From positions 1-64,000 of the forward strand of contig CBFFRP010000457.1 of NCBI GenBank assembly GCA_965644295.1: DNA of 64,000 nucleotides, given 5' to 3'. The position numbers were made by a program, and so were the translations under genes. Source of the DNA: Paraphysomonas bandaiensis. Its lineage: Eukaryota; Protista; Chrysophyceae. The stretch's first letter is position 1, and every line of letters begins with the position of its first letter. The notes under the pieces were generated by a model. The model saw nothing but the letters and a program-made list of their open reading frames with translations. It ran no database searches and was not told the origin of the DNA. This document shows positions 1 to 64,000 of this stretch, in pieces.

Positions 1-1220
1 TATTCACATCAGGATATGGCAGGACCCAACGCTCCCCACAGAGCCGGTGTTCCTCAATCCAAACTGGGCCACATGGGCGAGCCACCATCGTACCTTCCTG
101 CCAGATACCGAGCGCAAGACCCCAAAGGACATATTCTGCTGCAACCAACACTTCTTTCTCGATCTGAGGGAACCTGCAGAGGCCGAATTACACCGTCTAA
201 TGGAACTTCTCCCACACCTCTATGCTGACAGGCTTGCCCCCTCCCTCCCATTAGTCCCAGCTCATACCCATGCTGCCCGAACTCAACAGGGGCCAGAATA
301 CGCGTCCGACAGCAGCGGCGACGGCCCGTCCACCCACCCGCATCTCCACAAACACCCACCAACGCAAAATCCACCCAAACCACGCCAGTTTGGACCCGGA
401 TACAGTAGTGACGACAGCGGCGATGGCCCGCGCAAGCGACGACCACGCAAACCCCCTAACGAGCCTCAACCACCCAAAACCCCAGGACACATTCCCAAAC
501 CCGATGCCCACACCACGACACCCGCTCCAGACACCACACGGCAACCTCCCGGACGGCGTCGTCACAGCCTGACGCTTGCTGACTACTTTCCGCCCATCCC
601 GCCACCCAAGGCTGACACCCGGAGCACACCCGCGGATCAACCAACACTCTCGCCCACAGAACAAACCTCGACCGCCAACACTCTGGACATTCCCCCATCC
701 CAAGACCGGCCAACCCCACGTGTGTCATCATCCCCCCCGCCACTACTACCCCAGCCGGCCCGGCGAGAAGCGACTCCGTTCACCAGTTCACTTACCAACG
801 CCTGGACCGCGTACGACAACACACACCGAGTTGCAGTCTCCCTACGCGAAGACCTGCTACGCCACATCCACAACACCGTCATGGCAGGCACGACTAACTG
901 GAGTCCGCTTCTTCAAATTATACACGACGACGCAAACTACATCCAAGTTGCCAACTTCGACTGGGAGGATGACTACAGAGCCACAATAGCACGCGGCCTA
1001 GACGCCCTTGCAGCCACATACCAAATCCATACCGCCCCCTCGCCTGGACATTACCCTAACGTGCCCCTACAAACTGCTGAAGATGCAAAAGCACTGCATA
1101 GGTTCATTGCCCACTTACAACGAATTTGTCTTGCATCAGGACAGGCTCACACAAGCCGACTGCTCCACACCCTCCAATGCGCGCACAAGGCTCTAACCAC
1201 CATGCCCCCGCAGCGATACA
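1..1220 (+). mobile_element. GC-rich, Pro/Thr-rich ORF segment (frame open from the window start), probably part of a retroelement; joined abruptly to AT-rich viral-like DNA
   Basis: Frame of ORF 47..1240 has no stop from position 2. Strongly C/A-rich, with a sharp composition switch near 1220. No recognisable domain, so the retroelement identity is inference. Confidence 0.4.
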
Positions 1221-1606
1221 ACACCAGCCATAGGTGTTAAATCTGGTTCATATAAACTGAAATGTATTCTTCTTTTTTGTCTAAAGTTCTTTACTTTAAA
1301 CAAAGACCCTTCCCCTGATGTCATTTGTGATATGGTGTCATCTGTATTGAGATATGACAGCACACATTGGTTACTATCAAATCCTTGATAATATCCATCT
1401 TCTGCCAAATCATCGGCTACCAATAAAACATATTGAGGATGTCCTACCGCTAATGATTCACAATTCATTATAAATCCAGTGCATTGAACACTATACCATT
1501 CATAATTTTGTGGTAGTGGGTCTAAATCTATGTAACAGTTCTCAGCATCTCCTGAAACTGCATTAGCGGATGAAATAACATAAGTAAAACTATTAATATT
1601 TTGCAT
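1193..1606 (-). pseudogene. Penton/minor-capsid-like beta-rich protein, C-terminus replaced at the junction with the GC-rich segment
   Basis: MQNINSFTYVISS...FKVKNFRQKRRIHFSLYEP aligns by eye with both halves of 1633..2580 but lacks their last strand (WTLHLSLTP / YHITCIITP). Its final codons come from the GC-rich DNA. Confidence 0.55.
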
Positions 1607-1632
1607 TATATATTTATAGTAGAAAAATAAAA

Positions 1633-2580
1633 TTAATCTTTCGGTGTTATAATACATGTTATATGATAATATGTTGTTGCACCATTATCAACATCAGCCC
1701 CTTCAACCTCTTCACCTGTAAAAGGATAATACATTTTAAATCTTACACGACGGTTATATTTCATATTTGATATTTTAAATACTGCACCATTACCAGCAAA
1801 TAAACATGGCTCACTTGTGTTTTTAACATACGGACTCACAACAATCATTCTATCTGTCTGACTTTGGTATCCACCGTATCCATTTTCTGCCCAACCATAT
1901 GAATATAAATTGATATATCTATATTGACCTGTTGAAAGCGTACCTGTGTTTATTTTAATGTCAACAACATCCACAAAGTAATTTGTGAAGTTATCATTTA
2001 TACTTGGTAGAGTTATATGGCAATCATTGGCACTTCCTTCCGCATCTACACTGGTAATGGTATATGTGAATGATTTATTTATATTGGACATAATATATTT
2101 TACCGGTGTTGTTCTTACTGGAGTTAATGATAAATGTAATGTCCATTGTTTCTTGTAGCCTCCGTTTGCTACTGAATCCTGATTAAATCCTTCACAATTC
2201 CTTAGCGTGAATCGTATGGTTTTATTATTAAAGTTTCTTACCATATAAACCATATTGGTTAAATTATTAGCAAGCCCTTTTCTATGTTCTGCAAGTTCAG
2301 AAGCAAAAATTGGAGGAGTTACAGCTTTGAAACTAGAATCATTATGAGTACTATATCCTGTTTCCACAAAATCCTTCGCTTCAATGAGAACTGCGGATGA
2401 TGGTGGTGATGATAATAAATTTGATGTGGCATTAAAGTATAATGGACAACATATAAAATATTCAACATCATTAGGAAGTAATGCGAGCATTGGTATATCA
2501 CATGAAGCATTATCTCCTGATGATGAATTGGTTGTGTCTACAACATATGTGAATGTTTCATCTGTATAAAATGGTTTCAT
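1633..2580 (-). CDS. Protein with two tandem ~150-aa beta-rich domains, minor capsid (penton)-like, Polinton-like virus/virophage type
   Basis: Intronless AT-rich 315-aa ORF with an internal duplication (FTYVVDT..SGDNASCDI / FTYTITS..GSANDCHI; VRNFNNKTIRF / ISNMKYNRRVRF). Jelly-roll assignment is from pattern only. Confidence 0.55.
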   Translation of the reverse strand: MKPFYTDETFTYVVDTTNSSSGDNASCDIPMLALLPNDVEYFICCPLYFNATSNLLSSPPSSAVLIEAKDFVETGYSTHNDSSFKAVTPPIFASELAEHRKGLANNLTNMVYMVRNFNNKTIRFTLRNCEGFNQDSVANGGYKKQWTLHLSLTPVRTTPVKYIMSNINKSFTYTITSVDAEGSANDCHITLPSINDNFTNYFVDVVDIKINTGTLSTGQYRYINLYSYGWAENGYGGYQSQTDRMIVVSPYVKNTSEPCLFAGNGAVFKISNMKYNRRVRFKMYYPFTGEEVEGADVDNGATTYYHITCIITPKD

Positions 2581-2624
2581 TATATATATTCCGTGAGAAA
2601 AATATATATAGGTATATTATTACT

Positions 2625-2813
2625 ATGGACAGATTGAAAACAAAATTCAATAAGAAGATTACAGACGCTCAGAATAAACTTAACAAGAAGGTTAGCGGCG
2701 CACAGAAGAAACTGAACAAGAAGGTCAGTGGCGCTCAGAGTAAAGTCAACAAGAAGGTAAACGGAGCACGAAAAAAGGCGAACAATAAAATCAACGGCCT
2801 AAAGTTCGTTTAA
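2625..2813 (+). CDS. 62-aa highly basic peptide with 11-aa repeats (LNKKVSGAQKK); candidate DNA-condensing/core protein
   Basis: ATG at 2625, divergent from the 2580 gene across a 44-bp AT spacer; about four imperfect 11-aa Lys-rich repeats. Confidence 0.6.
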   Translation: MDRLKTKFNKKITDAQNKLNKKVSGAQKKLNKKVSGAQSKVNKKVNGARKKANNKINGLKFV

Positions 2814-2917
2814 AATCCTAATTTTATAACCTTCTGATTGGCTGAAAATCCTATAGAAAATGAAAACTCTTCCCCTAGTGTCTTCTCCGAGGGCTGCGTC
2901 GAGTCCAGGACAGTGAC

Positions 2918-2953
2918 CCCGTCTTTTTTTTTTGAAGACGGGAATTTTTTTTT
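2918..2953 (+). terminator. 8-bp hairpin followed by a T-run downstream of the basic peptide gene
   Basis: CCCGTCTT (2918-2925) pairs with AAGACGGG (2935-2942), followed by AATTTTTTTTT. Function is inferred. Confidence 0.3.
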
Positions 2954-3255
2954 AAACGGATAAATTTAACGGTTTTTATTTTTTTTCGAAAGTCGGGAAT
3001 CGAACCGCTCGACGTTTTTCTTTCATCCCGCTGTTTCACGTTGCGAGTTCGTCGTAAGCAAAACTGCGGATGTTTGGTACAGTAAATAATACATATATAA
3101 ATGATATTTTTATGGATATAATACATTTGGATATTCATTTTGTCGTTTCAGGATGCATTTTGCGTTTGGATTTTATTGATGTTGTTAACTCATGTGTGTG
3201 TGCTGTGGAGATAATGTTGTATGCAATATATATATGCATCACACATAGACTCATC

Positions 3256-3606
3256 ATGGTGTGCTCTCGCTGCAAGAATCCAGACCACAACATGGCTTCA
3301 TGGGATTGTCCTCTTCGAAAGTCTTATGTTCCAAAGAATCGTCGTCCGGCCGACTACATTGACCATGAGAGCATCAAATATTTAAATGCTCTCAAGAACA
3401 GCTCAATGGAAGAAGAAGCTGAGCTTCAAATTGAAGGAAACTCGATTGTTTTTACTGCCGATGAAAATGATCTTCGTCTTGAATTTGAGCTCTCAGATCT
3501 CCTGAAGGAGCTGTCAATGGAGAAAAAGCTTGATCTGATTCGCAAAATGGAGGCGATTTTCGAGGATGAGCAAGAAGAGTTGCTGGATGACGCCTGCAAG
3601 AAGTAG
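3256..3606 (+). CDS. 116-aa zinc-knuckle protein with acidic C-terminus
   Basis: MVCSRCKNPDHNMASWDCP (CxxC..H..C) directly after ATG 3256; intronless; within the putative viral segment. Confidence 0.6.
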   Translation: MVCSRCKNPDHNMASWDCPLRKSYVPKNRRPADYIDHESIKYLNALKNSSMEEEAELQIEGNSIVFTADENDLRLEFELSDLLKELSMEKKLDLIRKMEAIFEDEQEELLDDACKK

Positions 3607-5140
3607 CTTTTCATTCTTGCTTGTTTCTGTTTTCTTATTATGAGCTATAACGTAATTAGTGCAATACCTCCATATATTTGACATGTTTCTTTGTTCTGAT
3701 ATGTCTTTATCGCTCTTTCTATATATCCATCCACAAAACAATTTCGACAGTGATGACGCTATTGTGTTGTGTAGATTAGATAGCGTTGTTAGTATAGTGG
3801 CGCGTTGTTTTCTACTCTTAACTATAATAACGACGATGGCATTTAGGCGTTGGCAATTCATACTTTTAAAACTCTATATTATAAATATTTATTTCAGCCA
3901 GATTATTTTACTATAAAATGCCAATGCCAAAATGTCAATTTATAAATAGGATATTAGTAATCGAAATAATATAAGAAGAATTATTAATATAGATATACAT
4001 AAAAGATATATAAAAAAGATTGATATTACATTAATATAAAACATTCAGAATAATATACCAGGCTCCCTCCGGATCTAAAGATCCTCCCCCCTGGTCGCAA
4101 ATTGCTCCGCAATTCGGGCGTTCTAATTATTCTTGTTTATTTTATGGGAAAATAATAAGGTATAGATTTTAGGGATTCGATTTAACGGACCCATTGCCTG
4201 CAAGCGGAGCGTATAAGCCATCCCGCTTTTTTTTCATGACTAGCGTGCGTAGTGTGAACTATTATAAACTATTTCATTAGCGTATCGCGATGATACTTCT
4301 CTTTATACTGTCATATATTTAATATAACTTCGAAACAACCTCTCGATTGTCTCCCTAACGAATTCAAAACAAAAACCATAGTACAGTCCACGAAAAACAA
4401 ATTATTAGGTAGCTGTTATCTCTGTAGCAGGAACTAATCCTGACCTCCGACTCCAAGCATTTCCTATCCATTATGCTGTGAGTCTTAGCAAAAGCACTCA
4501 AACTGTTCTATGTGGAGACATCTATACACCTATCATTTTTATAAGTATACGTATATATCTCAAATGTACAGTACACAGTATGCAGTACACAGCAGTATAT
4601 GTATATCCACAGTGCAGTTCATATCTCTTGAGCTAGTTCACAATCTGAGGAAGCCAAGATGATATCAGACTGCACTGAGGAACAATATGTCGCGTTGCAT
4701 GTGTAGGATAGATAACTGAATCAATAGCTAATTTTATACATTTGAAGTACATAAACCACAGCCTATATATATATATATACCATACAGACCACTCCCAGAA
4801 AAATTATAGCAGTATAACTCCATAAAGATCAGTCAACTGCATACATCCATACAAATGAGTTCACTGAGACAGAATATAAGAGACTGTGCTCTGATATCTT
4901 GCAAGATGGAATGCATAAACCTCATCGCATCTCTGTGTTGCAATATGTCTATAAACGGTATAGTGAACTGCATGTTAAGGTGATAGTAGAGTCATTGTCA
5001 ATAGAATTGCAATCAATAGTACATAAACAATAATAATAATGATTGTATTATGTAGTAGTTGTTTAATGGATTAGTTAACAAGCAACTCAACGGCTCAGAC
5101 TATATGTGTGTATATATACTTGACAAATAAGCCCCACTGC

Positions 5141-5245
5141 AAAAAATAGGTACAATACCCCCCATTTTCTCACCAAAATGATGAATTTTGAGTTGGAAAA
5201 TTGATTATTTTGAGAGAAAATATGGGATTATTGTACCTATTTTTT
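5141..5245. repeat. Imperfect ~39-bp inverted repeat (MITE-like remnant)
   Basis: AAAAAATAGGTACAATA..ATTTTCTC at 5141-5171 mirrored by GAGAAAAT..TATTGTACCTATTTTTT at 5214-5245. Confidence 0.55.
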
Positions 5246-5574
5246 CTTTTTACTATAGAATACCCTCTGAAAACCATTACTTTTATTGAAAAGCCTCTGA
5301 AAACCATCACTTTTATGGAGTATCCTGTGAAAATAGGCAGTTTTTTCTCTTTTTTCATTGTATTTCATGTATTTTCAACTGGGTATATATATATATGTGT
5401 ATATATAACTATATATGACTATATAACACACAACTGTAATGTACAGCAGGACAGCGTCCCTGTTGCATATACATACTTAATTGCACCATTTCCTCTCTGG
5501 TTGCAATACTTTCTTGCAAATCACTTTGATTTCTCTATTAGTTTTATTATTTACGATTCATTTGTTGCAATTTA

Positions 5575-7083
5575 ATGTCACTGCAACGGCCACTTAAAGT
5601 GCTCTCATTGTGCTTTATATGCCTCTTTGCAGTACTAATATCACTCGTATCACCTTACATTCAACAACTTCTTACTGTAGCCAATGGGTTTGCATCAAAG
5701 ACAATTTGTACGGGGGTATTTTTGTCCCAAAGGGACATTACCACTATACAGAGTAATGAGCTGGAAGGGTTGAGTTCTTTACTTACGTCCTCTGTTGTAA
5801 ACTATGAAGAAAAATCGGTGACATCTACGTTATTTGGTTGTGGAGAAAGTCTCTCACGGTTGTTGAGACTCCCTGTATCCAAATCTATTTATATCGGGGA
5901 AAAGTACGGTTGCCAATTGCAGTTAGAATCCTACACTTCTCGTCACCCTTTAAGGGACCTTGCACCCCCTAATGTGAAGTATTCTGATGCTACTCTGACA
6001 CCTTCGAAGCATACAGACATTGATATTTCTTGTCTACAGTCATTTGTTGATGCGGAGTTCACCCCTGTAGCTCTGAAACAGAACCAGTCGCGGGCAATCG
6101 TGGTAAGTCACAAGGGAGAAGTCGTAGCTGAGGGGTATCAGGGCCTTCTTGGAGTGACCCCAGATATGAAACTACTGGGTTGGTCTATGACCAAGTCAGT
6201 GTTTAGCATGGTTATTGGTGCAGGTGTGCAAGCTGGCCTACTTTCACTGGATACCCCACTGAAACTCTCAGGGCTCTCCGCCAGTCACAAAGCAGAGCTC
6301 ATTAAGCGAAATGGTGGTCGCGAAATAACGTTTCGACAGGCCCTTCAAATGGAAGATATCCTTGCTGGAGAGGAAAATTATGGTATTATGGCTGATGTGG
6401 TACGAATGTTGTACGGTTCCCCTGATACTGCCGCTCTAGCCACTTCTCTCGCGGCTAGGCCCATCCCTCAATCCCCAACTACCCGTTCAAAATTTGACTG
6501 GTACTATTCGTCAGGCGTAAGTAATCTTTTATCCAATGAATTCAGAGCTTTATTTAGTTCGGATGATGAATATTGGGCCTTCCCACACACACATTTGTTC
6601 GGGCCTATCAACGCCTCGGTTACTATTGAGATGGACCCGTCAGGAAACTATGTTGCGTCGTCGTTTGGTTATGCTAGCGGCCGAGATTGGGCTAAACTTG
6701 GTGACCTTCTCCTATCAAATGGAACTTTCAATGGGAAACAAATAATATCAGCGGAGTATGTGCAGTTCATGCAGGAGCCCCACCCGGCAAGTGGTGGGCA
6801 TTACGGTGGGCACATTTGGCTCAATGCAGCTCGTGTAAGCGTTAGGGACTACAATCTGCTCCCGTTGCATCACATACGTAAAAAGCAGTGCTATTGGATA
6901 ACTCGTAGCCTTCCATCTGATGCATTTTATATGGGTGGTCACGATGCACAGTTTGTCTTCATTGTGCCTAGTATGAATCTAGTCGTCGTGAGAATCGGAT
7001 ACACGCATGATTCTCCAGATGGCTACATAGGTTGGGACACAGAGAGGTTCTTTTCTACTCTTGTTAATTCTTGCAAAGCGTAG
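5575..7083 (+). CDS. Serine hydrolase, beta-lactamase class C/AmpC-like family, with N-terminal signal anchor
   Basis: Intronless 502 aa; SxxK motif (WSMTKS), WYYSSG, RDWAKLG, YMGGHDAQ. Confidence 0.9.
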   Translation: MSLQRPLKVLSLCFICLFAVLISLVSPYIQQLLTVANGFASKTICTGVFLSQRDITTIQSNELEGLSSLLTSSVVNYEEKSVTSTLFGCGESLSRLLRLPVSKSIYIGEKYGCQLQLESYTSRHPLRDLAPPNVKYSDATLTPSKHTDIDISCLQSFVDAEFTPVALKQNQSRAIVVSHKGEVVAEGYQGLLGVTPDMKLLGWSMTKSVFSMVIGAGVQAGLLSLDTPLKLSGLSASHKAELIKRNGGREITFRQALQMEDILAGEENYGIMADVVRMLYGSPDTAALATSLAARPIPQSPTTRSKFDWYYSSGVSNLLSNEFRALFSSDDEYWAFPHTHLFGPINASVTIEMDPSGNYVASSFGYASGRDWAKLGDLLLSNGTFNGKQIISAEYVQFMQEPHPASGGHYGGHIWLNAARVSVRDYNLLPLHHIRKKQCYWITRSLPSDAFYMGGHDAQFVFIVPSMNLVVVRIGYTHDSPDGYIGWDTERFFSTLVNSCKA

Positions 7084-7705
7084 TGTTTTAAGTGGTTGAT
7101 GGACGTGTATAGTGATGACCGAAATGCGTATGAATGGTATTTCAGGCGCTGAAATAAACACACGTGTAGCGTAATGAAGCATTATTCTACCATTTAATGA
7201 ATATTCTCTCTCTCATTGAGCGTCTCTGTTATAGCGAGATAGTGAGTATAAGCTGGTAGCTGGTGTTGTCATTTATTATTCACACTATTACGAAAAAACA
7301 TGCAAAACAGCGCCTTGACGCAAACTTATCCCATATCAGTCATCGGTCACATATACTTTTCGTCTCCTTGATATCTTATTGAGCTATTGTCAATTGTTGC
7401 ATCTGGAAAGACAATAATTTGACAAGAGCTAGGTCGTAGTGTACTAGTGTTCTAAAAACTACAATATTACTTTTAGATCACAATGCTTGCAATCTCAATA
7501 ATATTCAACATTATACTAGAAGGGCGTAGGCCACATTTTACTAATATTTCACACTTCACATACACTAATGTATCGCGTAAGACCCTCGACACAGTTGGAG
7601 TCGCACGTTTTCGTGGTGTTCTGGAAGATAAGTACCGGAGATATTTCACCGGGAAACTAACGTGAGACGCATATATCATGTATCATATATAATATAATAT
7701 ATGGG

Positions 7706-8000
7706 AAGGGTAACCGGGGTATTGGGCTACCTACTGAAGTCAAGCATCCGGGCTGTTCACCTTAAGAGCTCAAAAATCCTGAAGTCAGCAGATAGAAGGT
7801 ATATCAACATTCTGCTTGCTCACTGCGTTTGCTTTGAGTGATAAAGCGAAAGTGGTTGCACCTTGGTGCTTGCGGTGACGCACAAGAAGCTTTCTTAGCG
7901 TTAAATAGTAGGATATCAGAGTTAAGCACTAGTTAGTTTAATTGCAATGCTAAATAAGTTCTGATTCTTCAACGCATATTGCCTATTGCTAATAATAAGA
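7706..8000 (+). mobile_element. Dispersed retroposon-like repeat, copy A
   Basis: Shares its 5' part (GGGTAACCGGGGTATTGGGCT...) with copy D, and the core GTGGTTGCACCTTGGTGCTTGCGGTGACGCACAAG plus the 3' GCCTATTGCTAATAATAAGA with other copies. Confidence 0.7.
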
Positions 8001-8073
8001 ATTCGCTACAACTACTATCGCTGTAGGTAAAACACTTTTCAGACATAAAATATATACTACCAAATACTCCGAA

Positions 8074-11000
8074 CTATATTCTTTTATGTACGTGCTGGCC
8101 AATATATATTTTTCGAGTAGGACTAACATCACCCAAGTGTTGCACAGAATGATCAAATATTGTGTTCATCACCAACAAAAATTCGTCTAGTGAATATACT
8201 GAATCGCCTTCTGATGTAGGACATGATGCCAGTATATCTATCATTTCCGGATCTGCAGGATCTATCCACTCGATAACGAGAACCCTAGAGGCATGTATGG
8301 CCAGAGCTCCTACGGCCTTCGCAAGATGACCGCCTCTCGAACAGTACGTAAACACGTGAAGACAATTCAATGCAAGTACTAAATCAACCTTTATAGAAAG
8401 GTGCATCGTGGAATTCAGAATATTATTCTGAACATGCCACCGTTCGCGAAAGGAATTCCAGTTTAAGTGATTTGTTAGAATGTCTACACCAGGCTCTTCA
8501 TAAGGTGCTGCTCCAGATTGAATGCGGTGCTCATTAGAAACCCATACACTTCTTGCATGCTGATTAACACAGACTAGACTCAATAGAGCTAATTCATCAC
8601 CGCCAACGTCTAATACACTCCATCCATCAAGCCTTGTCATAACACTTCGAATCATCTCATATCTCACGTTATCCAAGGCACTCGACGAGGATACGTTGGC
8701 AATTATAATGCCTGTATCAGATGCAGAGATCGTAGCTGATGTATGGAGACCAGATAGCTTCACTAAACTGCTATTCATAGAAACCTCAACCATGACAGAT
8801 TTTCCGCTGTGCTCCTCACATTTCTTACACAGATATCGACCTTTATTTGCAGTATCAGAGGAAGAGGACATATGTTCGTAAACATGTAATAAATTCGCAT
8901 ACAACTCTTCAATATCACTAACTGACCAAGCATTCTTTGATACATTCAGCATACGTTTGATCAATGGGTCAAATAGGGAAGTGTCCATGCGGGCAAACAT
9001 GTAAAACAGCTCTCGTATCACTATACCAGTACTATACACGTCGTTAAATGTTTCCTTTGCCTCCCTAAAGGAATCAACCAAAGGAAACCGATAATAATAC
9101 CCAACTGTAGAAGGTACAGGGTATTGATTTCGTACAGAAGGAGATACAGCCCACGTAAAATCAAAGAGTGTGACGTGATACTCTGCATTGGGTACCACCT
9201 CCGTGACTAAGAAATGCTCAGATTTGATATCTCGATGAACCACATACTTCTCCGCCATCATACCCAGGATATCAATAACAGCTCCGAATAAACTGGCAAG
9301 ATCTTCAATAGTTGTTACCTTAGTGGCAATATGTTCCGCAAGTGTTAAGCCGTCGATATACTCAGAAATACATACCGAAGCACCTGACACTCTGTGGTTA
9401 GGGTCAGTGTAATACACCCGCGGGAAGTGCGGTTTATACTTAGTTGCCAAACGGCCACCACGTAAAGGCTTCCATAGTCCAATGGTGGGAGAATTCATCA
9501 GAGAATTGTGATAGCACTCCACAGACGCGGCGTCATACGTAACCTCAGGGTCAGCTACTGCATGTGTGCGAATCTTCAGAACAGGATGGTATTGAGATTC
9601 CACGGAACAGAAAGAGTTACCAGGTAGTCTCGCCGTGCCGCGGCCTTTACTATTTTCACTGGAGCGAGAGATATGACCAGTATAGAGAGTCCAGTTGGTG
9701 TTCTCGAAATCGATGTCACAAATATATTGGCTGTCTGACGACTTTAGAAAGGTATTGGGTAGCGGAACTTGAAAGGTCGAGAGGCCCATACAACATGTAG
9801 AATACTCATTGATATACATAGAATCCGCCGAAATTCTTGGGTCGGTAAATACTACGTGACGGTGGGCATCAATCCACTCAAGGTGTTTGGAATTCGTGGG
9901 ACTGTCATACAACTCTAAATGACGAAGCGCCATTTCGTCAGAAGCGCACAGCCTTTTAACAGTGAATTCTGGTGTTGTCACCTCCTCTGCACTAGCGACT
10001 AATCGATAAATCCACTCAGGAGAGACATTAATCGTGCTGGACGAAATGCTTTGACGGATATCCAGCCTAAGATCAAATGTTGTTTTACCTGGCGGTATGA
10101 TGTCTATCCAGTGGGCTCGGATGTCATGAACATAATGGAGAACAAGCTGGTAACTGTCAGTTGTGAGTGTTATGTTCAAAGAAGACTGTATCGATACATC
10201 AAACGCGGCCTCAAGACATGATACATAATCCGACACAGCTTGTTTGGGACTGGTTAACAATCTTACAGCCGTTTTATTTTTCACACGATACGGAAAGCCA
10301 TCTATGTCGTCGATATATGGAAGCACATACGAAGCCCCACATCGATTCAGGGATTTCAAACTTTTACTTAATATGAGAGCGGTGGAATCAAGAGACGGAG
10401 CTTCACTGGGAGTGACATTCTGATATAGGTCAAGAGCAGCATGAAGAAGCTGGTCACATAACGGCGTGCTCAAATCATGCGCTGCGCAGAAACAAGTCAC
10501 TGCTGTCGGTACGTGCTGGTTGGCATATATATTCAAGTGAAACTGCCCTCCTTCAACATCCGCCTCCACCACCTGAACTGGCACCGAAATGATGGGAGTG
10601 GATGTTCCAGGTGGTGGGTTGGAACAATCATCGCGTTTATCTTTCGTAGAGCTTCGAAGGTGGGGCCAGAGAGACGATTTAGGGATGTAGTGATCAGTTT
10701 GCCAAACACGTGATCCAAGTAGACGTTGTTGTACATCCAGTGGGAGTGTACCATCACCAAGCCATCTGATATCCACCCACAACTGTTCATTTTCTAAAGT
10801 TACCACATTTCCAACTTCGACACCTCCATTCTCGTACATGAGCTCCGTGCTATCATATAAGCCATCGTTTAGTATATGAATTGCAGCTTCACCATCGAGA
10901 ATTTCTTTAGCTCGAAAGTAGTCACTCACTAAGAGTTCCATATACCGCATCTTACCATTTTTAATAATATATTGATATGGTGTAGATGGTAATACACGTA

Positions 11001-11541
11001 ATAAAACATATGAAAATGAAGATGATACTTGATTTAATGCATCAAACATATGTGATATATTACAAAATACTTGATTTTGATAATATTTTGAATATAAATT
11101 TAAAACTTTTAAATTATCTTTCGTTTCTTGTATATTATCAGTAGCATGTATAACCCATGGAACATTTGTATAATTTAATACATCCAAACGTAAAAATGTT
11201 TTAATTTGATATAATTTTGTATTAATTTGACGATATCCACGATTTGTATGATGATAGTCATAGTGTGGATGTGTATCATGTAGTATGTATATAATGAATG
11301 GTAAAGTACTACGAAAATCTGATTTATATTGACTATAAAAGTGTGATATAAATGATGAATGAGTGTGGGAGGGTAGAGGAGGGTGATGGATGTATGTATG
11401 GAGGGTGAGAGATGGAGTGGTGTTTATAAGGGAAATGAGTTGAGATGGTGGATAGATTGATGCCCAGTCGATAAGGATATGTTGTTCGATGGAAGTGGTG
11501 GAGTGGGAGAGAAGGAGGAAGAGAAAGGGATATATGTGCAT
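8074..11541 (-). CDS. 1155-aa multidomain protein: signal peptide, HATDN-containing domain, kinase-like domain, C-terminal class I SAM methyltransferase-like domain
   Basis: Intronless ORF; HRDIKSEH and LFDFTWA kinase motifs; VLDVGG, DLVLAL, LVIEWIDPADP and TRKIY methyltransferase-type motifs. Confidence 0.8.
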   Translation of the reverse strand: MHIYPFLFLLLSHSTTSIEQHILIDWASIYPPSQLISLINTTPSLTLHTYIHHPPLPSHTHSSFISHFYSQYKSDFRSTLPFIIYILHDTHPHYDYHHTNRGYRQINTKLYQIKTFLRLDVLNYTNVPWVIHATDNIQETKDNLKVLNLYSKYYQNQVFCNISHMFDALNQVSSSFSYVLLRVLPSTPYQYIIKNGKMRYMELLVSDYFRAKEILDGEAAIHILNDGLYDSTELMYENGGVEVGNVVTLENEQLWVDIRWLGDGTLPLDVQQRLLGSRVWQTDHYIPKSSLWPHLRSSTKDKRDDCSNPPPGTSTPIISVPVQVVEADVEGGQFHLNIYANQHVPTAVTCFCAAHDLSTPLCDQLLHAALDLYQNVTPSEAPSLDSTALILSKSLKSLNRCGASYVLPYIDDIDGFPYRVKNKTAVRLLTSPKQAVSDYVSCLEAAFDVSIQSSLNITLTTDSYQLVLHYVHDIRAHWIDIIPPGKTTFDLRLDIRQSISSSTINVSPEWIYRLVASAEEVTTPEFTVKRLCASDEMALRHLELYDSPTNSKHLEWIDAHRHVVFTDPRISADSMYINEYSTCCMGLSTFQVPLPNTFLKSSDSQYICDIDFENTNWTLYTGHISRSSENSKGRGTARLPGNSFCSVESQYHPVLKIRTHAVADPEVTYDAASVECYHNSLMNSPTIGLWKPLRGGRLATKYKPHFPRVYYTDPNHRVSGASVCISEYIDGLTLAEHIATKVTTIEDLASLFGAVIDILGMMAEKYVVHRDIKSEHFLVTEVVPNAEYHVTLFDFTWAVSPSVRNQYPVPSTVGYYYRFPLVDSFREAKETFNDVYSTGIVIRELFYMFARMDTSLFDPLIKRMLNVSKNAWSVSDIEELYANLLHVYEHMSSSSDTANKGRYLCKKCEEHSGKSVMVEVSMNSSLVKLSGLHTSATISASDTGIIIANVSSSSALDNVRYEMIRSVMTRLDGWSVLDVGGDELALLSLVCVNQHARSVWVSNEHRIQSGAAPYEEPGVDILTNHLNWNSFRERWHVQNNILNSTMHLSIKVDLVLALNCLHVFTYCSRGGHLAKAVGALAIHASRVLVIEWIDPADPEMIDILASCPTSEGDSVYSLDEFLLVMNTIFDHSVQHLGDVSPTRKIYIGQHVHKRI

Positions 11542-11622
11542 TGCAATGTGGAATATCTACACACACAACTATAAGATACATGCATACGATACCATACCAC
11601 AATATACCCTATATAACCCTCT

Positions 11623-12412
11623 ACACATACATACACACATACATACACACATACATACATACATACATACATACATACATACATACATACATACATACAT
11701 ACATACATACATACATACATACATACATACATACATACATACATACATACATACATACATACATACATACATACATACATACATACATACATACATACAT
11801 ACATACATACATACATACATACATACATACATACATACATACATACATACATACATACATACATACATACATACATACATACATACATACATACATACAT
11901 ACATACATACATACATACATACATACATACATACATACATACATACATACATACATACATACATACATACATACATACATACATACATACATACATACAT
12001 ACATACATACATACATACATACATACATACATACATACATACATACATACATACATACATACATACATACATACATACATACATACATACATACATACAT
12101 ACATACATACATACACACATACATACACACATACATACACACATACATACATACATACATACATACATACATACATACATACATACATACATACATACAT
12201 ACATACATACATACATACATACATACATACATACATACATACATACATACATACATACATACATACATACATACATACATACATACATACATACATACAT
12301 ACATACATACATACATACATACATACATACATACATACATACATACATACATACATACATACATACATACATACATACATACATACATACATACATACAT
12401 ACATACATACAT
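11623..12412. repeat. (CATA)n microsatellite, ~790 bp, between two divergent start codons
   Basis: Near-perfect tetranucleotide array between ATG 11541 (-) and ATG 12474 (+). Confidence 0.98.
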
Positions 12413-12473
12413 AGTCTCCGCTTATATTCAAACATCTCATCATTGTATCTCATATACACCTCCATCCTTTCCA

Positions 12474-12996
12474 ATGGAACTCCAACTCAAACCAAGTCAC
12501 TCTAATCTACCCCTCCAACAATCCCTCTACTACAACACTCTCTATTCCCTCCTCTATACTGCTCTTACAGGTGCATCTGCTCTTCATAAGGTAACTATCT
12601 CATTGATCTCATTCACCTCATACTAACATACCCCTCTATACTTGACAGATTAGTTACTATCAATATAATTTATTACTACAAAAATATATACTTATTCCCA
12701 TTATTTTGATATGGTTTTTAGCTGAAAATGTACGATTTTATTATGGTTTTAGTGGAAATTTACGAGAAAAAGTACCAGATTTATTGACATATTTATTGAT
12801 TACATGCTTTCCACAGATACCACTTATTATATACTTGAGTTTCTTTCAAGAGATTGTATTTCCAATGGATCTTATTATGGGTAGTATCATGTTATTGCTA
12901 CTAGTTATACAGATCACTTTTGGATATTCAATGTTGCAAGTATTGATTCAATCGCAGACAGCACAGTTTCTCCGTCTTTGCGACAATGAGGAGTAG
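12474..12996 (+). CDS. TMEM17: TMEM17/TMEM216-family ciliary transition-zone membrane protein (exons 12474-12590, 12649-12996)
   Basis: SNLPLQQSLYYN and RFYYGFSGNLREKVPDL family motifs; phase-0 GT-AG intron with TACTAAC branch point. Confidence 0.8.
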
Positions 12997-14230
12997 TGAG
13001 CTTCTCTATATGATATTAGGTCAATTATAGTAGTAGTAGATGTTCATCTCTGTGCTCCGGTCACGATATGTATGTATTGCGTGGTATTGTATAGTGTCAA
13101 AATTTCAAAGTATTTTTTTGCTGTAAGCTAAGTTTAATATGCTGAGGTGAAGTATACGATTGCAATTGTTATAGCAACAGCACTTGTGTGATATTATTTA
13201 TTACTTCATCATCAATCTGAGCCATCACCATCAATCAATATAGACTAAACTAGAAGAAAGTTGTCATCGTACACTCTGCATCATTCATACTACTGGCTAT
13301 CATAGCAACTGCCTCATTCCCAGGGCGTGCCCTAGTAAAGTGTTGGTGTAAAGCAATGTATAGATTTTTATTGAAAAATCCCGGAGTATTTTGTGTGTGT
13401 GGTGCCAAGCAAGCTTCAGCACATAAATGTGGCGATACGAATACAATTTTTTCGTATCTATCAGCATATATATATACGAATTTCAATCTAGTGAAATTAA
13501 CATTCCCTGAGCAATAATTTGAAACAATAATTTGATTTATTTATTTCTCAATGTTATCAGGGGGAATGCATATTTCTTTGACAGCAAGCGGGCCACAAAT
13601 AGCTATGCATTATATATATATATAGTGTATAGGTATTCATGTGTATATCATCATTAGGATGAAAGGATGAAAGATAAGCTACAATTTAACCTAGGGTTTT
13701 GCCCGAGATTTAAAATAAGGACAATGAGGGAATATAGCCTATTTATATAACTGTTCCATGCTGTTCCAAAATGAAGTAAAAATCAAATTTCTGTACCAAA
13801 GGAAAAGTAATGAGATACACGAAAAAATAAATAATATCTATTGAAGATATGCGTTCACAGCATCACATCTCGAAGGCTATCCACCAAGGCAATGTCTTAC
13901 AAAACAATGTAAACATCATCCTTCGATAAATCTCAATAAATTGCTTGTCAAGACACATACAGAAGAAATCAATTACGTTTAGCTACTGGGGACTTGTACA
14001 CAATGGTATATAACTCACCCACTTCTAGTGTTCATATCCTAAGAGACGATTCTTTCACTTCAAGGTCGAAATTATCTCTCAACGACTTTATGTTCAAATT
14101 CACCACGAAATATATGGTACATATTAGGTTTGTTTTTTATTCGCTATACATATTAATGTCGATAAATATCGTTGCTATATATACATAACTATCACATCGC
14201 CTGATCACTGTGGACATACTATCCGTGATA

Positions 14231-17200
14231 CTATTCCACAATAGGGTTCACATACGTTGGCAAATTCAGTGCTTTACAGAAGTGATTGCACTTATGAGTT
14301 TTAAAAAATCTATCCATGCCGACCTGTCCCAGGTTTGTTCCTCCAAACTGTAACACATTCTGACAGTGGATGGATGGCGACAACAGGGTGAACTGGCCAT
14401 CGCTGTATACGCCTTGGCAGTCCACTACCATTAAGAAACCTTCGGTAATATAGTGTGTAAAATGAGAAAATGTTTGAATGATAGAATGATCAGTTCCTAA
14501 AGGGCTGGGACAGGGGAGGCATAGGCCATGGTTAGAGTTGTACTTTTCAGTAGTTCCATCCACCCGTTTCTCCAATAATACAATTGGTGCGCCAGACCTC
14601 TGTGCGAGCTGAATGACAAGAACGGGGTTTACAGAAACAGTCGGAGAATTGGGTGGCTTTTGATGACAGAATGCCTTGCAAAGAATGGACGTCACATTGG
14701 TTGTCACAACTGTTGTGAAGGCTTCACTAGTAAACAAATCTTCACTCTGAACCGCCGCCCTTGGAAAACGTATAAACCCTTGTGTCCAACTACTATCTGC
14801 TGAGTCTTTATACATAGCCTTGAAAATCGCCCTCTGGTTCGTTCTGGCGGTGGCATGGTTACTTACTTTAACTTCCATGGGGACAGTTGGAACAGTGCTC
14901 AGGTTTACAAGTGACGAAACTCTGTTCGCAACAATATCTGCAACACTGCCGGAGCACACTAAGTTGTACCTTACTGCCTTCTCGGGTGAAATGTCTCTCC
15001 ATTCTGATTCTTCTATAGATAGTGTGCTGAGCTGATTCAACATATCACCCACAAGATCGTGACGAGATATAGTATCTGATAGATTACTTGCCATGCTTGT
15101 GATCACAGCACCTGTGAGAGTAGATATCACAGATGCCGGATCTTGTGCATCAACACTTTCAATGTATGCTCGCGATAACTCTTCACCCCCTATTGGGTAT
15201 CCGATATCTATTAAATCACTTTCAGTGTCTGGATCATCACTGGTATCACTGGCAGCAGCTAATCGATTAAAAGTTTGCACCATTATATCCGTTGCGCTCT
15301 GGAGACGCCCGAAATAATATTTCACACGGAGTTTTTGCAAATCTCGAATAATGGGCTGGGGAGTCAAACTGGAAGGATCCCCTCCCGGATAATCATCCCG
15401 CGGAAGGTTGTGATATTCTGAACCATGGCAAGGCATGTCGCCTACCCCACATTAGTACATTACACTGAAACAGTGTTAAATTTCGGAAAGGACTTACCAA
15501 TATGGAAAAGGACTCGAGTTGTTGCTTGCCAGTAGAGATTTGTCACCAATTTCAACCCGCCCAAAACATCTGCCAGCATATCCCACCCTTCAATGTATTA
15601 CACGGTCAATATGATACAAATCGAATGACTTGAAATGCGAGGTCAATAAATGTAATAAGCCTATTTCCACGCATGCTAACACTCTACCAGACTATAAATA
15701 CCACGAGCATGTACTAACCTCCACCTCCAGGCCTGAGCTCTCCAATAACACGCTTAAATTGCTCTACATCACGAGTAAGGTCGACTACAATACGTGTCTT
15801 ACACTTGTCATTGGCACTAGCATTGTCGTTAACGTGATAATATGATATTAGTGCTAGTCGAAGTGAAGAATCGGGATGTAAATCTCGTACAGCATCTACA
15901 ATATCAGATATTTGTCGTTGAATGGCTCGTATATATGGATACATCGAACTAGTGCAATCGATTAAGATACAGAGATCTAACGATGCAATCTCTCGAAGTC
16001 GGACTCCAACTTCTGCATGAAAATGGTCATATGGACATGATGATATATATAGATATAGATATAGAAACACACATAATGCTTATTTAACTAATACCTTCAA
16101 TCATATATCATATATATGGCCATGACAGTACAATACGTAACCATATACTTGCATGCTTAAACCTTCAATTACATACCACTACATGCTACTATACAACTAT
16201 AGTGCTACACATATTCCATTATACCACTATTCATATTACTAGACACCTCTATACATTTTACTATACCACTATACATGATAATATACCGCTATACATATAA
16301 ATATACACCACACTACATATCACTCTACCACTATACATATTATATATATTACTATACATTGCTATACAAATTACTATACCACAATTCGTATAACTATACC
16401 ACTGTACATACTACTATACCATTATTCATATTACTATACATATTAGTATACCCCTTTACACAACTATACATATTACTATACACTACTATACACTAGTATA
16501 TATATTAGTATACTACTAACATGTTACTAGACTACTAAACACTCCTATGCATTTTACTATACACCACTATACATATCACTCTGCAATATATACACATTAC
16601 TATAACTACTAGTACACCACTTTACACTACTATAGACTACTATGCATAGTAACATACCACTACACCCTATTATACACTACTATAAATATTACCATACAAA
16701 TATACCACAACACACTACTATACCTAGAAGTATACCACTCTACCCTACTATAGACCACTATGCTGACTATTATACACACTACTATACCACTATACCCTAC
16801 TATAGACTACTATACTTACTACTATGTACCACTATACATTACTATACCACTATACGTACTATACACCACTATACCACTACACATTACTATACACTATACC
16901 CTATAACTAGTACACATACTATACACCACTATACCACTACACACTACTATACCTAGTAGTATACCACTAAACCCTGCTATAGACTACTAAAAATAACTAC
17001 TACGTACTATTACACCACACTATACATACTACTATAGACTATAATACACACTACTATGCCCTGCTATAGACTACAAAAAATAACTACTACATACTACTAT
17101 ACCACACTATACATACTACTATGCCACTACACACTACTATACCTAGTAGTATACCACTATACCCTGCTATAGACTACTAAAAATAACTACTACATACTAG

Positions 17201-17795
17201 TATACCACTACACACTACTATAGACCACTAAAAATAACTACTATACACCACTATACATAATACCATACCATACACTATTATACACACTACTATACCTAGT
17301 AGTATACCACTTAACGTATTATACCACAATACATACTACTATATACACTACTATACCACTATACCATACTATAACTAGTATACATACTACTATACTGACT
17401 ACTTTACCACTATACATAATACCATACCACTACACATACTAAACCACTGCACACTACTATACCACACTATACATACTACTATACTGACTACTATACCACA
17501 CTATACATACCACTATACATACTAGTATACCACTACACACTACCATACCACTATACACCACTATACATACTACTACACCACACTATACATACTACTATAC
17601 ACCACTACACACTACTACACACCACTATACAGTATAAGATATGGGAATACCATCAATACTACTCGTCCGGCTTCTTCTTTCATTACAAATATTATCATCT
17701 GCCTTTCGCTTACCCTTCAGAGGCGATAAACTATCAGTTTTCATATATCTAAATGCTGTTTCAGATCGAAAACTAGATTTTGTATTATTTTTCAT
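14231..17795 (-). CDS. VWA-domain alpha-kinase (VwkA-like), about 4 exons; exon 1 17795-17651, exon 2 16012-15719
   Basis: DLCILIDCTSSM MIDAS-type motif, DVLGGL, IGDMPCHG; alpha-kinase KYNSNHG, QTFSHFT, VVDCQG, TNLG..G, HKCNHFC. Splice phases are consistent; exon 1 is less certain. Confidence 0.8.
16175..17635. repeat. Degenerate ACTATAC/ACCAC low-complexity repeat filling the putative first intron of the alpha-kinase gene
   Basis: ~1.45 kb nearly G-free on + strand, built from actatac/actac/accac words. Confidence 0.9.
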
Positions 17796-18577
17796 ATATT
17801 TCAATAAATTTCAATAAAATTTCCCTAAAAATGGGGAATAATATGTGTGTTGATAGAGAAAAGTGAGGAAGAAGGAAAGTTTTTCACTTACTTTGGAGTT
17901 GATTATTGTATTGGAGGATAAAAGGAAGTGTAATGAACAGTCAGTGTATATATATATATGTATGTATGTAGAGGAAGATCTCTGTATGTATATGCTATAA
18001 AATATACGCATATGTTGATCTTTATATAGTGTAACCTGAAGAACATAACGGACCAATCATATGCTTCTATATTATTATATGAATATTTTATTGGGGTGAA
18101 TATTCACATACTTGTACATTGGACGACTGTTTGTACAATGGTGTAGTATGGGAATATATTGTCCAATTAAATCACTAGTTTACTTCATTGAGATAGCTGA
18201 TACGTTGAATATATTCTATGTCAAAATAGAAAGTAACAGTATTATAGAAAAGTGGGATATCTATATAAAAAATAGGTAAAAATATACACATTTCAGGTTT
18301 TAGTAAGCAAAAACCAGGAAAATAGATTTCAAATAGTAGTTGTGTAACTCCAACTGATCGTTAAAAATATATATATAAAAACTACAGAAAAATTCAATAA
18401 AATACAAGCTTTCTAGATAATAAAATAGAAAATAGAAGCTTTTCAGAAGAAAACAATGCTATTTTTAATACCACACTCTGCTGTTTCTATACTCAGTCTG
18501 CTGAGATGTTGTGCATTAAAGCATGATAGAATTTAAACTTAGACAATAATTCAGAGGGACTAACAGCACTGTCGACA

Positions 18578-21500
18578 ATGAATATAGAATTAGAAATGAG
18601 CAATCCTGTATTGGATAGAGATCAACTGCCGGATAAGGTACAGTGAGTGTGCGTATATATACATACATGTACATAAAGGCAGGCCTACACACACACACAT
18701 AAGATGCATGTTATATATGATGGATGTTATATATGATGCATGTTATATATGATGCATGTTATATATGATGCATGTTATATATGATGTATGTTATATATGA
18801 TGTATGTTATATATGATGTATGTTATATATGATGTATGTTATATATGATGGATGTTATATATGATGCATGTTGTATATGATGTATGTTATATATGATGTA
18901 TGTTATATATGATGGATGTTATATATGATGTATGTTATATATGATGTATGTTATATATGATGTATGTTATATATGATGCATGCTATATATGATGCATGTT
19001 ATATATGATGTATGTTATGTATGATGTATGTTATATATGATGCATGTTATATATGATGTATGTTATATATGATGGATGTTATATATGATGCATGTTGTAT
19101 ATGATGCATGTTATATATGATGTATGTTATATATGATGGATGTTATATATGATGTATGTTATATATGATGTATGTTATATATGATGTATGTTATATATGA
19201 TGCATGCTATATATGATGCATGTTATATATGATGTATGTTATATATGATGTATGTTGTATATGATGCATGTTATGTATGATGTATGTTATATATGATGTA
19301 TGTTATATATGATGTATGTTGTATATGATGCATGTTATATATGATGTATGTTATATATGATGTATGTTGTATATGATGCATGTTGTATATGATGTATGTT
19401 ATATATGATGTATGTTATATATGATGTATGTTGTATATGATGCATGTTGTATATGATGTATGTTATATATGATGTATGTTATATATGATGCATGTTATAT
19501 ATGATGTATGTTATGTATGATGTATGTTATATATGATGTATGTTGTATATTATGTATGTTATATATGATGCATGCTATATATGATGCATGTTATATATGA
19601 TGTATGTTATATATGATGTATGTTGTATATGATGTATGTTATATATGATGCATGCTATATATGATGCATGCTATATATGATGCATGTTATATATGATGGA
19701 TGTTGTATATGATGTATGTTATATATGATGTATGTTATATATGATGTATGTTATATATGATGGATGTTATATATGATGTATGTTATATATGATGCATGCT
19801 ATATATGATGCATGTTATATATGATGTATGTTATATATGATGCATGTTATATATGATGTATGTTATATATGATGTATGTTATATATGATGTATGTTATAT
19901 ATGATGTATGTTATATATGATGCATGTTGTATATGATGCATGTTATATATGATGTATGTTATATATGATGGATGTTATATATGATGTATGTTATATATGA
20001 TGCATGCTATATATGATGCATGTTATATATGATGTATGTTATATATGATGTATGTTATATATGATGTATGTTATATATGATGTATGTTATATATGATGTA
20101 TGTTGTATATGATGCATGTTATGTATGATGTATGTTATATATGATGTATGTTATATATGATGTATGTTGTATATGATGCATGTTATATATGATGTATGTT
20201 ATATATGATGTATGTTGTATATGATGCATGTTGTATATGATGTATGTTATATATGATGTATGTTATATATGATGCATGTTATATATGATGTATGTTATGT
20301 ATGATGTATGTTATATATGATGTATGTTATATATGATGTATGTTATATATGATGCATGCTATATATGATGCATGTTATATATGATGTATGTTATATATGA
20401 TGTATGTTGTATATGATGTATGTTATATATGATGCATGCTATATATGATGCATGCTATATATGATGCATGTTATATATGATGTATGTTGTATATGATGCA
20501 TGTTATATATGATGTATGTTATATATGATGTATGTTATATATGATGTATGTTATATATGATGTATGTTATATATGATGTATGTTATATATGATGCATGCT
20601 ATATATGATGCATGCTATATATGATGTATGTTATATATGATGCATGTTATATATGATGTATGTTATATATGATGTATGTTATATATGATGCATGTTATAT
20701 ATGATGTATGTTATATATGATGCATGTTGTATATGATGTATGTTATATATGATGTATGTTATATATGATGCATGCTATATATGATGCATGTTATATATGA
20801 TGTATGTTATATATGATGCATGTTATATATGATGTATGTTATATATGATGCATGCTATATATGATGCATGTTATATATGATGTATGTTATATATGATGTA
20901 TGTTGTATATGATGTATGTTATATATGATGCATGCTATATATGATGCATGCTATATATGATGTATGTTGTATATGATGCATGTTATGTATGATGTATGTT
21001 ATATATGATGTATGTTATATGTGATGCATGTTGTATATGATGCATGTTGTATATGATGTATGTTATATATGATGTATGTTATATATGATGTATGTTGTAT
21101 ATGATGTATGTTATATATGATGTATGTTATATATGATGCATGCTATATATGATGCATGCTATATATGATGCATGCTATATATGATGTATGTTATATATGA
21201 TGCATGTTATATATGATGTATGTTATATATGATGTATGTTATATATGATGCATGTTATATATGATGTATGTTATATATGATGCATGTTGTATATGATGTA
21301 TGTTATATATGATGCATGTTATATATGATGTATGTTATATATGATGCATGTTATATATGATGTATGTTATATATGATGCATGCTATATATGATGCATGTT
21401 ATATATGATGTATGTTATATATGATGTATGTTGTATATGATGTATGTTATATATGATGCATGCTATATATGATGCATGCTATATATGATGTATGTTGTAT

Positions 21501-24500
21501 ATGATGCATGTTATGTATGATGTATGTTATATATGATGTATGTTATATGTGATGCATGTTGTATATGATGCATGTTGTATATGATGTATGTTATATATGA
21601 TGTATGTTATATATGATGTATGTTGTATATGATGTATGTTATATATGATGTATGTTATATATGATGCATGCTATATATGATGCATGCTATATATGATGCA
21701 TGCTATATATGATGTATGTTATATATGATGCATGTTATATATGATGTATGTTATATATGATGTATGTTATATATGATGCATGTTATATATGATGTATGTT
21801 GTATATGATGTATGTTATATATGATGCATGCTATATATGATGCATGCTATATATGATGTATGTTGTATATGATGCATGTTATGTATGATGTATGTTATAT
21901 ATGATGTATGTTATATGTGATGTATGTTGTATATGATGCATGTTATATATGATGTATGTTATATATGATGTATGTTGTATATGATGTATGTTATATATGA
22001 TGTATGTTATATATGATGTATGTTATATATGATGCATGTTATATATGATGTATGTTATGTATGATGTATGTTATATATGATGTATGTTATGTATGATGTA
22101 TGTTATATATGATGTATGTTATATATGATGTATGTTATATATGATGCATGTTATATATGATGCATGCTATATATGATGCATGTTGTATATGATGTATGTT
22201 ATATATGATGTATGTTATATATGATGTATGTTATATATGATGCATGCTATATATGATGCATGTTATATATGATGTATGTTATATATGATGTATGTTGTAT
22301 ATGATGTATGTTATATATGATGCATGTTATATATGATGCATGCTATATATGATGCATGTTGTATATGATGTATGTTATATATGATGTATGTTATATATGA
22401 TGTATGTTATATATGATGCATGCTATATATGATGCATGTTATATATGATGTATGTTATATATGATGTATGTTGTATATGATGTATGTTATATATGATGCA
22501 TGTTATATATGATGCATGCTATATATGATGTATGTTGTATATGATGCATGTTATGTATGATGTATGTTATATATGATGTATGTTATATGTGATGTATGTT
22601 GTATATGATGCATGTTATATATGATGTATGTTATATATGATGTATGTTATATATGATGTATGTTATATATGATGTATGTTATATATGATGTATGTTATAT
22701 ATGATGTATGTTATATATGATGTATGTTATGTATGATGTATGTTATATATGATGTATGTTATGTATGATGTATGTTATATATGATGTATGTTATATATGA
22801 TGTATGTTATATATGATGCATGTTATATATGATGCATGCTATATATGATGCATGTTGTATATGATGTATGTTATATATGATGTATGTTATATATGATGTA
22901 TGTTATATATGATGCATGCTATATATGATGCATGTTGTATATGATGCATGTTGTATATGATGTATGTTATATATGATGTATGTTATATATGATGTATGTT
23001 ATATATGATGGATGTTATATATGATGCATGTTGTATATGATGTATGTTATATATGATGTATGTTATGTATGATGTATGTTATATATGATGTATGTTATAT
23101 ATGATGTATGTTATATATGATGCATGTTATATATGATGTATGTTATATATGATGTATGTTATATATGATGCATGCTATATATGATGCATGTTGTATATGA
23201 TGCATGTTGTATATGATGTATGTTATATATGATGTATGTTATATATGATGTATGTTATATATGATGCATGTTATGTATGATGTATGTTATATATGATGTA
23301 TGTTATATGTGATGTATGTTGTATATGATGCATGTTATATATGATGTATGTTATATATGATGTATGTTGTATATGATGTATGTTATATATGATGTATGTT
23401 ATATATGATGTATGTTATATATGATGTATGTTATATATGATGTATGTTATGTATGATGTATGTTATATATGATGTATGTTATATATGATGTATGTTATAT
23501 ATGATGCATGCTATATATGATGCATGTTGTATATGATGCATGTTGTATATGATGTATGTTATATATGATGTATGTTATATATGATGTATGTTATATATGA
23601 TGCATGTTATGTATGATGTATGTTATATATGATGTATGTTATATGTGATGTATGTTGTATATGATGCATGTTATATATGATGTATGTTATATATGATACA
23701 TGTTATATATGATGTATGTTATATATGATGCATGTTATATATGATGCATGTTGTATATGATGTATGTTATATATGATGTATGTTGTATATGACGCATGTT
23801 ATATATGATGTATGTTATATATGATGTATGTTATATATGATACATGTTATATATGATGTATGTTATATATGATGCATGTTATATATGATGCATGTTGTAT
23901 ATGATGTATGTTATATATGATGTATGTTATATATGATGCATGTTATATATGATGCATGTTGTATATGATGTATGTTATATATGATGTATGTTATATATGA
24001 TGCATGTTATATATGATGCATGTTATATATGATGCATGTTATATATGATGCATGCTATATATGATGCATGTTATATATTATGTATGTTATATATGATGTA
24101 TGTTATATATGATGCATGTTATATATGATGTATGTTATATATGATGTATGTTATATATGATGTATGTTATATATGATGTATGTTATATATGATACATGTT
24201 ATTTGTGATACATGTTGGTCGGGAAGGTAATTGTATGTTGTTATTTATGAAAGTATATGCGGTCGTTTCATAGTTATTAGTGTGTGTGATGTAATTTATG
24301 TAGTAGATATGGTGTGTATATATAATATGTTTTTGATGGTGTGTGTGATGTGTTGTTCTTCAGGGTTCTCATGCACTTCGACAGCGGAGAAAGTTTTCAT
24401 TTTCGAGTGCGTATGAAAAGTCTCGCACCAGTAATTCCGAGCTAATTAACACTTGGCTCTATGAACATGAGATTCCGCTAACACACACTATATTTTCGGG

Positions 24501-26133
24501 GATTTATCAAGGGGCGGATGAGATAAATGATGAAAAACTTGGTGTAGTACGCCACAACACAGGACCAAGTTCTGCTGTGTTTTTTGTTTTGAATTGGAAG
24601 AAGCTTTGGATACACTTTGCAACTGATCCCCGTGATGAATTCGGTGCAAATTACCCTTTTTTTCGAGATATAGCATATGTTTTATTCCATGGTCGCACAT
24701 TTCGTCTCGCGTGGTATATTTTTCTTTACCTTCTCATTATTGTTGGAATATGTTTCATTATTTCTCCCCAATATGCTGAGCCAGTTGCACCGTTTATATT
24801 GTCTCTCAATAGTGTGTTCATTACGCTGTACACATGGTTGTTTGTAGTATACAAAGGTCCTCTGTTATATCGCGAGATGCTGGCGCCGAATGTTCTAAAG
24901 CAACCTACCAAGGTGGGGAATATGTGTATTCGACCTACCTTGTAACCGTGATTTTCTCCATGTGATTACTACAATTCATAGGTATCTGAATTTACTACTG
25001 GACTCATACAGTCAGGAGAGCAATCCGCGTCTTATGGGACGTTATGGTTGAGAGGTCTTTACGCTTTCGGAAGAGAGATGTTTCCAATGTATCGATCGAC
25101 AACTAGTTCTACCTCACCGAGCGTTGCGGCGTATCACCCCTCAACACATGAGACATGTGAAAATTTAGGTTTTTACCAGCTGCTCAATGTAGCAGTGAAG
25201 TTTGTGATATTTCGGCACCAAGGGTGTCACCTGGAAGGCCTCGACAAAGTTGCTAGAAAAAGCATATGTGTGTTCGGGCTACTTTCTATTATTTCGTCGG
25301 GCCACTATATATACACTATTTTAAGTAATCTCAATATTCTGCGAGGATGTTGGTATGATATCGACACTGAAGTTCAAAGTACTCGGTTTTGTGCACTGGT
25401 GTCCTTCCTATATGCCACGACTCTATTTGGTGCGGTAGTATTTGCATTAACAATCATATTGTGGATTGCTACTATGCTTGGGCTACTTGGTATATCGTTC
25501 GCTACAATCAGCATCCTACAACTGACTTCAAGTTGGTGTAAGCGATACGCTCCGCTAAGACAGGTCTGCGCACATACTGATGAAGATGACGAGACTCTAC
25601 AAGCTCTTGGAAGCCTGCTCAGACGTGATTCTATTGAAAGCTACCTGTTTCAGCAGGAGTTTATGCGACAGATTGGGCATCGATTAAGTACTTTACTATG
25701 TTTCACATTCTTATTGGCAATGGTGTCTATAGTCTTATCTCTTTATAGCCTCATCGCCAGTGAGGATGGAGAAACCTATTACACGAATGAAAATCTTGTC
25801 ATTCAAACGTACTCACAGATGGCTGTGGTGATAGTGATGTATCTTTTTCCGCCCCTTTGTATTGCGAATTCTAATGTCGCAATTGACCGCCTAGAAGAAA
25901 CCATACGCAGTTCAGGATTTGATGATTTTTCCATTATTGGAGGTCGTCAAGAGTGGTTAGATTTCATCAAACAAAATCCTTGTCTATGGAAAGTATTTGG
26001 GGTTCCTATTACCTTTAACTATTTAGGTGTAATGACTACTAGTATAGTTTTAACTCTTTTGTATGCAATGGGACCAGAGTTTTTTGTTAAATTTGTTGGT
26101 TTGCGTAGTAGCTCTGGCCTTTTTTCAGATTAA
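18578..26133 (+). CDS. Multi-pass membrane protein, possibly gustatory-receptor-like/DUF3537-like (exons 18578-18637, 24364-24912, 24982-26133)
   Basis: Two phase-0 GT-AG introns join three frames without stops; several hydrophobic helices; C-terminal FIKQNPCLWKVFGVPITFNYL. Confidence 0.7.
18703..24215. repeat. 16-bp satellite (GATGYATGTTATATAT)n, ~5.5 kb, roughly 340 units
   Basis: Direct reading of unit length; variants mostly at a few positions (T/C/G, T/C, A/G). Confidence 0.98.
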
Positions 26134-26476
26134 ATAAAATGTGTGTAATATCGAGTACAATACATGCACTTTAAGCTATGTAATTGAAGTAGTTGTTATT
26201 ATATAATTACTAATACTGCATATGTATTGTATTGTAAACTGACTCTGTGTTTAGAATTCCACGTGAAATATTCATATTATAGCTGCTAGATCTACTTCTT
26301 ATAAGTATCTATGCACACGTAAAATCTTAGCATTATTATTCTGAGCTATCTGTAGAGTGTAGAGAAACAAGGCTACAGAACAATATATTGTATATTGCAT
26401 TTTATACTATAGATCTATTGACTGCAATTGTTCTTGCTATATATACATATATGCTGTTCGATAGGATTGGAAGAGT

Positions 26477-26651
26477 TTACGGAAGTGGTCGCACCTTGGT
26501 GCTTGCGGCGACGCACAAGCAGCTTCTGTAGCGTTAAATAGTAGGATAATAGAATTATGGGTAGCGGTCTAACTAGTATGTCTAGCATTCAACTAGCCAC
26601 TATTTTGGTGCAGGTTTTTAACGCCTATTGCTAAATAACAAGACTTTTAAT
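26477..26651 (+). mobile_element. Dispersed retroposon-like repeat, copy B, 5'-truncated, with 16-bp TSD
   Basis: ATAGGATTGGAAGAGT at 26461-26476 and 26652-26667; body is collinear with copy D. Confidence 0.85.
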
Positions 26652-27240
26652 ATAGGATTGGAAGAGTATTGCAATATATTGCAAAGAACAATACTGGCAT
26701 CTATTATCTATGATACTGGTATCTAGCATAGAGACTATACGAGTATACAGCAACTACTGTACGTAGTGATGGAGGCCGATACGATTTCGGCCGAAGCCTA
26801 CCGGATTGGCTTCGGCTATACTCGACCGGCTGAATATTGCAGTCAGGCCGGCGGGCGGAACTTAGGTCGGTTGATCAACAGGCCTGTATACCGGTATGCT
26901 GCTGTATACAGATCTGGATAATGGGCAGTACTCATATTACTACTGCAACCGTTTGTTATAATGACTTAGAGGCAGTAAATGGGTTCATAGCATTGTTAGA
27001 TTCTAACATTATGTCCTGTATGAAGACTCCAGAATCATCATATTATTACTACTGTACCAATCCTATCAAACTTATATGTTGATTAGATCAATGTGTATAG
27101 AGACTATGAGCCTGATATGAGGGTTGGAATGAGAAGGGCCTACAGTTGAAAGTGAAGAGGGACAAAGGTGTATATATTAGAGAATTATGAACACTATTTC
27201 CTGGATTTTCGATATAGATTGGCTATATTCCGTAGCTTTT

Positions 27241-28570
27241 TTTGAGGTACCTTTGAGCAAAAATATTCATATAGCAGGATTTTGGAAAAAACAGCCTAAT
27301 ATTAAGGTATGGGTGGGAAGAAGAGATTTCCCAATATCCTGAAATCAGATAATATTAGACAAAAATATCACGAGACTCCTCTATATAGAAAACAACCATT
27401 GAATAATGTCAGGATTTTAGGAAATATGTACTGTCTCGTTGGTTATGTATGGTAGTGGGGTGACTGTATAGATAGTACGTATATCTGGATGGTATACACA
27501 CTGCCTGTCATAGAAGAGTGGAATCATATCATCACACTGACGGTCCAATTATTACATATCACTGAGATGTCGATACCAGAAGGAAGAAGAAAGAGAAGAA
27601 CAGCGGTCGAAAACGCTCAAGAGGTAGTCTCAAAGCGTCTATGCACGAAGACAAAAAGGCACTACGGCGGCATGATAAAACTATTCTCTGAATGGATGCG
27701 AGACCATGAAGATCCATCAGTCTCTTCATTGTATCACTCTGATACTAGAGCACTTGCACTACCAATTCCAAATGACACTTTAATTGAGTTTTTCGGTCAT
27801 ATTGGTAACGGAGGTGACTACATTCTTGATTCTAGGTGTATTTGTTCACGAAATTGGAACGCATTCGTTCCGCAAAGGTGTAGCAACCTATGCTCAGAGT
27901 AAGTCAGGTTGTTATAGATAGAATTAGATCTTATATATAAGAATAGTCGCTGGTTTGTGATTTACTGTAAATCCTAAAAACACATAAAGTATGCTTCTAT
28001 TTTCTATTATAAAATTATACGCCTAATGGCTATGTATCACCTTTTGAAACTAAAATTTAATAGCATCTAAAAATACTATAACGGCTATATAATCGTTAGG
28101 TACCGCATTACTCACATATAGCTAATTTTAACACAAATATCTTTTTCCTACATAGAGACTTTTTTCGACAAAGCGGACCAGTCTGGTCCCACTTTATTTT
28201 TTTGTATTGTGTTTTTTCGTATGGAACATGAGTGTAGAGCTTCGAAATTGTAGTTAAAATGAGTACAATTTTTTTATTTCGAGTGGGACCAAATACACTC
28301 CGACAAGTGGAGGGCTGGTCCACTCTGTCAAAAAACGTCTCCTAGAATAAACATTATAAGGCCATTTTTAATACCCTAAATCTCTAAATCCTTAGAGTTG
28401 AACTATAAGGTATTGATTTATTGTTGAATTGTATATAATGATTAGAGATTATTGATGTAACATGTCGATATAGTGGACTTAGTATTACTGATGCTATGAT
28501 GCTATCGACCTTCTATTGATGTCATGGATATCGGCATCCTTTGTATATTTTTGTTCCAAGGTACCTCAAA
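27241..28570. mobile_element. ~1.3-kb element bounded by 26-bp inverted repeats, carrying a truncated ORF
   Basis: TTTGAGGTACCTTTGAGCAAAAATAT versus the reverse complement of ATATTTTTGTTCCAAGGTACCTCAAA (24/26 identical); no TSD seen. Confidence 0.6.
27567..27902 (+). pseudogene. Truncated ORF resembling the N-terminal core-binding domain of Crypton-type tyrosine recombinases
   Basis: TKRHYGGMIKLFSEW...LPIPNDTLIEFFGHI pattern; no catalytic domain follows. Confidence 0.4.
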
Positions 28571-28807
28571 TAGTGAGACAATAATTATCTGTATTCTAGC
28601 CGTAGTTGTGTAGCAGTAGTATAGAGGATTTATGCTTCAATTTATTTCCGAAAAAATAAGATGCGTGTCATGTATGTATCAAACCATATCAACCAGCTAG
28701 AATACATACCGCTGTATTATGTAATACACCCATCATACATGTATAACCTCATTCACTGTATTATGTAATACATGTATTGACTACACATTTTTCTAAACGG
28801 TCGAAAC

Positions 28808-29866
28808 GTATGTATGTATGTATGTATGTATGTATGTATGTATGTATGTATGTATGTATGTATGTATGTATGTATGTATGTATGTATGTATGTATGTATG
28901 TATGTATGTATGTATGTATGTATGTATGTATGTATGTATGTATGCATGTATGTATGTATGTATGTATGTATGTATGTATGTATGTATGTATGTATGTATG
29001 TATGTATGTATGTATGTATGTATGTATGTATGTATGTATGTATGTATGTATGTATGTATGTATGTATGTATGTATGTATGTATGTATGTATGTATGTATG
29101 TATGTATGTATGTATGTATGTATGTATGTATGTATGTATGTATGTATGTATGTATGTATGTATGTATGTATGTATGTATGTATGTATGTATGTATGTATG
29201 TATGTATGTATGTATGTATGTATGTATGTATGTATGTATGTATGTATGTATGTATGTATGTATGTATGTATGTATGTATGTATGTATGTATGTATGTATG
29301 TATGTATGTATGTATGTATGTATGTATTTATGTATGTATGTATGTATGTATGTGTGTATGTATGTATGTATGTATGTATGTATGTATGTATGTATGTATG
29401 TATGTATGTATGTATGTATGTATGTATGTATGTATGTATGTATGTATGTATGTATGTATGTATGTATGTATGTATGTATGTATGTATGTATGTATGTATG
29501 TATGTATGTATGTATGTATGTATGTATGTATGTATGTATGTATGTATGTATGTATGTATGTATGTATGTATGTATGTATGTATGTATGTATGTATGTATG
29601 TATGTATGTATGTATGTATGTATGTATGTATGTATGTATGTATGTATGTATGTATGTATGTATGTATGTATGTATGTATGTATGCATGTATGTATGTATG
29701 TATGTATGTATGTATGTATGTATGTATGTATGTATGTATGTATGTATGCATGTAGGTAGGTATGTATGTATGTAGGTAGGTAGGTAGGTAGGTATATATG
29801 TAGGTAGGTACATATGTAGGTAGGTAGGTACATATGTAGGTATATATGTGTAGGTAGGTAGGTAGG
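28808..29866. repeat. (TATG)n microsatellite, ~1 kb, grading into (TAGG)n
   Basis: Direct; ends ~15 bp before the transposon TIR. Confidence 0.98.
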
Positions 29867-30116
29867 TGTGTCATAGATAGTGGGTGACTACCTAAATTGC
29901 ACAAACACATAAATGCATAAAAAATCTGGGATTATAGAAATCTGGGTATTTATGCAGGGTGTGACTTCCTTAATTGCATAAATACATAAATAATAAAATG
30001 GCCATTGCAGATTTCATGCATATTTGAATTTTAAAAATAGTGAAGTCTCTTGCAGTGATGAGTGAGACATATGGAGTGGATATTTTTAAAATAGTAAAGT
30101 AAGGAATTCGTCGAGT

Positions 30117-30984
30117 ATGACAACTTCATCTAGCAGTGGTCGACGGGCAGGTGTCCCGAACTACAAGAAGGGAATTGTCTTGAATATAGTCAATGACATT
30201 CTTCCGTCTTCTAGTCTAGACTGGGTAGCTGTGGCAGAGAGGTCAGATAGCAGTGCATACACTGAATAGTTATATTTATCAGTTGTACAGATATAAGATT
30301 GCTGCCCAAGAGACTGTTGATCGTGAAGGTCCTGATATGAAGAGATACTTCATACAGAAACTATGCAACAATGGGCGCAAGCCCACTGGAAACAGTGGGA
30401 CGAATGATACCACTCGTCGTGCCCAAGAGATTTATCAACGTATTCTGTGCAAGGAAAATGTCGGCATCTATGGAGACGACTCAGACATTGACAGTCCATT
30501 GGATTTTGAGGAGGAGTTTCCAGAAATGGGAAATCTCGAAGGACCGGAAAGCAACTCCGACGACGAGCATAATGACGAAATTGCTGACCAACCAGTAAAC
30601 AACGAACCAGTTGCCGAGCCTCCACAGAAGAAACGTAGAACCGAAAAGTCGAAGAACTGCCGAAATGGCATCTCGGCTAGAACTTCCGTCTCGAAAGCAA
30701 TTAAGACTTGCGTGGACGGGTTGCAAGGTAGCAATAATACAAACGTCTTATTATCTTGCATGCAGATGATGCAGCAACAAAATCAGCAGATGATGCAGCA
30801 ACAAAATCAGCAGATGATGCAGATGATGATGTTCATGATGGGAAATCGTGGTTCATCACAGAATACTACTCCTGGTACCCCGCTGCAAATGTCCACCACA
30901 AGTACACCACAGAGCAGCAACTCATCAGATTCATGTGGGAGTAATCCATCAAATTCATTTCAAAATCCTAGTGTAGTATTGTAG
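30117..30984 (+). CDS. Transposon accessory Myb/SANT-like (DUF6818-like) protein; intron 30242-30290
   Basis: GRRAGVPNY...WVAVAER/YK...KRYFIQKLCNNGRKPTG; phase-2 GT-AG intron restores the frame; Q/M-rich tail. Confidence 0.8.
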
Positions 30985-31041
30985 ACAGCTAGGGTTGATT
31001 ACTAATGTGAAAGTAAGCAATGCATAATTAAGAAATATTTA

Positions 31042-32172
31042 TTACATGAAGTATCTTGCAATGTGGTCGTAACCTTCCACATTTACGTACTCCTCATACA
31101 AAGGATTAAATACAGTTGCTATTTGATTAAGTCCTACATGGTGAGTGCGAAAATTGTGAACCAGCACAATAGCTAGTAATATTTTCCCTCGAATAAATTT
31201 GCACGAGGGTAGACGACTCTTCAATCGAGAAAACGTTCCTTGTAGTGCTCGCATACCCCATTCAGCCGCCTGTCTCAATGATATGCACTTAGCATGCCTT
31301 CTTAGTAGAGCATGCCGCAAATTTGGAGCCAGTTTAGCTCTAGCTTTTCTTGACAAAGGACCTACTAGTTTGTCATAGAGATCACCAGAGCGCGGAAATC
31401 CTTGATCAACGCAAAAGGCGTATACACCAATGTCTCTTCTGACCTTCTCTATAAAAGAAGCTGCCACTTGTGAATCGTGCCATGAACCGGGAAAGTTAAG
31501 ACAAGCGTATAGAACTATACCTTTAGGCGAAAAGGCTAGTACATTGTTAGTCATGGTATCGTGATAGTATCCATTGTACATGACGGACTGTTCGTGGTCG
31601 TCATCACTGCATTGTACAGGCAGACTCACGCCATCAACGAAACCGATAATATTTTTTAAAGTGGGCTCACGTCTCTCTACTAAAGCTGCGAACTCAGACA
31701 TCTGCTCCCTATCGGGAAATCTTATGCGACTGTGCTCCTCTTTTGCAAGAATTCTACATACTTCATATAACATAGTCTTTATTACTCTGGATGCGGTTGA
31801 AGGAACCACCCCAAACAGTAAACATAGGTGCTTTATACGCATACTAGAATTCACATAAAACAGAAATAGGCCAAGTTTACCATCATTGTCAAGGCTACTA
31901 GGTCGACCGGATTTGAGGACAACATCTTCAGCAAATAAGATACCCCTCAACAACTTAAAAACCGGTCTCGTCATCCCTGTCAGTAGTAGAAAAGATTGAT
32001 CATCTGCCCCATGCAACACACGAACCCATGGTGCGAAACGAGGAGAAACAACTGCCGATCTCGTCAAGTTAGCACGACTTCTACAGCTGTTATACAATAG
32101 CAACAAGAGAAGTACGCACAGTAACTTCTGCTTAGATTCATTCCTGTCGATTAAGCTACAGTTGGGTAGCAT
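31042..32172 (-). CDS. DDE_Tnp_4 (Harbinger-type) transposase
   Basis: GFVDGV, PGSWHDS, CVDQGF, RQAAEWGMRALQGTF; uninterrupted 376 aa. Confidence 0.95.
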   Translation of the reverse strand: MLPNCSLIDRNESKQKLLCVLLLLLLYNSCRSRANLTRSAVVSPRFAPWVRVLHGADDQSFLLLTGMTRPVFKLLRGILFAEDVVLKSGRPSSLDNDGKLGLFLFYVNSSMRIKHLCLLFGVVPSTASRVIKTMLYEVCRILAKEEHSRIRFPDREQMSEFAALVERREPTLKNIIGFVDGVSLPVQCSDDDHEQSVMYNGYYHDTMTNNVLAFSPKGIVLYACLNFPGSWHDSQVAASFIEKVRRDIGVYAFCVDQGFPRSGDLYDKLVGPLSRKARAKLAPNLRHALLRRHAKCISLRQAAEWGMRALQGTFSRLKSRLPSCKFIRGKILLAIVLVHNFRTHHVGLNQIATVFNPLYEEYVNVEGYDHIARYFM

Positions 32173-32405
32173 ATGTCTACTTTATATAGCTTCAGCTCTT
32201 TAAATAGTTTATGCATATGTTTATGCATATAGGATAGTTTGTACGAGGGGTCCGGGGGGGTCTCCTAAAAAAACATAAAATCTGCATAAATTCATGAGTT
32301 TATGCAGCCTATTTTATGCAGATTTATGTGTTTGTGCAATTTAGGTAGTCACCCAGTGTCTGGTTGTCTCATAACATCATCTTATAATAAACTACACACA
32401 CACTC

Positions 32406-33656
32406 ATGCTCCTTCTCTTATTCCTTCCTACCATTCTATCCACCACATTCATCCCTCCTTCTCACCCTTCTCTCTATCTTAACGGTCGTACAGTTCCCTC
32501 AATATCTCCTATACCATATATATCATACGATCACCCTGGTATCACTGTATCTATAGCCATACAAGGATCATCCTATATTGATATTTTATTACAACAAAAA
32601 TATTATCATCAACCAAATATTTTTTGGATTTATTTGGACAAACAGGCTACTGGAGACATCATTGATACATCCTTACATACATACTCATATATAAACTCAT
32701 CAGATGGTAACTCCTCATATACTCATTACCAATCAACTCCTATACGATATCCACTTGTTAGAAACCTTACCTCTGATCCTCATGTTGTGTCTATTATGAA
32801 AGTCACTGAAGCAGATTGGAATAATCCCAATCCGACACCAAACTACATTGACTTTCATGGTTTTATTATTGATTCAGGTGATATCATTCCACTACCAGAC
32901 CCTCCCATTAGGAGGGTAGAGTTTGTAGGGGATAGTATCACTGCTGGCTACTGTAACATGTGTAAGGGGGCCGATGAAGGAGCGGAAGGGTATACACTGG
33001 AGTCGTTTGGTGCATCTTGGCCCACTTTGGTATGTGATGCGTTTCAGGCTGATTGTCACACTGCAGGTTAGTGGCGTATATGAATGGATATGTATGTATG
33101 TATGTAGGTTAGTGGTATCCAAGCTTTAATGTTCAAAAGTTGTTGTGATTGTATTTGTTCAGCGTGGTCGGGGCTAGGCATGGTTCGAAACTGCTGTGGG
33201 GGCGATGTCTTCATGCCGGAGATATACACACGTGCCCTTGCCTCCGTATCCGGATCAGTGTGGTCCTTTGATGGTTCATGGACCCCTGATGTCGTGGTGA
33301 TTAATCTGGGTACTAATGATGGCCTAGACCCTGACTCTCCAGGAATATTAGAGGAAGAGTATCAGAACACATATGTAGAATTTGTACGAAACATATCGAC
33401 GTGGTACACTCCCAGCCCTACATTCTTCCTTGCCTGTGGACCTATGAGCGATGCCTACTGTGGCTATGTACACAACGTCATATATAATCTAACCGCAGGA
33501 GACCATCCCCTGTCAGTCCACTTCCTTGACCAAACAGGAGTATTGGACGATTCAAACAGGTGCTGCGATCACCCCGACGAAGGTGCAGATAAGATTCTCG
33601 CAGATATCACTTTAACGGACATTTCCGATGTTATGGGGTGGGATTACACACCATGA
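32406..33656 (+). CDS. Secreted SGNH/GDSL esterase, carbohydrate esterase family 2-like; intron 33067-33162
   Basis: Signal peptide, VEFVGDSITAGY, AWSGLG, VINLGTND, CCDHP. Confidence 0.9.
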
Positions 33657-34074
33657 TGTCTATATTTGATATACTTTTGTGCTTAATAGTATGTGCATTG
33701 TGTGGTTTGTTCATTTTGACATTGAGTATCGTAATTGTGTCAATTTTTTATATGAAGCATTAGACATTAGAGTCTAGCTGTTAATACGTAATGTGGGTGT
33801 TTTTAATATTAAGTGTAATAACTCTGACAGCTGGTCGATTCCGGTTCCTGTGAAGTTAGTTATGCGCCCCAACTTGCTGTCGCTTCCAGTAAGCTCATTC
33901 TTGATTACCATTTATTCGAAATTCCGTCAATCAATCGGTGCGCGGCCCATGCGTGCAGAGTAGGCAGCAGCCCTCTACGTACTAATGTAATAAGAAGAGA
34001 AACTAAAATATGACAATTTAAGGCCAGGATAAACTTTACACTGTTATTATAATTTTACTCGACAGAGCTTTATG

Positions 34075-34266
34075 TTAAAGTATTATTAGCAGATCCGACC
34101 TCAACCTGTAACTTGTAACTCACTAGCACGAATTATCATATCCTACTACTATGTCACGCTACAAGAAGCTGCTTGTGCGTCGCCGCAAGCACCAAGGTGC
34201 AACCACTTTCGTTCTTGTATGGGAGGGAGAAGATCATCTTTTGAACGTGAGTCCTGGAAGTGCAGA
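34075..34266 (-). mobile_element. Dispersed retroposon-like repeat, copy C, with 11-bp TSD
   Basis: AGAGCTTTATG at 34064-34074 and 34267-34277; same core, 3' end GCTAATAATACTTTAA. Confidence 0.75.
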
Positions 34267-34995
34267 AGAGCTTTATGCAGAGTAAACATATAAATTCAGT
34301 GTTACATGATAACTGCAATGCACCGTGTGTACTACAGAGCAAGTAGGGTAAACACAATGAACATAGCCCTTACAGGAGGATGAGCCGTTATTTTGCAGAA
34401 TGTATGCTCAGTGTTCATCCTATGAAGTGCTCCCGATAATCCAAGATAGCGTCTAACCCTCCTCGGCGATTGCACACTTGGACGTTCACTAGGTGGTATT
34501 TTCCACGCCAGTGGATGAAGTCTGTTTCGTATGTGTCTGCATCGTATACATGTATATTCTATTACTATTAACACACCAGTGCCTGACGATCGCGCATACC
34601 ACATTCATTATGGTGACATGGTGACTGTGTATTGCATTGTTCTTGCTTAATTAAGCCATGGCTTGAACAAACAAATGTTATCATTGCCTTGTAAGCTAAC
34701 TGAGCTCAGATTGGAGGTGAAGAGGTCTGAAGTGCACAACCCTTCTGCTACTTAGCAGGTTATTGGGAGCTAGTTTACACTTTGGTACAGTTTGTCGTGG
34801 TATGTATATTGTATATTAGTAGGTTCTAAGTAGTAATTGCCGTTAATTATTACTTCGTACTATGTTAATGCTAATACCGTCTTATTATAATTGAATACAT
34901 ACTTTGTCTTTTTATTCGTGATGCAGATCTTAATTATTGCTTGCTTTTATATTATTTCCTACGTTGCAATATATATTATACTGTGTTTATTATTG

Positions 34996-35443
34996 TTAAT
35001 TATAGTACCTACAGGTCGTATTGGTATTATATTTTTGGTAGTACCTATAGATCCCAGATGGCTGTCCAGTTGGTTCGGTAAATGGTTGTTCACTAGGTTG
35101 ACCAGATGGCTCCTGTGGGTTGACATGATGGCTGTCCAGTAAGGATCCCAGATGGTTGTCCAGTGGGTTCACTAGATGGCTGTCCACTAATTGTCGGTTG
35201 CACTGAAGGTAAAGGGGTCGGGGCAGATGTGGGTTTCAAGTATTCATGGTAACTGGTTTGTGTGAGATAGAATGTTGTTAATATATTGATCGTACATAGC
35301 TCGGAAGGGTAGACACCTGTGAATATATTGTTCTGACCTCTTACACTTTGTAATTTAGTTAGACTGGAAAAAGAGTAGGGGAGCGGACCCGTTAAAGAAT
35401 TGCCATATAGAATGAGATAACTAAGAGAAGTCATCTGACCCAA
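34996..35443 (-). pseudogene. Fragment of an LRR + QPS/QPT-repeat surface protein, frameshifted and 5'-truncated
   Basis: LSYLILYGNSLTGPLP LRR; GQPSSEPTGQPS repeats continue in another frame; the 5' side abuts the rearranged header fragments. Confidence 0.65.
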
Positions 35444-35463
35444 TATATGATGAGAGGAGGGAT

Positions 35464-35950
35464 AGAAGAAGGTGATATCGAACGAAGAGATAGACTGGAA
35501 GCATATATTTCGGAACTCCAGAAGAAAGAAAACAGACTAGCAGATATTAGTATCCAAATCCCTCTATCTTAACTTTATAGGATTTGGATACTAATATCTG
35601 CCAGTCTGTTTTCTTTCTTCTGGGGTTCCGACATATATTCTTCCAGTCTATCTCTTCGTTTGATATCACCTTCTGCTTTACCTTCCCTAAGACGAACTTC
35701 AGCTATCCTGAGACGAGCTATAGCTTCCCTGAGATCAGCTTTGATATCATTAACTTCTTCCTCGACAACATCAAGTTTGTTCTCAGGATTGTTCATTATA
35801 AGATGGTGATAATGATATGTTGAAGTAACTCTATATCATCGTCTTGTATAATGAACAATCCTGAGAACGAACTCGATGCTATCGAGAAAGAAATCAATGA
35901 TACCAAAGCTGATCTCAGGGAAGCTAAAGCTCGTCTTAGGGAAGGTAAAG
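35464..35950. pseudogene. Three paralogous N-terminal header fragments of the 37211 gene family in +/-/+ orientation
   Basis: ~35464-35570 (+), ~35579-35800 (-) and ~35848-35950 (+) match EGDIKRRDRLE..KEENRLA.SIQI or MNN..IEKEIN..KA.LREA. Confidence 0.8.
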
Positions 35951-36002
35951 ATTGTTGTCTTGTAATCTATTGAAGCATAATCTAAACATATTGCAGTATG
36001 TG

Positions 36003-36236
36003 TTGGGATTGAAGTCCCCTCTGGCTGGTAATGAGAGACAGACACACACACACAGGCTTCCACTTCACGGGATTGAGCAGCCCTCTGGCTGATAATGAGA
36101 GACAGACACACACACACAGGCTTCCACTTCACGGGGTTGAACACCCCTCTGGCTGATAATGAGAGACAGACAGACACACACAGGCTTCCACTTCACGGGA
36201 TTGAACACCCCTCTGGCTGATGCATAATGAGAGACT
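36003..36236 (-). repeat. Inverted copy (3-4 units) of the ~62-bp tandem repeat
   Basis: Reverse complement of GTGAAGTGGAAGCCTGTG..CTCTCATTATCAGCCAGAGGG..TCAATCCC. Confidence 0.9.
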
Positions 36237-36635
36237 GCTTTGACCTGATTTGTTCATTGTTTATTTCCTTGAAAAGTCATTGTTTTTTCAGTGAAAAGTG
36301 AAAAAAGTGACTTTTTTATGGATAAATGATGACTTTTCAATGAAATAAACTATGAACAAATTGATAAAATACTGAATTCTAAAAAAAAACCGATCTACTC
36401 TGTATGTAAAACAAAAAGCAGGATTTTCGAGAGTTGTATAAAATAAAAAACCCTTAATTACAACAATTTCAAAGCTTTGCACTCATCTTCTATATGAAAA
36501 CCACACAACACAAAAAAAAAGAAGTGGGATCCGCTCTGGGACACGAGTGCACTGTGGCAACATGTCCATCTATACGGTACGGTACGGTACGTAGGAATTC
36601 CCGGATGGATTTTTTGATTCGAGATAGCTAAGAAG

Positions 36636-37183
36636 GAAGTGGAAGCCTGTGTGTGTGTGTCTCTCTCATTATCAGCCAGAGGGCTGCTCAATCCCGTGAA
36701 GTGGAAGCCTGTGTGTCTGTCTGTCTCTCATTATCAGCCAGAGGGCTGCTCAATCCCGTGAAGTGGAAGCCTGTGTGTCTGTCTGTCTCTCATTATCAGC
36801 CAGAGGGCTGCTCAATCCCGTGAAGTGGAAGCCTGTCTGTCTGTCTCTCATTATCAGCCAGAGGGCTGCTCAATCCCGTGAAGTGGAAGCCTGTCTGTCT
36901 GTCTGTCTCTCATTATCAGCCAGAGGGCTGCTCAATCCCGTGAAGTGGAAGCCTGTCTGTCTGTCTGTCTCTCATTATCAGCCAGAGGGGTGTTCAACCC
37001 CGTGAAGTGGAAGCCTGTGTGTCTGTCTGTCTCTCATTATCAGCCAGAGGGCTGCTCAATCCCGTGAAGTGGAAGCCTGTGTGTCTGTCTGTCTCTCATT
37101 ATCAGCCAGAGGGGTGTTCAACCCCGTGAAGTGGAAGCCTGTCTGTCTGTCTCTCATTATCAGCCAGAGGGGGGTTCAATCCC
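36636..37183 (+). repeat. ~58-62-bp tandem repeat, about 9 units, ending ~28 bp before the ATG
   Basis: Units differ mainly in an internal (TG/TCTG) tract and a CTGC/GTGT variant. Confidence 0.95.
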
Positions 37184-37210
37184 GACAATCTTTAGATCCA
37201 TATAAAGTTA

Positions 37211-38917
37211 ATGATGAACAATGATATCGAGAAAGAGATTAATGAAAATAAAGCTTGTCTCAGGGAAGCTGAAGATGATCTAAGAGAAGCTGAAGATGAT
37301 CTCAGAGAAGCTGAAGCTGATCTCGGTGAAGCTGAAGCAGAAGGTGATATCAAACGAAGAGATAGACTGGAAGCAACATATTTGAATATCCAGAGGTATA
37401 TTACGGAAATCCAGAGGTATATTACGGAACTCCGGAAGGAAGAAAATAGATTGGCGAATAGTATCCAAATCCCTCTATCTTCCTTACGTATCTCCAAGAA
37501 TGTGGAAGTAACCGAAAAATGCCAAAATTCTTCTTCCACGTTTTGTAACAGTGCGCCAAGTGGTTTTGGCTTTCTGCCCACATCAGTTAGATTTGACCCC
37601 ACTTATTATAAGTTGGAGCAGAGTTTACATAGTCGTCTGGTTCCAACTGATGAAGAAGTGTCAAAAGCCCCTCGACTAAGACTTTATGGAGAGAAAATGG
37701 GACTGCAAACATGGGGTGAAACTGAATCCGGTGGAGTGCATCAGCAATTTTCAGCTGTGGAGTGTATGTATAAAGGTGTTGAGGACAATGGACAAACACA
37801 GCTGGGCTCCCGGGGACTTGCTGATGGTATTGCTGCCCCCACCTCTTACGAATATTCTCATCATCGCTTTGGGCAATATACCTTGTCTGACATTGAACAT
37901 AAAAGCGCAGCATCGTCCGCGATGCCCGCAGTGGCGCAAGCTGCAGTAACTGCAACTAATTTTGCAATGAAATTGTTAAGCGACGGCGTTCCGAGTAGTG
38001 AATGCATAATTCCAGTCATTGGTAATACCGGTTTATCATTTGTTGCCGGAGTGACTATTGTACTGGACGCGTCCTTCCCGACGTATATCCCCCTCAGCAA
38101 ACACTTGGACCTCTCGGATCCAGTGGAGAGGCAGATTGCCTCCGCCTATATCACGAAAGCTAGTGCACACTGCGAGAAACTCTTCGAATTACTCCAGAAC
38201 ATTAAACTTTCAAGTGTTGTGCTTGCACCTCTTCGGCTTGATGTTGATGGTACATACTATATTAAGACGTTGTCTCGTGATGTGTATAAACGTGGGTTGG
38301 GTTTGTTTGCCGTGCACAATGCAGATCATCTTGACATAGAGAAGGGCATTCACCACATGATCGAATCTCTTAACCTGGTGTACGCATCTCCCGAGTCTCG
38401 CCCCTTCGCGGAGTATCCGTTGTCTATTCGTACACCTGATAACGCGTCTGACGGGTGTTATCAGCTAATATACAGAGACCTGACGAAGCTTGGTTTCCGG
38501 ATTGGAGCCCCAAATCGAATCACAAACGAAGATGTTTATGATTTATATGTGAAAGCCTTGACTGAAGCGGTTGAGAGCATTCACAGAGCCGGGGTGATTC
38601 ATGTGGACCTTTACCTGTCTAATGTTATGTGGCTACATAATGAAGACGCTGGTGTGGTCGAGATTAAAATTATTGACTGGGATGCATCTCATTGCCTTGA
38701 CGAAGGAAGATTCGTGGAAAATGTTGAAACGGCTATAATTGGTCATGTTGGAATTGAGCATTTACATTTTGGAGTTGAGCATGATCACCTCTTCCTTGCG
38801 GTGCTTTCCTTGGATAAGGATAAATATATAGGATGGGAATGCTTGGCCAGCAACCAGAAAGATAGGATAGACACTGCGTTTAGAGGCCTGTTAGGGATTG
38901 CCCTACATAACGTTTAG
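37211..38917 (+). CDS. Crinkler/CR-effector-like protein: coiled-coil header, putative PD-(D/E)xK-like region, C-terminal kinase-like domain
   Basis: Intronless 568 aa; heptads EAEDDLR; ADG..SDIEHK; IHVDLYLSNVMW and IKIIDWD. Confidence 0.75.
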   Translation: MMNNDIEKEINENKACLREAEDDLREAEDDLREAEADLGEAEAEGDIKRRDRLEATYLNIQRYITEIQRYITELRKEENRLANSIQIPLSSLRISKNVEVTEKCQNSSSTFCNSAPSGFGFLPTSVRFDPTYYKLEQSLHSRLVPTDEEVSKAPRLRLYGEKMGLQTWGETESGGVHQQFSAVECMYKGVEDNGQTQLGSRGLADGIAAPTSYEYSHHRFGQYTLSDIEHKSAASSAMPAVAQAAVTATNFAMKLLSDGVPSSECIIPVIGNTGLSFVAGVTIVLDASFPTYIPLSKHLDLSDPVERQIASAYITKASAHCEKLFELLQNIKLSSVVLAPLRLDVDGTYYIKTLSRDVYKRGLGLFAVHNADHLDIEKGIHHMIESLNLVYASPESRPFAEYPLSIRTPDNASDGCYQLIYRDLTKLGFRIGAPNRITNEDVYDLYVKALTEAVESIHRAGVIHVDLYLSNVMWLHNEDAGVVEIKIIDWDASHCLDEGRFVENVETAIIGHVGIEHLHFGVEHDHLFLAVLSLDKDKYIGWECLASNQKDRIDTAFRGLLGIALHNV

Positions 38918-39101
38918 AGTTTGATTTAACACATAGGTTCTATTTTTGCATTTTTCGTAGTAGCTTCGTAGTCAGCTTTGTCTATCATTCGATATCTAAT
39001 TCCCCACACCAGTATGCTGCAGTTGAGCTGAATCCTTTTAGTAGGTTTGTGTGAATGGAATCGAATCCCTTTAGTAGGTTTGTGTGAATGATGATCATAC
39101 T

Positions 39102-39175
39102 ATTTTCGGTGTAATAACCTAGTCAAAGCAATAAATGACTCAACCTTGTCAATTATAGTATTAAACCTAGTCATG
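39102..39175 (+). mobile_element. Solo remnant of the MULE left-end sequence
   Basis: ATTTTCGGTGTAA.AACCTAGTCAAAGC.ATAAATGACTCAACCT.G.CAA.TATAGTATTAA.CCTAGTC matches ~43308-43378. Confidence 0.7.
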
Positions 39176-40119
39176 ATTTGTACTCGCATATAGCTACGCA
39201 TTTCAGAAGCAGGTGAGTAGAACGAATGCAATATACAATATACATCAGGTATATAGCAGCATAGGCAGGACTCCATCGCTCTCTCCAATGCTGAAGTAGG
39301 CTGGTAGACTATTCTTTCTCTCAACACAATCCTCATGCATGTCCTTCAGTTACTTTTGAAAACATCGATGAAATCTTACTCTGAAACTGAAATATACTGA
39401 CCGTATAAGATCGAGATATCTAATATTGTATGGAGATGATGGGTAGATGAGACAACATGAATTTGGCGATTGACAACTTATTGCTCATAAGTTTATTATA
39501 TGTTACATTATCTTTCTAACTTATAATCTAAGCATAGAGTGAAAGTATTGTTCAGTTATATGTCAATCTCCATCATGGTAGCGTTTGACTGTTACTAATC
39601 AGATCTATTTGGAGATGATGACTGAACATATACCTCTATAGTGACTTTCTGCAGCAGTGCTTGAGGAACAAGCTGTGAGACTGCCCATAGTACGTACACC
39701 GTGTAAATGTGCTTTCCATGCAGTCAGATGGATGTGTCTATGGCTTCTTTACCGTTATTCTATGCCTCTGTGTGGTGCATATGTCCATTTCCAATTAATG
39801 GTGACTAAGGGTTGCCATAGACCGTCTCTGTCTGGAAGACGGACCTATATATCACCTGTCATGACTGTACGTACTGATTACATGATTTTACGGTACCTTC
39901 CATTCGATCATCACACTGTGTGGACCCTCGTACTGATACTGCACAGTCAATATACTATATCGCCTCGTACTCGATATCGACAATTGAGGAAGCAGTGGTC
40001 TTTAGCGAGTACAATGGTAATGCATCTCTGGACATATTGTTCAATTATCGTGATAATCTACACGCTTATAAGTATGTTCGGTATGTGTGCTGCAATCACA
40101 TAAAGATAAGAACAGTTGA

Positions 40120-40126
40120 ATGTATG

Positions 40127-40160
<34 letters not shown>

Positions 40161-41098
40161 TGTATGTATGTATGTATGTATGTATGTATGTATGTATGTA
40201 TGTATGTATGTATGTATGTATGTATGTATGTATGTATGTATGTATGTATGTATGTATGTATGTATGTATGTATGTATGTATGTATGTATGTATGTATGTA
40301 TGTATGTATGTATGTATGTATGTATGTATGTATGTATGTATGTATGTATGTATGTATGTATGTATGTATGTATGTATGTATGTATGTATGTATGTATGTA
40401 TGTACATATGCAAGTGTGTATGTATGTATGTATGTATGTATGTATGTATGTATGTATGTATGTATGTATGTATGTATGTATGTATGTATGTATGTATGTA
40501 TGTATGTATGTATGTATGTATGTATGTATGTATGTATGTATGTATGTATGTATGTATGTATGTATGTATGTATGTATGTATGTATGTATGTATGTATGTA
40601 TGTATGTATGTATGTATGTATGTACATATGCAAGTGTGTATGTATGTATGTATGTATGTATGTATGTATGTATGTATGTATGTATGTATGTATGTATGTA
40701 TGTATGTATGTATGTATGTATGTATGTATGTATGTATGTATGTATGTATGTATGTATGTATGTATGTATGTATGTATGTATGTATGTATGTATGTATGTA
40801 TGTATGTATGTATGTATGTATGTATGTATGTATGCATGTATGTATGTATGTATGTATGTATGTATGTATGTATGTATGTATGTATGTATGTATGTATGTA
40901 TGTATGTATGTATGTATGTATGTATGTATGTATGTATGTATGTATGTATGTATGTATGTAGGTATGTATGTATGTATGTATGTATGTATGTATGTATGTA
41001 TGTATGTATGTATGTATGTATGTATGTATGTATGTATGTATGTATGTATGTATGTATGTATGTATGTATGTATGTATGTATGTATGTATGTATGTATG
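40120..41098. repeat. (TATG)n microsatellite, ~980 bp, ending ~67 bp before ATG 41166
   Basis: Direct; one interruption (ACATATGCAAGTG) occurs twice. Confidence 0.98.
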
Positions 41099-41165
41099 TT
41101 GGTGTTGTTATGTGGTTATTCATATCTTATATATGTTCATATCACTCTGTACATCTTAATCCACA

Positions 41166-42715
41166 ATGGGTATAACATCAAGTAAACCTCCACCAGTATC
41201 TAATGTCTATCAAACAATAAAAATCTTAAATTCACATAAAAAAGAGTTTTCATTAATTGGCTTACATGAAAGTGATGTAGGTCACTTATATGGTACATTT
41301 GCAGCTATTGATTTGGATTCTTCCCTTGAAATTGAATTAGATGAATTTTTATCATATATAAAAACTGAAAATACTCATTTTACACAAGAAATTTTTCGTA
41401 TTTTTGATTGTAATCATAATACAAAAATGGATCCATATGAATTTATTGTATCATTATGGAATTTTTGTACAATGAGTCATAATAATATCGGTAATTTTTA
41501 TATATATATCTCTAAATCAATTCATTTAACTATATTTTTATAGCAATGTTTGTATTTGAATTATATGATAATGATGATAGTGGATATTTGGATAAGATAG
41601 AGATGGAACGGATATTAAAAGATACATATGGGGCTGATTTTGATTCCAGTCCAACTGCGAAGAAGTATGGTATATGTATAGTAGTATGGTATATGTATAT
41701 ATGTATGTATGTATATATATATATGTATATGTAGAAGTGTGGTATACGTATATAGAAGTATGGCGTATGTATGTGAGTATATACATATGAGTGTATGTAT
41801 ATATGTATGTAGGTATATGTTTTCCTCATGTTACTATATATGCGCAGGTTTTTATCTAAAATTGAAGAGAAAGGACGAAAATCAATGACTGCTGAATACT
41901 TTTTACAGTTAACAAAAAAAAATAGTGCTGTATTATATCCTGCATATGTTCTACAGTCTAAAATACGTGAAGAAGTAGTTGGTGATTTATTTTGGACACG
42001 ACTAACGGCTAAGCGTGAAGATATGTTTGGATCTACATATATACCTGTTGATATTATTCTCCAGTATCATGGGAATAAGAAGGAGATTAGTTTACATTAT
42101 TCGAAACGGGAAAAGAAGCGTGATATGTGAGTGTATTGATATGCTTCAGTGCTATGTGTATATATACATAGTGTATTCCTGTATATTCCAACTGTAGTCC
42201 TGACTGTTGCTTACTTAAATTATATATAATATAAACAGAAAGAGACAGAAGACAAAAGAAGAGGCAGCTCTTGCGGCTGCTGAGATTGATGTGTATGTGC
42301 ATTCATCTCTCAAGCTGCCTTGTCTCATATTGCGTTTTATTCAGAGTGGGGTACAATCAGAAACGCCGTGTGTCTGTACTCACGAAACTCTATACGTATG
42401 TAAACTCTGATCTAATGGAATCTTCGTATTGATATTCGTGCTATAGTGGGTCACAAACAGTTGGTCGCCGGATGAGTCAACTTATCAAAACTAAAGAGAA
42501 AGGACTGTATAAAAAAGGCCAGGGATCTCCGCCAAAGAAATCTAGTAGTAAAGGGAAAGTGTAAGTATATGTTTGTAAGCTGAAATAGGGATGCTCGTAC
42601 GGCATGGTAAAATCACTGTCTGTCACACTATATAACTACAGACATTTACTCTTTGTATGTTATAGTGGTGCCTCCTCATGATGAAATCGTTAGCTCGAAG
42701 GGCACAGGCATCTAG
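41166..42715 (+). CDS. EF-hand (calcineurin B-like) protein with N-myristoylation motif, multi-exon; 3' exons approximate
   Basis: MGITSSK; EF loops DLDSSLEIELDE, DCNHNTKMDPYE, DNDDSGYLDKIE; GT-AG introns. Confidence 0.8.
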
Positions 42716-43257
42716 GGCGTGTAATGTTTTGGATGACATGTTATCTGTAACCAGACTGTATGTATGTGAAGAATGTATAGACTGCTGCAGTCGCTGTGGA
42801 TTTATTAGTCCTGAGATATTCTACTGTGTGTATATTGCGAGAATATATATGGAGTAAATATTACTTGCTATGCAAGTGTGTAATATATATGTATTTATAT
42901 ATAATAATTGAGATTTGTCAGTGTTGCAGCTGCTATGTGAGTGCTAGTTTGGAATTTCATGCAGATTTAATTATACTGCTATGCATCATTGAGAATTCAC
43001 CCCGTTCGTGTATCAAGTATCAATATATTTAAGCGTCTATTGTAGATTCTACTTCTTACTACTGTAGTTAAATAGTAAATAGTGCTTAGCCACCACAGCT
43101 TGGCGCTCGGGGACAAAGAGAACTACAATGGTATATAATATATATTTTAGTATTTATTTCGTGGTAGCATTCGGATATGTAAAGTAAGTTAAATTACGAC
43201 AATGATGCTAGTATTCATGGTAAACCCATAGTAATTAGCGCATATTCGTTTAAAATT

Positions 43258-44491
43258 GGGATATATTATTCAACCTAGTCAATTTGGTGGAATTTCCTAG
43301 TCATTCCATTTTCGGTGTAAAAACCTAGTCAAAGCCATAAATGACTCAACCTAGCCAAATATAGTATTAAGCCTAGTCGTTCTTATATCCATTGATTACA
43401 CATTGCGACTGTCTAAGATACGTGCACACACCACACAACATATTGATGGCTCGTAGAGCATCACAACAAGCATAACAATTCATTCATATCTACATATCTA
43501 CATATCTACATAACAGTGTATGTGTATGTATATGCAGCATATCTGTATAGCTTATTAGTGTACGATGGGTCTCTTATCAGTGTTATGAGGAAGAGGAGTG
43601 GTCAGTGTAGCTGTACTGTGGACATACCCCCATGAATATACGTAGACACACACCTGGAGATCTTCATACGCTATGAGTGAGATCGCTTACCCTCCTTCAG
43701 CGACTTGCTTGTTGAATGAGCGACTGCTTTGACTTCCAGGAGGGCATGAATACCCCATGTTTCTAGACCGATTAAGAAAAAAGAGGGGTTTTCATGTCAA
43801 AGTCTGTGTATTCGTAAAAACAACATCACTGAATTGGACTGCCTTTCCAGGAGCAGATCAAACGATGAGGAGTCTGTCGTACAGTGGAGCCCTTTAATCT
43901 CTCTGCCACGGGATGGATCACTGGCAGTCTCCCTCAGTAGTCTCTTAATCACCTGTACACTACAGTGGTTGTGACCTGTACTTTACAGTGGTTATGATAT
44001 GTACATTACTGTGGTTGTGGGACAATAGCCGCTGTTGGCCTTACTGACTATCCGTACATCCCTTGCGAGGTATGTGCGAGACATATATTCTCTAGTATAT
44101 ATATTTACAATCTTGTGAGTGCTAATCATTGTGTTATGTACTATCATAGGTACCTCAGTACTACTAATGTCCTCGATTGTGGAGCAATAGCCCCCTACTA
44201 TATTTTTTCTCTGTGCAACTGCGTTTCACTGTTGCCTATAGGTGCACATCACTTGGGAGGTGTGTACGAGATATATATTGTCCTGTACATATCTTAATGT
44301 TATCGTCAGGGAACTTTATTGTCAAGCTCCATTATGCCTGAAAGGATTTGCGGCATTCCACCTAGTCATTGTAAAGTTAAAAATCTAATTATTTAATGAC
44401 TAGGTTTTTCAACCTTTTGACTAGGTTTTTACTCCAATTTTGGTGTGACTAGGAAATTCCACCAAATTGACTAGGTCGAAAAATAGATCCC
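43258..44491. mobile_element. Non-autonomous Mutator/MULE element, 1234 bp
   Basis: ~75-bp imperfect TIRs (GGGAT.TATT.TTC.ACCTAGTCAATTTGGTGGAATTTCCTAGTCA); 9-bp TSD TTTAAAATT at 43249-43257 and 44492-44500. Confidence 0.9.
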
Positions 44492-44698
44492 TTTAAAATT
44501 TACCATTATTTAAGTATATTGTATGTGGCTAAACAGTCTTTCAATCGCTCAATGACATATTTAACCCATTATAAGGCACGGTTACACTCTATTCGTGTTG
44601 CTGCATATCCAAAGTCCCTATTGCATCAACATCGACACAGATAAACCAAATAGCCTATTGCACACAGTAGCTAGCCGGATATCCGGGTTCAACTAGTG

Positions 44699-46594
44699 CT
44701 AAATGTCTTTCTCGGACACTTCTTGGGAAGCTGAGCGCACAGCTCCAAGAATATTCTTCATCCGATTGGTGGCAATAATCTGAATGATACAATAAGAACA
44801 TATACATAACCACAAACTGATGGTACGAATCGAACATACATATACAAAACGATATATAAACATCGATGTTTAGACATGACTGCATGTGATAAAAGGAAAA
44901 CAGTGGCATATATATAGATAATATATCAACACAGAAGAGAGTATACACGCCCATTATACGAAAACTCACCGCCTTTGCGGCTGCTTTGAACTTCCTTGTT
45001 GCATGAAATTTTTTGAAGTGGCTGAGGTTGGCCTCCAGAGATCTCTGTGCAAGTTCACTGGCGTCTCTTGTGATCTGGACATTGTATAGCAATTAGGGCA
45101 CAGGAGGAGGTTATGTGTAGCGCACATAAGAGATATATCAAGGCAATGATATCAAAAAAACGCGCACACAAAATAAAGGGAAGCGTACCCAAGAGTGGTT
45201 GAGAGCCTCTTCGGACGTGTATCTTTCGAGCGGATTCACTTTCAGCAATCTCCTGATAAGATCCTTAGCTTCTTCACTGACGGCGTCCCAGTACTCAGGA
45301 TGGAACTCATATTCGGCATTCTTAATCTTCTGGAATAACACTTTCTGGTTGTCGTCGTGAAATGGGGGATATCCACCAAGGAGTATGTACGTAATAACCC
45401 CTGCAGATATTGCACATTACATATCATAAGTACGTATGTCCTAAAGTAAACATATAGGTCATAAATAATATCTTCGATCAACCCACCTATCGACCACATA
45501 TCAACCGCCTTGCCGTAGGGTTGCGTTGAAAGAATCTCAGGTGCTACGTAGCCCGGGGTTCCACACTGAGTTTTCAAAGTCATGTAACCCTCTGACTTGA
45601 TGGCAAACCCGAAATCCGCCAATTTCACGTGCGCGTCATCATCAAGACTCGCCAATAACAAGTTCTCAGGTTTGAGGTCTCGATGAACCACGTTTCTCGC
45701 ATGGCAATAGTGTATCGTAGACAACAGGATATACACCAGATCACGAGCCTCCTTCTCACTGTAAAAAGTCTTTTTAACAATTCTGTCGAAAAGCTCGCCT
45801 CCTTCCATGTACTCCATTACCAAGTAATAAGTGGTCTCTTCATCATAAAATCCCAGACATTTAAGGATATTGGGGTGATTCATGGCGCGCAAAATAATAA
45901 CTTCCTGTTTCAGAGCAGCCTCGTCGTCAGCTGGAAGAGCTTTCTTTGAGATGCATTTCACCGCCGCTTTCTCCTTCGTGCGTCTGTTCCGAGCCAGGCG
46001 GACAGTGCTAAATGCTCCCTCACCCACCTATACCAGCACCATATAATTAAAGTATATCATAATCACATTCTCATAAACACTCATATACTATCATTTATAT
46101 AAAATGTAAACCAGACAATACAAGGATGAGTTACTTACCACTTCACCTAGCTCATACTTTTCAGCAAATCTTCCTTCATCAGGAATCAATTCAGTTGGCA
46201 TAATAGGAATAATCGGTGCTGTTTCTTCTGGTTCTTTCTTCTTTTGAACTTGTGATGATACAGATGATGTTACAGAACCTGCATTAGTATTAGTAGATGT
46301 CTTTGTTGCTGCTGATGAGGGTGTGTTGGATGGTACAGCAGCTTTCGGCTCATCTTTTACAGATTTTAAAGGCTCCGTTTCATGTTTGGAATGTTTTTTT
46401 GATTTTTTATCATTTGAATTAGTATTATTTGATGTTTTTTGTTGAATTTGTTGTGTTGATTGTGTTGTTAATGGATCTCTGAGTTCATTTGAATGATCAT
46501 GAGTCTCTATTGATTGAGGGGATGTTGATGGAGGGATTTCTGTTGGTTGAGATGCGGTGTAATTTGCCTCTGGTTTGGAATCAGTGCATCCCAT
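44699..46594 (-). CDS. Ca2+/calmodulin-dependent protein kinase (CaMK1-like) with MGC acylation motif, multi-exon
   Basis: GEGAFS, AVK, HRDLKPEN, DFG, GTPGYVAPE, DMWSIG; CaM-binding RKFKAAAKA; last exon ends EKDI-stop at 44699. Confidence 0.93.
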
Positions 46595-46679
46595 TTTTGG
46601 GCTCTAGTGTGATGATGGAATATATTCCAAGTTATGTGGAGTACAGTGATGATAATAGTGATAATAGAGAGATGTGTGA

Positions 46680-47539
46680 ATATATGTATGTATGTATATA
46701 TGTGTACAGTATATAGCGATAAGCAAGAGGTGGAGAGGGGCGTATGTAGTGATATACTATGTATACAGCAGAGGATGGATGTTTATGTATGGGTGCAGTT
46801 GTCTATGAGAAGATACGTATGTATGTATGTATGTATGTATGTATGTATGTATGTATGTATGTATGTATGTATGTGTATGTATGAATGTATGTATGTATGT
46901 ATATATGTGTACAGTATATAGCGATAAGCAAGAGGTGGAGAGGGGCGTATGTAGTGATATACTATGTATACAGCAGAGGATGGATGTTTATGTATGGGTG
47001 CAGTTGTCTATGAGAAGATACGTATGTATGTATGTATGTATGTATGTATGTATGTATGTATGTATGTATGTATGTATGTATGTATGTATGTATGTATGTA
47101 TGTATGTATGTATGTATGTATGTATGTATGTATGTATGTATGTATGTATGTATGTATGTATGTATGTATGTATGTATGTATGTATGTATGTATGTATGTA
47201 TGTATGTATGTATGTATGTATGTATGTATGTATGTATGTATGTATGTATGTATGTATGTATGTATGTATGTATGTATGTATGTATGTATGTATGTATGTA
47301 TGTATGTATGTATGTATGTATGTATGTATGTATGTATGTATGTATGTATGTATGTATGTATGTATGTATGTATGTATGTATGTATGTATGTATGTATGTA
47401 TGTATGTATGTATGTATGTATGAATGTATGTATGTATGTATGTATGTATGTATGTATGTATGTATGTATGTATGTATGTATGTATGTATGTATGTATGTA
47501 TGTATGTATGTATGTATGTATGTATGTATGTATGTATGT
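46680..47539. repeat. 205-bp-period duplication of a unique segment plus (TATG)n arrays in a divergent intergenic region
   Basis: GCGATAAGCAAGAGG... at 46716 and 46921; TATG arrays at ~46817-46900 and 47022-47539. Confidence 0.95.
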
Positions 47540-47796
47540 AGATACACTCGTAGATACGGCGTGTGTACTGTAGTGTATGTCGGTAGGTACATCTAGAGAT
47601 GATACACACAGCAGTTAGTATGTAGGATACACACCTCAGCAAGAGATGCTACATACCTCTACATATACCGCTCTACATACCTCATCGCTCTCTCCCTCTC
47701 CATATACACATACATATATATAAACAAACCCTCACCTCAATCCACACCCCATCAAACTACATTATAGTATCCCCATAGGATACATTCCCTTTTATA

Positions 47797-48192
47797 ATGG
47801 TATTTTCCGGATATTTAACTAAAAGAGGATCAGTTGTTCCTAATTGGAAACGTCGCTACTTTGAATTAAGTGTCAATACATTAACATACTATGAATATGA
47901 AGGTGGTACACGTAAAGGATCAATACATATTAATTCAACAACATTAATTAAAGAAACACATTTTATGTTAATTAGTCATGCATTTTATATTGAAAATATT
48001 GATGATAATACAGTCTTATATCTATCAGCTGATACTGAGAGTGATAAGAATTTATGGATCAGTGCATTAATGAAAACAATTGAAAGGCTTAAATCTCCTC
48101 GTACATCTTCAATGGATAATACAGCTGTGGAAAGTGCGAATACAGAGGCTTCAGCCTCTAGTGAAGTGAAAGATGTTAACACTGAAGGTTAA
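47797..48192 (+). CDS. PH-domain protein
   Basis: GYLTKRGSVVPNWKRRYFEL...LSADTESDKNLWISAL. Confidence 0.9.
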   Translation: MVFSGYLTKRGSVVPNWKRRYFELSVNTLTYYEYEGGTRKGSIHINSTTLIKETHFMLISHAFYIENIDDNTVLYLSADTESDKNLWISALMKTIERLKSPRTSSMDNTAVESANTEASASSEVKDVNTEG

Positions 48193-50429
48193 AAGTGTTT
48201 TATGCACTACATGTATTGGAAATTTTTGGTGTAAAACATCATGGCTATATATCCAACTGCTGGATGTGATTTAGTGCCCTTTTATTTTAGATATCGATTA
48301 ATAAGCAAAGTATTCTTATACTGCCATATGGGATTGTTTTTCTTGGTGCAATTCATTACCAGCAATTAAGTAAATTATATGGTTAGACCCCTCCCTTTAC
48401 AAATAATACACGGAACTTATTGTATTCATGCATAGTCACGCATACATAGTGTAGATCAAGTATGGGTCTACTTGGTTCGGTACAGAAGACAGAAGGTACT
48501 CTAGGGTTCAAATAATGCGTTGTAGTCAACACATCCCGCGTTCTAAGCCACATGTGCGCGGTGTATACACAGCTAGAAATTAGCTTATTGGGATACGGTG
48601 TATTACACCCTAGCAACGAATTTGTTTGTTAGCCTTCTCCATCATATGCCGCAGTTCAGTATTCAAATATGGTTTGTGAGAGTCTAGTAGACGTCTAGCC
48701 GGGCCACATGGAGAACGCAGGAATTCTCATGTAATAAGGTCAAAAGCTTCCTTGTAATAGAAGAAGTAGCTACAGAAATTTAGATACGTTGATCATTGAT
48801 GTACTTAAAATGTGGTAGTAATAAAACTACACCAAAAATTAGTCATTACCAGAAGTGCAGAGCTTAAAAAATTACGAAGTGATCATACATGCCAAGATCG
48901 CAGTAGACGAATTGGTAATAATTTAACTCCACTATGTAGCGCATACATCACTACATTCATTTCAAAAAACAACAACAAATTAAAATCAATCAAAGAAAGA
49001 AATGATAAATCAAATCCACAGCTGATCAATTGATGCCACAGCTAAAGCGATGATATTACGATGCTAACCTCCTAGTAATCTTGGGTTTTAATGAATGTGA
49101 TAAGAATAAATATAATTAGATGTGGTTACTTCATTTATGGTTAGTTGAGACCGGAAACATCCTATTGAGCTCTCTGTTTTTTATAATATCCTCTTAAAAT
49201 CTACATGAATAAAGATCCGTTGTTTTTCAGCTTCCATTTTGTTTTGAGTATAGTTGCTCAGATGTTGCCTAGCAGTGTGCTTTCCTCTTTTGTGAGGAAA
49301 AAAGGAGATATAAGAAGCTACCTTTATTTAGTATTTCTGTAAACAAGTGATACACCAATACAATAATTAGATACTTCTGAGTTTATTTAAATATTTCTTT
49401 GCCTCAAATTTGGACTATGAATGAATTCGGAATTCTTGTAAGAATGCATTACAATAAGCGTTACTTATGTGTGTATTACATCACAGATTGAAAACATCTA
49501 ACGAAATGTCCTTAAATCACATTGCAAGTTATCAGTAGTGTTTAAGATTGTGTGGCGATTAACCATGATATTCATTGCTTTAATATTATTTAAAGATTAG
49601 CGACTGCAGATACTCGTTAATTAATGATACTTACAAAGAAGAGAAGTTATATATCTTGTACATTACGAGTGGCATTAATGATTGCAAATCATCTATTGGA
49701 GTGTGTTATAGAATGGATTTGGTTTGATATATGCATGATATGGATTTCATGACATGGATATTTACTGCAGCAGCAGCTCTCTTGCATGTCTGTACTGCTG
49801 TATATTGGACTTGAGAGTAACCGCTTTTTGTAGCCAATCATAGACTGGAATTGTATATCAAAATGATATGATTTGATAATCTCCATATCAGAATATAGTG
49901 GTTTTGATGTGAAATTATTACAGGTTTTGAAACAACAACATAAAAATAGGGGATTTCTAGTTTCTCGAATGCAGAATGTGATGAAAGAACTAGCATATGA
50001 GTTTCTTTCTACAAAGAAATTCAAAAACATAGGATTTTTTAAAGATCCTCCTTGTTGAAATCTAGAAATCCTGGCTTTCAAGATATCGTACTTCTGTTCG
50101 CACGTACACTGCACGCAACTGCGAAATCGGAATACGTATCGGAATTTCTGTAATTAATATACGCATATATTTAGCAATCAAAATACTATAAATTCCAGTA
50201 TAATTTTCATATTAAAACTGGATCTTTTCTGTAAAAACAGTATATATATTTTATTGCTATATCTTCCTATATATTTCCGTGGTTTTTAGATACCAATTCT
50301 ACAGAATATCTTTGTATATATATGCGAGTAATCACTGTACTTAACGTCACTGTTATTATATAGTTTAAACACAAGAGGTGACCTGTGGTTATAACAACAG
50401 AGGTAAGAGAGTGTCAGTTGACTGTTCCT

Positions 50430-51050
50430 GTATGTATATATGTGAGTATAGTCACTTGTATGTATGTATGTGAGTATAGTCACTCCACACAGCATGTATG
50501 TATGCATGTATATATGTGAGTATAGTCACTTGTATGTATGTATGTATGTATGTATGTATGTGAGTATAGTCACTCCACACAGCATGTATGTATGCATGTA
50601 TATATGTGAGTATAGTCACTTGTATGTATGTATGTGAGTATAGTCACTCCACACAGCATGTATGTATGCATGTATATATGTGAGTATAGTCACTTGTATG
50701 TATGTATGTGAGTATAGTCACTCCACACAGCATGTATGTATGCATGTATATATGTGAGTATAGTCACTTGTATGTATGTATGTGAGTATAGTCACTCCAC
50801 ACAGCATGTATGTATGCATGTATATATGTGAGTATAGTCACTTGTATGTATGTATATGAGTATAGTCACTTGTATGTATGTATGTGAGTATAGTCACTTG
50901 TATGTATGTATGTGAGTATAGTCACTTGTATGTATGTATGTGAGTATAGTCACTTGTATGTATGTATATGAGTATAGTCTCATAGATACACACCCCACAG
51001 CATGTATGTATATATATGAGTATGTGTGTATATATGTCTGGTGTATATAT
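50430..51050. repeat. 74-bp (and 28-bp sub-unit) TATG-derived minisatellite upstream of the GDH ATG, probably in a 5'-UTR intron
   Basis: Repeated GTGAGTATAGTCAC spaced by TATG; candidate donor AG/GTAAG near 50403 and acceptor TTTTAG at 51083. Confidence 0.9.
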
Positions 51051-51130
51051 ATATGTATTTATATCATCATTTAATTGTTTTAGGGCTCGTTTCTGAAAGA
51101 TATCTTGTTCATCTAAAGCCAAACAGTGAT

Positions 51131-53319
<2,189 letters not shown>

Positions 53320-54212
53320 ATCCGTGGTGAGTAGTATAAAAGTTCTATAAAGTGCGCAACACAACAGTATTATTGTGTCAAGAATGCTGTAATGTTGTAT
53401 GCGTTCACGAGAGTTGCACTCATCACCACTCAGGTCTTGTCGTATACATTGCACCGCTATTGCTGATGGCAGGTTTCAACTTATGAACTGCTGCGCGTAT
53501 AATATATGATATTGACTGAAATAGTCATATCATCTATGGGTTGCTTCACATGAATCTATTATACTATTGTAATAGAAGTAATTCCCATGTAGTAATAAAC
53601 GCTTATGAATGAAGTATCATCAAAAAGTCGTAATTGTCAAGAATGTATGGTAAATTTTATATTTTCCCGCCAAACTTAGAGGGAAATTGAAAAGTCGCAC
53701 AATGCAGTATTAACCATATAATCTGTACTATTAGTTACAATTACACTTTCTATGAAATTGATGTTCCCCAACAAGCCATGAAATGCATTCCCACGTCCGG
53801 AATATGGCACTGGCGTCTTACTGTAACACACCGGCCGTACGGCACACACCACATGATTATTTATTTCCAAACCCTTCGTGTTCAATGGACGCTTGAGAAT
53901 TATACTGCGCTTTGCGACCAAAATCATGATCGCGCACCTGATTACTGGAGAGAGAGTGGTGCCTTACTTCCGCATAATCTGGCTCTGGCAGATTGCGGCA
54001 GATCAAAGGTTAAGTACAGTTCACACCTACGATAGCACATACTTAATACAGCCCTAAAATGGGACAAATCCTTCAGCATTGGTAGGAACCGAGGTAAAAC
54101 AAAATATGGCCTAGACTTGAGCTGTGGTTTTCGACTTGACTCTCTCAAACATATGTGTCTCGATTGTCCACGTGACTCCATTTCACAGATACGAGACTAC
54201 GAGAACTGCATA

Positions 54213-54467
54213 TTGAAAGTCTTATTATTAACAATAGGCGTTAAAAACCTGCACCAACTTAGTAGCTAGATGAATGCTAGACAAATTAGTTAGACCTCTA
54301 CCTGTAACTAATCAGTACACACTTTTTTTATCCTACTATTTAACGCTACGAAAGCTGCTTGTGCGTCGCCGCAAGCACCAAGGTGCGACCACTTCCGCTC
54401 TGAGTTCTTAAGGTGAACATCCCGGATGCTTGACTTCAGCAGGCAGCCCAATACCCCGGTTACCCTT
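54213..54467 (-). mobile_element. Dispersed retroposon-like repeat, copy D (may extend further right)
   Basis: Matches copy A in the 5' part and copy B in the core and 3' part; ends AATAATAAGACTTTCAA. Confidence 0.8.
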
Positions 54468-55079
54468 GAGGTGAGCCCTGTCCCGGATGCCCTTGAGGTG
54501 GACCCATTCCCGGATGCCTGTTTATTCGTCAGGGCCCAAAGACGTCTACACAAGCGACACTTATTGGTGTCCCTTGTACCATGTAACACTATAAGCCAGA
54601 TTTTTGAAGCAAATGTGAGAGATATGTCTACTTTACTTGTTGTATAAATTCCATACAAATTCATTGTAGAAATTCTTAAGTATAACTTAACCGCGTCAAA
54701 TATGTACCACGATAATCTAACATTGTCTCACACGCACGTAACATTTGACCTCAAGGGTCAGTCCTCTACGCCGGGTGACCTGTCTCAAGACTACCTTTTC
54801 CGTTTTGCTAAACAATGCACGAGCAATATCGAGGGCTCAAAAGTGAATATTATTTATGAAATTTATCGATAATAGTTGTGACCACAACCAAAGTGTGTAT
54901 TCCATTCACACAGAATACACAATAGAATATCGATCAAAGTTTAACTAGTAAGCTACTCCAGACTACATGTGCAAAAGTCTGTAAAACTTGAACCCATAAC
55001 TCCATTCGGCAACTTAACAAAGAAAATAGGAAAGTTGTGAAGCATCGTCATATCAAATAGATTCTATCCGCTAATACCG

Positions 55080-55349
55080 TTACGAGTAAAATCCCCCTAA
55101 AACAGTGTCTCTTGAAGGCTCCTGAATTATAGTCACCTCATGAGCAAATTTAATACGGTCTGTATTCTCTTTATGTATATATTTTTGTTGTTTAATATAA
55201 TTTTTTTCTTCATCTTTAATGTTTTTATAGTAAAACATACGCTCATGAAAGGATAATAATTGTGGGTTAGTAGTTGGAGCTACAGGGTGCATGAATGCTC
55301 GCTCTTTCTTAGAGATATTGCCTGGGAAAGGATTGCGTTCAGTTGTCAT
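55080..55349 (-). CDS. Hypothetical 89-aa protein, divergent from TAF1
   Basis: MTTERNPFPG... with protein-like composition; no motif recognised. Confidence 0.5.
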   Translation of the reverse strand: MTTERNPFPGNISKKERAFMHPVAPTTNPQLLSFHERMFYYKNIKDEEKNYIKQQKYIHKENTDRIKFAHEVTIIQEPSRDTVLGGFYS

Positions 55350-55624
55350 GATGTAGTATATGCATAAAACACTGTTATTATGCAATAAATAGAGATAAAT
55401 ATGAAGTTCTTTGCAATGAATTGTTATGTTGAGTTGTCTATAAGGAAATGTGTGTTCCAGTTGGACTGTACTATGCATATATACATACAGTATACCACTG
55501 AATAGACGGGGCTTTCTATACTTTATTATCACTGTATTCTGCTGAGATGTATGTATATGGTGTTTAGAGAAATGGGATTCAAGTACGATTTGGATTTTCT
55601 TACACCCTGAAACCCCGATATTTA

Positions 55625-56011
55625 GGGTGCGTTCGGTAGACCAAAAAAGTGCTGGATTTGCTCAAATTCGCTGGATTTCATCCATCCACTGGAATTTGGA
55701 AAATCTTACCGAACGCAAAAAAGCAAAATATGCTCATTTGCTGGAAAAAATCCAGCGAAATTAGTTTCGTGTTTTGAGTCGAAAGACGATTCACTGGATT
55801 TTTGAGAAGTGCTGGATTTTTGAATCACGATTATACATACAGTATATGCGTTAAATACACGTATACCGGATGTGGCAATCGTTCGGTAGTAAGTGCTATG
55901 CCCATTTGCTGGATTACCCAAATACAGTGCATTTTCAACCAGTGGAATTTATCAAAAATCCAGCGAATGCAAATCCAGCACAAAAATCCATTGGATGAAC
56001 CGAACGGGCCC
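55625..56011. mobile_element. Harbinger/Tourist-like MITE, 387 bp
   Basis: TIRs GGGTGCGTTCGGT / ACCGAACGGGCCC, TTA TSD on both sides, subterminal GCTGGATTT/AAATCCAGC repeats. Confidence 0.88.
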
Positions 56012-56064
56012 TTATACAAAGAAAAGACAAGAAAGATATCAGAAACCTCCATTTTTGAATTAGC

Positions 56065-56438
56065 GTATGTATGTATGTATGTATGTATGTATGTATGTAT
56101 GTATGTATGTATGTATGTATGTATGTATGTATGTATGTATGTATGTATGTATGTATGTATGTATGTATGTATGTATGTATGTATGCATGTATGTATGTAT
56201 GTATGTATGTATGTATGTATGTATGTATGTATGTATGTATGTATGTATGTATGTATGTATGTATGTATGTATGTATGTATGTATGTATGTATGTATGTAT
56301 GTATGTATGTATGTATGTATGTATGTATGTATGTATGTATGTATGTATGTATGCATGTATGTATGTATGTATGTATGTATGTATGTATGTATGTATGTAT
56401 GTATGTATGTATGTATGTATGTATGTATGCATGTATGC
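56065..56438. repeat. (TATG)n microsatellite ~100 bp upstream of the TAF1 ATG
   Basis: Direct. Confidence 0.98.
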
Positions 56439-56538
56439 ATATTTCCAGGCATCATAACACTGTCATGTCATTATATTACATGCGTAGCCACTAGTCTCAC
56501 TCTATACTTCTAATTTAAAACTAGAGCTATTAGTAAAC

Positions 56539-59500
56539 ATGGCTATGGCTATGGTGAAGGGCGACAAGCCCCTGGCTCCTGTCAAGAATATATATGGAAT
56601 GGCCACTCCTGATTTCGAGACATTCCAGCTACTCATGAGAAAGGTATGTATATGGGGGGTATGTGAATGCTGTATGGTTACTGGGAGGGTATGTGTATGC
56701 TGTATGGTATATGGGAGGGTATGTGTATGCTGTATGGTTACTGGGCGGGTATGTGTATGCTGTATGGTTACTGGGCGGGTATGTGTATGCTGTATGGTTA
56801 CTGGGAGGGTATGTGTATGCTGTATGGTTACTGGGAGGGTATGTGTATGCTGTATGGTATATGGGAGGGTATGTGTATGCTGTATGGTATATGGGAGGGT
56901 ATGTGTATGCTGTATGGTATATGGGAGGGTACGTATATGCTGTATGGTTACTGGGAGGGTATGTATATGCTGTATGGTTACTGGGAGGGTATGTATATGC
57001 TGTATGGTATATGGGAGGGTACGTATATGCTGTATGGTTACTGGGAGGGTATGTATATGCTGTATGGTTACTGGGAGGGTACGTATATGCTGTATGATAT
57101 ATGGGAGGGTACGTATATGCTGTATGGTTACTGGGAGGGTATGTATATGCTGTATGGTTACTGGGAGGGTACGTATATGCTGTATGGTTACTGGGAGGGT
57201 ATGTATATGCTGTATGGTATATGGGAGGGTATGTATATGCTGTATGGTTACTGGGAGGGTACGTATATGCTGTATGGTATATGGGAGGGTACGTATATGC
57301 TGTATGGTTACTGGGAGGGTATGTATATGCTGTATGGTTAATTGGAAGCGGTGCAAATCTGTACCCTTTTAGTGGTAATGATAGATTTGTTATTACGTTC
57401 TTAGAAGTCAACACGACTTATCTTGTTGAAGTTGTTCATTTGAATTTTTTAGGCTGATCAGCTTGAGGGATTCGAGAATGCAGGTATTTCCTGCGTTGAT
57501 ACGACCGAGATAGACAATATATACACAGCAAGGTACTGATGGAGCCATTTGTACTGTTATTGCGCACATGTGCCCCTTTGGCATTTTACTTGTGCAATGG
57601 ATTATTACTTGTGTGTCTTATTTCGTGAATTTGTAATACATAAGTACAGAATATCTTCGGGAAATTATGTGCAGTTCCCACAAGAGAGCGATATTCACAC
57701 GCTTCAAAGTATGTCTGTACGCAGTGTGACGTATCCTAAGAGTCATTTACACGAATTCCGTCGTATTCAGTACGTAAAATGTAAACTCAGATTATGAATT
57801 ACTAAGATTTACATTCCAGGTCCGGGAATCCCCGTAAACGGCTGTTGAAAGATCCGACACCGTGTATTCGACCATTAGGTTATGATTTGTGGGAGTGTGA
57901 TATAGTCTGGGATGATATCCCAATTACCAGTCGGTCTTGCCAGACCTACAATGATATTCGTAGCCAAGTTTCTCATAGTCTCGATGGCGTATCGGACAGC
58001 ATTATTGGCCGCAAGCTACGTCGAACACTCCATGGCAGCAATGTTGCAATCTCCGAGGGTGGGTGGGTAGATAGTATAATCTGGGACGAAGATAGAGTAT
58101 GCACGTTTAACCCCAAAAGTCTTTCTGATGGTTCCAACAACTATGATGATATGAATGTACCACTTATTGACACCTCGAAGCCGACGGAAGTCTATATTCC
58201 TTGCGAAGAAGCCGTTGGAGTTTCACCGTCACCTCGTATTCCTGTAGAGGATGAAAACACGTTGTCCACTTCCGCCTCTGAGCCAATGGAAGTGGTCAGT
58301 TCTGAAGCTACCACTTCACCCCAGCCTCGTGAATCCGCAGGCACATCATTAAAAGGTAAAACCAAACGATCTAACCCACGTCCCATCGCAACCGGACCCC
58401 TGGCGAGACTCCAGAAAGCAAAAGAACGACATGAGCGCTTGGAACGCTATAAAGCTGCAGCGTTAGGTGACAAGTCGGTTCTGGAAGCCATTCAATCAGA
58501 GAATAGCAATCAATCTAGTTTAGTTGATCGGACGCAAACACCGGGTATACCTTCAGGGGCACTTACTAGACGAAGGAAAATGAATGCTGCAGCTGATCTT
58601 GAGCATTCTATCATTGCCGCTAAGCATCGTAACACAAGAGCGTGTTTGAAGAATTTGGAACTGGTTTATTTTCATAGGTATCGCATCTATTATATCTAGA
58701 TAGTATGTTTATATTTCCCTGTCAGGCCTCATTTAACGAAGATGGCTAAACACACTGTTTGGAACATTATGCTCGAGAAGAAAGGGAAACATAAGGTGGT
58801 AAAGCGTGTGATTGAGTGCTAGATATTTATATGTAGAATTGTATATGCATCATTTATAGACTATTTGTCAGCAGCTTGAACTGGATTAATGATATTTAAA
58901 TGTCAATTAACTAATTTGAATATATATGTCAGCTTTCTCAGAGAAAAGGAAATATCAGACAGCATTTAGTGAGCCAGATTTCAAAGGCGTCTGATTTGGC
59001 TTTAACTGATGGAGACTTTGTGTGTATTGAGTACATTGAGGAGAACCCGAACATGTTGCTCAATATTGGTATGTACGCATCTTTATATGTGTCAAATTTT
59101 TGAAACACCATGATAGGAATGGCATCGAAAATCTTAAACTACTACCGATCCCCCGTTGTGGACTCTGCACCTGTACAAACCGGTTTTGCTCAAAATATGG
59201 AGGCAGATGGGCCTCATATTGCGATGGACGGTACCTCGGCTGGTGGGGCCAAGGGAACTCGCCCCCGCTCTAACTCACACTCAAGTGGGCATGGGAAAGG
59301 GGGGGTTGGGGGTGTACATAGTACTCTCAGTTCAGGGAGACTTCCGAGACACGTCCAACGGTTCACAATGGCGGGCCAACGGCAGAGTGGAGTCAGCAGT
59401 ATTGACATACCCAAATTGCCCGAGGGAGTAACGGAGGTACGATTCTGTATTTTTGGGGTAGTTAATGTATATAAAGGAAGAATTTGTTATACAAATTCTA

Positions 59501-61850
59501 TAAATGCAATAAATACTGTATATAAATGCTTATATACACAGTACTCATACGGCGTATTTTTATGCGAAACTTGTGTTTATTGCTCTCACGTCTTTATGAA
59601 TGGCCGGTGCGATGTATTAGGTTCTGGAAGCTGACGAAAAGTTCCCTTTTCTTGGTGATATTGAGCCTGGTGCCCCACCCCAGCCTGCTCTGCATACGAA
59701 TTTATTTCGCGCGCCTTTATTTGTTCAATCATCAAAGCCTACAGATTTTTTGTTGGTTCGCGTTCCCCATAAAAGGACTAGTATCCATTTTATCATCAGA
59801 CAACTGCAAGGAGTGTTTACATGTGGTCAACAAGAGCCGCTGATGATTGTACCAAAGCCTGTGAAGAAAAAGACGATGTCACAGATGCAGCAGAATTTCG
59901 TGCTGATACATCTGACCAGGCATTTTCTCATGCAAGGTAGTTCCGGGGTGTACATATTTGTAAATAATTTTTTGCTGGTTAAGGTGATATTGAAGTTGAA
60001 ACCAAGGACCTAATGAAAGAGTTTTCGTATTTCTTCACTCGATACAAAAATGATATGAAAAAGTATTTAATTCATCACCTGAATTGCATGCACCTCATTG
60101 TCACGATATATCAGGTGCATACAAAAGGTCGCTGATCTCACTGATGAGGAGACCTGGAAATTAAAACCTAGTAAAGAGATAATAAGCCCAGAGGAATACG
60201 AGGCATTGGTAAGTCCAGAAGATGTATGCCTACATGAGAGAGGTCTATGCTCAGAACACAAGCTTCAGAGTCTAGGTGCGTGCACTTAATTGGTGTCATA
60301 TCTTGTAGTTTTGAACAGTTTCGAATTGTGTCATGTTGTCCTGGTATCTCAATGATGTTGAACTTCGTCGATACGTGTCTTTGGTGGTAGTTCGTAGTAC
60401 AGTGCTGTGGTGATAGATAGGTGTTTTGAACCTTTCAGGCGGCAAGCTAATGTGCTGGTGACGACTTTTTCGTAGGTATCAGTCAAATTATGGAAGTTAG
60501 CAGAGTAGAGCAAGCTCTGGGGAAAATGCATCAACTGCGGGAATTCCGATCGAAGTGTTTGAAATCTGCCCGTGAGAGAGCTAAACTATATAGGAATAGC
60601 GATCGATCTCTACAACTTGATATACTCGTGATTATCTTCGAAGAGGACTTAAAAAAACTCGATAAAAGCATCGAAGTTGCTAGGTAGGGGGGTTTTCATG
60701 TTGGGCGTAATATGTATGTGTGGAGGGTGTTTGTACAGTGTATAAGTAGCAGTGTGTAATACTAGATGTTGTGTCTATTTTGGAAAATATTAGCATCGAA
60801 TATGTCTCATAGTGCGTCAGATTTATTCACGAACGGATGCTTCTTACCCCTTGGGTCATAACTGAGTCGTTCGTAAAGGGTTACCTTGAAAAAGGTGGTA
60901 TGGGCGTTTTGCGCTTGGTAGGACTTGGTGATCCCAGTGGTATTGGAGAAGGTTTTTCATTACTAAGGTATTTCTGATACATACACTTCGAGAATACAGT
61001 GCGTATTTTCTATATAGTTTTGCATCAGTGTACGATTATTTATGTACCAAATGACACTTGCTTAACACTTCGATAATTACAGACCACCCAAAACAGGAGG
61101 GAGTCGAAGAACGGATGCCGAGATATATAACACTGAGAGGTACAGTTGTGGTGTGGGAAATTTCATAGTCAATCAGCACCGTGAATTGCTATTTTACATT
61201 ACCCCCTTCCTACATCACTTGGCGTTTCCGTCAGAATTCTGCTCAAGTTGATGTGTATGTAGTGACCTAAGGAAGAAGACGAAGAGAGAATTAGATGAAC
61301 TTCTGATGAGAGCAGGATACGATCGAGCAACTCTTAAAACGATACCACGGTACAATGCCTGTGTAGTATGCTACTTCTATATGACATCATGGAAATGACT
61401 TGTGGATTCGAATCTGTGGGAAGTTGTGTCTGATGTCGCTACGTCATAGGTGGGATAAAGTAGACTTATTCAGACAACATGCCAATATCGCCTATGAGGC
61501 AAATGTTGCCCACGAGCTTCACAGGTAAAAAGCTATTATATTGCATGTCTGAATATATAAATTGAATAGTTGCACTTGATATTTGGCATCTATTGTTCTT
61601 TTGCATCGTAACTAGTATATCTCGTATTCTGTGGTCAGGTTTGCACGAGCATCGAAGCCAACTCAGACTATGCAGGTCTGGGAATACCAAGAAAAGTGTA
61701 TTCAAATATGGAAGGCTCAGGTGAGCAAATTCACCAATAACACTGCATCTGCTACCACGCAAGAGTATTGCCTTCACATGAATTACACAGGCAAAATCAC
61801 TCACTATTGATTGGGAGACGGCAAATTCCTTCGACGACGCCATTGATGAG
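56539..61850 (+). CDS. TAF1: TFIID subunit 1 (DUF3591 region), multi-exon, probably continuing beyond the window; exon 1 less certain
   Basis: IEYIEENP..L.NIGMASKILNYYR, PFLGDIEPG, NLFRAP, TDFLLVR, GQQEP, SPEDVC, LTPW..T, GLGDPSGIGEGFS, DLRK. Confidence 0.9.
56644..57340. repeat. 30-bp minisatellite (~23 units) in the putative first intron of TAF1
   Basis: TGTATGGTTACTGGGAGGGTATGTATATGC units begin right after the donor AAG/GTATGT. Confidence 0.95.
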
Positions 61851-61934
61851 GTACGTCATTTGAAAATACATGTATAGGCGAAATATGTATAGTACTCATA
61901 GCGACGATAAATGTATATGTAGTTCAAAATATAT

Positions 61935-64000
61935 GCAATAATGAACATGTCTTTCGTTATGGAATGGTTGTAAAATGCAGCCTCCAGATGAATATTACAT
62001 GAAAATCAAAATCTCTGAGCACACCGGTATATATCTTTATTATTGTCTTTGTGGAATGGTACTGTGTAGTTGTATCTATGTAATACTGTATGTGTGCAAT
62101 GATGAAGATGTCTTTCGTTATGGAATGGTTGTAAAATGCATCCTCCAGATGAATATTACATGAAAATCAAAATCTCTGAGCACACCAGTATATATCTTTA
62201 TTATTGTCTTTGTGGAATGGTACTATGTAGTTGTATCTATGTAATACTGTATGTGTGCAATGATGACGATGTCTTTCGTTATGGAATGGTTGTAAAATGC
62301 AGCCTCCAGATGAATATTACATGAAAATCAAAATCTCTGAGCACACCAGTATATATCTTTATTATTGTCTTTGTGGAATGGTACTGTGTAGTTGTATCTA
62401 TGTAATACTGTATGTGTGCAATGATGACGATGTCTTTCGTTATGGAATGGTTGTAAAATTCATCCTCCAGATGAATATTACATGAAAATCAAAATCTCTG
62501 AGCACACCGGTATATATCTTTATTATTGTCTTTGTGGAATGGTACTGTGTAGTTGTATCTATGTAATACTGTATGTGTGCAATGATGACGATGTCTTTCG
62601 TTATGGAATGGTTGTAAAATGCAACCTCTAGATGAATATTACATGAAAATCAAAATCTCTGAGCACACCAGTATATATCTTTATTATTGTCTTTGTGGAA
62701 TGGTACTATGTAGTTGTATCTATGTAATACTGTATGTGTGCAATGATGACGATGTCTTTCGTTATGGAATGGTTGTAAAATGCAGCCTCCAGATGAATAT
62801 TACATGAAAATCAAAATCTCTGAGCACACCAGTATATATCTTTATTATTGTCTTTGTGGAATGGTACTGTGTAGTTGTATCTATGTAATACTGTATGTGT
62901 GCAATGATGACGATGTCTTTCGTTATGGAATGGTTGTAAAATGCATCCTCCAGATGAATATTACATGAAAATCAAAATCTCTGAGCACACCGGTATATAT
63001 CTTTATTATTGTCTTTGTGGAATGGTACTGTGTAGTTGTATCTATGTAATACTGTATGTGTGCAATGATGAAGATGTCTTTCGTTATGGAATGGTTGTAA
63101 AATGCAACCTCTAGATGAATATTACATGAAAATCAAAATCTCTGAGCACACCAGTATATATCTTTATTATTGTCTTTGTGGAATGGTACTATGTAGTTGT
63201 ATCTATGTAATACTGTATGTGTGCAATGATGACGATGTCTTTCGTTATGGAATGGTTGTAAAATGCAACCTCTAGATGAATATTACATGAAAATCAAAAT
63301 CTCTGAGCACACCAGTATATATCTTTATTATTGTCTTTGTGGAATGGTACTATGTAGTTGTATCTATGTAATACTGTATGTGTGCAATGATGACGATGTC
63401 TTTCGTTATGGAATGGTTGTAAAATGCAGCCTCCAGATGAATATTACATGAAAATCAAAATCTCTGAGCACACCAGTATATATCTTTATTATTGTCTTTG
63501 TGGAATGGTACTGTGTAGTTGTATCTATGTAATACTGTATGTGTGCAATGATGACGATGTCTTTCGTTATGGAATGGTTGTAAAATGCATCCTCCAGATG
63601 AATATTACATGAAAATCAAAATCTCTGAGCACACCGGTATATATCTTTATTATTGTCTTTGTGGAATGGTACTGTGTAGTTGTATCTATGTAATACTGTA
63701 TGTGTGCAATGATGAAGATGTCTTTCGTTATGGAATGGTTGTAAAATGCAACCTCTAGATGAATATTACATGAAAATCAAAATCTCTGAGCACACCAGTA
63801 TATATCTTTATTATTGTCTTTGTGGAATGGTACTATGTAGTTGTATCTATGTAATACTGTATGTGTGCAATGATGACGATGTCTTTCGTTATGGAATGGT
63901 TGTAAAATGCAGCCTCCAGATGAATATTACATGAAAATCAAAATCTCTGAGCACACCAGTATATATCTTTATTATTGTCTTTGTGGAATGGTACTGTGTA
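61935..64000. repeat. 161-bp satellite, at least 12.8 units, apparently in a TAF1 intron, running off the window
   Basis: Period 161 (61975, 62136, 62297...); begins ~85 bp after the donor GAG/GTACGT at 61851. Confidence 0.97.

Follow-up and report, generated by a model that had tools for sequence, protein, structure and literature searches.

The first 64,000 nucleotides of contig CBFFRP010000457.1 (hereafter the window) of the marine protist Paraphysomonas bandaiensis (assembly size 62.6 Mb) contain five long arrays of one tetranucleotide, ATGT, and raise the question of why such arrays should lie upstream of genes. A preliminary description, made from the sequence alone, proposed that they mark gene starts and might serve as islands of adenine methylation. 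Promoter microsatellites as such are already known from yeast, humans and single insect loci; our literature search found no description of kilobase, near-pure arrays of a single tetranucleotide that occur at about 1,000 promoters, favour head-to-head genes and follow a rule of direction. Here, we report that the ATGT arrays are a genuine and unusual promoter-upstream feature of this genome, and we weigh what may have produced them and what they may do.

Arrays and genes in the window

All five arrays of the preliminary description were recovered by Tandem Repeats Finder (TRF) as (ATGT/ACAT)n tracts of 370-1040 bp with a purity of 88-98%. Array 1 (11625..12413; 197 copies, 98% by TRF) carries ATGT on the minus strand and ACAT on the plus strand, and lies in a head-to-head gene gap, 84 bp from ATG 11541(-). 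This ATG begins a 1155-aa ORF (8074..11541, minus strand; codon bias computed) with a weak protein-kinase match, which starts toward array 1 and is its 'downstream' gene in the ATGT direction. Array 2 (28808..29867, plus strand; 28808-29849 in TRF) consists of (GTAT)260 at 97% and ends in an (AGGT)n variant tail. The large gap between it and ATG 32406, the start of a 221-aa ORF with positive codon bias (32406..33071, plus strand), is due to a PIF/Harbinger transposon inserted between them (29882..32354), which has inverted ends of ~45 bp, is bounded by a duplicated 3-bp target, AGT, and carries a DDE_Tnp_4 ORF (31042-32172, minus strand). Without this element, which is outside the array system, the gap is ~62-65 bp, as had been suggested.

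Array 3 (40120..41099, plus strand; (ATGT)245, 97% by TRF) is separated from ATG 41166 by 67 bp that include a TATATA motif and lack the dinucleotide AG. The first coding exon (41166..41489, plus strand) belongs to an EF-hand gene assigned by Pfam, whose protein begins MGITSSK; spliced RNA contigs cover the gene from ~41426 on, and none falls within the 190 bp following the array (41100-41290). Array 4 (46784..47540, plus strand) is formed by two blocks of (GTAT)n, of which TRF reports 46817-47540 with 181 copies and 88% matches, and is flanked by two genes in head-to-head arrangement, with starts at 46594(-) and 47797(+). The former is a spliced and expressed protein-kinase gene with four introns (44492..46648, minus strand; Pfam and RNA contigs), and the latter, 257 bp from the array, is a PH-domain gene (first exon 47797..48192, plus strand; Pfam 1.6e-15) whose domain begins at residue 2. 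Array 5 (56065..56437, plus strand; (GTAT)93, 98% by TRF) occupies the head-to-head gap between the ORFs 55080-55661(-) and 57806-58699(+).

Thus, among the gene starts named in the preliminary description, those at 11541(-), 32406, 41166, 46594(-) and 47797 hold, and two are weak. The ORF at 12474 comprises only 50 aa, and that at 56539, which crosses a 30-bp minisatellite directly after array 5 (56653..57340, plus strand, 23 copies, containing GTATGTAT), has a codon bias of -0.079 per codon; ATG 56539 is probably not a gene start.

The transcript of the kinase gene is informative about the position of array 4. RNA contigs from three runs stop at 46646, 46646 and 46648 on its 5' side, leaving 136-138 bp to the first ATGT-like units (46784) and 169-171 bp to the TRF start at 46817; array 4 therefore lies upstream of the transcript and outside it. 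This is the single transcript 5' end that was located, and assembled contigs cannot formally prove a start. In the convergent gap 42917-43248 transcript coverage is almost complete.

Other repeats were also found. ATGT-derived higher-order arrays extend over 16220..24202 within an 8.3-kb head-to-head gap; by TRF and composition, they comprise a 10/20-mer array (16220-17631, C-rich on the plus strand) and a 16-mer array (18699-24202, 344 copies, G/T-rich on the plus strand), and the G/T-rich strand is the sense strand for either flanking gene. A 28/74-bp minisatellite with an ATGT core (50429..50979, plus strand) lies upstream of a glutamate-dehydrogenase-type ORF at 51395(+), and 62-bp arrays stop 27 bp ahead of ATG 37211. 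The 16-mer, 10/20-mer, 62-bp and 28-mer arrays had been missed in the preliminary description, and they too are upstream of genes.

Genome-wide abundance and position relative to genes

Five arrays carry no statistical power, because a random intergenic spot has a 75% chance of being upstream of at least one gene, so that chance alone would place all five upstream with a probability of 0.24 (0.75^5). The window being inadequate as proof, 53 distinct arrays were sampled from ~145 contigs of the same genome, in two independent samples that were drawn by boundary patterns and comprised 20 loci of 10 kb and 30 of 3 kb. In the assembly, (ATGT)10 matches at 127,500 positions and (ATGT)11 at 123,970, giving 3,530 perfect runs, and the genome total comes to ~1,150-1,200 arrays with ~637 kb (~0.64 Mb), or ~1% of the DNA. 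The sampled arrays, at their assembled lengths, range from 57 to 1367 bp (14-340 units) with no preferred size, and short ATGT runs of 3-9 units are scarce (five in ~260 kb).

Using gene models that are proxies from ORFs plus codon bias rather than annotation, 78 of the 88 resolved flanks face a gene 5' end and 10 a 3' end (p = 3e-14). The resolved pairs divide into 31 head-to-head, eight tandem and no convergent pairs, against an expectation of 25/50/25% (p = 1e-12), whereas array-free gaps at the same loci in the same pipeline gave 10 head-to-head, 32 tandem and 25 convergent (Fisher p = 4e-7). Gap size does not explain this bias, since head-to-head gaps that lack an array are short, with a median of ~550-600 bp, and account for just 23-28% of intergenic bases. 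The quartiles of the distance between an array edge and the ATG are 102, 254 and 478 bp (median ~250 bp), and for ~85% of the sampled arrays a gene start lies no farther than ~500 bp away on one side or both. With a strict ORF cut-off of 150 aa, nine of 20 pairs are head-to-head and the difference from control gaps is not significant, because short first exons drop out. The proposal that arrays mark gene starts is thus supported genome-wide.

The flanking ORFs represent real and unrelated genes, among them PRORP, seryl-tRNA synthetase, Spt5 (its N-terminal domain running from residue 6), katanin p60, FHA, RING, LRR and alpha/beta hydrolase; they have no common function.

These data also bear on whether the association is a product of chance or artefact, through misplaced or inflated repeats in the assembly or through the ORF caller. 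The array lengths do rest on the assembly, the gene calls are proxies and the five arrays of the window are not significant. Nevertheless, the two independent samples agree, the same caller yields the opposite skew on array-free gaps, the orientation and starts of many flanking genes are borne out by Pfam domains and RNA contigs, and the arrays, which are internal to contigs of 90-350 kb, are bordered on either side by unique sequence. This explanation is largely refuted, and we regard it as scarcely credible.

Direction and polarity

The arrays are also directional. The nearest gene 5' end is on the ATGT-downstream side of 32 arrays and on the other side of 12 (p = 0.004; one sample giving 16:7 and the other 16:5), so that ATGT is usually on the sense strand of the nearer gene. 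A variant tail of (AGGT)n is found 13 times at the ATGT-downstream (nearer-gene) end and once at the opposite end. In human minisatellites, variant repeats are concentrated at a single array end, a pattern indicative of directional mutation. The present arrays are similar in bearing variant repeats, (AGGT)n, at one end, although polarity in the human minisatellites is tied to flanking recombination hotspots, whereas here the polar end is toward the nearer gene.

Adenine methylation

The preliminary description interpreted the arrays as ApT-dense platforms on which an AMT1-type enzyme would deposit symmetric N6-methyladenine (6mA), in the manner of CpG islands. The underlying composition is correct: the ApT fraction of dinucleotide steps is 0.23-0.25 within the arrays and 0.123 in the remainder of the window. 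The arrays are promoter-proximal, and the genome does possess an MT-A70 gene. In this they resemble the ApT 6mA domains laid down by AMT1 in ciliates, green algae and early fungi, which are likewise ApT-rich and near transcription starts (PMC12695648; PMC7145601). However, a PF05063 profile search of the 62.6-Mb assembly returned a single MT-A70 gene (C68:13155-14552), whose best solved relative is a METTL4-type protein of the plant Arabidopsis (PDB 7cv6, E = 3e-26) and not AMT1. No paralogue or AMT1-type gene was found in this search, a weak negative because an intron-rich genome is read exon by exon and split genes can be missed; a genome search for a Dam-type methylase, subject to the same limitation, gave no match.

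Location argues in the same direction. In AMT1-bearing species 6mA occupies nucleosome linkers downstream of the transcription start of active genes and rarely tracks ApT content (PMC12695648), whereas array 4, the one tested with RNA, is upstream of its transcript and the others are upstream of start codons. On the position of array 4, we therefore rejected an AMT1-type domain downstream of the start, and the arrays are very unlikely to be methylation islands. An attractive but unsupported interpretation is thereby removed, pending methylation data.

Origin and possible role of the arrays

We consider it moderately probable that the arrays represent a genome-wide class of ATGT microsatellites, grown by slippage in the untranscribed spacer upstream of core promoters, where their probable function is to space promoters variably or to modulate them. 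They would arise in place, in upstream DNA that is open and negatively supercoiled, and be lengthened there by replication slippage. They would persist only in untranscribed spacer, mostly that shared by head-to-head pairs, because almost all the rest of this compact genome is transcribed and the tract would be harmful in RNA. As (AUGU)n or (UGUA)n, it would present an upstream AUG every 4 nt, GUAUGU look-alikes of splice donors and UGUA protein-binding motifs. Through length and alternating purine-pyrimidine character, rather than as methylation islands, the arrays would probably serve as a variable spacer or modulator between promoters. Array length possibly tunes these promoters, any such effect being one that we infer. 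The fallback readings of the preliminary description, a length-variable promoter element or a process linked to transcription starts, are close to this view. A pure tolerance model alone does not predict either the head-to-head excess over tandem pairs or the preferred direction.

Both of these features would suit a selected, orientation-dependent, putative cis-regulatory element whose length sets expression, in the form of a binding-site array, a nucleosome-excluding tract or a Z-DNA-prone absorber of supercoils that insulates divergent promoters. This account is possible, if doubtful. The strong bias to head-to-head promoters with an ATG close by, the direction toward the nearer gene (32:12) and the polar (AGGT)n tail (13:1) speak for it, and so does the structure of the repeat. 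ATGT alternates perfectly between purine and pyrimidine; with the ZSeeker weights (PMC12123511) it scores 3.5 per unit, so that arrays of 15 or more units exceed the threshold of 50. Like the Z-DNA-prone tracts reported near transcription starts (PMC12123511; PMC5066173), the arrays alternate, pass a published sequence score and sit where divergent transcription generates negative supercoiling. They differ in that half of the ATGT steps are AT/TA, which have a weak Z-DNA preference, and Z-DNA is here predicted by score. Moreover, Z-DNA has no strand polarity and hence gives no account of the preferred direction; a genome search for the Z-alpha domain (PF02295) found no match, a negative of little weight because the control search likewise matched no test genome. 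Precedents exist in a single Plutella (ATGT)n promoter repeat whose length switches chromatin state (PMC13710865) and in yeast, where tandem repeats affecting expression are present in a quarter of promoters (PMC10027321). Set against this account, most promoters function without an array, since there are ~1,150 arrays for ~20,000 genes (an order of magnitude from ORF density), the flanking genes share no function, and lengths from 57 to 1367 bp reveal no preferred size. It is still more tentative to suppose that (ATGT)n is an orientation-dependent upstream promoter or insulator element at more than 1,000 promoters, sense to the nearer gene, whose action would depend on DNA structure (a sink for supercoils or Z-DNA), on a dedicated binding protein or on a platform for adenine methylation, and whose length would be a heritable, fast-mutating control of both head-to-head genes.

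An origin from promoter-aimed transposons appears improbable. TA-targeting insertion and excision could leave footprints that add TATG/CATA and then grow by slippage, or the arrays could be landing pads; many cut-and-paste elements favour open promoter DNA, and the Harbinger element begins 14 bp beyond the end of array 2. Yet all-against-all BLAST of 200-bp flanks found nothing in common among those of 51 of the 53 arrays, the exceptions being the pair L043/L047 (identical flanks, with arrays of only 57-61 bp) and L008 (an inverted duplication). With such unique flanks, the arrays are not copies of one mobile element. A microsatellite carried within a transposon, as a retroposon tail or internal repeat, was also rejected, as this comparison revealed no shared flanking family. 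A purity of 97-98% across 250 units is a signature of slippage and not of serial footprints, and footprints would give neither the preferred direction nor the (AGGT)n tail.

Relation to known systems

Two further known systems stand close to these arrays. In budding yeast, tandem repeats in nucleosome-poor upstream DNA vary in length and are believed to adjust expression (Vinces et al., 2009, as described in PMC10027321). Those repeats span tens of bp and many motifs, and no rule of orientation is reported for them; by comparison, the present arrays consist of one tetranucleotide, extend over 0.1-1.4 kb, make up ~1% of the genome and have a head-to-head preference and a direction. In the ABCC2 promoter of Plutella xylostella the repeat unit is identical, (ATGT)n, and its length switches chromatin state and expression; this is, however, one insect locus of at least 27 units, which operates via E(z)/H3K27 methylation and Tip60, and not a genome-wide class (PMC13710865).

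For this genome, the arrays offer a practical annotation signpost for gene starts. They also constitute a natural system for studying how a simple repeat stays confined to untranscribed promoter spacers, and they allow us to ask whether bidirectional promoters are tuned by the length of a repeat and which directional process shapes the arrays.

Arrays in the window and the genes beside them

Five long (ATGT/ACAT)n tracts had been described in the window, numbered here as arrays 1–5 from left to right, and Tandem Repeats Finder (TRF) confirmed each of them where it had been placed: array 1 at 11625-12413 (ACAT on the plus strand; 197 copies, 98% matches), array 2 at 28808-29849 (260 copies, 97% matches), array 3 at 40120-41099 (245 copies, 97% matches), array 4 at 46817-47540 (181 copies, 88% matches) and array 5 at 56065-56437 (93 copies, 98% matches). 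The window is eukaryotic sequence of ~39% G+C and is dense with further tandem arrays that the preliminary description did not count; Rfam and tRNA scans of its whole length gave no match. The locus is also present in DNA runs that carry at least four organism labels.

Most of the gene starts named next to these arrays are sound. The start at 11541(-) opens a 1155-aa ORF with a weak kinase match, and, according to Pfam, the product of 41166(+) is an EF-hand protein and that of 47797(+) carries a PH domain from residue 2. The gene from 46594(-), which includes a protein-kinase exon at 45242-46027(-), is expressed and spliced in RNA contigs. The two weak starts are 56539, the ORF of which crosses a 30-bp minisatellite and has a negative codon bias, and 12474, with an ORF of just 50 aa. 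Two of the array-facing genes encode the N-termini MGITSSK (41166, EF-hand) and MGCTDSK (46594, kinase), in which MG with S/T at position 5-6 looks like an N-myristoylation site. An exact-protein look-up of three array-flanking proteins returned no public record.

Gene orientation around arrays across the genome

For a random intergenic point, the chance of lying upstream of one or more genes is 75%; the placement of all five arrays upstream of genes therefore has a chance probability of 0.24 and is not significant. Because the window is too small for significance, the whole 62.6-Mb assembly was sampled. There are 127,500 positions with (ATGT)10 and 123,970 with (ATGT)11; perfect ATGT runs of at least 10 units number 3,530 and span ~637 kb (1.0% of the genome), which, at the 3.1 perfect runs per array seen in the sample, gives an estimate of ~1,150-1,200 arrays genome-wide. 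Arrays were listed in genome order using two boundary patterns, C or G followed by (ATGT)10, and 20 loci of 10 kb (first pattern) and 30 loci of 3 kb (second pattern) yielded 53 distinct arrays, ~5% of all, from the first ~145 contigs plus the window. In place of an annotation, open frames of at least 70 aa with positive codon-usage log-odds served as gene proxies; the training set was 33 ORFs of at least 300 aa from the fetched DNA.

Scored with these proxies, 78 array flanks face the 5' end of a gene and ten the 3' end (binomial p = 3e-14), while the others have no ORF within 1.4 kb (13 flanks) or are truncated by the end of the locus (five). The proposal that arrays mark gene starts thus holds in the 53-array sample. 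Both sides could be resolved for 39 arrays: 31 of these separate head-to-head genes, eight separate tandem genes and none separates a convergent pair (p = 1e-12 against a 25% expectation). Array-free gaps of the same loci, scored with the same ORF caller, served as the control and comprised 10 head-to-head, 32 tandem and 25 convergent gaps (Fisher p = 4e-7 versus array gaps); since these gaps neighbour a head-to-head gap they are biased against this orientation, and a second comparison was therefore made with a symmetric 25/50/25 expectation. Over the whole range of ORF cut-offs, 70 to 150 aa, the 5'-facing share was higher in array gaps (0.68-0.82) than in control gaps (0.39-0.50), the contrast losing significance at 150 aa owing to the shortness of first exons. 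Gap size cannot explain the bias, as array-free head-to-head gaps are the shortest class (median ~550-600 bp) and hold 23-28% of intergenic bases.

Comparison of 20 flanking ORFs with Pfam identified real, unrelated genes, whose N-terminal domains start close to the predicted start codon. Among these are protein-only RNase P, the seryl-tRNA synthetase N-domain, Spt5 (N-terminal domain from residue 6), katanin p60, FHA, RING, LRR, alpha/beta hydrolase and TatD. Named protein relatives came from Mallomonas, Ochromonadaceae, a chrysophyte and pelagophytes, which puts the organism within the ochrophyte stramenopiles; the best relatives of the array-flanking katanin lie on short contigs and are just 66-67% identical.

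Array anatomy and direction

As assembled, the sampled arrays range from 57 to 1367 bp (median 459 bp), and edge-to-ATG distances have quartiles of 102, 254 and 478 bp; a TATATA-type motif is present in many of these gaps. Runs of 3-9 ATGT units are nearly absent (five in ~260 kb), and hence arrays are either missing or long. In an all-against-all BLAST the array flanks were unique and shared no common element, with two exceptions. One is a local inverted duplication. The other is the pair of sampled loci L043 and L047 (G000 C111:181132 and C136:11528), where arrays of 57-61 bp lie in ORF-free surroundings and both 200-bp flanks are identical; this is a repeated element with a small ACAT tract, a class distinct from the promoter arrays.

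The two array ends differ. In the ATGT reading direction, a tail of (AGGT)n variants occurs at the 3' end in 13 cases and at the 5' end in one, and AGGT, GTAG and TAGG variants concentrate in the final fifth of the array. The 60 bp beyond the 3' end are G+T-rich (G 0.26, T 0.34, C 0.14) with frequent (AGGT)n, whereas the opposite end switches abruptly to ordinary sequence. Purity along arrays is symmetric, which rules out a decay gradient and confines the polarity to AGGT-type variants. The nearest 5' gene lies on the ATGT-3' side in 32 arrays versus 12 (p = 0.004), a post hoc finding, with biases of 16:7 and 16:5 in two samples. The 3-kb loci have short right-hand flanks, for which reason flank length and censoring were equalised on both sides; the bias persisted. 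Arrays 1, 2 and 3 of the window obey the same rule. At one sampled locus, L020:4374-4920 (G000 C36:74284-74830), (ACAT)n and (ATGT)n arrays stand back to back across a 90-bp spacer, so that ATGT is the sense strand for both head-to-head genes and a large inverted repeat is formed.

Limits of transcription

Contigs of four RNA-type runs were aligned to 41100-46816, the interval between arrays 3 and 4. They define four introns in the minus-strand kinase gene and end in three runs at 46646, 46646 and 46648, which puts the ends 52-54 nt 5' of the ATG, 136-138 bp from the first ATGT units (46784) and 169-171 bp from the TRF start of array 4 (46817). This is the sole transcript end located; the three assemblies agree within 2 nt, although contigs are no formal proof of a start. 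No RNA contigs lie between 46649 and array 4 or in the 190 bp that follow array 3, and transcripts cover the convergent gap 42917-43248 nearly completely. A 5'UTR intron containing array 3 is ruled out, as the 67 bp before ATG 41166 lack an AG. In the common orientation an array is unlikely to be 5'UTR, since the sense strand would give an AUG every 4 nt.

The interval 43249-44491 (1243 bp) is absent from a marine metatranscriptome contig that joins 43248 to 44492 with nine ambiguous letters at the joint, resembling a target duplication, and at its borders many contigs have loose ends that are unrelated to one another. Its most probable identity is a multi-copy transposon that entered the kinase gene's 3' region and is missing from other strains.

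Transposons and other repeats near the arrays

A transposon had been suspected between array 2 and ATG 32406, and a complete-looking PIF/Harbinger element indeed lies at 29882-32354 (ends approximate), with ~45-bp inverted ends, an AGT target duplication, a DDE_Tnp_4 ORF at 31042-32172(-) and a second ORF at 30253-30984(+). It is inserted 14 bp past the (AGGT)n tail of array 2, and its removal would leave ~62-65 bp between the array and the ATG.

The 8.3-kb head-to-head gap at 16080-24348 is filled by a 5.5-kb array of a 16-mer (18699-24202; 344 copies, 93% matches) and a degenerate 1.4-kb 10/20-mer array on the opposite strand (16220-17631). Both look like ATGT-derived higher-order repeats; both also obey the direction rule, with the G/T-rich strand toward the adjoining gene. 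Inverted arrays of a 62-64-bp unit occupy 36005-36221 and 36636-37184, the second (nine copies) stopping 27 bp 5' of ATG 37211 of a kinase-like gene; this gene, previously listed as having no array, thus has another tandem repeat at the same position. A 161-bp satellite at 61934-64000 (at least 12.8 copies, 97% identity) continues past the window end.

Origin and possible role of the arrays

The arrays constitute a genome-wide class of directional, untranscribed microsatellites upstream of promoters. Most likely, they lengthen through slippage where the upstream DNA is open and persist nowhere else, given that this compact genome is otherwise transcribed and that (AUGU)n/(UGUA)n tracts would do harm in RNA, acting as upstream AUGs, as look-alikes of GUAUGU splice donors and as UGUA motifs. 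Negative supercoiling accumulates at head-to-head promoters. ATGT is a perfect purine-pyrimidine alternation and passes the Z-DNA threshold of ZSeeker from 15 units (weights and threshold from PMC12123511); array length and structure would probably modulate the two promoters or keep them apart.

Tolerance alone leaves the direction rule unexplained. On a speculative note, the rule could exclude GU- and AUG-rich stretches from the antisense RNA made upstream of the nearer promoter. Of the rivals to the slippage reading, that in which the arrays are selected, orientation-dependent regulatory elements is possible but doubtful. A transposon-linked origin, to which the Harbinger element adjoining array 2 might point, is improbable, and it is scarcely credible that the arrays are an artefact. 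The preliminary description had also offered ApT islands of N6-methyladenine (6mA) made by AMT1. The arrays are ApT-dense as it said (0.24 of steps versus 0.12 elsewhere), yet a search of the genome for MT-A70 found one gene, an intron-free 466-aa ORF of METTL4 type (L001; G000 C68:13155-14552), the closest solved relative of which is the plant METTL4-type 7cv6 (3e-26). Exon-by-exon searches of this intron-rich genome, which split genes can escape, found no MT-A70 paralogue and no match to a Dam-type methylase, and AMT1 has been lost repeatedly among eukaryotes (PMC12695648). In AMT1-bearing species, 6mA marks linkers downstream of the transcription start and seldom tracks ApT content (PMC12695648), whereas array 4, the one array tested, lies upstream of the transcript. 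The AMT1 model is very improbable.

Slippage with survival in upstream DNA remains our preferred reading. Tandem repeats in promoters are known in yeast (PMC10027321). In an insect, a promoter repeat of the same unit, (ATGT)n, controls chromatin at a single gene (PMC13710865), as opposed to ~a thousand promoters here. Our literature search found no account of one tetranucleotide that builds arrays of kilobase length at ~a thousand promoters, prefers head-to-head genes and shows polarity. What sets Paraphysomonas bandaiensis apart from the yeast and insect cases is the recurrence of one tetranucleotide at ~a thousand promoters, together with its preference for head-to-head genes and its polarity.
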